Below are positions 1 to 64,000 of a DNA stretch of 64,000 nt, one piece after another. The translations under genes and the position numbers were made by a program. Position 1 is the first letter of the stretch. Every line of letters starts with the position of its first letter. The stretch is from assembly GCA_028023455.1 (NCBI GenBank), contig JAQFVV010000005.1, positions 22,816,001 through 22,880,000 of the forward strand. Reading direction: 5' to 3'. This stretch comes from Epiperipatus broadwayi (taxonomy: Eukaryota > Animalia > Onychophora). The notes under the pieces were generated by a model. That model was not told the origin of the DNA. It saw nothing but the letters and a program-made list of their open reading frames with translations, and made no database searches.

Positions 1-141
1 ATAAATGGAAAAAAACTAACTTCGATAAAAAATAGCGTACAAAAACTTTTCCTAGACTTAATAGACACTAGGTGACAATACTTTGTGTTATATTTATATA
101 AAAAGAGGAACTATTTGATAGTTGAAATTAGAATAAGAATT

Positions 142-430
142 AAAATAGGCAAAACTCTCTCCATACAGTAGTGCCACTCAAAGCAAGACAGAGTAATCAA
201 TGGATGCCAGAAGGCTTGTGCATAAAATCCCTATCTAGTGCCTATTCATCCAATATCTAGTTTGGGGATATTGGATGAGTAGCACTAGATAGGGATTTTA
301 TGCACAAACCTTCTGGCATCTATTGATTACTCTGTCTTGCTTTCAGTGGCACTACTGTATGGAGTAAGTTTTGCCTATTTTAACAAGTTATGAGCAAGCG
401 TGGGAGATAGCGATCATGTGATGTTTAAGG
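142..430. mobile_element. Family A (hammerhead-bearing, Penelope-like) fold-back insertion, copy 1
   Basis: Inverted arms ~142-258 and ~266-381, plus a 49-nt tail on the right. 13-bp direct repeat TAGAATAAGAATT at 129-141 and 431-443. Same sequence family as copies at 2679, 16058, 22642, 28386, 29056, 34168, 35304, 39889 and 40685. Confidence 0.9.
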
Positions 431-455
431 TAGAATAAGAATTGTATAATATAAA

Positions 456-1278
456 TGTAATCACCGGTAACATAAAAGTTGGAAATCAAAAAAGCACATT
501 GTTTTCAAAGAAAAAGTAAAGTACTCCAGAAGAAAAGATAAGAAATAATTAATAATAGAAAAAGGTTGGCTTAAAGAAATAAAAACAAACGTATAGTCGT
601 TTATTTAATAAGAAATAATTAATTACAGAATTTTGGCATGCTAAAGTCCTGTTTGTTAACGAAATAATCGTGGTAAGAAAAAATATAAATTAAAACTTGA
701 AAAGATTTTGTTTGGGATTAAATTAAAATTCACTCATTAAATCTGTATGTCGAGATTTAATTAGTGTGAGGATAAGAATGTAGTGGCGTGTAAATAGGGA
801 AAAATTGTTGCTACAATTGTTTTGTGTCTTCATTGTTTTTCATGTGAGATGTCGAGCAAGATCGCGTGAGTGTTAGCCGCAGTCACCGATGAGTTTCCTA
901 TCCCAGGCACCAGTTACTTGAAAATTAATGAGCTGGTTAGGATTCCATACAGATCGCCCTGAGCTTATTATTATTTTTTATTCGCCTGAAAAGGCTCGCA
1001 GAGGAATTACCACCAGAGGGTAATATGATTTTATTTTGTCACTTAGACTTTTAATTAATATTGTGGATTGAGACATTAGAACTATCTATAGTAAAATATA
1101 TCTATAGGTATAGATGTGCAGAACAGTATTGAGATTGAATTCTAAATGTTTCAGTTGTGTGGATTGCATAGTGATATATATTTTGTCTATTTATTCAATA
1201 AATAAATAAATTTTCATTATATTGGATATTTGAAATTATTTAATTCTCACTTATCGTATTTTGCTGTGATCTGTTACA
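456..1278 (+). mobile_element. Possible solo LTR
   Basis: TGTAAT... start and ...GTTACA end, AATAAA runs near 1198, GC/CpG-richer core at 840-1020. No TSD found. Confidence 0.25.
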
Positions 1279-1488
1279 TTTTTTTTGTTAACAGATATAT
1301 AGCACTATGTAATATCTATATCTCCAAAACATTTTTTTTTTTTTTTATCAGTAAGGAATCAGGATTCAAAGCTGGAATTAATGTGTTTGTGCATCTAGAA
1401 GGCGTTGAAATTTAAAACGTATGATAGATTCTTCTAAAGAACAAACATCAATTTTCTTGGGAATATGATTGAAATAAAATCTATTTTT

Positions 1489-1672
1489 GGTAGTCTTCGG
1501 TTAGCTTTGCTACCAGCTAGCTGGTGGAATGTTCCTGTGCTTACGCATGGGGAACAGCTCCACCTAGCGGCTGGAACAAGCATTGCTGCTTTTGGCCCCT
1601 ACTATGGATATTTCTGTGTGTTTACACAGAAACCGCCTCTAGCGGCAGGGGTACAGCTAATCGAAGACCACA
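1489..1672. mobile_element. MITE, 184 bp
   Basis: 18-bp imperfect TIR (GGTAGTCTTCGGTTAGCT versus reverse-complemented right end TGTGGTCTTCGATTAGCT). 8-bp TSD CTATTTTT at 1481-1488 and 1673-1680. Confidence 0.75.
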
Positions 1673-2170
1673 CTATTTTTAATGTAACTATCATTTTAAT
1701 CTTGGAATGCACTAATCTATAATCTGTCCAACAATCTGTGCTTGTATGTGCTCAATACAAAAGGGAATTGTCTTGTATTCTGACTCCTAATTATAATGAA
1801 ATATATTAAATTCCATTGTTTCAGTGTGAATACATCCATGTTATTTTATAGCCATTTTTCACCTAAAACAAATGTGATAATCAATGCAGATGTTGTTGTA
1901 CCTGAATTCAATAATAAGAAACCATTTGAATTTACAGCATCAATACCATTATTTCCCATGAGTTTTGATCAAAATCTATTTATATTAACATGTGCATTAA
2001 AGTCTTCAAGAAGAAAAAAAATGATCTTTTAATAGTATTATTATAATAATGCTGTTGGAACAAGGAATAAGAGTTTTTCTTCTCGAATCTAAGATTGAAA
2101 CATGGGCACTAATAAAAAGATCAGCAATATCTTTGTGAAATATAATAACTACTCTTTCTTATTGCATTGC

Positions 2171-2406
2171 CAAATATATACCATATAATACTAAATTGTC
2201 CAAGCACTTTGCTACTGTTACTCAATGTTTTTTACCACCCTTTCTTACAGTTTACAGTTTCGATTGCCCCAGCAATCTTCAGAACTTTATATCTCCTAAC
2301 CTCAACTGTGCAATCGAAACTGTATACTGTAAGAAAGGGTGGTAAATAAAGCATTGTGTAACAGTAGTAAAGTGCTTGGACAATTTAGTATTATATAATA
2401 TATTTG
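2171..2406. mobile_element. Fold-back with degenerate minimal hammerhead (Penelope-like remnant)
   Basis: ~97-bp inverted arms (2171-2267 and 2310-2406). Minus strand 2250-2285 reads GTT-CTGAAGA-TTGC-TGGG-GCAA-TC-GAAAC-T-GTA-AAC. No clear TSD. Confidence 0.65.
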
Positions 2407-2678
2407 TGCATGGCAGATTTTAATATGGTATGAGATAAACCTAATAATGATCAATTTTTAATCGTAGATACCATTTTGCAATCAGTAACTTAACAAAAAT
2501 TGCTTTTTGCAGATGGTCTGGGTAAAAGCAGTAAAATATAATTAATGCAAAAAAATATTAATATATACTGTGGATTTTTTTATATTCTACATTATTAAAT
2601 AAATTTAAACCATTTTTTTCTCCCATAAATTTTAAATAATTAAACCTTTTAAAGTTAAATAAAGGAATTTAACTATTT

Positions 2679-3112
2679 AAACAAAGGCAAAACTCTCCAT
2701 ACAGTAGTGCCACCCTGTGCCAAACAGAGTAATCAATGTATGCCAGAAGGCTTGTGCATAAAATCCCTATCTAGTGCCTACTCATCCAATATCCCCAGTC
2801 TAGTTTCTGGCTTGTGATCATCATCAGTGAGGAGCCTTGGATCTGAGAGCACTGCACTTAGATCTTAGGATCTAATGTAACCCTCCAGCAGCCACCTTTT
2901 AACTCTACTTTACTACAAAACTATGAGAATGAAATTGAAAACATTGTTAATATCTTCAATCTAAGCTCAATAGCTTATATAGTCATATGGGTCTGAACTC
3001 AATTCAGCTCCCATATATTTTGGCACAGGGTGGCACTACTGTATGGAGAGTTTTGCCTTTGTTTACAACAATTATGTGCTAGTATAGAGAAGGTGATCAT
3101 GTGATGTTTAAT
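2679..3112. mobile_element. Family A fold-back insertion, copy 2
   Basis: Long arm 2679-~2945 and short inverted arm ~3019-3064, plus a 48-nt tail. TSD AATTTAACTATTT at 2666-2678 and 3113-3125. Confidence 0.9.
2793..2833 (-). ncRNA. Type I hammerhead motif, family A (cleavage triplet mutated to GAC)
   Basis: TCCTCA-CTGATGA-TGAT-CACAA-GCCA-GAAAC-TA-GAC-TGGGGA. Stem I pairs TCCTCA/TGGGGA and extends through TCCAA/TTGGA, CTCA/TGAG and AGTGC/GCACT. Confidence 0.75.
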
Positions 3113-3961
3113 AATTTAACTATTTGTAAGCTTATAACCATTTCCCAGGGCCTCTAATAATATTAGATATTGGCAGCGGAATTATGTAAATAAAATTATG
3201 TCTATGGATTACCAGTAATTGGTCTATAACTTTAATCCATAAGTAATGCCTAGTTACTTTTATAATTATTTTAATGAACTTTTATTTTTATGGAACACCA
3301 AACTAAGTGTTTTAATATATGACAATGAACTAAATACACTCACATAGTTTATAAATGTTCCATATCCCTGTCACTAAATGTTTTCAGTAAAACATGAGGT
3401 CACAGCTGCCATCAACATAAAATAAATTTTAATTTTTGCATTAAAGTTATTCTTTAGCACTCCTGAAGTCTATGGATTAATCAAAATTATTAGAAAATCA
3501 AAGATTATAAAAGGCATTGTATTCAAATGCATAGATGTGGGTTTTTAAAAGTTTTAATGTTTTACTATTTTTTAAATACACAAATTGACTACAAGCCAAT
3601 TACAAATTTTGATACTATTAGCTTAATTCCTAAATTATAAACATTACTAGAATAAATAAATCTCAAATGGGAAAAACATTTTGATTGCAATATTTGTTTG
3701 TCAAGAGAATCTTCATTTAAACTATAATCTAAGAAAAACTGTCCAAGTAAATTACCCGTAATAAAGAGAATTACAATCAATTTAAATTCTAAATCGCTTC
3801 AAGCAGATTTTTTACTAGTAGAAATTTCAGGTGAGAAAAAGAATGATCAAAAACAATATGAAATTCAAACATTTATCATTCATACACATCCATAGAAATA
3901 ATAAATCAGTAATGTAATTTATAGAACTTCTTAAAACATTTATGATTATAAAATAATGAAT

Positions 3962-4280
3962 AATAATCAGAAAATAATAATTCTTTACAACAGCTATATA
4001 ATCAAATAATAATTTTATGCATAAAAAGCTTTTTTCAGCACCTGCTTTGGTGCCCTTTTCAAATGTTATTAATCTATTTAACGTTAACGAATCACCTAAC
4101 ATAAAATGTTAAATAGATTAGTAACATTTGAAAAGGGCACCAAAGCCGGTGCTTAAAAAAACTTTTTATGTATAAAATTATTACTTGATTATATATAGCT
4201 GTTGTGAAGAATTATTATTATTTTCTGATTATTATTTTGTGGAAGAGCAGCATAAGGATTTTTATTCCTTTCCAATTTTG
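3962..4280. mobile_element. Family D fold-back insertion with hammerhead-like topology
   Basis: ~120-bp inverted arms (3962-4082 and 4108-4233) and a 47-nt tail. 12-bp TSD AAAATAATGAAT at 3950-3961 and 4281-4292. Confidence 0.8.
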
Positions 4281-4769
4281 AAAATAATGAATGAATTATA
4301 GAACTTTTTTACCTAGAATTTTGAAACGATAATAATCAATTCGTATGTATGTCTTATAAATGATAACATTTGAATTCTTGCCATAAATATCTATTAATGG
4401 TAATTTGTGATGCTTTAGAATTTAAAATCATTAATAAAAATCCTTCTGTTAACTAATTTTTTCAGATTTTTTTACTTAGTTTGTAAAATGGACATTTCAC
4501 TCTTGAAGATATTTTGCAACATCTATCAACTTTAAAATGTAGAAGTAATTATTGTAGAAACTTTGTTACATGAAGATTAGATTAAATAACGATTTATGGA
4601 TTTTCAGAAATGTTCACAACCAATAAGTTCTGTGGAGTTTTTATTCTTGCTTGAAGCAATGAATCTTTGTCAGTAATAGATGTCAGTGATGAAGTAGCTG
4701 GGAAAGAACTGATCCCAAAAGTCATGAGTGTCATTTCAGAACTGTGGTCTCTTTTTATTCACTTCTTCT

Positions 4770-5415
4770 TTTTTTATTTTCATCTTCTTTGTTGGTCTAC
4801 TTTTTTATTCTCTTCTCTTTGTTTATTATTGTCTGCTCTTTGTTGGTCTCTCTTTTTATTATCTTTTTCTCTTTGCAGGTCTGTTTTTATTATCTTCTTT
4901 TAGTTTATTGCCATTCTCTCTTTGTAGGTCTCTCTCTTTATTCTCCTCTTTGTTTATTATCATATTCTCTTTGTTGGTCTCTCTTTTTATTCTCTTCTCT
5001 TTGTTTATCATTTCTTTGTTGGTCTCTTGTTATTCTCTTCTTCTCTTTGCTGGTCTTTCTTTTTATTATCTTCTCTTAGTTTATTCTCACCTTCTCTTTG
5101 TTGGTCTCTCTTTTTATTATCTTTTTCTCTTTGCAGGTCTGTTTTTATTATCTTCTTTTAGTTTATTGCCATTCTCTCTTTGTAGGTCTCTCTCTCTTTA
5201 TTCTCCTCTTTGTTTATTATCATATTCTCTTTGTTGGTATCTCTTTTTATTCTCTTCTCTTTGTTTATTATCATTTCTTTGTTGGTATCTTGTTATTCTC
5301 TTTGCTGGTCTTTCTTTTTATTATCTTCTTCTCTTAGTTTATTCTCACCTTCTCTTTGTTGGTCTCTCTTTTTATTATCTTCTTCTCTTTGCTGGTATCT
5401 CTTTATCATCTTCTT
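4770..5415. repeat. TC-rich compound minisatellite with a 258-bp higher-order duplication
   Basis: ~30-bp units of the CTCTTTGTTGGTCTCTCTTTTTATTATC type. GCAGGT landmark recurs at 4875 and 5133. The F/L/S-rich plus-strand ORFs are low-complexity artefacts. Confidence 0.85.
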
Positions 5416-8400
5416 TAAAAGAAAAATAATTGGGATAACATGGAAGCATCCTCTCTTCTCTGGGTTCCTTCCATTAGTTACTGATCATTTTCTTTTGAAT
5501 CACATTCTTCTTTCATCTTTTTCACTTTTTCTATTATGAGCATAGATATTTCTACTAGAGACTTTTACTCTTCAAGAAAACTTTGTTAAATACAAATATG
5601 ACTTTTTAAAAATATCTTTTAAAATAAATTTAACATCACCTCCTTTTCCATACAGCCAAATTTCACCATACTTAACACTACTACTATATTATTATTACCC
5701 TAATCTGCCTTTCTTTCAACCTTATTATTTCAATACCTGAATTTATTTGATTTATTTTCCAATTTTATCCTGTTTCTAGATATATGATGGGTTTCCATTT
5801 TCCTTGTATTTTTATTATAAGTACATATACATGTACAAAAACAAGTTCATGTTAAGAACTATTTATCAAAATCTTTCTTACAGATCTGATGAGAACGTTA
5901 CAGCAAAAGAATGCATAGTGATCTGAAATTCTGGGGTAGATACAGAATCCAGTCATTGGACTATAAGTATGCAATGCAGCATGAACAACCAAAGGTCTAT
6001 CTCAATTTATTCACTATAAGCTATTGCAACCCTTGGTATGAAAAAAATGCAAAAATATTTGCAAAACACTGCTCCTTTCAGTTTTAAGACCTGGAAAATA
6101 CAGAATTATGCCTTGCTCCCTTTCTGAAAAACTTAGGGGCTAGGGATCATAGCAGGACTATATTAACTGGACCATAATAAACAATAAAAAATATAAAAAT
6201 CTGAAAAAGAGTTGGAGCAATACCTGGAAAAGAACACTTCATGGAGTTGCATGAAAACATTGCATCCTCAAGCCAACAACAAAACCTTTCATCCATCATC
6301 AAAACTGAATATATCTAAAACAAATTTCAACAGTCAAAAACTTAATCCAATCTCCAAAATAATGCTTTATGTTCAACTTTAAATATGAACTCCTTAAATA
6401 AATTGTTCTATCATCATCTATAATCTTGTTGCATTCCACAATAATGTTTTAAATTAATTCTGCATCAAAATACAGAATTAGAATTTTTCAGGTGTATTTC
6501 TGAAATTCAAGTTTCACTGACTACCAGAACCTGATCATTATTGGGCCCCCAGTTGGATCACCAATTGTAACAGTCCAAATAATAGTGGTCCCACAAGTTG
6601 GGCAAACAATATGAAAAATAAAGGGGTTAATCTGAGGATACAATATCCCACATTCAGGTGCAATTATAACAGTATGGAAAATTCTAGTGGGTGCACCTAG
6701 GGTAATGGCACTCATCATCAATATCAAATAAACAATGTAAAAGGAATGAGCATGAGAGATCAGCCCAGAACTAACTATAAGTTCACCAGCATTACATAAA
6801 AGTAATAATCATTTATCTGAATGATCAATAATAATAAAATAAATCAACAGTCACTCTTATGACTGGATTTGAAAGTAGTCCACTATAAACCAGGCTAATT
6901 ATTAGTCACTGTCAAACCTAGGGTAGGAATACAAACAATAATTATCTGGATGCATATATTAAGGTGCTACTCCATCAAAATACAACAATAAGTCAAATAA
7001 TGCTGAAATACTAAAAACATCCTGACCATCATCAATGCTCTGACCATTTAGTACCATTCATACTGGCTAACTATAAATTAAATTTCTAAACAAATAAATG
7101 AAATGAAGTGCAAGGACTTTAACCTTTCAATTTAGCAGGAGACAGAATTTTGACTTTTGACCAATTCGCTCCCTGGTGAATTTTTTCATAAGTATTATAC
7201 ATTAAAATGTGTAGAAAACTATATTTTATTATACATAATTTTTGCTAAAAATTTTGTGGTAGAAGTGGGAAATTCAAAATTCCTGCTCTTACAATAGACA
7301 TAAGCCCCACCCTGACATGTTCAACCATTGTCTGTTGCAAAGGCTGTAAAACATTTGGTGTTTTATGATGTTTAAAATAAATACTTCCAATGACCAAAAA
7401 CTTGTTTACTTGTGAATTTATTATGGTTTTAGATATTTTTTAAAAAATAATTTATACTATATTTACTAGATATCAAGAAATATAAATTATTAATAACTTA
7501 TTTTGAGTTGAAATACTTTATTTTCAAAAATATAATGTTATATTAGCAGAGAATCTAAGCATGGCCTGAAGCAATTTACAAGCTTAGTTTCTATGTAAGC
7601 AATCTATTTATATTTGCAAGTATAGAAATATCGCAATTTTGCAATAAATATTCAAAAATTTTAAACTTTTAAAGCGTAATTCATTATATATATAAGAGAA
7701 ATAAATATTCATTTGAATGTTTAAAAATAATAAGAATTAAGAAATATTTTGTTGATTTTAAAAAGTGAAAATCTTTCTAGAAATGATGACATCTAAACTC
7801 TTTGTTTTGTTTAAAATCTCATTTTTTTAATATTTACAGAAAAAAAATGTGAACAGTTAAAATTTATTTTAGTAGTAAACAAAAATATCTATTAAATGAA
7901 GTCAAATTTATTATTTTCAGATAAGTAATAATCATTTTATCACATATTTTATGTTGATGTGTGAGACAAAAAATGTCAGAAAATGCAGAGCTTGAGAGGG
8001 TTAAAGGATATCCCTTTTATGCCAACCATGATCATCATCATCTGCATGTTCATATCACTAAATACAAATGCCTACTCCATAATAACTCATGCACAAATCT
8101 AGCTCAGGAAGCAAAAACTTTACAAACTTACTTTGAGCAGGAGATAAATAAATAAATATAGCAGCTTATTATAATTCACTTCAAATAATTCATAGGTTTA
8201 CCCTATTATATGTAAATAGTTTTATTGGGATCATTAATAAATCCTAGAACATTAAGCTATCATAAAATAAAATACACTGAAATGTATGAAATAGGAATTG
8301 GATAGAATAAAGAAATTAAGACTAAAAATATTTTTAAAACAGTTATTTAATAACTAATTGGTTAACAATAACAAAAAAATGATGTGATAGTATGAAATTT

Positions 8401-9119
8401 TAAGCATTCATTTCACCACAAAATATATTTCATAAAAATTATAATCAATGACATAATTTCTATTCATAAATTAACTTTTAATTATTCCTTTAAAATAACT
8501 AAGAGTTAGCTTAATTAATATTTTGCCAAGTATTTAGGAGGGAAAAATAATGTTTCACAAAAAAACAAAAACTGAATGGATTAAAACTATATATGTTTCA
8601 CAATTTAAAAACATTAACTTAGTGAAACTATTTTAAATTATCAAATCTTATTTAAAAAAATTTTTTTACTGGTTATGAAAATTTAATATGCATATATATA
8701 TATATATATATATATACTACCTTTAACCATGATATGATTCTTCTGTAAGTCCTTCCCAATTATAATTTCCAGTTTTCTTCTTGAAGGCTTCTACACATGT
8801 ACATGGTTAATTTGTTTCTTTTTGCTGTGCAGAAATTTTATCTATTTTCATTTAATTATTTCCTAAGTGAGACACACAGAGATCATGCTTTTAGTTGCAG
8901 ACAAGGTTGCAGATTTCTTTAGGGATAACTTCTCTACATTTTATTCTAGTGAAGGAAGGTTAATGGAGGAAGATGATATTTAGCTTTTAGCTCAATTTAG
9001 CACAGTTTTTATTGTAGAAACCATTTTTATGACTAAACTCATAGGATACTAAAAGCTTGTTTAAAACTTTGGTTCTATTATGCAATAGCTTAATTATAAC
9101 TTCTGCTTTTTTCTTCATT

Positions 9120-9322
9120 AGCATCTGGATTAAGACTTGACTGCTCTCTCTTCAACAACTATGTAAGGAATATCTACTCCTACTGTCTTTTTCAGCTGGT
9201 GGATTAAGACTTGGCTATTTTCTTCAACAACTAAGTAAAGAATATCTACTTCTGTCTTTTTCAGCAACTGTATTAAAACATGACTGTTTTCTTTGACAAC
9301 TAGATAAAGAATTTCTTCTACT
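9120..9322 (-). repeat. Three-copy 69-72-bp tandem repeat, possibly a decayed coding repeat
   Basis: Minus frame reads VEEILYLVVKENSHVLIQLLKKTEVDILYLVVEENSQVLIHQLKKTVGVDIPYIVVEE, then a 2-nt frameshift. Confidence 0.6.
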
Positions 9323-12300
9323 AGATACTTGGGTCTTCTGACTTATTTACACCCTTATTTTTTTCTAGAATAATCCTGTCTACAAGCCAATCACAATCTA
9401 TCTTTAACCTGATTGTTTTATAACAACAAATCAGATAAATTTTTACAAATACATTTTTTCAGCTATTTTCCTCCTTAATTATAGATATTGACAAACAAGT
9501 CAAGAACTTGAATTAACATCATAAAATTCTTGGCATTTTTTCTAATTAAAAAAAATTCTTACAAAAAAGAAAACAAGATACTCAGTTAATTGCACTGATT
9601 TGATTTTTTGCATTGAAGAGAGATAAAGAGAAAAGAAAAGCAACTCTAATTAAAAATAAAATTTACAAAAGTATTAAAATCTTTTTTTTTCTTTTTTAAA
9701 ATTACTTTAAATCTTTTCACTTTTGGCAGCCATATTGGATTTTTGGAAATTGTGATTTAAAACATACTTTTTATAACTTCACTTTGTATTATGCAAAGGT
9801 CAAGTGGTATGCGTTATCAAAAAGTAATATACCAAGGAATGTAAGATTATATAATGTGTCTGCTAATAGCTCTTAACAAGCTTTTCTGAATATCCCTATT
9901 TCCTTGATTTTCTTGCAACCAAGAAATGTAATAAAACTGAAAAATATAAGCATTATATATTCAAAATAGTAAAACAATAAGATTTTTATATTGCTTTATA
10001 AATACCATTTAATTATATTTTTAATAATAGCCTCATTAATTTCCTTACACAATTTCCAATAAAATGGTATATCATGTGACTTACCTATGATAGTGCATCA
10101 TTCCAAAATATCAAAAAATAAAGACATTGATATTTTTCATTTTTCTAGAAATCCCATATCTATTTCTTGCTTGTTAAGTATCTGTATAATCAATGAAGAG
10201 AAAGTAATAGAGAAGAACAAGTCTAAAATAGTCTTTAGGTTGGACGTGGCTCAGATACAATACAAGCGAAGATAGAAAGAACAAGTTTAGATTTAATGCA
10301 ATAATAATAACAATAATAATGATGATGATGATGATGATGCTATTTTTATAGTCTTGTCTTACTTTTCATCTAATGAAAAAGATTTTACTGTTAGATAGAG
10401 TCCATCTAAAGCATAAAATCAAGTGATTACTGTAAAATGATTGTTTAGAAGTAAATATTATTGCAACTATACAGCAAAATAATAATAAATTTAAAACTAA
10501 AGATGTTGATGTAATTTATTTATTCATGACTTCTCATCTGATCACAAAGTCAAAGCAACAATGTAGGAAGATGTTGCAGAAACTGATATATCAGATAACA
10601 CTCCTGAATAAAGCTAAGTGAGATGAAGTTTGTATAGTATATTACCTATTTCACTTTCAGTTGATAAACAATAAAGCAGTCTCTCTGAGCACTTGCTTTG
10701 TGTCTAATTAGCACTCTATAGTCAATAAAACTATCGTGCCTTTTTTCTAGGCAGGCAACACAGTACCTTTTTTTGGAATATTATGAAACTACTAAGAGCA
10801 TAACTTGAGTAACTGGATATCAGAAGTTGTATTTTTATCTATGAAAAACTATATGATACACATGGACATTATGGCTATCTGTACAGATCCAGAATTTGAA
10901 CTCAGTTCCTAATAGCTATCTGTTGCAGAAACAGCATTTGAAATCTCTTCACTGGTTTTGAATGACATTATTAAATGTTACCTGTAATTGGTAAATCTCT
11001 TAATAGTTTTATCAACTATACTTCTCTATGTATCTGATACACAGTTCTAAAGTTTAATGGTCATGTTTATATATATAACTGAGGTCACACACATATATAT
11101 ATCTAATTGGACTAAATTTTATTGCAATTTTTACTTTTAATATTTGTGTTTTTTTTTTATTGTTAAAATTTAGACAAGAAAACATATAAAAAGAATATCA
11201 TAAATGATTTTTTCCAGCTATTTTTCTATAAAATAATAACTTTTAAAAAATGCTTATGAGTGACTCAAAATCTAGTAATAATGTTCAATCGTAAAAAGTC
11301 TAATTCATCAGGAAAAAGATCCTGCAGTAAAGATAATCTCTATATTTATGAGCAAAGATGGCGTGTTAATTTTTTTTAGACATTATAATTACTATTACTT
11401 TTAAGAAATCATTAGCAAAAATTATGAGAGAAGCTTAGTTTGTCAGCCGCATGAGGAGAAATCACGAACAATGCTTGAATTAGATGTTCAACTATTATTC
11501 TTTGGTAAACGTTAAAAATCGTAAGAATAACAAAAATGAAACAACAAAACAAGTACTATTTAGAAAAATCATTATATCTTTTTTTTTTATCATAGTGAAA
11601 TGAAAATTACATTGGCTAAAAGGAAAATGGACACTGAATCGAATGATACAAAGTACACATGCACAGTGTGTATGATTTTCACGTTATCTAAATTGAAGCT
11701 GAGAATCGCTAGTTTAGAGACAGAAGCCCACATGATGGGCGTATAAGTGAAATGGTTAAACATAAAACGTTATCTCTCTTAAAATATTAAAATTAATATT
11801 TATTAAATAATTTACAAAATAGAGGAAATTATTTTTTTCTTAATATATTTTCATAGTTTAGAATAAAGCTACTAATTAATTATAATTACTAAAGAGAAAG
11901 TTTAAAAAACTTGTTTAGATTCTTTTACAACTTTCTCTTCTATAATCATTTGTAACTCTTATTAAATTATTTTTCTAGATAAAAATTAACTCTTATTAAA
12001 TTTTTCTCATATTAAAATCATATTATTATTTAATAAATGTAGTATTTGAGAATTCTCATACTATCACATTAGGACTTTAAATATTTAGTTATATAAAGAT
12101 CCATTATAAAAAATACATATGGGAAGATTAAATATTATTTTTGCCATTAATTAAATAATTTTATACTTAAACCTGAGGAACATACTGCCAACTAGCTCAT
12201 TATTTTTTAGTGCAGCTATGTAGCCAACTGGTTAGAGTATATATATAAAGAAATAAAACTTAACAAGAGTTTACTCATAAATAATATTAAATTTCAAAAA

Positions 12301-12343
12301 TCTTACACGTTTCACTTTTCAGCAAAAAAAAACTTTTATTGTT

Positions 12344-12383
12344 GATTACAGTTTCGACTGTACCATGCAGTCTTCATCAGATC
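12344..12383 (-). ncRNA. Minimal type I hammerhead ribozyme, family B (core intact)
   Basis: GAT-CTGATGA-A-GACTG-CATGGTA-CAGTC-GAAAC-T-GTA-ATC: 3-bp stem I, 5-bp stem II, vestigial stem III, GUA triplet. Confidence 0.8.
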
Positions 12384-12476
12384 TTATTCTATTCTTTTAA
12401 CTTTCTCTATCCTCCATCTTACTCTAGTCTACTCACTCACAACTAAATAATTTAGCTGTATATGTAAACTTTAAAT

Positions 12477-13629
12477 CAATGGTCTTCAACCTTTTCACAC
12501 CTGCGGACCGGCAAAAATAAGAATAAGATTTCGTGGACCAGCAGAAGTTTACAGATAAATTTTCTTAAAGATGTAACCTGCTTAGCCTTATATAAGCATA
12601 ATTGTTATAACTGACCAAAACAGCATACTAGTTATTGGGTATTGTAATGGTGTTGCTTACCTTCACATGCTGAACACTTTTTCGAGTTGCGCAGTCATAC
12701 TGCTACAGAAAACAGTACAATAACAATAATCGTTCTCATTAATGTGCTTGCATTTTATATTTATTTCATTGTTAAAACATGCAAGAATAAAATGTTATTC
12801 ACCTGAATGTTGAAACAGTCAAAAGTTTTGATCTTATTTTATTTTTATTGGGGGGGGGGGGATGGGTTGAAAAATACTGTGCCATCACTGAGACAAAAGA
12901 TAGACACCAAAGTTATTTTTTGTTTGTTTCTATTTTTAAAAAAGGTAAAAACAGAAATTGGTTTTAAGAATAAAAGTTTTGGTATTTTAGCGATATACAA
13001 ATAAAGCCCCAAAAAATATCGCCTTATAGGCCAAAAAAAAGTGGGCGTATTTTTAAACAAAAAAGAAAACGAAACTTGAAAAAGTCAAAAGTTTTGAGAC
13101 AGAACTTATTTTTTGGTTTTTATTTTTAACAAAAGGTAATAAAAATTGATTTCAAAAATAAAGTTAAATCCCCAAAAAAAAATCGTATAGCCAAAAAAAA
13201 AAAAACACTAAAAATGAAATATTAAGAGAGAGTAGAAAAAATTTAAGAGATCAAAAAAAGTCACGTTACATTTTATTATTTTAACAATGCTGACAAGCAG
13301 CTGTGATTGGCTATCAAAAGACAACCAGGCGTTTGTATAATAAAAAACTTTTTTCTACACCCCCCCCCCCATAAACGTCTGTGATAAATAAAAAAACAAA
13401 TTAATTTATATATGATTGATTAGATTTTGTTTTTGTTCTGTTTCTTTTTTTTTAATCGGGTAAAAATGCGATGAAAAAAATAAATAAAAATTGTTTATAT
13501 TAATTAAAAGTTTAAAATCTTATTACTGTATTTTGTTATTATAAACTTTCTTCCCAGTCTAGCGCACGGACCTCCAGAAAAGTTCTGCGGCCCGGTGCTG
13601 GTCCACGGCCCAGTAGTTGAAGACCACTG
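12477..13629. mobile_element. Non-autonomous hAT (Buster/Charlie-like) element, long copy
   Basis: TIR CA(A/G)TGGTCTTCAAC...GTTGAAGACCACTG. 8-bp TSD CTTTAAAT at 12469-12476 and 13630-13637 (nnnTAnnn pattern). Confidence 0.9.
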
Positions 13630-14350
13630 CTTTAAATTAAGCACAGCTCAATGTATATGTAAACAAAAGGAGTAAATGACCCCACCCATCCCTGGGTTAA
13701 GAATTAAAAGCACTCTAAATGTTGAACAAAGGATCAAGAAAAGAATGCATTCTGTTTACATTTAATTAGACAGAACATAAAGCATTTAATCTTTTTAGAA
13801 AATAAGATCTCCAATTATAGACTTATCAATTGGTGCGTGTATAAAATCTTTACAAGCACCCTTACCAAATAGTCCATTCATGTGTGTTACTGTGACATTA
13901 CGTCTTTTACACACACACACACACTTTGCTAGATTATCTGCAGTTTAGTTTCTGCATTAATCTAAATATTTTAGCATACATCAAGTTTTATTCTGATGCT
14001 AATATGTAGATTTTCTAATGTGTAATTAATGAGGGGTAAATTTATTCATATGTTATGTAACTGTAATTAAATTAAATAAAATATTTTTATTTCCGATTAA
14101 CTAAGTTTATACATATCTATATATCCACACACACTGTTATAACAATAACACAGTCAAATTAGCATAAAATTGTTAATATTTACAGGCTTTCCTGATGTTG
14201 CAAATAGGTTTTTCTACATAGTGCAGCTGTTGTGGAAGTGTGAACCACATATAAAAAATAAAGAGAATAGGCTAAATAGATTTAGGTTAAACTGATAATA
14301 TTTTTTGTTTTTTAAAAATAAGAGTTTAAGGAAAAAAAGATGGGTACTTG

Positions 14351-14539
14351 CGTATTCGACTTTGCTCATGTTTGCAGTGGCAGAATGCCATATCTTTTTC
14401 TAATGGGGCGGTGCAATATCAGAATGCCATCGTTGTGAATTTTCAATACATATATAGCTGTAACAATCACCTTTCCCTTTCCCAATGGAAAAAGGTGTGG
14501 CATTCTGACATTACAAACATGGGCAGTAGGTCTATTACG
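14351..14539. mobile_element. MITE with ~50-bp imperfect TIRs
   Basis: CGTATTCGACTTTGCTCATGTTTGCAGTGGCAGAATGCCA versus reverse-complemented right end CGTAATAGACCTACTGCCCATGTTTGTAATGTCAGAATGCCA. TA on the right flank only. Confidence 0.65.
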
Positions 14540-14564
14540 TAAGTAACAAAAGATGATTTTAAAA

Positions 14565-15058
14565 CAGTGGTCTTAAACTTTTTCACACCTGCGGACCGGT
14601 AAAAATAAGGATAAGGTTTTGTGGATTGGCAAAAATAAGGATAAGATTTCACGGACCGGCAGAAGTCTATAGATAAATTTTCTTAAAGATGTAAACTGCT
14701 TAGCCTTAGATGAAGTTATATATATATGGAGTTTGTATAAAAAAAAAAACTTTTTTTTTTAATTTTGAATTTTTTTGGAAAAATAATAAAAAATTTAATT
14801 CTACCCCCTCCCCCCATAAACATCTGTGATAAATAGAAAAACAAATTAATTTATGTATGATTGATTAGATTTTGTTTCCGTTCTGTTTCTTTTTTTTTAA
14901 TTGGGTAAAAATGAGATAAATAAAAATTGTTTATATTAATTAAAAGTTTAAACTCTTATTATTTTGTTATTACAAACTTTCCTGCCAGTCTACCGTGGAC
15001 TGGTAAAAAACTTCCGTAGCCTGGCACCAGTCCATGGACCAAGAGTTGAAGATCACTG
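14565..15058. mobile_element. Non-autonomous hAT (Buster/Charlie-like) element, internally deleted copy
   Basis: Same termini and subterminal sequence as 12477-13629. TSD TTTTAAAA at 14557-14564 and 15059-15066. Confidence 0.9.
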
Positions 15059-16057
15059 TTTTAAAATATTAATGGGAAAAATAAGACAAATTAAGTAAAA
15101 GAAAGAAAGAATTGCTTTTATTTCTCAATTTTTAAATAAAAAAATATTAGTTAAAACTCTTTTATTTTTATTTTTATAAAATAGTTTAATTAAATACTGT
15201 ACACTTATTTAAAAACAACTGAAAAAACATTTGCTTATATTTTTTTTGGGTTATAAAGAAGAAAGAAAGAGAAATTAATTTTCAATAGAATCAAACCCCC
15301 CCCCCCCGTTTTTCTTTTGTTGGTTTTCATTAATTATTGTATAATTCTTTGAAAATAATTGAAGGAATGTTCACTTATATTTTCTCTGGGTTAAAATAAT
15401 CTTATATTAAGAAAAAATTTGTAGAAGAATTATTGAAAAAAACTTAATCAGATTATGTAATTTACATATTATAATTAATTACAGAAGATTTGAACATAAT
15501 ATGCTTGTATTCAAATATTATATATTTTAATTAAACTAGCAAAAAAAAAAAAATAAGAGCAAAGCTTAAGTAAGGGCAGATGCATTTAAGATAATGGACA
15601 AGTTTTCTTATAAAAGGATCATTATCTATTTTATCTTTCACTTTTTCTTCATTCAGACTTACAATCTGTCTGAAATATATATATATTGTGACATCTGACA
15701 AACATTAAGCACCAGAAAAGCTATGTGTAGATCAACAAATCTATGTTTGATTGGAAAAATACAAGATTATTGTGCAGTGAAATAAATAGAAGAAGAGAGA
15801 AAGAAGCCATGATGTTTGCAAATCACTCAGTAAAACTTCCTTAAAAAATAAATAAAGGAGAACTCTTACAGCTAAATATATAAAATTTCTGTTTTCTTTG
15901 ACAGAATAGTCTAGTTGTTTAGAGTCTCAAATTAAGTATTCATGAGTCTAAAGATCCCTGGTTCATCTTCTATGCTAGTACTGTCATTGGTCAATCAGTA
16001 CCAATTAAAAAAGAGAAGACAATACTATCATTCAAAATGTCATGTTATATACCAACT

Positions 16058-16196
16058 TAAACAAGACAAAACTCTCCATATAGTAGTGCCACCCTGTGCC
16101 AACCAGAGTAATCAATGGATGCCAGAAAGCTTGTGCATAAAATCCCTATCTAGTGCCTACTCATCCAATATCCTCAGACTAGTTTCTGGCTTGTGG
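16058..16196 (-). mobile_element. Family A fragment (single arm)
   Basis: Matches the family A body. Keeps GAAACTAGTC on the minus strand but ends before CTGATGA. No TSD seen. Confidence 0.85.
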
Positions 16197-16322
16197 AAAT
16201 AATTCAACATATAAATACAAAATATAATTAATGCTTCAGTCAAAATCCTGTTGACTATTTTCAGAATTAACTATAAGGAAAAAATGAAAATGATAACAAT
16301 TGTATAATTAAATCTATATTTT

Positions 16323-16394
16323 GTCAAGCTTTGGTGGTCAAGAGATCAGCGGGTTCGCTTCCCGCCTGATGCTATGACACATGAGAAAAAAAAA
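16323..16394 (+). mobile_element. tRNA-derived SINE, internally deleted copy
   Basis: Starts GTCAAGC like the 43031 copy. B-box GGTTCGCTTCCC, shared 3' end GATGCTATGACACATG, A-tail. AAATCTATA occurs on both sides. Confidence 0.7.
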
Positions 16395-18101
16395 TCTATA
16401 AATATTCCTTGAAATAATTAAATCTTTGAATTAAACAATAATATGCATTAAAAATTTCAAAAAATTTGAAAACTAAATTATATATATATGTGCACAGATT
16501 TACATTATATATGTTAACTTTTCAAATAATATAATTTTTCAAATATATAGAGTTTTTATATGTAATAAAGAATCAATAATTGTTATTAAATAATATAAAG
16601 TTCAAAAATTTCCTTATTATTTAAATAATCAAACCCTTATTAATTATTGTTTTTTGATGATATATATAGGAATTATACACTTTTTAAAAAATTATAACTA
16701 TTTGAAAAGTTAATTTATTGATACATTAATATATATGTAAAATGTATAATTCAAATTTTTAAGCTTTATGAAAGTTTATTGGTTATTGCAAAAATGTAAA
16801 TATATTAAGAGTTAAATATAGTAGTGAGTTTAGATTTATTTAGACAATTATTATTTTATCCTTTTTTTTCATAATGAGGTTTGGTTGAGATATCAATTAT
16901 AATTGTAGGATAATTAATTTTTATAGTGAAAAAAAATGAATAAATATTTTATATATATATATAATTTATAATTATTTGTAAATAGAAAATCTTACTAAAA
17001 TGTTAGAGGTTTTTAATAGCTGCATGCAGATTTATACATTATGCATATATAATATTACACGTGTATGTTTAAATACTTTGGATATTATACTTATAGATGT
17101 TTAAACACATAAACATGTTTAAATGCATATATATACTTAAGTGCATAATGATTAGAACATTTTTCTGTCATACTCATAACATGGGGTTTAAATCCAAGTG
17201 AAATTTGGGGAAATTTTTAAAAACCTTGCAAGTTTACAATCTTTCTTTCAAGTAGTTGACATATAACCAGCTTAGCTAGACATCCCTATAAATTGATATG
17301 CCTATTAGTCTAATGAGTTTTGACTTTTTTTGTAATTCTTCTGCTGAAGAATGCTAGTGAAACTCTTAACCCACAATGGTTTTTAAAGACTTATTTTAAA
17401 AAACATTTTCTATATTTAAAATAAGTATGTGTTTACGTTAAATATTTTTTCCCAAATTTACCCTTATGGAAGGACATGCATAATATCATTTCTGCAGAGA
17501 AAAATTAACAAGAGGAAATCATCATATCAACTTGGCCATGCCTAGAGTTTACTAGTGTTTTTAAAAGCACTCTTGGATACCTAGTGCAGCAATAATTAGC
17601 CAGGATTGACCACTGGCTGGACTTTCTTCACATAATTAGTCTTAACGTAGACACCATCAGTGACAAAAAAGTTGAGCTTTTTTCATTTATAACAATGTTC
17701 ATAAAACATGCTCATATGTAGATGTGGTGGGGAAGTAATATTAATAAATACAGCACTTCATATGTTGTGACTTGTTATGCCAGCTTTATTTGTTAGAATA
17801 CCAGAAAATATAAAATGATTGTTTATACTTGCATTTTAGCACTTATAGAGATGGATTATCTAATAAGTGATATTAATAAAGGTCTAATTAAATTCACACT
17901 AGATGTAAACAAAGCTTCATTTAATTCACAATAAATAAATAATGTTATATCATTACTATTCATTTCATCACCTTTACGAGTAAACAATAGTAAGTCAAAT
18001 ATGTAAATACAGAACTACTTAACAAGTCATATTAACATATATATATTGCTTATAATAACTTCTTTCATATACACTTTAATGCAGAAATTTTTTAATAAAA
18101 C

Positions 18102-18258
18102 TTCTTTATTTTCCTGACACTTTCAACTGTCGAGCAGTCTTCATCAGAGCTTTCTCAAACCTCCTCTGCTTTTTAAAAGCTCTGATGAAGACTGCTGGAC
18201 AGTTGAAAGTGTCAGGAAAATAAAGTTATTGTTAATAACTCATAAGAGTACTGGCTGT
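18102..18258. mobile_element. Family B fold-back with two hammerhead motifs (Penelope pLTR-like)
   Basis: Inverted arms ~18105-18152 and ~18177-18225, each reading CT-CTGATGA-A-GACTG-N5-CAGTT-GAAAG-T-GTC-AG. Possible short tail and a 7-bp ATAAAAC repeat (weak). Confidence 0.8.
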
Positions 18259-18799
18259 ATAAAACAAATGTTTTGTACTCGTGAGTATTCTATTAAATAA
18301 GGCTTCTACACCAATATATGTGTGGGCAGTAGCCTCAGAATATAGTTAAGAATATAATCCAATAGCTTAATATCTTCTGTTTTCTGTGAAAAATAAATAA
18401 TTATTAATATTGTCTATGAAAAAATGTGTTTACGAATAAAAAAGATTTTAATTTACATATTTCAATCATTTATCAGATTCAACAATATAAATTGGATGTT
18501 GTGGTTATTTTCAAGACTATAGCTATACTGTAGACAATTGGAATATGGTCCAATTGGGCAAAGAGATGCTTAGTAATAAAGATGCATAGTTCTTTTAAAG
18601 CACCATTTTAACTATCCATGTTTTTTTAGGTTCATCAACTAATATTATATAGATAAAACACAAAATAACCATTAATAATATAAATCATAAGATTTGTGCT
18701 TTACACTTGTCAAAATTATAATAATAATAAAGTTCTACTAACACACATATAATGTAAAGCTGTATAAATTAACAAATTAATTGTAATCAACAAATTAAA

Positions 18800-19265
18800 A
18801 TGGCTAAGTCCTTTTGAGAAAGTGTATTTCTCATAATCATAGCCTGTTATGACTCACTCACTGGATTCATTATATATGTACAATATGCAAACTTTATGCA
18901 AATGAGTCAATTAGCCCACCTTTTGGATATAGCAAAACATGCCTCTCACTACAAACCCATTTTGCAGGGGTGGGTTCAAACTCATGTTCAGATACTTTTT
19001 GATATTGTGCAAAAACTAAAGTCCATTCTGGGTTAATATGCAACTTATTATACCTATACTTATGCTGCAACAATCTAGTTGCAATAGAGGCTCTGGTCTC
19101 ATTGTAGTATAAGGATTTGCATCCATTGTGAGGGCATGCAATGTTATACATGGCCTGTGTGGTTTGATGAGAAGCTATAGTGTCTTTAGTATTGTTAATA
19201 AGCCTATTAGTTAAGAGAGGTGTGTGAAAGCTCAAACGAAGAAAATAGTATGATGATTTAAACAA
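18800..19265 (-). pseudogene. Decayed GIY-YIG endonuclease region of a Penelope-like retroelement
   Basis: LSFHTPLLTNRLINNTKDTIASHQTTQAMYNIACPHNGCKSLYYNETRASIATRLLQHKY fits the PLE pattern F-x-P..L..KD...VY-x-I-x-C..C...YIG-ET...TR..EH. Catalytic motifs are degenerate. Confidence 0.8.
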
Positions 19266-21208
19266 TTTTCATCTTTGTTTAACCTTTAAGTATAGCTGGA
19301 ACCCATTTACCAACCAATATATGATTGGGTGATCTATGTCTCACCATCTGAAAGAAAAATCCCAAATCTGTTAAAAATTCTTAAAATATACTTAGCCCAG
19401 GTACAAACACATATCAAAAATGTAGATAAATCTTAGCATTATTAGACCCTGCAGTATTGCATATATACATAAGACAACACCATGATTTATTTAAAATCAA
19501 TCAAAGAGATTATCAAAGATCATAATTTTGATAAATTAGATTAATAACAAAAGTCATACAATCTTATGCAGAACATTAAGACATCAATACTTTCAAGCAG
19601 GATTTGTTATTTCGAAATTAAATTTCAAATTCAATCCTAAGCAATATCCAAAATGTATCTCAAATTTAATTTATATTACTAGCATAATATTGACGATAAA
19701 TTTGATGAAAGTGCTAGTAATTAATATTTAGTATATTCATATTTTTTTAAAAAACGATGAATCAATGATTTCCATTTTATCTTTCACTCTTTCTATCAAA
19801 TAAAATCATATCCGAATTTTAAAATTCTAACTAATACACGGACTTTATTTAATATTCAGAGTTTTTTTTTTAAAAAAAATAGCAAAAGAATAATAATTTT
19901 AATAACCACAACGGCTATTAAATATATAGTGTTGAAAATACAAATATTTATGGAATACTGTAATATACTCCGATCAGGGCTTCTTCCACTGATGGACAGT
20001 GAGACAACTGCCTCATGTGTCAAAACTGATGGACCAGTTTCTGCTCTAATGCACTTATTATTTTAAGGCATGAAAGTTGAACATAAATGTTGAAGCTGAT
20101 TAGTATTTAAAGAGCGAGAGTATAGTGACAAGTTGATATAAATCAATGAAAGGCTATTATTGATGGCAATAAACGGTTTATTTCTTTTGCATTAGTTGAT
20201 AAATGACTCTTTGGAATTGTAAAACTTGATTTCCAATCTGTTATCATGCGTACGAGTTGTATAAATAGCAATAGATATAACTACTACTTCATAACATTTC
20301 TTGCTATCTGATCAATGTCCATTGCCAAGAGATTCTTTGGAGTTCTTAAACCTGCCTTCCAGCAAGTCATTTAACGAACATATAAAATTTAAATAAATTA
20401 GCAATAAATAATACATTATCAATGATAAGAATCAAGTATTTTTTATAGCTTGATCATAATGCTCATTGCCAAAGTACTCTTTGTAGTCAACAAACTTGCT
20501 TTTTAAATCACTTATCGTAGACACTCATGTAATTTATTGACATAAAAGAAATTTCCCATTAGTTTTAGCCCTAATATTTTCCGCTATTGTTATTGTTTTT
20601 GTATTACTATTATTTGCATATTCCATTCTTTTTAAAAATAATATCATATAAAGGGAAGGGGGGAGTTTCCGGTAAAGTATTGTTTATGTTTCATTGTTAT
20701 GCAAATTCTTTACTAGAGGACGCTAGTAGTTTTTAACTCTTGGAAAAATATTATTCATCACGAGTCCGATTTTTCTTTAATGCCGTATTTAATGCTTTAG
20801 TATTATTATTTAATAGGATCGACTGCAATCAATATTTTGACGTGATAAATAACTGCTACTATACGAAAGTCATTCCTATTAAAGATGCATTCCTAGTCAT
20901 TTGTAGAATTGAGTGTGAAATGAGTGATTCATGGAAGTAATGGTAAAACGAGATTTTGCTACTTTTTAATTAAATGAAAATTTTATTCAGAATTACAGTA
21001 TTTGTAAATATTTATGTACAGATTAACATGATTTAGTATTTTGAAATGCTGCAATTAATTTAAATAAGCGATTTGATGTTAATTCTTCAAAGCTACGCCA
21101 TTATTAAGGATTTTTATTAACGTTTCATATGATAGAAGTATACGTGTGTAAATGATTTTCTAGTCTTTACCGGATAAATACAGTATAGCATTTCGGAGAC
21201 ACTTTTCA

Positions 21209-21940
21209 ATGGCTCATGAATCCAAATCTCATATTAAGCGACCTATGAATGCTTTTATGCTCTTCCAGTACGAAGTGCGACCAATTTTGCTGAAGCAGTT
21301 TCCCAGTAAAACTAATAAGGAAATCAGCGTGATGTTGGGAGCTAGATGGAAATCTTTAGTGGATATTGAAAAACAAAAATATTACACTCTTGCTAAAGAT
21401 GTAGCTCGTCGTCATAGTCAAATGTATCCAGATTACGTTTACAACCCGCGGTTGCGAAGGTTAGCGAAAGCTCAAAAAAAACAAAAAGGAATGAATGTTA
21501 CCGATCAAAGCTTATTATTAACTCTTCTAAAACCGGAACCACGGACTAATAATAAGCCCAAGAGTAAAAACCGTGAAAGTAATATTCAGAGTCGTATACC
21601 TGTCACAAATAAATTCAACGAACCCTCATTGGTTGATAACGGCGCTCAATCTGCTACGAACAATTCTTTAGATGCTCAAAGTCGTTTGAATGAATGGGAA
21701 ACTGGAGCCAATATAGAAGTTTTTAATGTTGTTGATACATTTTCAGGAATCCTTGGTTACGGAAGTTTAGATAGTGTTAGGTCCAAAAATGATGATTTAT
21801 CCAAAAATGACACTATTCCGTCTGTTGTTTTTTTCCCTAAAAGACAATCATGTTCAGAAGTTTCGGTTGTAGAGTGTGTGGATGTGTCCCTGGAGGACGG
21901 ACTTGAAGTCGTATTTTTTCCTAAGCCTACAACCGTATGA
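21209..21940 (+). CDS. HMG-box transcription factor, divergent Sox (SoxD/HBP1-like), 243 aa, uninterrupted ORF
   Basis: HIKRPMNAFM...FP...N.EIS..LGARWK...EKQKYY...H...YPDY.Y.PR forms a complete sequence-specific HMG box at the N-terminus. ORF is stop-free in ~25% GC DNA and retains CpGs. Confidence 0.9.
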   Translation: MAHESKSHIKRPMNAFMLFQYEVRPILLKQFPSKTNKEISVMLGARWKSLVDIEKQKYYTLAKDVARRHSQMYPDYVYNPRLRRLAKAQKKQKGMNVTDQSLLLTLLKPEPRTNNKPKSKNRESNIQSRIPVTNKFNEPSLVDNGAQSATNNSLDAQSRLNEWETGANIEVFNVVDTFSGILGYGSLDSVRSKNDDLSKNDTIPSVVFFPKRQSCSEVSVVECVDVSLEDGLEVVFFPKPTTV

Positions 21941-22641
21941 TATTAAATATTTTCATTCTACTATTTATTTCACTTCGTATAATTTGATTAACAAAGTATT
22001 TTGAAAGTTCATAATCTTATACTGCATTTGATCGATCACTATTAAATATAACAATTTATTATATATTGAAAATTGCCTAATTCAAACATAATCCTTGATA
22101 TTTACCAATTAAACCAGCATTTTTCAAAATTCCCAGGGTCTTATTATAGTCAGTGATAAATTCAAATGAAATACATATATATATTATATTATGAGGATAC
22201 AGTACAATAGAAAGTATTTAAAGTTGCAGATCTGTATATTTTTAAGGATAAATTTTTGATAGTTACAAATGTACATGAATTTCACAGATAACTTCAAAAG
22301 TAATTCTAAAAATGATAAGATGGTTTATTATCTTCATTTCTTTTTAATTAATAATTTATTAAATGTGCTCTAAATTTTATTTTGTTTTTAATTTAGTGTT
22401 TTTAAAATGTGGATATGATTTTTTTATAGATCATCATTTCTCAACCAGACATCACAATGCACTAGTGCATGAGTTAGCAAATTGCAGCTTTTTAATCCCA
22501 AGCTTGAGGTTTTTTTTATGATGATAAATGTAAATTCGTGTTTTATTTTTACTTGAAATTTGTAAAATATTTTTATGACTCTAGGAGAGAAAAAATTCAC
22601 TTTCCCACATTGCTGTTGGATTCAACCTTATATAATAATTA

Positions 22642-22753
22642 AATCACTAAGCATTACATGATCACCATTCTTTATGCCTACACAAACCTTCCTGCATCCA
22701 TTGATTACTCTGACTTGCATTGAGTGGCGCTACTGTATGAAGAGTTTTGCCTC
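22642..22753. mobile_element. Family A insertion, short copy
   Basis: Inverted tail fragment joined at TTATGC to the 3' part of the body. 11-bp TSD TATAATAATTA at 22631-22641 and 22754-22764. Confidence 0.8.
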
Positions 22754-23352
22754 TATAATAATTACTGTATAAGAAGAATGTTTAAATAATTAGAAATTTA
22801 TGAATATATTGTTAAAGTAATTTTTGTTTTTAACAGAATTTCAATTTTCATTAGATTTAAATTAGTTTCTGTTTTTTCTATTACTAAAATAAATGTTGAA
22901 ATACAATTATAACCATTCAGAAATTATATTTTTCACTTATTCTCTTGAAGGTCTTTTAATTTTTTAGTCAAAATATTTTAACAAAATAATTCACGTTAAA
23001 AAAAAGTTACCGATCCTTAACTAAGTAGACTACAAAAAATTTTGAACAAGTTGTCATAAAAGATAGACAAAAAATTAATATTTATTATTTACATATTTTT
23101 TTTAATCAAAAATATTTAAAATATATGTCATTAAATTAAAATATATTGATAAAATTATTGGAGAAAAAGTGAAATAAATTGCAGTTGATTTAAATTTTGA
23201 AAATCTCTTTCATAATCAAAATTCTTTAGATATTTTCCTATGCTTCAAAAAAGGTCAAGTTTGGCACATTTATTTATAGTAATCATAATTAATAACTTTT
23301 TTCCCACTTTTATACAATACAAATATTATTTTCTTCAAATAATTTGAGATTA

Positions 23353-23407
23353 TAGTTTTAAACTGACTAGCAGTCTTTTTTAGAGCTGGATAGTTGAAAC
23401 TATAAGA
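23353..23407. mobile_element. Degenerate family B fold-back remnant
   Basis: ~30-bp inverted arms resembling GACTGCTGGACAGTTGAAACT. Confidence 0.45.
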
Positions 23408-23600
23408 AAATAAAATGAAATAGTGTTATTAATTATATATATTAGTAGTAAATGCATTGGGGAAAGAGAAAAAAAACAGAATCAGTTGCAAATTTTTTAG
23501 GATTACTTCTCTAACAACACTCAAATTGACTACTGTCATATATATATATTTATAAATTATGTTGATATTTATTTTATTAAACGCCCATTATTATATTAAG

Positions 23601-23742
23601 TAATAATTTACTAAGGCTGTAACCTTAGAAATAAGCGTCTGAAAAAATACGAAGGTAGGGACCTCTATAGGACCTATAGAGGTCCCTACCTTCGTATTTT
23701 TCAGACGCTTATTTCTAAGGTTACAGCCTTAGTAAATTATTA
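23601..23742. repeat. Near-perfect 142-bp palindrome
   Basis: ~70-bp arms, 1-nt loop at 23672, and a single homopolymer indel. Confidence 0.95.
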
Positions 23743-24030
23743 GTTGATATTTATTGTAAATCTCTCAATTCACCATTATTTTAAAATTCACATATCTGTA
23801 TTATGAAGATGTGAAATTATATACAATAAAAGTAAGGAATCGCTCAATACATTTTTTTAAAAAAACCTCTTAAAAATTAGTTTTGTAGTAACTTTAAATC
23901 ATTTTTAAAAAATCATTTAATACTGAATAGAAGTATTCTTCAAACTGAACATTTTAAACTTTCTTCCTAATTAAATTGTCTCAATTTATTTACTTTAGCT
24001 ATTTGTTTTTTATATAAAAACTTAGCCTAT

Positions 24031-24256
24031 TGTAACAGTCAAGTTTGTACATTCGCGTAACAGAATTCAGAATCCAAGCAAAAGAGACCGAAGCTGACCA
24101 GACTAGGACTGTAACATCCCGAGTCCGACCGCACTTCAACTCGTAAGCCAGGATTCCAAGACTCAAGACCCTACAAATGACCACCTTGAACTTACACGCA
24201 GTACCTCTTTCCACACGGCCGACATAGGTCACGGAGAAGCAATGAGACTCATAACA
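24031..24256. other. GC/CpG-rich island with TG...CA ends (solo-LTR-like)
   Basis: TGTAAC...ATAACA, about twice the flanking GC content. No TSD, PBS or PPT found. Confidence 0.3.
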
Positions 24257-27200
24257 AAAAAAAATGGAATTTATTAACTGTATATATTTAAAACTAATTA
24301 ATGCATCGGAAATCACATATATAATATAGAGAATTTTGAATTGGATTGAAATAAATAAGATCGAGATCAGAGTAATTTATTAAATTGTATGTTTATTTTT
24401 GCAGATTAAATTTGACGATTTTATCTATATTATTCTTGCATTTTACACTTAAAATGCGCGTAGCATCTAACATTTTGGAGAGCGCTTTAACCTTCTCTCC
24501 TTACAATTAAAATTATTTTACATTTGTTATTTTATTTGATGAAGTTAAATATTGTTTTCATCATTTGCTGTATTATCTTATTGATCAGTCACTGCATTGT
24601 AGCTATGGGGCAGATTATGCTAATTCCTCTTATTCCATGGTTTTCAGCTAAGCAATCAGACGAAGCCTTGTTTTCTCATATATGTGAAACATTTAAAGTC
24701 AAATTTATCTATAATATTATTATTTCAAACTATTGTACATGAGACCGAAACTAGCTCTTGAATATGTCAGACAATGGCTGAAACTTAATTTAAGGGAGGA
24801 AGAGTTGGCAACCAAAAGAACCAATGCGCTATAGCGCTGGTAAACAGTTATACTAAATGTCGCTCTGCGGATGGATTAAGATTTAGGGTTTTGTGATCAA
24901 CACCGGAGCCCTATGACCGATCACCATGCTGCTAAAGAGGGTTGGGGTAGCTAACACTATTGCCTGGAATTTGACGTCAGGTCTTATTCGTGTGCGACCC
25001 AAGGAGTGTAAGAGGGATGGCCGTTCCGAGTCCCATCTTAAAGAAAAATGCAACATAACGAGAAAGTTGAAATTGTATAATAAAATTATCACATCCGCCA
25101 AGCCAAAGAGTTGAAATAATTTAATATTTAGCCACGAGAACGATAGCTAATCAGTGGAATCATTAGCGCCAACTCTAATATAGCATTTTAATAATCATAT
25201 GCTATACGTGGGCGTACTTTTAAATATTCTTTGCTTTCTAGTTTCAATCTCAAATAACACATTTGATTACGCGATTAATAAAAAGAAAAAGGGGGAAAGT
25301 ATATTTGGAGGGCTTTTACAAAATGAAATAAATAACAAATATACTTATTCAAGGCTTGGATATTGCTTAGTGAAAATTAAATTGAAATTTACTTTGGGTT
25401 AAAACAAGATTCCCATTTTAAAATTGCAAACAAATAATTAAATAATCAAGGTCAAAATAATAATCAGCACATAGCCAATTCTTAACAGTTATTTAAGAGG
25501 GTTTCGAAACAGCGTGCATTAAGCTACGATAAATAATTATTAAATGAAGAGGGGTCATTCTCTCTTCTCTTTATTATTAATATTGAATGCCCGCTGTTTC
25601 GAGGCATTAGCATATAATTTATATTTTAAAATAAAAAGAAATAAAGAAACCATAGTCACAACTGCAGTGAGAAAATTGAAAATAAAATTATTAAAATCAT
25701 TTAGTTAGGAAACATTACAAAGTAGGTCAGAATGATATAATTAAATTTAAGAATAAAATTTTATATTTCGCAATTTACTTGAATTCAAGATTTTAGAATT
25801 AAAATACATTTTATAAGTCTAGACTTAAAGGAAAATTAATATATTGAACTGCAGTTAGAAATGGTGAGGTTACCGGTCATCTTGTAGTACTTGAGCTGGA
25901 GTTACGGGAGTCTTTGTGGCGGCTTGCGGCATCATCTTCTTCCCACGGTTAGAGCGGAGCTGTTATGGCGGCATACTGGGGGTGGTTTTTTGGATGGAAG
26001 TAAAGGCCCGTCGCCTTCACTCTGGAGCTTAGCCAAGGCTGCCTGTTTTAGCCCGACATTTTCCCTCGCACAGATATAAAAATTATTGTCTTAACTGGAT
26101 GTTTAAATGTTCACGGTTGCTTTTGGTTCAGGATACACGCTGGATTCCAAAGCTTAATGATGATCAAAGAGGGCAAAACTTCACAGATGTAGCATTCAAG
26201 CTGTCAAGGTTTCAAAAAGTAAAGATCTAAGATGGCTCCTCCACTTTACATGGCCTTTTTAAATGATCGCCTTATCAGCCCACACACCTTGGAATTTCAT
26301 CTCCATCAAGATTACAAAATTTTTAATTTGCTTATGAAATTAGTGGTTGACTTCAAACATGCTGACATTCCTTTTAGGTGTTATAACTTTTCTCTGATTA
26401 TCAACTTTTAATTAAATCGAATTTTAATCAGTTTAATCCGATATTAGATTTTATTTTTAATTAGTCAGGAATTTTGTTCTGATTTTATAATTTATGTGTA
26501 AAATCCCTGCTGTAAACATATTTTTAATTAGCGAGGTCTCCAAAATAATTTAGAATCAATTAGCTAGATTATTTTAAAATTGGCTTTTCTTTTTAGAAAC
26601 CTAAGGCAGGTGTGGCATATACTGATACAATTGTTTACAGCAAAAACTTTACTAAACTTTTAATTCTCCGAAAATACTTTTATTTTTAGAAAAAAAAAAC
26701 CTTTTTCTTTTTAAAAAGAAACTTGTCAGCGCATTCGCAATCAATCACCCTTTCAATGTGTTTTTACATAAAATTGGTTTATAATAAAAATGAAACTTAA
26801 AATTTAATAAATATTTTAATCACGCCACTATGCTATATGTATATTCAATATAGGTGGATTATATTCCCACATACGAATTTAAGTAATAAATTAATAAATT
26901 GACGCTACATTATTACTGTTTAAAAATAGTTTAAAAATATTACGCGATAAAATTATACGCTATAACTCTGGCAATACTATTCAATTATAGCGTTCTTTCG
27001 TATGTGCATATATAATGCTGTTTATATAGCCGTGATTGCAATTTTTAGCTTACAAATCTTGATTTAGACTTATTAAACAGGTTTGAACTTAGCACAGATG
27101 AGTGGGTTATTAGGATGGTTGGTGAAACGGTGAGGGACTTGAAGACAACCGTTTCACTATAAGCAAAAGTGGCATCAGTTTTTGTCATAGAGATGAGAGT

Positions 27201-28385
27201 TCAGATTTTGTCATAGAGATGAGACTTGAGATTTTGTCGTGAAAGTATTTTGTTGTTTTTTAATGATGAATTAAAGCAAAATTAATTCAAAGGAAGTTTT
27301 AATTTTAGTTAAATGTATATATATTTTAAGAATAAAAACTTTAATTAGATGTACATAGTACATTAATATAAATCATTAGTTTATAATAAATCTCTAAAAG
27401 TTAGCTTTCTGACATAAGTTTAAATTTAAAAGAAAGAATAACTCATGTTAAGATGGGGACTAGCAGTAGAAGATTATTGTTAATTTGTGATTGCTTAAGT
27501 GGAAGTATCTTATTGCCTAGTCATTTCCATCTGCTTTTGGTGATTCATCTTTGGTAATCAAGCATATACGTGTATATAGACATTTATTGTTTTTTACATT
27601 GCAGATTTTTTAAATTATATTTTGTCAAAAAAAAAATCCTTGATAAATATGACAAAGTTTTTTAAAAAAATATTCATTTAATATAAAATCTTTTTTCAAA
27701 AGAAAATTTCTCAAATTTTGAATAAATATACTATTTTTGATTATTTACTACAGGATGAAGATTAATTCCAATCATTAGTGACCGTTACATTATTTGCAAT
27801 CATATTAGTGCATCAATCTTCATCTGACCAATCCATATTAATTTGTCCTCTACCTTTCATCTAAAATTAGATAGATACTCATTTACCATCTGAATTAGAG
27901 AGTTAGATAGATTCAGTATGGGCCAACTACTTATAAAAAAATTTTGCATACATAGAAATCTCTAGCTATGGGGATATGAACCAATTCTAGGGTATGGCAG
28001 GCTAAAACACTAACCAATAACAGTTGTTTCTTCTAATATAGTTTCTGGATAAGTCATGACCCTTAATAAAAAAAAACTGTCATTAAAAATTAATGTTTTT
28101 GTTTTTTGAAATCTACTGCTATCCTTTATGAAAATCAAAAGATTCTCCTTTTATACATATGTTCACTGAAGTATCAATATGATGTAACCAGTATACTTAC
28201 TTGAATCAGATAATGGTAACAGTAAAATGTTTGATTGAATCATTACTACCATTGCATTAACTAAATCAATGCATATGTAACTAAATGAAAGAAAAAGTGC
28301 TGCTGTTTCTACGGATATTCAGTATTTTTTATTGTAAACTAATATTTTTAAAGTAACAAATTATTTTTTTACCTCATTTCTATTA

Positions 28386-28472
28386 GATGCAAAAAATCCA
28401 GATGTATTAAGTCCAGATCCAAAACTCCTCACTGATGAAAGCCATAAGCTAGAAACTGATCTGGGGATATGG
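28386..28472 (+). mobile_element. Family A fragment with hammerhead core
   Basis: TCCTCA-CTGATGA-AAGC-CATAA-GCTA-GAAAC-TG-ATC-TGGGGA at 28426-28467. Stem III is mismatched. Confidence 0.75.
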
Positions 28473-29055
28473 AAGGAACAACATTAAATAGGGAATTATT
28501 AGACATTACCATGCACATGGAAGCAGAAGAGAAGTAAGAAAAATAGATTTGCTACTTTAAAATAATGTGAAGGCAGGAAGTCGTGACATTTTGTCGGAGA
28601 GATGGGATTTTTGTTTTAGATTTTGTACGTTTTTTTTTTTTACTTTAATGTCTCCTTCTTAAGAAATTTAATGGAAAGTCCACATGGTATTTTTTAGAAA
28701 TAGAAACTTTTATTGCGTAAAGAATTTGTGCTATTTTTTTTATTATAAAAAAGTCTTTTATGATTTTAAAATACTATATTTTTACCATTCACAATTCAAA
28801 GATGCCAAATTACTATCAGAGATTTTTTAAAATTATTTTTGAGTCTTTAGAAATTATACATCATCTAATAAATTAAAAAACAAATTTTATCCAGAATTAT
28901 ATTAATAATTTTTATTAATCATTCATTAGATTAGAAATTATCCACTAATGATAATGTAATTTTTACTCCATTCTCATGAATGGTTTCTGTCCGCTTTTAA
29001 TGCCTTGTGGAGGGATGTAGTCATAAACATATGACCAAAAACATATGAAAAAGAT

Positions 29056-29307
29056 AGGCAAAACTGTCTCCATACAGTAGCGCCACTCTAAGCAAGAAAG
29101 AGTAATCAATGGATGCCAGAAGGCTTATGCATAAAATCCCTATCTAGTGCCTACTCGTCCAATATCCCCGAACTAGTTTCTGGCTTATGGCCTCCATTGA
29201 TTACTCTGTCTTGCTTAGAGTGGCACTACTGTATGGAGAGAGTTTTGCCTATTTTAACCACAGTTATGAGCATGGAAGATAGTGATCATGTGATGTTTTA
29301 AGGTTTA
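29056..29307. mobile_element. Family A fold-back insertion
   Basis: Inverted arms joined at a TGGC microhomology near 29190, with a 57-nt tail. TSD ATATGAAAAAGAT at 29043-29055 and 29308-29320. Confidence 0.9.
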
Positions 29308-29539
29308 ATATGAAAAAGATCTATGATCTCCCAAGATGTCCTTTTTGTGCTGAACCAGCACTCATCTGTTGGCCCAGACCACAATCTTTGTCATATGTTT
29401 ATGATTTCATCCCCTACAATGTGTTAAAAGTGGATAAAAACCATCCCCGACCTTGCATGAGAATGGTGTAGTGAAAATTAAACTACAGAAATATTATTCA
29501 TTTTGTCCAGAGATGTAATAAATTATAGGATAGATCAAA

Positions 29540-30021
29540 TGAAAGTAATTCACATTGCCCAAAATCCTAATAGATATAACTCCGGCAACTAAACTCCTGA
29601 CACCAGGTCAAAATCCTGATACTGAAAATTGACAGATCAAAATCTCAACAGTCTAAAATCCTGAAAATGTAAAATGCCAACAGATAAATAATCTGTTTTG
29701 CATCTATTAAGAATAAAACTATTTTGCATACGATGTATCTTTTTACGTATTTTAACATCACAGGCAGGAAATCATAATTTTACGTAGAAAAAAAATTATT
29801 GAGATCATTCTTTTAAAGCAAATTTTTTATTTAGTAAAGTTAATTAAAAATTAAATTTTATATGAGTAGTTTCACAATAAAAGTGGTATTGTCTAAATTT
29901 CGATGTGCCAACATTTTATGATATCGGGATTTTACCTTTCCAAGATCTTGAACTGTTGGGATTTTAGTTGTTGGGATTTTTACTGATGGGGCTACAGTTA
30001 TCGGGATTTGGAATTAACCCA
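29540..30021. mobile_element. Degenerate MULE-like MITE
   Basis: Clustered AAAATCC(C/T)GA motifs on the left and (TC/TT)GGGATTTT motifs on the right, in inverted orientation. Confidence 0.45.
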
Positions 30022-32363
30022 ATTTAAATAATATAATAAATTTTAAAATTAAACTATATTTCTTAGTTTTCTGTTACTAGGCTGTGTCATTGGATGAGCC
30101 TCTAGTCTCCTGATGTAATAAAATACATAATATTCGTATTGTTAATTGCTTAGGCAATCGTTGACATTCCAGAGTCTTATTATCAGACTAAACATTTAAC
30201 CATTTCCATTAATATGAACAGAGTTTTTTAAAATTTATTATTCTCTGCTGAGAATCCATCTTGAGTCCATTACTCTCTGACTATTTTAAATCACGCAGAG
30301 GGAAGATACATTTGAGTAACAGAAAACTACTATAGTTTCAATTTTATTAAATTAGCTGTATTTAATTTCTGATGTTTTAGCCACAAATGAATTAAATATT
30401 TGATTGAATTGTCATGACAATGATAACTTAAAAATAAAATGTCCAAAATATATTTCAACTTTCATAATTACATAGAGTTTCCACTGAAATGTACAAATTT
30501 ATTTTCTTTCCCTACTAATTTTATCAGAGCTTAAAGCGAAATAACATTCCAACTGAACTTTGATAAATGCTGGTTTAGACAAATATTTTCATTTTTTATT
30601 GAATACCCATATTTGAAAACAAAAATGTTAACTACTTTATTTATTTGCAACAAACTTTTAATACTTAAAGATGTATCATTTATAAATTTTGACACGGGTG
30701 TAATGGTTGCTTCAGCCTAAGTACAGACAAGGTGTATATTAAAAATGTAATTTTAATGTAATAAAGTATAAACAAGTGAAAAAATTTGAACCGTGTGTTC
30801 TTTTGTTTGTATTAAGTTCATTAGTCTTTTATAAATATAAATTAAAACAACTTATTGCATAACAAAGCCTTCTCCAAAAGCTCTCAAAGAGGAATCATAC
30901 ATAAGGCGTTAATTATTAGGTTTTCTATTTGCCAGTATGAAAATAGTTTGAGGGATGTTTCTATCATTTATTGGGAAAGACTGCTTTACTAATATCTGAT
31001 CAAAATTTTCAAGTTTTTCTTGGCTTGCATTTGAATCCAGACACCACTATATACTGCAAGACACTTGATTCCTTATGTATATACAATGTTAAATACTGAT
31101 GACTTCTGTTTTCATTCAATATCATTAGTAAAAGCATTGATGGCAGTGTCAACAGACTTGTATGAAATATGAAGTCAAATTAAAACAAGGAAGTCTTTTA
31201 TTATTTATTTTCTTTCTAAGAGAGTTGGGGATTGAGGCAGAAAGATTGAATAAGGATGGGAATTCCCACTGTGGGAACTAAAAAAATACAATACATTAAG
31301 TTCTTGGGGGGGGGGGGCGTTGAAATTTTTGCAAACAATGTAAAAACACGTTGAGTTATTAGAGATGTGGGTGGAATTACAGAAATTAAAGTCATTGAAA
31401 AAAATCTGTAAGATCCTAAAGTGTAATGAGAAGAATAAAGCAGAATAGACATTGGGAAATATTTATTATAAAGAAGTGGGCGTATAATAATTTAGATACT
31501 TTGTGAAATGGAAAAAGGAAATTTACAGTTGCTTTGGCAATTGGAATTAAGAAGTAAAGCAAATAGAATAGTAATAAAAGTATTGTACATTTTTTATATA
31601 ATAAATGTGAGATATGGAGAATAATTTAGAAAGTGGTGATGGGTGCCTGCTTAACATTTAGAAATGAGGTGATTTGTATAGGTAACTTAAATTTTTTTAA
31701 ATTAGAAATGGCAAAAGATAGATTTGCATGGGAAAGTGATCTGTGGAAATTGGGGAAAGTCATTGATAAAAATAATAGATTGGATTATATGGAAAAAGGA
31801 CAACAATCATTGAGCAAGAACAGTTTTACAATATGCAAAGCTGATAGGTAATAATTTATTTATATATATTTAAATAAGAAGGGGAATAAATGTATAGAAA
31901 ATATGTTAAAGATACTTAATTTTTAGATAGGATAAAAGAGGATATAGATAAGTTGTTAGAGAAAAAGAAATAAAAGTTATAGAAAATGACTGAATAAAAG
32001 AAATTATTTGAAATACAATAAAAATTAGATGAGAAAGAATGCATGCTAAGGGAGCTTATTTTTATTTAGACATCATGGGAAGAAACCAAAAATAGAATAT
32101 GGATTGTAATATAGTTTATACTATACTTCATACAATAGTCCCAAAATGAAAACAATGTTTTCAATTCAGTATCTACACATTTTGGTGTCTTTGGTCTTTA
32201 ATAACCATAGTCGCCATCATCCTATTTGGCAGGATTGGTATGTTGTGTTTAGATATAATTTATGTAAAAATAGAAGAGTACTGAATATTGTTTTTTGGAG
32301 TGTGGGACATTGAAAGTGAATTATAATAAAATTGTACAGCGAATATGAGAAGATGGAGGTTTT

Positions 32364-32475
32364 TTTTTTTTTTTCATATGTCATAGCATCGGCCGGGACG
32401 CGAACCCACAACCGTCTGCAACCAACTACTTGCTTGCATGGCGGCTGCGATACCTCTCGGCTAACAACGCAAGAC
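32364..32475 (-). mobile_element. tRNA-derived SINE, full length and young
   Basis: A-box TAGCCGAGAGGT, B-box GGTTCGCGTCCC, poly-A tail. 14-bp TSD AAGATGGAGGTTTT at 32350-32363 and 32476-32489. Confidence 0.9.
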
Positions 32476-32809
32476 AAGATGGAGGTTTTGTAACTTTTTT
32501 TTTAGATTTTTATTACGAAAGTGGTGAATATAAGCATAAGATAAGGAGATTAATGACATAGCATTTATTAGAATAGAAAATGAATCAGGGCTGGAAGAAT
32601 GATTTTATAATAAAAAAAAAAACAAGAAATAGATGAATGCAATGTGATATATAAAGATTTCTGAAAAAGACAATATTTAACTAGGCTCATAGAGTTTTCT
32701 AAATATATTGCCTTTATACAAAAATATAGACAAAATGGTTTTGTTGCTAGGCAATTCTCACCATCTAAATGAAGCCATTTAATGAAAATTATATTATAGA
32801 AGTATTTTT

Positions 32810-33172
32810 GGCCTTACTATTAATTTTCATTGATTAAATCCACGAGTACAATAATGATTGATAATGAAGAAATAGATCTCTACCGTCTAATTAAAAATAT
32901 TTATAAATACAATTGCTTATCCAAGTCTCTGAACCTGTGATATGTCTGTTCGGCGTTACTATTAGTTTTTATTGATTAAATCAACGATTGCATTAGTAAT
33001 TGATAATGAAGAAAGAGGTCACTACTATCTAATTACAAGTATTTATAAATACAATTGCTTATTTAAGTCTGAATCTGTTACAAAAGTCTGTCCGGCGTTA
33101 AATATTTGTTTCCATTCATAACATTAATAATTTATAATGACGAAAGAGGTCACTACTGTCTAATTAAAAAAT
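32810..33172. repeat. 142-bp tandem repeat, about 2.5 copies
   Basis: GGC(C/G)TTA landmarks at 32810, 32952 and 33094. ATAATGA(A/C)GAAA(G/T)AG block in each unit. Confidence 0.8.
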
Positions 33173-33912
33173 TTTATGTATTGCCCCAGAGATATAAAAA
33201 TGTCCCTTTAAGGAAATTAGGATTTCAATAAATTTTTGCTTATACGAGGATGATAAGCAGATAGAAATTCAGATGTCATTTATATTTGTAATTTACCTTA
33301 GTCATTTAATGTTATTTAACACTGGTATTTTTTTTTTAATTATTTATTTACAATTGCAACTTTATAACTTCTACTTTCTTCTTTCGTAATCTTTAAAGAT
33401 TTATTTTAGACCGTGAATAACTCGATATTAGTGCTAAATGGACATATACAATTGATTTTTGGCTAATTTAATTTTATTGAGTAGGAAAACCTGCTTCGCG
33501 CAGCCATGAATTATTATTTTATTTGAAGTTTACATTTTTTTAAATATTACACATTTCAAAATAAATACATTTATTGATAAGGAAAATTATCTAAATGCTT
33601 TTAAACAATATTTATCAAACGATAAAAACTTTTCTAGCCAAAAGATTGATCCGTGGTCTATAATTGGTATAATACCGAGATCATTCAAATATATAGTTTG
33701 TTACCTAATATTAGGTCTGTCTATGTAATAAGTTGGTTATTAGTTAGAATGGTATAAAAGATAGTTGCTAGATGTTAAAAAGAATTTATTACGTTTCCAT
33801 GACAATGGCAAAACCCGGAAACTGGTTTGGGGAAGTAGGATATTATACCACTTGGTACCATTGATTACTCAAAAAATTAAAAAACAGCATTACAATGCTA
33901 TATACTCAGTGG

Positions 33913-33960
33913 CAGGGTTGGCGCTACCGTTTAGATAAACTAACTGCTTAGGGTGCTAGT
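33913..33960 (+). mobile_element. Single hAT (Tip100-like) terminus, degenerate
   Basis: CAGGGTTGGCGCTACCGTTTAGATAAACTAACTGCTTAGGGTGC resembles CAGGGCCGGC...TAGGC...GCCTAGGGCGC ends. No partner end found. Confidence 0.35.
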
Positions 33961-34167
33961 CATGAAGAAGCACTAAATTTCAACCTATGCTGTATTCATA
34001 TTTTACTAAAATGTCGAAATTAAATAATGATAATTCTTGAAATTTTCATGTAAATTTTTTTTATGTGTTTCCCTATTCTTATTCCTGATAATAAATAAAA
34101 GTTATATTATGTTTATTATAATTTATGAAATAATTATATCTTATGTTTTGATATAATGTATTGTTTT

Positions 34168-34481
34168 AAACCACTAACCATCACATGATCACCGTTTCTT
34201 ATGCTTGCTCATAACTTATTAAACAACTATATAGCTTATTAAATAATCACCATATTCTTACCACCTTTAAGCAAATAATGTTTATTATATAATTAAACAG
34301 GCAAAACTCTCCATATAGTAGTGTCACTCAGTGCAAGCCAGAGTAAACAATGGATGCCAGAAGGCTTGTGCATAAAATCCCTATCTGGTGCCTACTCATC
34401 CAATATCCCCAGACTAGTTTCTAGCTTGTGACTTTCATCATTGAGGAGCCTTGGATTTAAGAGCAATAGGTGCACACTGCA
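34168..34481 (-). mobile_element. Family A copy (tail, ~70-bp interruption, body)
   Basis: Tail 34168-~34230 and body 34293-34465. Hammerhead core reads ATGATGA...GAAACTAGTC. Confidence 0.85.
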
Positions 34482-35303
34482 TATGCAAAAATAATTTTTA
34501 ACTCTAAAATTAAAATTTCACTTTAAAAAATATCCAACTTAATAACGGGTGCATTTATAAACTTTGCTTAAGGTGAAAAATAACCTGATGCTCAGGTGGT
34601 ATTATTGACAATAGCAGCTAAGTAATATTGGCAAAAATTTATATAGTGAAACAGTACAATAATTTAAACTTAACAACTTGGGTTTATTAACTTGAGGCAA
34701 AACAAATAGATATTATGAGAAAGAATTTGATACTTTGACTAATTTGTTAGCAATGAACAAGACATCTTTAAGTACAGACTTATTCTTCTTAAAGGGTGAC
34801 TTAAGCTTCTTCATATGTATATTTAGTATACATTGTGATTACTGGCCTGTATTTGCTTTTTTGTTTCTCTACTCTTACGAAAAATAGACAGATTTTACCA
34901 TTTGAACAATCTGCATAAATTAGTATATATTAGTTTACTGAAAATTTAAATGCATGCTTAGCATATGTAAATTTTCTAGAGTATTTACATTTTGGGAGAA
35001 ATTTATTCATTTTCTGTCTGACTAAAATTATAATAAATTTATGAACTTTGTTAACAAAACCAATAAAATATATGTATATACACACACAGTGCTATAGTTA
35101 CTCAGATAGTGAAATCCTCCCTTCACTATAGAAAATAGTATGTTTAATCACAAATATAATTTGTTAATCTCTGTGGTCTTCTGCAATCTTTCACATACCT
35201 TGGTAGAGGTATGGATCTTTCTTCATCCTATTTTGTTACACTCTCTTCTTGCTAAGACTTCTGCAGATCCCTAATGTTGTTGGTTGATCATAAGATCAGT
35301 TAC

Positions 35304-35615
35304 AAGTCAATAAACATCACATGACCACCATTTCTTATGTTTGTGTATTACTGTTATTAAGGTGTTTTCAGTTTAAGACTCATAGTTTTGTAGTTAAGTG
35401 TGGCTGCTGGAGGGTTGCATTAGATCCTAAGATCTAGGTGCAGTGCTCTCACTTCCAAGGTTCCTCACTGACAAAGGCCACAAGCCAGAAACTAGTCTGG
35501 GAATATTGGACGAGAAGCCACTAGATGGGGATTTTATGCACAAGCCTTCTGGCATCCATTGATTACTCTATCTTGCTGTGTGTGGCAATACGTATAGTGA
35601 GTTTTATCTGTTTTA
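35304..35615. mobile_element. Family A insertion (inverted tail plus long sense arm)
   Basis: 14-bp TSD ATAAGATCAGTTAC at 35290-35303 and 35616-35629. Hammerhead CTGACAA...GAAACTAGTC at 35468-35497. Confidence 0.9.
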
Positions 35616-35689
35616 ATAAGATCAGTTACTCAAAATAGATAGTCTGCTCTCATTTATTTGTTTATTACTAAGTATTTCTTCATCTAGGG

Positions 35690-38600
35690 TCTCTGATGAT
35701 GTGTTAGCACAATCAACCTCTTTTACTGATATTGGAGATCTCATCCACATATTTATTGGTTTTAATGGCTCATTCTAATGGTTTTTCAAATGAATGATAT
35801 GTCTTCTAAATTCATTTCCATTGGGCATCTGTACTAGTCTCAATTGTTTTGATAGAACTTTCAATACGAATCTGGGTAGATACTTTTTTTTTTGGAACAT
35901 CTCTTATTGACACAGTATCTGCAACATTAAATTTTACGCTGTCAAAATGAATTTCTCTTAATGTGCTCCTTCTTACACTAATATAGAGACATGTATACAA
36001 ACATTTCAACCCATTAACATTTTGTTACATATTATTTTTAGTAAATGTACTCTGTGTAAATTTTAGTAGAACATGGCAGCCATTAGAACTTTATTTATAT
36101 CCTTCCTTATAATAGTTTTTATTTGCATTGACTTTAACTGTTAGTGTTGAATCTTATTAACTAAAAAGTCTTTTAACTGTAATCATCTGAAAGCAGTTCC
36201 ATTATCAGATATGATAAGTTTCAGGATATCTGTGGCAAGCAAATAATTCATTTAAAACTTGGACGATATACTCTGCACTTGTGTTTTTAATCACCTTGCA
36301 TTCAGCCCATTTAGAATATGAATCAATCGCAGATCAGGAAAATATATCTGTTAAATAGTCTGCCATGATCCATGTGTAACCTCTGTAAGGGACTTCTGGC
36401 TCGAGGTCAAAGTTTAAACTTTTTTGAAGGTAAGTTCACTCTCTATACCACTTTATTGCTGTTCAATCTCATGACTCATTCTGCGCTGCCACATATGATC
36501 ATGCTAATTCCTTCAAACTCAAGATTCACAGTTGTCCTTTACATAACAAGTCTAACACCTGTTTTCTACCTTCAGTTAGAATTAATATGTGATCAATCAT
36601 TATTCCATAGAGATTCTATAACATAACTAGGTAAATTTCCAGGTCATCCATTTTTAATTCATTTTTTATTATTTAATACCTGGAATTATCTTTAGTTCAT
36701 TTTGTTACTATGGTGCTATTTAAGGCATTTAACTTTATTGAATCTGTATAATTAAACTCTGTGATCTTATGCCCAAACCTGCCTGTATCCAGTAGACTTG
36801 TTAGTATCTGCATGACCTATTTCTCTATCCTTATTATAGATGAGTTTGAAGTCATATGATGCCAAAATATTAATCCAGTGGATCATTCTTTATCTAGTGT
36901 GATCAGGAGTCTTCTTCAAGTTTCCCAGAATTTCTAGCAGGTCGATGGTCTGTATAAATTTTGAACCATGTCTTAAATGTATTTGGTGAAATTTTTGTCA
37001 CAACGAAGATAATTGCTATTGCATCTTTATCTAGCTGGCTGTAGTTCTTTTCTGCTACTGTTATAGTTCTGAATACATATGCAATTGGATATTTACCTCC
37101 ATAGCAAATATGTGATATTAACAGCCTTACACCATACCCAGAAGTATGTGTTGTAACTATCAATTTTTGATCATTGCCATTAGAGATTAATAGCTTTTAG
37201 CCCTCTTAAATGCTTTATCATGCTCTACTCCCCATTTCCATCATTGTTTCTTTTTTAATAATTGATATAATGACATTTCTACGTGTGCTTTGTCTTTCAG
37301 AAAACTCAAAGAAATTAAGTAATCCCAGAAATGCTTGTAAGTCTAACATTTTTTGATTTAACAGCATTTTGGGGTTTCACCTTTTCTGGTTTTGGGTATT
37401 TGACTCTATTTCTCAGAATATATTCCAGAAACTTTATTTCAGTAGTTGCCAAATGCACTTCAAAACATTTAATCTTGCACCAATTTTCTAGTTTAGCATA
37501 AACTCTATGTACATATGTTGACAGTTTTTTCTATTTCAGCAATTATTAAGATGTCATCAAGGTAAGGAATGACTTCTTCCATCCCTGACTATCCATTTTC
37601 ATTTGTAACATGTTTGGTGCTATTGTTATTTCATATGATAATTTGTCACACTTAAATAATCCCAAGTGGATATTGATGATTAAAAATTCACCATTCTGGT
37701 CATAGGAATTTGATGATATGCATAACTTACATTTTTTTGTAATGATGCTAGATATCTCACAAATATTGGGTTCAGTATTATATGAAAATTATCACATAGA
37801 TGAAATGCCCTGTCTGGCTTTAGGATTACCAACAACTCTTCAACAGATGAAAGTATCTTTTAGCCAATTCTTGAATTGTTTTCCCACTTTAGACTTTCAG
37901 GCAAAGGGAACCTTCAAGCAGTCTACACACAAATGGTCATATGTCTTTTACTAAATCAGTATTGACCGGTCATATAATGAATTTTAATGAGATTGACTTC
38001 AACTGTATGCTTTTTACTGACTCAACCCAAATTCCTAGAGATTTAAATTATTTTCTTTTCAATTTTGGGCTTAAATCCTTTTTTTCACCATGTAGAGAGG
38101 TAAATATTTAACTTTCAAATTAATTTTAACTGGTAGTTCTGTTTCCATTTATGCCAGACACTACCACATGTTTTCTAGTGTTATTTCATAAATTTTTTAT
38201 ATTGATCCAATCATTTTGGGATATTAGAGACAATGCTGCTCTGCTATTTATTTCCATCTTAATTTTTTATTCAAAGATATGAATATCCAACATAATATGG
38301 CTAATATCCACAATGTTTGTTTCTTTAATATCAGTTTTTCTTCTGTTAATTCCTCCTCTTGATTTAAAGTTTAGACATATCTTACTTTTAGTCTTTCTCT
38401 CCTTGATTACATAATTCATGATAAATGCCCTATTTTTCCACAAGCATGGCATTGTTCTTTTATAAATTTACAGTTTTTATCCAAATGACTTTTCTCACTA
38501 CAGCAATAACATATTCAAATACTGTTTGTATTTCTGCAGTTTAAACTTTCATCTTCCATTTTATTTACAGTCATTGAGAATGTCTATACTATTTGGAATT

Positions 38601-39100
38601 CTGTGACATTTCCAAATATTGCTTTGTAAGCTAAAAAATTTTCTATTGTATGTTTATACATTAGATCAGGTTCACTCAGCAAGATTTGTCTGAGGTTAGC
38701 TGGTTAAGCAGCATGTCATCCATATTGGTATTAAAGTTTTTCCCATATTACAATCAAATTTTTTCATACATTGTTTAGCTTCTGTTCTAAATCTGAAATG
38801 TGCTAACAATTTTGATATCGTAGGTTAAAATAAATAGTTAACTTCTCTTTAATTCTCAATAAGGTACTTCTTTGGGAGCTTTTGGTTCACAGATTTCATT
38901 GGCTACTTGCAGTACCTTTTTCCTAGATATCCACATTAATGTTTCTACTTTTATTTTATTGTTTACAATATTTTTTGGTGAGCATGTATCTTTCTAAATG
39001 TTCCGCATTGATTTTCCAATCCAATGCATTGTTAATATCAAATTTGCTAATGGAACTATTTTTCAGTGCCACTATTATTCCTTGTTGATTGGTTATAGCA
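35690..39100 (-). mobile_element. Degenerate Ty3/Gypsy LTR retrotransposon internal region (gag-PR-RT-RH-IN)
   Basis: gag start SISKFD...DWK...HLERY (~39060). CCHC knuckle CHACGKIGH (~38440). Protease relic MEINSRAALSLIS (~38240). RT EVIPYLDDILII (YLDD at 37553-37564). RNase H PIAYVFRTITVAEKNYSQLDK...TDHRP (36903-37163). Integrase IDSYSKWAEC/ISDNGTAF (~36190-36330). Many stops and frameshifts. LTRs not found. Confidence 0.9.
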
Positions 39101-39888
39101 TTCTATTAATGTACATGGATTTATGAACTATAATTTTGATCTAATCTACTATACCTAGACAACTTTTTTTTCACTTTTGCCCCAGTTTTCTTGAAATGTC
39201 GACTGTACTAGTATTTTTCTATGTATCTGTGTAAATGAGTTCGCTGTTAGTTACAATGATATAAAAATAGAAAATAGTTGTTAGATACATGTAACAGTTT
39301 GTTACATATTTTCAATAGCAATGGTAAAAGCCAAAAAATAGATTGGTGAAGTGGATATTATATCACCTGGTGTCGTTGATTATTCAAGAAATGAAAAGAC
39401 AGCACAAAATATTGAATAAACAGAAATATGGATCAATATGTTTTTATATGAACCTATTTGTGGCCTACTTATTGGTTTGGATAGTCCTTGCAAAACTTGT
39501 TTATAAAACAGTTTTTTTCTTCTTCTTGGAAATGTAATAACAATGCTCATTTATGGAAGGTTGTTGTATGTATATATACATTACAATGGAATCAACATGT
39601 TTGCTTCATGTTTGGCTTGAATTCAAAGTTCTCTGTAGATTTTTTGTAATGACTCCAGTGCCCTATGTGAATTAGTGCCACGGCAGACTCTGGCGAATAG
39701 CGTCCTTAGATTGAATCCAGTTCTGACACTTTTAGGCATTCAAACTTATGAACTCCTGAGCAAATGAAACCATTTGATTTTTTTTTAATTAATCATTTAT
39801 TAAATTTTTTAAAAAAATGTTCAAAAATAGATAAATCTGTGTCGTGATATCTTTTTCACCTTTTTTTAAATATCACTATTGTGATCTT

Positions 39889-40224
39889 AAATCAATAAAC
39901 ATCACATGATCACCACTTCTTATGCTTGCTCTTAACTATTATTAAAACAGGCAAAACTCTCCATACAGTAGTCCACTCAGTGCAAGCCAGAGTAATCAAT
40001 GGATGCCAGAAGGCCTGCACCTAGATCTTAGGATCTCTAAGATCTAGATGCAGTGCTCTCAGATCCAAAGCTCCTCAATGATGAAAGCCACAAGCTACAA
40101 ACTAGTTTAGAGATATTGGATGAATAGGCAATAGATAGGGATTTTATGCACAAAACTTCTGGCATCCATTGATTACTCTGGCTTGCATTGGGTGGTACTA
40201 TTCTATGGAGAGTTTTGCCTGTTT
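39889..40224. mobile_element. Family A fold-back insertion with internal deletion
   Basis: 56-nt tail on the left and inversion centre at GATC near 40030. 12-bp TSD TATTGTGATCTT at 39877-39888 and 40225-40236. Confidence 0.9.
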
Positions 40225-40684
40225 TATTGTGATCTTCTAATCATATGTTGTCTTCTTAATTAGACATTTGATATGTTGCCATGCAAGCATTTTTTTTTAT
40301 TTCACTTGTTTTTTTTAAGGATCTATGATTATTTTATTATTTTCTAAAGCTTTTTTATTCTTCTTAGATTTAATTGCATGTCTTTCCTTGTCTGATTTAT
40401 TGCAGTGATAGAGAGGCTTGGATCATTACACAGCTCTGCAGTGATCTTATAAACTCTCAAGCAATTTAAATTCAATGAATTACTTCTAAAATTAGGATTA
40501 TCAATTTTTTATATTAACTTAATAGCTTTGATAATCTATAGCTTTTAGTTAATACATTTTACATCTCCCTAATCAATCATTTCATGATCAATGGGAAATG
40601 GTACTTATGGTTAGAAAAAACTGAAACTAATGTAGATGAAATCTACCTCCCACAAAAATCATGCTCAAGTTTACCATAAAATAT

Positions 40685-40739
40685 TTTAAAACAGCTTGAA
40701 AAAGCTTAATAAATGGTGATCATGTAATGTTTAATGGTT
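40685..40739. mobile_element. Minimal family A insertion (about 10 bp of inverted end plus tail)
   Basis: TTTAAAACAG then ...GGTGATCATGTAATGTTTAATGGTT. 8-bp repeat TAAAATAT at 40677-40684 and 40740-40747. Confidence 0.6.
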
Positions 40740-41269
40740 TAAAATATCCTTTTAGGAAGTCTTCCATTATTCAGTCATTTTTCATATCCAATTCAATGAA
40801 ATTGTGATTTTACAATAAGGACTCAATATTTCTGTGAGCATATTGATTGGATTTATGATATTGCCATTGTAGCTTTAAAATTTTACAGAGTATTTTTTTT
40901 TTTTAATGTTTTCATATTGCACTAATAGGGTGTTCAAGTTTCACTTCCATATAATAAATTGGGTAAAATAACAGCTCTATATGCAACTAGTTTAGTTCCT
41001 GTGATAAAATACTCTATTTTATAACTTGATAAAAATAGCAGTGGCATATTGTACTCTGAGTTGGATGACAATGGCTACCTCCACCTTCTACTTATAAAAC
41101 TAAAAAGTATTTAAGCTAGTTTACTTTTTCAAGTTGATAACTATCCAAACTAAAGATAAATGCTAAAAAGTCTAAAGTAATGCTAAATGGATTTTCTCAG
41201 AAAATGATAATAAAAATTGATAATCATGGATTAGAAGAAATTAACAATTTCAGACATTATGGTTAGATT

Positions 41270-41560
41270 ATTAATATAGATGAAAACATAATAAATGATA
41301 TTAATCATAGAATTAAACTTATATTAGTGTTAATGGTAGAAATAATTTAATATTTAAAAAAATATGTTTGAAAGTGATTTTTGCTAGATGTGTTTTACCA
41401 GTTCTTACTTATGGATTCAAGACATTGATACTTAACAGCAGAGTGATGCAGACACATCTGGTCACTGAACAATGTATAGAGAGATTATATCAGGAATTAC
41501 ATGAAGAAATTAAAAGTTAAATAGTTAATGTATAAAGATATAAAATGGATTTCAATTCCA
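41270..41560 (+). mobile_element. RTE-clade LINE fragment, degenerate
   Basis: Homologous to 59780-60080, including the shared block ...TGTGTTTTACCAGTTCTTACTTATGGAT... Confidence 0.75.
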
Positions 41561-42649
41561 TATTCAGTATAAGTATATAAGACATTTGTAAAAGAAAGGC
41601 CACTAAATGATATTAATGTAGAACAGAAAAATAGTACATCTTTAGTGAAATGGATTTGAAATACAGAAAAAGATTAAATAATATTAAAAATAGGATAGGG
41701 TTAGTTTATAAAATTAATTATGATCATTCAGTATGATATACATAGATCAGATAGGAAAGACCACCATTGAAAGAGATAACGAACATAATAGGACAATTAA
41801 TAGAAAGGATGCAAAATTAGGGTCATATATTCGTATTTTCCATATCTATCATTGAATGAATTGTAAAAAAAAAAAAATTCAGAGGAAAATTAGTAAAAAT
41901 GACAACGAAAGGAAATGTTATGAAGCTTTGTATTCAATAAAATTTAAATAAATGTGTAAACATGGTTAAAGGCCTGATGCAATTAGAAGAGAAATGGAGA
42001 TTGTTTGGTTATTGAGTTGTAATTAAAATAATATTTGTGTACAATGTTTTGTAAATTTGAAAAAAAAAAGAATTGTAATAAGTTTCTAAATTTATTTATT
42101 TGTATACAAATATCATTAAAAACCAGTCAATACTTATACAATCCCAAATTTCAAACTGTTGTCAAGGCAACCTTTTAACAATAAAGACAGTAAAGTTTGC
42201 AACTTGATCATAGAGATTGAAATTATTGATACAAATAAATTTAAATAAACCTCTTTAAACAAATAAATATAACCTATTCTGAATGCAGACTAATAAATAG
42301 TCAATTATAACATTACAAACTGCAATTATAATTTTCAAATTGTACCATAATGCCCAAAGCTAAATGGGTTTGTAAGTAATCGTTAAAAGTTAGTCAACAC
42401 TTAGACAATCCCCATATCAATAACAATTCACAATTTTACTATTTACATTTATTGTAGTATAATATAAATAATATCCACTGCATGGAATTTCTACAGAGTA
42501 ATAGGTCATGTTATTGTAAAAAAGGAAACAACTTGATAAGATACCAATATGGAATTAAATCCTGGTTTAATGTTAAATAAATTTTTATTTATTTTTAATT
42601 GTCTATTTCAATTTTGTTTAACATTGATTATTTTAAATCATTGACAGAT

Positions 42650-42918
42650 AAAAAGAATTAAGAGACTACATGAAGCTGGGCTAAATATATTGTTAGAATA
42701 GATGATAATAGATGGACAGTTAAAATCTTAAACTGGATCCCAAGAAATTCTAAAACACCTAGAAAGAGACCATGAGTAAGATGGATAGATGAAATAAGTA
42801 AATTTGCTAGAGCAATGTGGAGAAGAGAGGTTATGAATTGGAGAAGCTGAATTAAGTTTGAAGATATCTTCAATCTGCAATTGACTTGATAATAGTTGAG
42901 AATGGTGATGATGATAAT
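42650..42918 (+). mobile_element. RTE-clade LINE 3' end
   Basis: RWTVKILNWIPRNSKTPRKRP.VRWIDEI motif and a GAT-repeat tail. Homologous to 60085-60336. Confidence 0.8.
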
Positions 42919-43030
42919 ATTTTTATTGGACATATATTATACGTCTACATAAATTTTACTTAGGATTATTTTTTCTGAACTTCTGATTCTATATATAAAT
43001 ATCAAATATGAAATCAGGGTGAATGTTGTT

Positions 43031-43139
43031 TGTTTTCCATATGTCATAGCATTGGCCAGGAGGCGAACCCATAACCGTCTGCAACCAACTACTTGCTTGC
43101 AAGGTAGCTGTGATGACCTCTAGACTAACAATGCTTGAC
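43031..43139 (-). mobile_element. tRNA-derived SINE, full length
   Basis: Same family as 32364-32475. 20-bp TSD AAATCAGGGTGAATGTTGTT at 43011-43030 and 43140-43159. Confidence 0.9.
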
Positions 43140-44123
43140 AAATCAGGGTGAATGTTGTTAATCAAAATCAAACAAAATGCTGTTTATACTGCATAGTAAT
43201 GCTAATAATATGCAAAATGCATATAGTTTTTAAAATGCACAATGATATAACAATATCATAATCCTGTGGTTGGTTCTTTATCAATAATGATGAATATATC
43301 AGTGACCATTAAATGATACTCCTTACAGTATAAATTGAAATGTTTTAATATATTTTATATTTATTCAAAATTCCAATTATTATTATTTTAATAAAATCAA
43401 TTTCAAACTTTTTTGCCTATGGGCCTGTTTTTGACACCATTGGTCAACATCATTCACAATATAGAGAATATATTACACCCACACTTAAATCAAATCTTCT
43501 ATGAAATAAATTTATATATTTTTAATATAAACAATATTATTATTTAAATAGTTTCTTTTAATTACTTTCATCGGCTATAAATTTAATAAACAAAATATCT
43601 AAAGTAAATTATTAACATTGTAATACTCCTAACTTATTATAAAAATTGTTTTCATGACTAGAATTAAAAATAATCCAAGGCTTGGTCTTCATGAAAGCCA
43701 TTAAGATTAAAAATATTAACCATAAAAGTATTTCTTTTTAATAATAAAGAAATCATCGATGGAAAATGTAAAAAAATTATAATTTCATTAACAATGACGA
43801 TAAATGAGATTGTTGACCGTTTTGTGATAAGATTTTGACTCCAAAAATAAATATAATGACTATAAAAAGTTTCATTTGAATATATATATCCTCATAAATG
43901 TAAAATAATGACTTTCTAAATCAAAATATAACATCTTCAAGATATAAATCTTTGCATTTCACCACAATTATTTCTATCATTAATAACGTTACTTAGATTT
44001 AAATAATTCATTACTACTTTTACGCAAACGTTTTTTTTAAATTATATTCCTTACAAGAACTTTATTTAAATTCTCTTCTTTGAAGAAAATATGATGTTCA
44101 CTTTATTTTTATAATAAAATTTA

Positions 44124-44906
44124 CACACGATCCACCACTCTCCACACTATCTCATAACACTGATACACTTGAACACATATATGTTGAAAAGATAAATAAT
44201 CACCAATATCCGTATTTCATGCTAAACCAGCAATCATCAGTTGGTCCAGATTACCATCTCTACACATATATGCTATAAGTGCTCAGATAAATATTAAGAT
44301 AGCCAAACCTTATACTTTAATGGACAGGCTTCAATCCACTCCAACTCTTCAACTATCCATCCAAACAAAAATCTGATGATGGAACGCTCAAAGGCCACCC
44401 TGAGTCTGAGATTCTTGTCACACCCATGTTGAACTAATGTCAATCTGACCTCTCATGTACAGGACAATCCATTTTAATACATATATTATGTCCTGTACAT
44501 GAGGGGTCAGACTGGCCTTAGGTCAACATAGGTGTGACAATAATCTCGGCCTCAGGGTGGCCTTTGAGCATTCCATCATCAAATTTTCGATTGGATGGAC
44601 GGTTGAAGAGTTGGAGTGGAGTTGATTGAAGCCTGTCCATTAAAATATAAGGTTTGGCTATCTTAATATATATCTGAGCACTTATAGCATATATGTGTAG
44701 AGATGGTAATCTGGACCAACTGATGATTGCTGTTTTAGCATGAAATATGTATATTGGTGATTATTTATCTTTTCAACATATGTGTTCAAGTGAATCAGTG
44801 TTATGAGATAGTAAGGAGAGTGGTGGATCGTGTGATAGTCTGTGCTCATATACCCTATATATTACATATATAAACACAGGTATATAATAAGTCTGTGTGT
44901 TTCAGT
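44124..44906. mobile_element. Family C fold-back insertion, 343-bp arms, hammerhead in each arm
   Basis: Arms 44124-44466 and 44489-44834, 22-nt spacer, 72-nt tail. 12-bp TSD TAATAAAATTTA at 44112-44123 and 44907-44918. Confidence 0.9.
44715..44758 (+). ncRNA. Type I hammerhead ribozyme, family C (mirror copy at 44202-44245, minus strand)
   Basis: ACCAA-CTGATGA-T-TGCT-GTTTT-AGCA-T-GAAA-TATGTA-TA-TTGGT: 5-bp stem I, 4-bp stem II, short stem III (arm consensus palindrome TACGTA), AUA triplet. Confidence 0.8.
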
Positions 44907-45173
44907 TAATAAAATTTATTAGATCTTTTTTTATTAATGTAAAGATTTTGTGGTATTCTATGTTTTTTAATTTGTGGAATGATAATGCGCATGCAAAACT
45001 ACACTAGAATGAACTAAATTAAAACTATTATTTGATTTAGAAATTCTGTTTGTTTTGTTGTTTATTCAGATAAAATCTTGTAAATCTATTTTTAACATAT
45101 TTCTATTGAATGAATTTTCGTTAAACTTTGTATACATTTTAGGTATTAATAACAAAGCAATATAATAATGCAA

Positions 45174-45316
45174 TGTTTAGGAGTTGTCCAACTGGCTATC
45201 CAATCAGTGTTTAGGAGTTGTCCAGCTAGCATTCCAATCAGTGTTTAGTAGTTGTGCAGCTGGCTATCCAATCAGTGTTTAGGAGTTAGGAGTTGACCAG
45301 CTGACTATCCAATCTA
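45174..45316 (+). repeat. Four-copy 34-bp tandem repeat, each unit with CCAATC
   Basis: Unit TGTTTAGGAGTTGTCCAGCTGGCTATCCAATCAG. Confidence 0.85.
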
Positions 45317-45799
45317 ATAATGTTAGGGAGCTGAATTCAAACCATGTTGAGATCGGTTTATGAAGTTTTCAGTAACATGTAATAGATGTTATATTTTTTA
45401 AAAATACATATCCATTGAATTTCACAATTAATTAAAGCATTTATAGATAAATGAAATAGAAAGAAAAAGAAATGAAGGATAAAAACTTAATTTCTCTTGA
45501 TTGTTAAACTAAACTTTTTTAAAACAGTGCTCTCATAACAACAAAATTTTGTAAACAATTTTTAACATGTGTGAATTTTATTTCAAATACTAGAAATACC
45601 GTGACATTGTTTTGATTGTCATTTTTAAAATTGAGTATAAAAAATCTGTTGCAAAATATTTGAATACTTTAAAAAATATAATGTGTATATAAAATATTTA
45701 AATAATAGAGATAATTTTGTTTTATATATTAAATATTTTTATTGATTTATACTAAAAAGAAATAAAATAATTGTTTTTTCAATTACAATTGATGTTTTT

Positions 45800-48700
45800 T
45801 GCTACATCTTGCTGATCTAAAGGGGAAATTCTCACAAGTACAAATTACCAATACACAGTTAATATTTGGATAATTTAATAAATGATAATTAATATCATTT
45901 TAACTATTTACATACATACGATTATTTTATATAATAAGTCCCAAAGGCATATGTAAATGATAATGCAGATTAATATGACCTATAAGAGTCTTAGCTGACT
46001 ATTCACACATTCGGAGCTAGCTCCCTATGCATATGGGCAACATTCTGCATCAGCTTATGTCCATGTGCACAGGTGAAACTCCAAGAATCAAGTGCAGTCT
46101 TCTTGATCCAAATTGTACTGAGACATTAATTGTTTCAATCTCTGCAGTTAATTGGCCTGTAATCCCATTCATCCACTCAGGTGATTCTTAATATCATTGC
46201 TCCATACAAGAATTTAAATCGTTACCTCTCTGACTTTAATTAATGAGTTATTTTTTAGTTTATTGTTTATCTTTTGAAGGAAATCTAAACTCGAATTTCT
46301 TTGTTTTATTTCATTAACAACTTATTCTACTCTCATTAATTAGACTGTTATTACTTTTAGAAAATAATCTTTTTCTAATTTTAAAGTTATAAATCTTTTA
46401 TATACTATTTTAAAAGAAGCGGTCTTTTTTTAAAATTCTTTAATTTATTTAAACTTATTACTTTTTCTTATACGCATACATATCATTACTTTCCCCAAGT
46501 TCAAAGATGAGGTTTTAATCTCCGAACTTACTATGAGTTATTAAAATTTGTGGGGTTTTTTATTTTTTAGCACACTGTTGTGAATTATGTTTCATCTCAC
46601 TAGGGGCATTCTCTGGAAATGTAGTTGTTGAAACTCACAATCATTATTTTTATTTTTTCTCATGTTTACATTAATATCTGGCCACCAGTCATCACTAACA
46701 GCTAGAGCTTTTGCTCTGCTGATGTCTCACTGACTATTATGCAGCCACTTTACTATGTGCTCGCTATCCTTGACTGGTATCAGTGTCCAGTTGCCTTTCA
46801 TAATGCAACCTTTGTGTACCAACAGTTGCTTCAGGGTGTTTCATAGTCCTTTGTGAAGGAAATTGGAACATTGCTTCAGCCAGCCATTGGCATCCATTGT
46901 CTTCAGCTGTCCAATGAGCAACAATTTTATGTTCTACTCTTGATTTCAGTATGCATTTGTACTTCATTTACTTATGTTTCTAGTCATCATGGACCTTCCC
47001 TGATCTGATTTTGTTAATTACTGGCTACTGAAAAGGTTTTTCTCTCTGAGTACATCTATTTTACCCAAATTCATCTTAATCCCCTCGGAAAGTTTTTTCT
47101 GTCGGGGCTATTAATTTTTTTTGTTTTTTTTATTTCCATTTCACTGAGCCAGTCTCATCCTAATATGAAGTTGATAAGGACATATACTAAATATAGTAGT
47201 AGTACATTAATTTTATCCTGACTGCTTCAACTACACCCTTTTTCTAATGATGCAACCATTCATATCTAACTTTTAGGTCAGTTTTTTGGATAATGGGTCT
47301 TGTCCTACATTTGGAAGTAATAGTATACCAATTGCAGATTAATATTAATGATACTTCACTACTACTGTTGACCTCCATGGCCATATGCTGATCACATTTT
47401 TTTAACAATTTGTCATCATAGGTGGACATTTTTTAAATATCGGTATGCTGAAATGCTGGGCCCTGACATGAATGTTTATAATTATTACTTTCTTTGTTGG
47501 GATTGTTAAGTTTTTTTTTACACACTTTTTTTCCATGTGCCTCTTTTTTTTACAATTATTGCAGCATTCACATTTATGAAAACAGTTTCTGGCTTTGTGG
47601 CCTTTTCCCCGCAACAGAAACATATAAACAGGTTTTTTCTGTTAGCACTATTATCATTACTCTTTGACCCTTCTTTCTTTACAGTTTTACAAATGTCTGT
47701 TTGTGATTTGCTATTAATCTTGAACTCGGGAAATTTTTGATATTACTCAAGCATGAGTTCATAAGCTATCCCCCATTTTATATCCTTCATATAATCTAAA
47801 TTGCTAATGGCCAATAGTTGTAGCTGCAAATTATCATTACACATACCCATCAGAATTTTTTCCAGAAGGTCTTCATCTAGGAAAAGTCCATAAATGCAAT
47901 TCTTTGTCAGATTATGAAGAGCAGTATCATAATCTTTTATATTTTCATCCCAACCTTGGTTCTTGGCTCAGAATTGCAGTCTAGTGATATGCCTAGAAGG
48001 TTGAGGATTAAAGTGATTTGACAAATGCTCTTTAACTTGATTGCATGCACAATCTTCAGGAGTTAGAGGTGCAGTGAGCCTGTTGGCTATCTCAGTAACT
48101 CCTTTTCAGCAAATCATAATAATGAAGCAATCTTATATTTATCATTTTTAACTTTATTAATGATTAAGTGTTTTTCCACATGTTGAACATACAGGAATCA
48201 ACAACTTGCCTCACTGACATCAAATTCACAAATTTTTATTTGCATTGTCTAGTCAGTCTTTTACCTAAATTTAATCATTATTATAGTTAAGGATCTGAAT
48301 CAAGACCGTGACATCACCAATTGCTATGTTTAACTGATCTAAGAGGGCATTTCTCACAAGTACATATCACTACTATATAGTTAATATTTAAATAATTTAA
48401 TAAATGATAATTAAGAGTTTTAACTATTTACATACATACAGTCATTTTATATAATAAGCCCCAAAGGCATACATAAATAATAATGTAGATCATTACAGCC
48501 TGTAAGAGTCCTAGCTGACTGTTCACATGTTCAGAGGTCAGCTCTCCGCACTTGCAGCCCCTGTGAACATGGGAGACATTCTGCACCAGCTTATGTCCAT
48601 CTACACAGATGAAGCTCCAATAATCAGGTGTAATCTTCTTGACCCAAATTGTACTGAGGCATTAATTGTTTCACTTCCTGAAGTTGATTGGCTCATACCC

Positions 48701-49049
48701 CCATCCATCTGCTCAGATGATTCTTCATTTCACTGCTCCATACAAGAATTTAAATCATTATCTCTGACTTTAATTAATGAGTTATTTTTTAGTTTATCAT
48801 TTATCTTATGAAGGAAATATAAATTCGAATTCCTTTGTTTTATTTCATTAACTAGTATTCTACTCTCATTAATTAGACTGTTATTACTTTTAGAAAATAA
48901 TATTTTTCTAATCTTAAAGTTAAAAATCTTTTACTTAACTATTTTAAAATAATCAGTCTTTTAAAATTCTTTTAAACTTATTATTTTTTCTCATTAAGTT
49001 TATACCTATCTATGTATGTATGTACATTTAAGCATATACATACATATCA
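45800..49049 (-). mobile_element. Non-autonomous Ty3/Gypsy LTR element (gag-PR relic fused to an integrase tail, no RT/RH)
   Basis: LTRs 48322-49049 and 45800-46484 with TG...CA ends, diverged. TSD TTTTT. PBS-like TGGTGATGTCACGG next to the 5' LTR and PPT GGGGAAAG next to the 3' LTR. gag LTKNCIYGLFLDEDLLEKILMG and double zinc-knuckle relic at 47520-47623. ILG.DWL protease end. Confidence 0.85.
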
Positions 49050-49191
49050 TTTTTAGATTTAACTTCAAATAAAAATATGAGAGAGGGGTCATAAATTAAT
49101 TAAGTCAATCCCTTGTTATAAAAAAATAGGGATTGACTTGATTAATTTCTGGACCCTCCCCCATGCTTTTATTTCAAGTTAAATCTAAAAA
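49050..49191. repeat. ~140-bp imperfect hairpin (MITE-like)
   Basis: ~63-bp arms TTTTTAGATTTAACTT...AAGTCAATCCCT with a 13-nt loop. Confidence 0.8.
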
Positions 49192-52100
49192 CTCCCATTA
49201 TGGTTTAAGAAACAATTATTTTATTTATTTTTAGTGCACATTCAATATAAGCATTTAATATAAAAATGTTTATCTCTATTATTTTTAAGTTTTAGTATTG
49301 GCACAGCAAATGAAAATTTAAAACTTTATTGTAATTTAAATTGACTGGTTACTTATAGTTAGAAACAACCTTAGGTCAATTTCACATCCTAGCAACTGAA
49401 CACAAAGGAAAAAAAATTTTAGAATCCAATTATTAATTATAATAATTAATAATAGAATTTGAAATCATGAGAAGCATATAGTATATTCAATATATGCTAC
49501 AGGAAGTCTATTCCACTATGAAAACTGGATCAAATAATTTAAAAATGAATCCTATCTTTTGTCAATGTACTAAATACTATGCTTAATCATTTTGTTGTGT
49601 TCGAAATCAGAACATACTAAAATATGGATCAATGGTTTGAACAAACTTTCTTATTGATATAAAATTTTCATTATAAAGAACTTTAACATCACTCAATAAA
49701 GAGTAAATAAATTAGTCTTAATTAATATTAATCATAATTTCAGAATAAAATTATATTTATTTTTCGTTTATTAATTAAAGAAACTCATAAGATTATTCTA
49801 AACTGGTATTCTAAAAAGACAACTTCAGTCAAAAGCATTCATATTAAATTAAATATTTTAAGAAGATAAAAAATAAGAAAAATGCATTGTAGGTAAATAC
49901 CACTTGTCATAGGATGAAATTCTATTGGTTTAACTGAAATCAATGTAAGTTCATATTCCTACTAAATGCCTAAAGTATATGTATATTGCATCAATATAAT
50001 TTTAAATAAAATTGGTAGTGAAATAACATGGAGAAGATTTTGACTTCACACAATAGGAGGGATCCTAAACAACAGAATATTCTGATTACTTCTTCAATGG
50101 TTGATGACCAAAGAACATATAACTTTATCATGAAGAACCATTCTGAGTTTCATCTTAAAAAGTAACAGGACAATATCATCAAACTTATAGAGATTTTTGG
50201 TATATAAAAATTTATTTCCTTTGCTACCAAGACTCATTTATGTTGGAATACTCCATTCAAGAAAATTATAAGATGAAGAGGAATGGAAAGATCATTATTT
50301 TAAACATATTCATGATAGAATAGTTTGTTTATTACTAACTGAATAACTTAATAATATTTGTTTATTATTCTTATGGGTATGAGTAAATCCTTGAATGAAA
50401 GATCTTTATTTCATAATCATGATCATATACAGAAAGGGTATTTAAAAATTGTAATTCCCTTACAAGGATTGTATAATCTAAATCATATATATAATAGTAA
50501 CTTATTCCAGTTATTATTATTGGTCTAACGTGCTTTTATCTCTTATGAAATTATTTATAAATATAAATAATATTTGACTATTTTATTATGTATACATATA
50601 TATACTATTTATATATACATATGAGCTTTAAATAATACATACCTTAAGCTTTTGAGTAAAATTCCAGATTTGAAGTTGAGTAATAAATAATTTTATATAT
50701 ATTTTATTATTAAATCTTAATGTCTACTGAACAATTAATATTTGAATAAAGCATGAACTTGTAATAACACATGAGCAGATTCATCCGTTCTCTTGTTATT
50801 AAGGAGAAGAAAAGAAAATCATTTATCTTTCAATAACTTTTTCTTTTATCAATACTACTGTTCAATGATTGGAATTTAAATATTAACTTTTCCAAATTAA
50901 GATAATCTGTGGATTAAAAGTCTGCAAGGAAAATATTTTAATTTTCTATTAAATCTTAAAGGAATAGCAATATAAAAGAAAAGAACATCTGTTTAAGTTT
51001 TTTAGAAACTACGTTGTTTTAACACTTCCGTTATTCTTCGGATATATATAAATATAAAATAATTATATATATATATATATAGGATAAAACAATGTGCTTT
51101 GAGTAGAACAGCTTTGTATCATAAAGGATTTGAAACCAACCTTGCATGCTATTTTAAAATATTTTGAAATATTTTAAATATTAATTGAAAAGAATGTCTA
51201 ATGATAATAGAATAATGGAGAATGGGAACATCATCATTCGAAGAATATTTACTTTATATTACATCAATCAAGTCATTGGATATTATTAACAGTTTATCAA
51301 TTAAGGATAAATAAATCATCATTATTCCAATGGATTAATAATATACTTTGTAAAAGATCTTCATTAGGATTGTGAACTATAGACTTCAATATCTGCTCTC
51401 AACTCTAGAAAATAAGTTTTCTTTATTATTTATTTATATATATATTATAATAATGCTTATATTATTTTAATATGTTTATTATTATTATTATTATTATCTT
51501 TATTTCAAATTTGGCATCGCATCATTATATCTTAATAGGAAAATTATATTTAGTATTAAATATAATTAATTGAAAGCTTAATATAATTCATCAAATTAGA
51601 TGAAGGATATAAAGAATAGTTATTATTTAATAGATATTTTAATCAAGATTATATTGTATTTACTACATAATATTGTAAACGTTCAATGTATTTTATTTAT
51701 CAAAAATACATATAATATATAAGTTATACAATTGTAAATAGTACTTATATATTAGTAATTATGAAACATATAAATAAGAATGGTAAATAAATTAATAAGT
51801 TACTTAAATTATTAATTTTTGAATCCAGATATTGTTTTTATATATCCGTTAATTTAAACTATTTTATTTAATTTTTGAAAGTCTATTATAGTATTGCATT
51901 TTATCATAGGGTATTAAATAAGAATATTATTTATTAATATTTTTAAAATGGTAAAATTCAGCCATATTTATTTATTAATATTTTATTATCTATTATATTT
52001 TTTATTGTTTATTAAATATTTATTAACTTGATCTCTTTGTCTAATCATTATTGAATTATATTATATATATGCTAGTATTATAAATATCATATGAATATCA

Positions 52101-52409
52101 ATTGTTAGTTAATGCTTATATAAAGGCATATTAAATAATAACTTGTTTTGAAATTATCCCTGAAAAGAGCTAATTGCAAATTTTCCATGAGTTTGAATAT
52201 TGTGGCATAATGGTGATTGAAAGAGGGATGAGAGATGGATGAACTAGTCTAAATTATATTAAAACTTATTTAAAGATTATTGAGCTAGCATAATAAAAAT
52301 AGATATAATCATGGACTTAATATTTCATCGATTAATTTTTAGCATTCTACCTGAAGACCCAAAGTCCAATTGTAGTGAAATGCATATCCTCTTTCTAGAG
52401 AATTTAATC

Positions 52410-52790
52410 ATCTCCTTATATTTAACAAGACCAACTTAGACTTTAAATATAATCCATTCTGTTATATTTGGCGAACCTAACTATGAAGCATTAAGTTAAT
52501 GATTTCCAAGCATTAAATATAATCGATTATGTTATATTTGACGCATGAACTGGGATGATTAAATGCCATTCCGTTATATTTGGTGCCTCAACTAGGGCTA
52601 TCAAATAGACCATCCCGTTATATTTGGTGCACAACATTTTGGGCATTGAACATTTAAGTTCACCACAGGTATAAACCGACATTCCAATATATTTGGCCCG
52701 CAACGTTTTAGGCATTGAACATTTAAGTTCATCACAGGTATAAATTATATACTATTACATATTTAGCATATTAACTGGGGCTTTGAATCA
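52410..52790 (+). repeat. Array of about seven LTR-end plus tRNA-Lys PBS units
   Basis: CCATTCCGTTATA-TT-TGG... type units with PBS starts at 52423, 52469, 52539, 52581, 52625, 52694 and 52764. The first four are repeated in the 3' LTR (58250-58466). Confidence 0.85.
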
Positions 52791-53150
52791 ATGCTTCTAT
52801 ATTATTACATATAGTGTAGTATGTTGTTATGAAGATTCATATGGTGTTTATAATTACAAAATTAATATATAAAAAAAAAATGATAATATATATAATATGA
52901 TTTAGAGAGATCAATATTTAAATAACTAATTATTAAATTATCTTTTAAACAAGAGTTGAGTGGGATAAAGTTTTTCTATAGACATAGATGTTTAAAAATA
53001 TCCACATATATCATTAGAACATCATAAGTATATATAAATAGTATGGGGTGGTAGAGAACTTTACGATATAATATTTTGGTTATAAATATATATATACACT
53101 TGAGTAACATTTGAATTAAGTTAAAATTTGTTATGCTTTGAAGTGGGAAA

Positions 53151-55010
53151 ATGTTTTCAAACAAAGATATTGAATGCTCTAGTCAAATGCAAAATGATTT
53201 GCAAAGTGAACTAAGTGATGATAGTAATATTATAGAACAATCATCATTAGTACAAGCATCGGGGGGTTCTACAACCATAGTTGAAAACCCTCAACAAACA
53301 CAGAGTTTAGATCAAGTAGTATTTCAAACACAAAATATAGTTGATAAAGATTTAAATCAATTATCTAAAATTGAGATTAACCAATCACTTAATGTTGGTT
53401 CAACAAAGGTTATAGATAATAATACAACTATGATGGAAATGTTCCAAATATTTATGACTAAAATGGACAGTAATAATCAAAAATTACTTGATAATATGAA
53501 TAAAAAAATGGATGATAATAATACTAGTTTCAGAAGTGACATGTGTAACTTAAAAAGTGATTTGAGTCAAAAATTGGATAATAATAGTACTAGTTTAAGA
53601 GGTGACATGTCTAATTTTAGAAATGAAATTAAAAGTGATCTGTATGATAACAAAAGTGAAGATAAAGAAATTACAATAGGAGATGGAAAAGAATTTTTAC
53701 CTGGAAAACCTTATCATTGGCATGATTGGTACATTGTTTGTAGTCAAAGTTATTTTTATATTTGGAATAAATATATAATTTTAAAGTTATATAAAGATAG
53801 TAATGGATGGTTTGAAATTATTTTGGATGGAAAATTTGCTACTATGCATATTAGTGGTAACATTTATGAGAGTAGTGGTCTGGAACTATGTTTGAAGGAA
53901 TTGCAGAGTGCATGTAATCAAGTTAAACCTGGTACTCCTAGTCAATATATTTTATTTTTCATTGATTCAACATGTTTAGCTATCGGAAATTGGTCTTTTA
54001 TGTATGAAACAGATGATAGAATTGTTATTCGTAATTCACAAAATCCAAAACAAGCTATTATCTTACAAAAAGATTTGCATGGTTTTATTTTTGAATCCAA
54101 TAAAGGTAATAAACATTCTTTTAATGCTGAAACTTTACTTGATACTGAATTTTCTACTGGTTGGATATCTCAGATTCCTAATGATGGAATAGAAAAATAT
54201 CCTATTAATTTTATTTTAGAGGAGACAATATCAGTTCCACAAATAAATTCCATTAAAACAATCACGAATGATACAATGCAGATTAAGGTTGACAATCAAC
54301 AAGAACTTCAAACTTACCTTGACTGTAATGATGATACCCAGAGAAAATCATTATTAGTTCCGTTGACTACCACAGAAGAAAACTATCAAAACCACTATGA
54401 TATTTCACAACAGAGTAAAGATATAAAAAGTCAGCTTAATAGTTTTAGAATAATTAATTTAAATCCATTAAATTCAAAAGAAATTGTGGAAATGAATGAA
54501 GTAAAAAGTTTCCAAAACACACAAGTCATAAAGATGCAACAAACTGAGATAAGGTATAAGACTCCGGATAATAAAAAAATAGAAAATGAAGTAGTGAATG
54601 ATTTGGAAATTGTTGTTAAAGATCTTAATAAGATAAACGACCCTAACCCAAAATCTACTTTTTCATATCAGATATTGTTTGAGACAAGGAATGATTCTCT
54701 CAAAACTAGTAAAGATACCTATGATAATAGTAAAGAACAGAGTTTTAGTCGAAATCATTTAGAATTTATTAAAAAAGATCTACAACAAATAATTATCTCT
54801 AATAATAGATTAAATTTTCAGTATTGTATAATGCCTGAAACTGAAAATTATTTTATTAATATTGGTTTAGAAGAAATAAATTTAAATACTTGTAGAGTTA
54901 ATAATGAGAATGAATTATTAACTTCTCAAATTAGTATTTCAGAAATTCAAAAAGGTCATACATTCCATAAGTTATGTAATACTTATGAAGGTCCATTTAC
55001 ATTCATTTAA
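53151..55010 (+). CDS. 619-aa gag-derived chimeric ORF (coiled-coil N-terminus, unknown aromatic/beta-rich central domain, integrase GPY/F-like tail)
   Basis: Intact ORF inside the LTR element. The N-terminus (SGG..., MMEMFQIF...KMD) resembles the decayed gag at 60600-60900. The C-terminus HKLCNTYEGPFTFI matches KYH.FYKTYEGTYTI at ~55640. Confidence 0.85.
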   Translation: MFSNKDIECSSQMQNDLQSELSDDSNIIEQSSLVQASGGSTTIVENPQQTQSLDQVVFQTQNIVDKDLNQLSKIEINQSLNVGSTKVIDNNTTMMEMFQIFMTKMDSNNQKLLDNMNKKMDDNNTSFRSDMCNLKSDLSQKLDNNSTSLRGDMSNFRNEIKSDLYDNKSEDKEITIGDGKEFLPGKPYHWHDWYIVCSQSYFYIWNKYIILKLYKDSNGWFEIILDGKFATMHISGNIYESSGLELCLKELQSACNQVKPGTPSQYILFFIDSTCLAIGNWSFMYETDDRIVIRNSQNPKQAIILQKDLHGFIFESNKGNKHSFNAETLLDTEFSTGWISQIPNDGIEKYPINFILEETISVPQINSIKTITNDTMQIKVDNQQELQTYLDCNDDTQRKSLLVPLTTTEENYQNHYDISQQSKDIKSQLNSFRIINLNPLNSKEIVEMNEVKSFQNTQVIKMQQTEIRYKTPDNKKIENEVVNDLEIVVKDLNKINDPNPKSTFSYQILFETRNDSLKTSKDTYDNSKEQSFSRNHLEFIKKDLQQIIISNNRLNFQYCIMPETENYFINIGLEEINLNTCRVNNENELLTSQISISEIQKGHTFHKLCNTYEGPFTFI

Positions 55011-55584
55011 CACATGAATTATTGTGCTTAATGAAGGTAAGCACATATTATGGAAGGACTTTTAAGGATTGTGACCATTTGAAAATGAAAACAGATAATG
55101 AGTAATGATTGAACCCATTATAGTTTGATATATAAAAAAAATATATAGAGAAATTTTGATGACATAAACATTGATGAAGGAACTAGATATAGGAAAATTA
55201 AATTAAACATGTATACACTTGTTTAATGAAATTTAATCTTTGGTTACTTGATCTAGAATAGGAAGTAGACCAAATGATTAATATTATAAGGTAATAAATT
55301 GCCAACATAATTTATAAATCTATGAAGTATAGATATACAATTATAGATGTATATGTATATAGGTATGTATAAGAAGAATACTTATTAGTCTTAGAGAAAT
55401 ATTCTCACTCATATGACTACACTTTCATCAAATTATACTTATATTATTTAAAAAATATATAAACCTATAATTTATGAACCCAAAATAGATGGAGAAAAAT
55501 GACATTTTACAAGCTCATAAACAACTTGTTAAAATGGCAAATAATAAAAATCAGAATAAAAAAAATGTATTTATGAATTTAAAG

Positions 55585-55780
55585 TTGGAGATAGAGTATT
55601 GATAAAGACTTTCCATCCCAGTAATCCATTAGAGAATAAATATCACTAATTCTACAAGACATACGAAGGGACTTATACTATCGTTAAAAAGGCAGGTCCA
55701 AATGCATTTTGGATTAAGGCAAGAAGGACAGATTCGTGGTATGTATAATTCACGAATTTTAAAACCTTATTTTGGCTGTT
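55585..55780 (+). pseudogene. Integrase C-terminal GPY/F module relic
   Basis: YEFKVGDRVLIK...FYKTYEGTYTIVKKAGPNAF...(frameshift) GMYNSRILKPYF. Confidence 0.85.
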
Positions 55781-58700
55781 TATAATGTTATATAAAGAAA
55801 TAAGGTGAATATCAAGATAAGAATTGGGCAGTGTAAACCATACGGTTGTATAAAAAATAATAATAGTGATCAATATAAAGGAAAATATATAGTTAAGAAC
55901 ATTAGCTTTAGTGAGGGTATTCTTTAATACCTTGAAATAAGTAAAAACAAGAGAGTCAATTCATATTAATAAATGGATACTCTAGTATTTATTTAGTCCT
56001 TTTCAAATCCATCAGTCTTAAAGAAGTAGGAATAAGGCTAGTAAATAAATTTGTGTTGTCCAAGAAGGAAACACATTATTTTTTTTATTTTTTTTATTTT
56101 TTTATAAAAAAAAAATATTAACCATCAAAGTCCTTAATTTTTTTTTGATCATTATCAAAATAATAATATAGCCCAAGTATAATGAAAGATATAACAGTTA
56201 AAAAAAAAACTTCAGCCCTTCATAAAATCCAACTATAAATGAAATTAAATTATAAGAACATACTAAAATAGTTGTAAGTGTTTAAAATTTTAACTTAAAT
56301 TAAAATTTTAATTTCCTAAGGGAAGGGGAAATATAATAGTAACTTATTCCAGTTATTATTATTGGTCTAACGTGCTTTTATCTCTTATGAAATTATTTAT
56401 AAATATAAATAATATTTGACTATTTTATTATGTATACATATATATACTATTTATATATACATATGAGCTTTAAATAATACATACCTTAAGCTTTTGAGTA
56501 AAATGCCAGATTTGAAGTTGAGTAATAAATAATTTTATATATATTTTATTATTAAATCTTAATGTCTACTGAACAATTAATATTTGAATAAATCATGAAC
56601 TTGTAATAACACATGAGCAGATTTATTCATTCTCTTGTTATTAAGGAGAAGAAAAGAAAATCATTTCTCTTTAAATAACTTTTTCTTTTATCAATACTAC
56701 TGTTCAATGATTGGAATTTAAATATTAACTTTTCCAAATTAAGATAATCTGTGGATTAAAAGTCTGCAAGGAAAATATTTTAATTTTCTATTAAATCTTA
56801 AAGGAATAGCAATATAAAAGAAAAGAACGTCTGTTTAAGTTTTTTAGAAACTACGTTGTTTTAACACTTCCGTTATTCTTCGGATATATATAAATATAAA
56901 ATAATTATATATATATATATAGGATAAAACAATGTGCTTTGAGTAGAACAGCTTTGTATCGTAAAGGATTTGAAACCAACCTTGCATGCTATTTTAAAAT
57001 ATTTTGAAATATTTTAAATATTAATTGAAAAGAACGTCTAATGATAATAGAATAATGGAGAATGGGAACATCATCATTTGAAGAATATTTACTTTATATT
57101 ACATCAATCAAGCCATTGAATATTATTAACAGTTTATCAATTAAGGATAAATAAATCATCATTATTCCAATGGATTAATAATATACTTCGTAAAAGATCT
57201 TCATTAGGATTGTGAACTATAGACTTCAATATCTGCTCTCAACTCTGGAAAATAAGTTTTCTTTATTATTTATTTATATATATTATAATAATGCTTATAT
57301 TATTTTAATATGTTTATTATTATTATTATTATCTTTATTTCAAATTTGGCATCGCATCATTATATCTTAATAGGAAAATTATATTTAGTATTAAATATAA
57401 TTAATTGAAAGCTTGATATAATTCATCAAATTAGATGAAGGATATAAAGAATAGTTATTATTTAATAGATATTTTAAACAAGATTATATTGTATTTACTA
57501 CATAATATTGTAAACGTTCAATGTATTTTATTTATCAAAAATACATATAATATATAAGTTATACAATTGTAAATAGTACTTATATATTAGTAATTATGAA
57601 ACATATAAATAAGAATGGTAAATAAATTAATAAGTTACATAAATTATTAATTTTTGAATCCAGATATTGTTTTTATATATCTGTTAATTTAAACTATTTT
57701 ATTTAATTTTTGAAAGTTTATTATAGTATTGAATTTTATCATAGGGTATTAAATAAGAATATTATTTATTAATATTTTTAAAATGGTAAAATTCATCCAT
57801 ATTTATTTATTAATATTTTATTATCTATTATATTATATTTTTTTATTGTTTATTAAATATTGATTTATTAACTTGATCTCTTTGTCTAATCATTATTGAA
57901 TTATATTATATATATGCTAGTATTATAAATATCATATGAATATCAATTGTTAGTTAATGCTTATATAAAGGCATATTAAATAATAACTTGTTTTGAAATT
58001 ATCCCTGAAAAGAGCTAATTGCAAATTCTCCATGAGTTTGAATATCGTGGCATAATGGTGATTGAAAGAGGGACGAGAGATGGATGAACTAGTCTAAATT
58101 ATATTAAAACTTATTTAAAGATTATTGAGCTAGCATAATAAAATAGATATAATCATGGACTTAATATTTCATTGATTCATTTCTAGCATTCTACCTGAAG
58201 ACCCAAAGTTCGATTGTAGTGAAATGCATATCCTCTTTCTAGGGAATTTAATCATCTCCTTATATTTAACAAGACCAACTTAGACTTTAAATATAATCCA
58301 TTCTGTTATATTTGGTGAACCTAACTATGAAGCATTAAGTTAATGATTTCCAAGCATTAAATATAATCTATTATGTTATATTTGACGCATCAACTGGGAT
58401 GATTAAATGCCGTTCCATTATATTTGGTGCCTCAACTAGGGCTATCAAATAGGCCATCCGGTTATAATATATATATATAATTATTATTAAAATGAAACTT
58501 AATTGGTATAATTATAATTTTTAAAATTATAAAATTGTATTTATTATTTATAAATTATTAAACTGTGTTCCTGTTAAGATATATATATCTACTAAGGAGA
58601 TATGAGAAGGTATTATTTAATTTGAAGTCATAAATAATAGAAATGTATGCAAACATGTATAATAATATTTTTTTTTGTTATCTGAAATCCAGTTAAATTA

Positions 58701-59397
58701 TTATTTGTTAATAAACATGTTAAATTTTATTCTAATCTCAAAGGATTTTCTGATTTATTTGAACTATTTATTCTTTTTTAAATTAAAATAATATTGAATA
58801 TGCACAGCCATACATATATATCACATTAACTTAAAATCCTGATATTAATTGAAGTTATTTTTAAAATTCCATAGATTATATCAATTAATATTATGATTGA
58901 TGGTAGCCTGTGGAGAGAGTTAATTGTAAAGTCTATTCTGAGTTTGAATTCTGAACATAATGGAACAATCAACAAAGGTGAAGATTGGATGAATTAATTT
59001 AGGTCGTATCTGTATTAAATAAGTTAATACTAAATTATCTTGTTTAAGATGGATTTAATTTTGGATTGAGATTTGATTGGATCATCCATAGCATCTTATA
59101 TGAAGACCCTAAATCCGATTATTGTTAGATATGCTCACCTCGATTTCCTGGAGGGAATCTGTATCATTACATACAGTGCCACAATGTTAAGGGCAAGAAA
59201 CAATAGTTTACCATTAACTACATCCATAGTTTTTAAAAAAAGAACAATTTTTTTTCTTTTTTTTTTTTTTTAAATAAATTTCATGGAATATAACAACGAT
59301 AAATAGTTTCAACTATCAAAGGATGATATGATTGTAATGTGAAATCGAAAATTAATAAATGGTGAAATAAATAGAGATCTTGAGATAAGATAATCAA

Positions 59398-60336
59398 TGC
59401 TTAAATAGAGGAGTCAGTCACTTAAAAATACAATTTTAAAGTTAGGCATTAACTTTAATAACATAGAGAAGGGTGTAAGACAGGTGACTCCATATCTCCA
59501 AAACTTTTTACTGCAGTGCTACAAAAAGTAATTTGTGGATTAAAATGGGGATCTAAAGGAGTGAAAGTAAATGGAGATTATTTAAGTCATTTAGATTTTG
59601 CAGATGATGTAGTTATTTTTGTAAATAATACTTTAGAGCTGCAGGAAATGTTGCAGGAGTTATCAGATGAAAGTAGGAAAGTAGGACTAAAGATAAATGT
59701 TAAAAACACTAAAGTAATGTTTAATAGATTTTCTCAAAATATAAAAATAAAGATTGATACCTTGGTCAGTATATTAATACAGATGGAAACATAATGGATG
59801 AAATTAATCATAGAATTAAACTTGGTTGGAGTGCTTTTGGTAAAAATAACTTGATACTAAAAGGAAATATGCCTATGTGTTTGAAAAGGAAGATTTTTAA
59901 TAAATGTGTTTTACCAGTTCTTACTTATGGATCTGAGATTTGAACACTTAATAGAAGAGCAATACAGAGATTTCAGACCACTCAAAGAAGTATGGAGAGA
60001 TGCATGTTGAAAGTAACAAGAAGAGATTTAAAACACAATATATGCATAAGAGAACAAACATTTGTTATTGATCTTATTGAAAAAAATTAAAAGACTGCAG
60101 TGGATTTGGGCTGGAAATATTGCTAAAAGAGATGATAATATATGGACAATTGAAATCTTAAACTGGATTCCAAAAGATTGTAAAAGACCCAGAAAGAGAC
60201 TACATGTGAGATGGATGGATAAAATAAAGAGTGTGCAAGAGTGATGTGGAGAAGAGAAGCTAAAGATCGGAGATGTATTGAACTTGGAGAGATCTTCATC
60301 TTGCAGTGGATTGATAATGGTTGATGATGATGATGT
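59398..60336 (+). mobile_element. 5'-truncated RTE-clade LINE
   Basis: KGVRQ.DSISPKLF, YLSHLDFADDVVIF, KVGLKIN..TKVM, CVLPVLTYGSE, W.WAGNIA...W...ILNWIP motifs and a GAT-repeat tail. 9-bp TSD GATAATCAA at 59389-59397 and 60337-60345. Confidence 0.92.
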
Positions 60337-63300
60337 GATAATCAAAAAAGTAGGAAAAGTTAAAAATACATTAAAAGAAAAAGACATAGCATAAAATCCT
60401 ATGACAAATAATCTCTTATTAAATAAAGAATAAATAAATCTATAACCAAAATAAAACAAAGTTCATGATTACAAAAAATCAATCTAAATTACTTCATCTT
60501 GAAATTGATAGTAATATGGAAAAAGAAATGGAAACTTGAAACGAAATAGTTATACAAGATATAGAGGATAATACTGTAGGTAATATAAATGAGGAAGAAG
60601 ACATAGGTATATCTGGGGGAACTTTAGTGATAAATGTCCAAACATCAGAAACCAATAAAAATTTGATGAATCAAATAGAAAAGAAGAGAAAGCTAATTAT
60701 TCATCATTAAATCAAAAGATGTTAATGATGCAACAAATGTTCACACAGTTTAACAATGATATCTAGAAAGATGGACAATTTAAAAATGGAGATGAAAGTT
60801 GATCAACAAAATTTGAATGCAGATGTATCCATAAAGATGGAAAATTTAAAGATCTAACAGGTGAACTGTCCAAAATATTAGATAATATAAACATAGAATT
60901 GAAAGATGAGATATCACAGATACAAACTAGCATAAATAATAAAATACAAAAAATTCAGAAAGTCATTGAAAAAAAGACCATAATTGCCAAAAAAGGTTTA
61001 TTGAACTTGAGACAAAACTAGAAAACAAAATGGAAATCAAACATATGGAAATGAAAATTATATTTGATGAACTTTACAAAAATCAAAAAGAAAATAAGAG
61101 ACATGAATAAGAAGATGAAAAGCATTCATGTAGAAATTAGTAATCACAAAAAGGAACGAGAAATTCAAAAATATAACTAAAAAAAAATTCAATCCATTGA
61201 AAGTGATTACCAATGCCTTACTGTCAAACAAGATTTAATAAACAGACATGTGAAACAAAATAAAAATAATATTGAAATATTATTAGAAAATCAGTCAAGT
61301 ATATTAAACCAACTAGAAAATAAAAATATGGCAATAGAATAAATGATAAAAGGTTTAAGAAATGAATATGATAAAGAAAGACAAACAATGATAGAAAACC
61401 ATATACAAATTATTAAAAAGATTAAACTGTCTAATATGGAAGAAGATACCAGTGCAGATAAACTAAACTGCATAATGGAAGTAATCAATAAAATGAGGGA
61501 GAATCAAATTACAAAGGAACATTAAGATGAAACAGAAAATGAGATGGAAAGTATGTGAATGGAACAAAAAATAATGAAAATTTATATATTCCATAGAAGA
61601 ATGTATAAGACATCACAATATGCAATCGCTTGTTAATGTCCAAAAGAAATATATTAATAACCTCAACCATAGACTCCAAACTAATGCAATAAACCAATTC
61701 ATGAAATTGAAAAGATTCCAAGTTCTTACTAATGAAGCTCCAATACAACATTTGAAGAGTTTAAACTTATATTTTTCTGTTAATAATCTTACAGAAGGTG
61801 AAAAGATAATAGTGCCATATGCAAGGGGATGCGTTATCTTGGTGGGAATAATTATTTCAAATATCTAAAATGTTTGAATATCAAACATTATAAATAAAAA
61901 AATTTCTGGAATAATGAATGATTACAAAGAAGCATTATTATATCAAATTCTTCAGGAAAAATACAGAAGTATCCCTGGTGAGACACTAAGTTTTTTGGAG
62001 ACAAGTAGGTAAAGTAAAAACCCTCAATACTTATCACCTTAGTCAGAATCAAATCATATGAATTGTAAAACACAATTTACAATTAAAGATGGAGCAATCT
62101 TTGTTATATGCCAATACCCAACAATCAGAATATGAATCAAAAATATTTAGAAAAGAAAGAAGATATACCAATAAATGTTATCAGGTACAAAGGAAGCAAA
62201 AATAATAATAATTCTAGCCATCCACAAACTAAAATAATAAAGGGCAACGATAACACAGGGAACAAAATAGATACTGATATACATCAAATTTTAAACACCA
62301 ATTACCCAAAACAAAAAGTGGATATGATAAACACATACCCAAAATAGCAAATAAACCAAATTAAAGGGGGTCTTAAAAAATTAGCTCCTCTCCTCAAAGA
62401 CCCATATCAGAAATGAGGAACAAAAATAAGTTATTAATTTGAGAAATCACTAACATAATTTATTTGGAAGATAAAACACCTGATTATGCTTTACAAAACT
62501 GTCCAATGGTAGAAATATTCTTTGAAGATTTACTAGTAAAGACTTTATTAGACACTGGTAGCCAAATATCAGTGGTTTCTGATACATTGATAACAAATTA
62601 TTAAATAAAACCCACACATTAAAACTTTTGCTTTAATATCAATCCAGGTTACTATGGCTAATAATAGAAAAACCAAACTAGTACAAAACCAAATCTTGAT
62701 CAAATTGAAGATCCAACAAACAGTTATCTATCATGTGTTTTTAATATTAAATGGTCTTATACACAAAGTTATTTTAGGGATAGATTTCTTACATCTGAAC
62801 AACTATATAATTGATTTCTCAGAAAAATTAATTAGAGCAGGTGATGAGATTTTAAATATAAAATGTGAGATTATGCAAATTCACTCCCATACATGTTAAA
62901 TAAAAGACCAAGAATTAAAATAAAATAAAAAATTCAATTTATTTTAATGTCTTAAGTCAAGGGGAAATGTGATAATACGTAAACTTTTTACATACATATA
63001 TATGATTAATAAATACATCACATTTTATGCTATATATATTAAATAAATATTTGTTTTAATAAAATTAAAACATTAAGATGATTATTTATTATTTATTCAC
63101 TTATCTAAAACAATTGTTTAAACTAATTATTTTATTAACCAGGACATAAACGTGGAAACAATCTTAGGTCACTATCACATCCTAGTAACTAAACGCAAAG
63201 GAAATGAATTATAAAATCCAATTATTAATTACAATAATAATAATAGAATTTGAAATTGTGAAAATCATATAGTATCTTTAATACATACTGGAAGTCGATT

Positions 63301-64000
63301 CCACTATAAAAACTGGATCAAATAATTTAAAAATTAATCCTATCTTTTGCCAATGTACTTAGATACTATGCTTAATCATTTTGTATGTTCAAAATCAGAA
63401 CATACTAAAAAATGGATCAATAGTTTGAATGAACTTTCTTATTGATATAAAATTTTCATTATAAGAGAAAATAAATTACTCTTAATTAATATTAATCATA
63501 ATTTCAGAATGAAATTATATTTATTTTTCATTTGTTAATTAAAGAAACTCGGAAGATCATTCTAAACCAGTCTTCTAAGAAGACAAATTTAGTCAAAAAC
63601 ATAAATTATATTAAATATTTTAAGAAGATTAAAATAAGAAGAATGCATTGTGGGTAAATACCACTTGTCATAGGATGAAATGTTATTGTTTTAACTGAAA
63701 TCAATGTAATTTCATATTTCTACTAAATGCCTAAAGTATATGTATATTGCATCGATATTATTTTGAATAAAAATTCAATTGGTAGTGAAATAACCTGGAG
63801 ATGTCAACTACACACAATAGGAGGGATCCTAAAGAACAAAATATTCTGATTGCCTCTTTGATGGTTGATGACAGAAGAACATAGAACTTTATCATTAAGG
63901 AACATTTTGAGTTTCATCATAAAAAGGAACAGGGCAATACCCTATCAAACTTAGTACATCTTTTAATATTTGTATGCTATAGGTTTTGATATCTAAAAAT

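Follow-up and report, generated by a model that had tools for sequence, protein, structure and literature searches.

Two adjacent internal RT start sites were reported for Penelope-like elements (PLEs) by Frangieh et al. 2024 (PMC11167929); both DNA strands were extended, and the stretch between the two start sites constitutes the "tail". Craig et al. 2021 (PMC8557442) described PLE insertions in which one copy is inverted and 5'-truncated and a single end carries a tail. Mobilization of animal hammerhead retrozymes by PLEs has been proposed since 2020 (Cervera & de la Pena 2020, PMC7229834), and the same argument was drawn from vertebrate sequence trees in a preprint (Li, Clavereau & Pollet 2026, bioRxiv 10.64898/2026.07.22.740005). 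Insertion footprints form no part of the retrozyme-PLE case in either paper, and the footprint of tail and inverted arm is undescribed in the retrozyme papers (the word "tail" is absent from the 2026 preprint and "inverted" from PMC7229834). In the hammerheads of newt satellite 2 and Schistosoma Sm-alpha, helix I has 6 bp and helix II has 4 bp (PMC4209133). Helix III of the classical metazoan type has 1-2 bp with a small palindromic loop, which implies that these hammerheads act as dimers (PMC4209133).

Herein, a repeat family (family A) is analyzed in a 64,000-nt stretch of the onychophoran Epiperipatus broadwayi (contig JAQFVV010000005.1, positions 22,816,001 to 22,880,000; the window) and in further loci of the same genome. 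Family A is probably a non-coding, non-autonomous animal non-LTR retrozyme that is copied in trans by the RT-endonuclease of resident PLEs.

Insertion anatomy of family A

The full unit of family A is 456 nt long, non-coding, and tandem-capable. The 456-nt period was found in locus L013 and in other loci, spacings of 452-456 nt occur genome-wide, and arrays with 402-456-nt spacing are also present. The longest open frame in a trimer of the unit has 67 codons, and no tRNA-like or Pol III module was found in the unit. Tens of thousands of dispersed copies populate this 5.6-Gb animal genome. Most of them are truncated head-to-head insertions, and arrays are fewer. What the preliminary description had taken for a ~300-bp element proved to be truncated arms of the 456-nt unit.

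Eleven pieces of family A were located when two window copies and the 456-nt reference unit were compared with the window by blastn (Table 1). All ten copies counted in the preliminary description were recovered; the fragment at 32161-32239 is additional. Six pieces are head-to-head double insertions with 11-14-bp TSDs, as read from the sequence, each composed of an inverted 5'-truncated arm and a forward 5'-truncated arm. A seventh copy, formerly counted as TSD-flanked, is a doubtful 46-bp stub with a weak 7-bp TSD (TTTAAAA). This stub is probably an abortive insertion, and its assignment is uncertain because the blast match is just 28 nt. The arms of copy 1 are 90.5% identical to each other, which indicates an old insertion. 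No TSD was recognized at the single arm at 16058-16196, and the single arm at 34163-34465 has an interruption of ~67 bp (34227-34293) flanked by a ATTAAACA duplication.

Table 1 Family A features in the window. Sites A and B are the two outer ends defined in the text; unit numbers refer to the 456-nt reference unit.
Feature	Position	Strand	Composition	TSD positions	TSD
Copy 1, head-to-head	142-430	+	inverted arm 142-~257 to site A; forward arm ~257-430 (+) to site B, 51-nt tail	129-141 / 431-443	TAGAATAAGAATT
Copy 1 3' module, old subfamily	311-430	+	bipartite hairpin		
Copy 2, head-to-head, youngest window copy	2679-3112	-	97.7% to reference unit; long arm (minus strand) unit 65-410 to site A; short arm (plus strand) unit 364-455(+2) to site B	2666-2678 / 3113-3125	AATTTAACTATTT
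Copy 2 hammerhead motif	2792-2833	-	degraded		
Single 5'-truncated arm	16058-16196	-	unit 271-410, ends at site A		
Miniature head-to-head insertion	22642-22753	+	~40-nt inverted tail arm to site B (+9); 72-nt forward arm to site A	22631-22641 / 22754-22764	TATAATAATTA
Old internal fragment	28414-28497	+	unit 243-327, carries hammerhead		
Head-to-head insertion	29056-29307	+	inverted arm to site A; forward arm to site B (+8)	29043-29055 / 29308-29320	ATATGAAAAAGAT
Lone fragment of unit 5' region	32161-32239	-	unit 10-89		
Single arm	34163-34465	-	unit 237 to site B (+12)		
Hammerhead in single arm	34406-34447	-	C3 -> A		
Head-to-head insertion	35304-35615	+	~55-nt inverted tail-only arm to site B (+8); forward arm from unit 145 to site A (+6)	35290-35303 / 35616-35629	ATAAGATCAGTTAC
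Head-to-head insertion	39889-40224	+	inverted arm from unit 334 to site B (+10); forward arm from unit 216 to site A (+5)	39877-39888 / 40225-40236	(T)ATTGTGATCTT
Tail-only stub, 46 bp	40692-40737	+	last ~27-40 nt of tail, up to site B		

Two outer ends were defined. Site A ends in ...TTTTGCCT(+0..7), and site B ends in ...GATGTTTA(+0..12), ~52 nt beyond site A along the element. The corresponding RNA termini, GCCU(+n) and GAUGUUUA(+n), carry no A-run. All 30 head-to-head insertions analyzed in the window and 27 loci (6 in the window and 24 elsewhere) combine one A end with one B end, and neither A/A nor B/B was found (0/30). The chance of this outcome under an independent 50:50 choice is 0.5^30. 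The ~52-nt extension is present at exactly one end in 30/30 cases, in agreement with the earlier observation that one end runs 48-57 nt longer. The arms invariably lie with their 3' ends outward: among the first 100 genomic places of one family 25-mer, 15 close pairs were oriented "-,+" and none "+,-".

In the window and further loci, the TSDs measure 8-18 bp with a median of 13, and they enclose the entire composite with both arms. The target sites are AT-rich. The 5' truncation points are variable, and arms reach up to 3.2 units. The two arms of an insertion share private variants. Site A is the end of the TSD-flanked one-armed insertions L024 and L025, and an apparently one-armed copy without a recognized TSD ends at B (L029). 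This indicates that each site alone can adjoin target DNA.

The junction between the arms is distinct in 6/6 of the TSD-flanked window copies. The claim that the inversion point differs in every copy is therefore true of these six, but one rare junction recurs genome-wide (about 8 copies, 5 of them exact genomic matches). This junction, unit 364|65, occurs on at least 3 subfamily backgrounds and lies at a 6-nt microhomology, with a neighboring variant used in L006; in copy 2, the junction is at a CCAAA(A) microhomology. A junction-bearing master copy was considered and rejected, as the copies do not form one clade. A microhomology hot spot is the best reading of the unit 364|65 junction.

Hammerhead motif and 3' hairpin

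The commonest young version of family A carries a canonical metazoan type I hammerhead motif with all nucleotides of the core (CUGANGA ... GAAA ... UH) present. It comprises a helix I of 6 bp, CUGAUGA, a helix II of 4 bp, GAAA, a helix III of 2 bp with the loop UA (palindrome ACUAGU), and the cleavage triplet GUC. The genome holds 3,948 exact matches to the 43-nt motif, versus 0 for the reversed control. In the window every hammerhead-bearing copy is mutated, and the motif is intact only outside the window, in the commonest, young version. Copy 2 reads UCCUCA-CUGAUGA-helix II-GAAAC-UA-GAC-UGGGGA, in which U16.1 is replaced by A (GAC for GUC) and helix II is broken by two changes. The core of the insertion at 35304-35615 is mutated to CUGACAA. 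The hammerhead reading of the preliminary description is correct at the sequence level.

Covariation within the hammerhead is limited to one compensatory pair, 10.2-11.2 (G-C/A-U), where the fragment at 28414-28497 has A-U. The whole hammerhead structure is not above shuffles. In contigs of four organisms, N7 and 10.1 are the only motif positions among the sites listed as varying at >=20%. The unit has eight further variable sites beyond those listed in these contigs. A search against Rfam gave no hammerhead match on the window at gathering, nor on copy 2 and one intact copy at E<=10, and just chance snoRNA/miRNA-like matches turned up. The Rfam model of the type I hammerhead is Hammerhead_1 (RF00163). 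Models of the Rfam type are expected to fail on motifs with a 2-bp helix III.

The number of genomic matches was 81,227 for a 25-mer across the cleavage site and 56,754 for a 25-mer starting at it. Copies do not start preferentially at the cleavage site, so that no role of the ribozyme is visible in the generation of the inserted template. Nothing in the DNA copies points to cleaved RNA as the usual template.

A 3' hairpin with 32 pairs was obtained from 8 copies via RNAalifold, and 3 of these pairs have compensatory changes between the old and young subfamilies. The conserved hairpin spans unit ~341-453, and sites A and B are each located 0-3 nt 3' of one of its helices. In the copy 1 module, the apical helix is followed directly on its 3' side by site A, and the basal helix by site B. 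For the unit RNA, a high degree of self-pairing is predicted (z = -4.35).

Resident Penelope-like elements and competing explanations

More than 10,240 GIY-YIG candidates were found in the genome. RVT_1 and GIY-YIG are combined in one ORF in L060; the 580-aa ORF of its close relative L050 gave no Pfam match, which may reflect composition filtering. At L034:888-3017, an EN-containing (GIY-YIG-encoding) PLE forms a head-to-head insertion whose arms are 98% identical. Its TSD (TTGAGCAATTAA) has 12 bp, and only one of its sides carries an extension, of 50 nt. This is the same footprint as that of family A. No PLE coding sequence was detected in the window by tblastn of PLE ORFs. A partner was searched for in 30 GIY-YIG loci by blastn (word size 7), 11-mer sharing, and Smith-Waterman comparison against shuffled queries. 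The 3' module, tail, or hammerhead region of family A was present in none of these 30 PLE loci, sampled from the >10,240 candidates. Matches were limited to family A fragments that lie nearby and are unrelated (L036 edge and L059). The 11-mer TTTTGCCTT, found in common with an L031/L036-type PLE, belongs to helix I of that PLE's U3-A8 hammerhead and is no shared terminus. A likeness seen by eye, TTTATTGATT, between an old family A site-B end and the terminus of an L036-type PLE was not above shuffles.

Single copies resemble hairpins between direct repeats, as would be expected of a MITE or fold-back DNA transposon with terminal inverted repeats. However, the inversion point differs among copies, the ends are asymmetric by ~52 nt (30/30), the TSD length of 8-18 bp is unfixed, and the same termini recur in one-armed and multi-unit tandem copies. 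The data already contradict the MITE reading, which is hardly conceivable, and the earlier statement that fixed MITE terminal inverted repeats are absent is upheld. The tandem arrays of 402-456-nt spacing would suit a hammerhead satellite whose palindromes were formed after insertion by replication or recombination errors. We give this explanation next to no probability: the TSDs surround the whole composite with both arms, the copies are dispersed in tens of thousands, and the orientation and A/B rules are too regular for random rearrangement. LINE-mediated insertion can likewise yield TSDs of variable length and 5' truncation at AT-rich targets, so a SINE-like element moved by a LINE (non-LTR) RT, with inversions by twin priming, was considered. 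In L1 twin priming, reportedly described by Ostertag and Kazazian in 2001, the second nicked strand is said to prime on the RNA and to yield an inverted 5' segment; the two segments are reportedly different parts of one RNA, with a poly(A) 3' end. Priming by the second nicked strand is proposed for family A as well, but its arms cover overlapping stretches of the element and do not divide one RNA between them, and they can be multi-unit tandems. Both outer ends are defined internal sites, two discrete 3' termini 52 nt apart, without poly(A) or a simple repeat. An identical footprint is left by a PLE copy in the same genome, and movement by a LINE is very unlikely.

The remaining alternative keeps a PLE-type retroelement and assumes single priming. 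The cDNA from site B would snap back or switch to itself or a sister cDNA, and site A would be a stop or resolution point with no second RT start. The private variants that the two arms of an insertion have in common and the junctions at microhomologies agree with this proposal, and the one-A-one-B rule would be automatic if separate steps make the two ends. However, the arms are not mirror images; those of copy 2 begin at unit 65 and unit 364, which excludes a simple hairpin turn. The one-armed copies that end at A or at B, and the in vitro extension of both strands from internal start sites (PMC11167929), also stand against it. Single priming is unlikely.

For a retrozyme copied by PLE machinery, the following pathway is proposed. 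Unit or multi-unit RNAs would be transcribed from family A, and the PLE protein would bind the conserved 3' hairpin (unit ~341-453). In an AT-rich target, the GIY-YIG nuclease would nick the two strands at positions 8-18 nt from each other, and each freed 3'-OH would prime cDNA synthesis internally on the family A RNA. One of these cDNAs would begin immediately after the apical helix, at site A (...UUUUGCCU), and the second 52 nt downstream, immediately after the basal helix, at site B (...GAUGUUUA). The two cDNAs would extend for variable lengths and be joined head-to-head, often at short microhomologies, and the TSD would result from gap repair of the staggered nicks. Were only one strand primed, the product would be a plain 5'-truncated copy that terminates at A or B. 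Processing of multimeric transcripts would fall to the hammerhead, which would probably act as a dimer via the palindromic helix III. The structural predictions of the non-autonomous PLE/retrozyme-like element first suggested hold in the window and 27 loci, and the two priming events placed near the RNA 3' end match the two adjacent RT start sites in PMC11167929.

The strict A/B rule could tentatively be attributed to one PLE ribonucleoprotein, probably a dimer, that primes both nicked strands from neighboring sites on one hairpin; we consider this possible, with the odds somewhat against it. If true, it would represent an obligately asymmetric double target-primed reverse transcription, which the published in vitro data do not reveal. 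In those assays, either site served on either strand, and strict A/B pairing is therefore not yet explained by experiment. On the same reading, the footprint would also be direct insertion-level evidence of PLE machinery moving animal retrozymes, mostly from uncleaved RNA. Family A provides thousands of young TSD-bounded insertions with a PLE signature, from which two putative RT start sites on a conserved hairpin can be placed to the nucleotide. Models of PLE integration have to accommodate both the rule of one tail per insertion and the absence of copies that start where the ribozyme would cut. In practical terms, annotation will mistake copies of this sort for MITEs, and assembly from short reads will suffer from them.

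Comparison with known systems

The hammerhead of family A agrees with the classical metazoan type I repeats in its helices of 6 bp, 4 bp, and 2 bp with the loop UA. It differs in the long bulged extension of helix I, and its sequence is unrelated as far as tested. With the animal non-LTR retrozymes, family A shares a non-coding AT-rich unit that is short and tandem-capable, a type I hammerhead, a very high copy number, the absence of LTR, PBS, and PPT, the coexistence with PLEs, and TSDs that, when present, exceed 4 bp. The unit is 456 nt compared with 170-400 nt in published retrozymes, and family A consists mostly of dispersed truncated head-to-head insertions, whereas the published ones form arrays. 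Retrozymes are expressed as linear and circular monomer RNAs; the runs covered for family A were contigs of unspecified library type, none of them recorded as RNA.

The insertions of family A resemble those of EN+ PLEs in the inverted 5'-truncated copy beside a forward copy, the partial tandems, and the tail at one end (PMC8557442, PMC11167929). Variable TSDs and AT-rich targets are also shared. In both, the hammerhead lies upstream of the 3' terminus by ~110-165 nt, and a structured RNA region contains two start sites (putative in family A) separated by a few tens of nt. Unlike EN+ PLEs, family A has no ORF, and it has no sequence similarity to the 30 sampled resident PLEs. Its tail is ~52 nt versus 30-40 nt in published PLEs, its hammerhead is canonical metazoan rather than minimal, and its A/B use is strictly one of each, whereas both sites serve both strands in vitro. 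The lopsided head-to-head insertions match those of the resident PLEs, so family A adds a clear case to a known kind of element and does not form a new class.

Family A insertions in the window

All ten places cited for family A, a hammerhead-bearing repeat, in the preliminary description were recovered by blastn against the window, with two family A copies and then the 456-nt reference unit as queries. An extra fragment was also found. The window has an A+T content of 72% and comes from a 5.6-Gb animal assembly. Six of the places are composite insertions with direct repeats (target-site duplications, TSDs) of 11-14 bp on both sides. They have a common layout, in which a 5'-truncated inverted arm and a 5'-truncated forward arm are joined head-to-head. 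Their two outer ends fall at ...TTTTGCCT plus 0-7 nt (site A) and at ...GATGTTTA plus 0-12 nt (site B), and site B is about 52 nt beyond site A in family A. The arm junction is unlike in each of the six. The asymmetric fold-back with TSDs and a variable inversion point, as described previously, is clearly seen in these composites. Seven TSD-flanked copies had been counted; six of them stand, and the seventh is a tail end only.

Family A places and neighbouring features in the window
Feature	Position	Observation
Composite family A insertion	142-430	TSD-bounded
Composite family A insertion	2679-3112	TSD-bounded; copy 2, youngest copy in the window
Composite family A insertion	22642-22753	TSD-bounded
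Composite family A insertion	29056-29307	TSD-bounded
Composite family A insertion	35304-35615	TSD-bounded
Composite family A insertion	39889-40224	TSD-bounded
Tail-end-only family A piece	40692-40737	Seventh; weak 7-bp repeat on each side
Extra family A fragment	32161-32239	
Small secondary insertion or duplication	34227-34293	About 67 bp of unrelated AT-rich sequence inside the tail of family A copy 34163-34465, bounded by an 8-bp ATTAAACA duplication
Family C	44125-44904	Second, unrelated hammerhead-bearing family
Separate long inverted repeat, looks like a MITE or fold-back	2171-2408	Unrelated to family A; outer arms 61 nt, 89% complementary; inner arms 40 nt, 95%; centre 42 nt
G+C-rich island amid AT-rich DNA	1497-1675	Repeated motif CTAGCGGC; no Rfam match at gathering score

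The full unit, its hammerhead motif and its predicted 3' hairpin

Copy 2 was compared with the whole genome. Young copies, 95-98% identical, extend past site B by about 55 nt, and then the next unit begins. With L013:1437-1892 as the reference, the full unit measures 456 nt; it is repeated in tandem within single insertions. In this unit, the predicted hammerhead cut follows position 290, and sites A and B fall at 403 and 455. The earlier description of a ~300-bp hammerhead-bearing element was right about the motif and too short in length, as the ~300-bp copies are truncated arms of the 456-nt unit. The family is non-coding, because no open frame above 67 codons is present in a trimer.

Exact genomic matches numbered 36,788 for the 25-mer just upstream of site A and 81,227 for the 25-mer across the cut site, more than twice as many; the reversed controls gave 0. 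Successive matches are spaced 402-456 nt apart genome-wide, with 402, 408, 443, and 452-456 nt among the spacings. These spacings and the number of cut-site matches indicate several unit-length variants or sister families with the same hammerhead/helix I region. Thousands of family A-matching pieces are present in the contigs of each of four runs (four coded organisms), and the similarity of many pieces stops exactly at site A in all four organisms.

The commonest young motif reads UCCUCA, CUGAUGA, UGGC-CACAA-GCCA, GAAA, C-UA-G, UC and, past the cut, UGGGGA. Helix I has 6 bp and continues, beyond an internal loop, into a long bulged extension. Helix II has 4 bp, and helix III has 2 bp with a UA loop, forming the palindrome ACUAGU. 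The cleavage triplet is GUC, and the putative cut between GUC and U would give a predicted 3' product starting UGGGGAUAUU. The core, the three helices and the triplet of this sequence agree with the type I hammerhead proposed previously. The architecture matches that of canonical metazoan type I hammerheads, for which action as dimers has been proposed (PMC4209133). The exact 43-nt motif has 3,948 genomic matches, versus 0 for the reversed control. Pair 10.2-11.2 shows a compensatory change between old and young subfamilies, being A-U in 4 copies and G-C in 14. Other hammerhead covariation in the same copies did not exceed that of shuffles, which is what decaying copies would be expected to show. 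Among the variable positions listed (eight further unit positions also vary), those of the motif that vary in at least a fifth of contigs are N7, a free position, and 10.1 (four organisms). Every hammerhead-bearing copy in the window is mutated. The hammerhead model search suggested earlier gave no match, as the motif was not detected by Rfam, permissive thresholds on an intact copy included.

The 25-mer starting at the cut site has 56,754 exact matches, fewer than the 25-mer spanning it, and copies do not start preferentially at the cut site. This indicates, by a test that is rough as subfamilies differ downstream of the cut site, that copies are not usually made from cleaved RNA.

A long bipartite hairpin at unit positions ~341-453 was predicted by RNAalifold from eight old and young copies. 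In the predicted basal stem, GCAUCCAUUGAUUACUCU is paired with AGAG..GGUGAUCAUGUGAUGU; the predicted apical stem is GGCA...UGCC, and a middle stem lies between them. Three pairs of the middle stem stay paired despite changes on both sides, and by eye the pairing is GGCACA/UGUGCU in young copies and CUUGCU/AGCAAG in old copies. The apical stem is followed directly on its 3' side by site A, where an unpaired A/C/U-rich stretch begins; site B comes 3 nt past the basal stem. For the unit as a whole, strong self-pairing is predicted (z = -4.35).

Insertion rules and Penelope-like elements in the same genome

Head-to-head insertions with both ends visible were counted in 27 non-overlapping loci and the window. 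Every one of the 30 pairs an A end with a B end, and there is no A/A or B/B case; free choice at each end would give this result with a chance of 0.5^30. The rule held in 20 of 20 after ten loci picked by similarity to a two-arm query were removed. The tail can be on either arm, the arms reach 3.2 units, and their orientation is always 3'-ends-out. Close pairs of the site-A 25-mer were 15 '-,+' versus 0 '+,-' among the first 100 genomic places. The TSDs in the window and the sampled loci are 8-18 bp long (median 13). One-armed insertions also exist; L024 and L025 both have TSDs and end at A, and at L029, where no TSD was recognised, the end is at B. Private variants are common to the units and arms of a single insertion, which indicates a single RNA, or at least a single source locus, as the origin of both arms.

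One junction, unit 364/unit 65, is recurrent, with 5 exact genomic matches and about 8 copies altogether. A fixed inverted repeat was considered for it and set aside, given the few copies, the occurrence in at least three subfamily backgrounds and the 6-nt microhomology (G)CCAAA(A). The junction of another locus, L006, lies at a neighbouring GCCAAA. We read the recurrent junction as a microhomology hot spot for the joining of two cDNAs.

More than 10,240 GIY-YIG candidates were found in the genome, and all 150 scored exceeded the Pfam cut-off. At L060, RVT_1 lies upstream of the GIY-YIG match in one ORF. The GIY-YIG matches form many '-,+' pairs and 0 '+,-' pairs. A head-to-head Penelope-like element (PLE) insertion at L034:888-3017 (L034:876-3029 with flanks, G000:C6351) has two EN/GIY-YIG arms that are 98% identical, a 12-bp TSD TTGAGCAATTAA, and an extension of 50 nt that only the left arm carries. 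Here a bona fide PLE has left, in the same genome, the footprint that is seen for family A. An autonomous PLE with the family A terminus, as looked for after the preliminary description, was not found: none of the 30 sampled PLE loci carries the 3' module. Two apparent family A/PLE resemblances were examined and rejected.

Another head-to-head PLE insertion may lie at L042, where a 10-bp repeat and a net tail of ~38 nt were seen. One PLE family, at L036:2170-2220 and L031:2172-2222, has a minimal hammerhead-like motif ~400 nt behind its ORF; the core of this motif is of the U3-A8 type, with UUGAAAA replacing CUGAUGA, and its helix III is the palindrome ACGU. The 580-aa open frame at L050:34-1773, which ends in the GIY-YIG region, had no Pfam match at E<=0.01; it scored 40 bits for GIY-YIG in the genome search, and its close relative L060 gave RVT_1.

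Family C forms a head-to-head fold-back with the TSD ATAATAAAATTTA. It terminates at ...GGATCGTGTG on one side and carries a ~74-nt tail ending ...GTGTTTCAGTTA on the other. Family C obeys the same one-tail rule with a different sequence, because only one end carries the tail.

Comparison with known retrozymes and Penelope-like elements

The A and B ends, the orientation, the TSDs, the PLE footprint at L034 and the PLE literature support the PLE/retrozyme-like reading put forward earlier. These data support the conclusion that family A is a very abundant animal retrozyme with a hammerhead, and that it inserts by double target-primed reverse transcription of the PLE type. In published PLE insertions, one copy is inverted and 5'-truncated, and there is a tail of 30-40 bp that is often confined to one end (Craig et al. 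2021, PMC8557442). In the Anolis PLE, cutting and extension were shown for both DNA strands, reverse transcription begins at two adjacent internal stem-loop sites, the tail is the stretch between the two start sites, and the main template is uncleaved RNA (Frangieh et al. 2024, PMC11167929). By analogy with the Anolis element, sites A and B may be the reverse transcription start sites, and the 3' hairpin may be a handle for the PLE protein.

Animal non-LTR retrozymes have been defined, with PLEs named as their likely mobilisers (Cervera & de la Pena 2020, PMC7229834), and mobilisation by PLEs is backed by vertebrate trees (Li, Clavereau & Pollet, 2026 preprint, 10.64898/2026.07.22.740005). The tail and inverted-arm footprint is not described in these two papers. 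The present results go modestly beyond the literature in the strict one-A-one-B rule, in the location of sites A and B, each just past the 3' side of a helix in a conserved predicted hairpin, and in the insertion-level evidence that links a retrozyme family to the PLE machinery.
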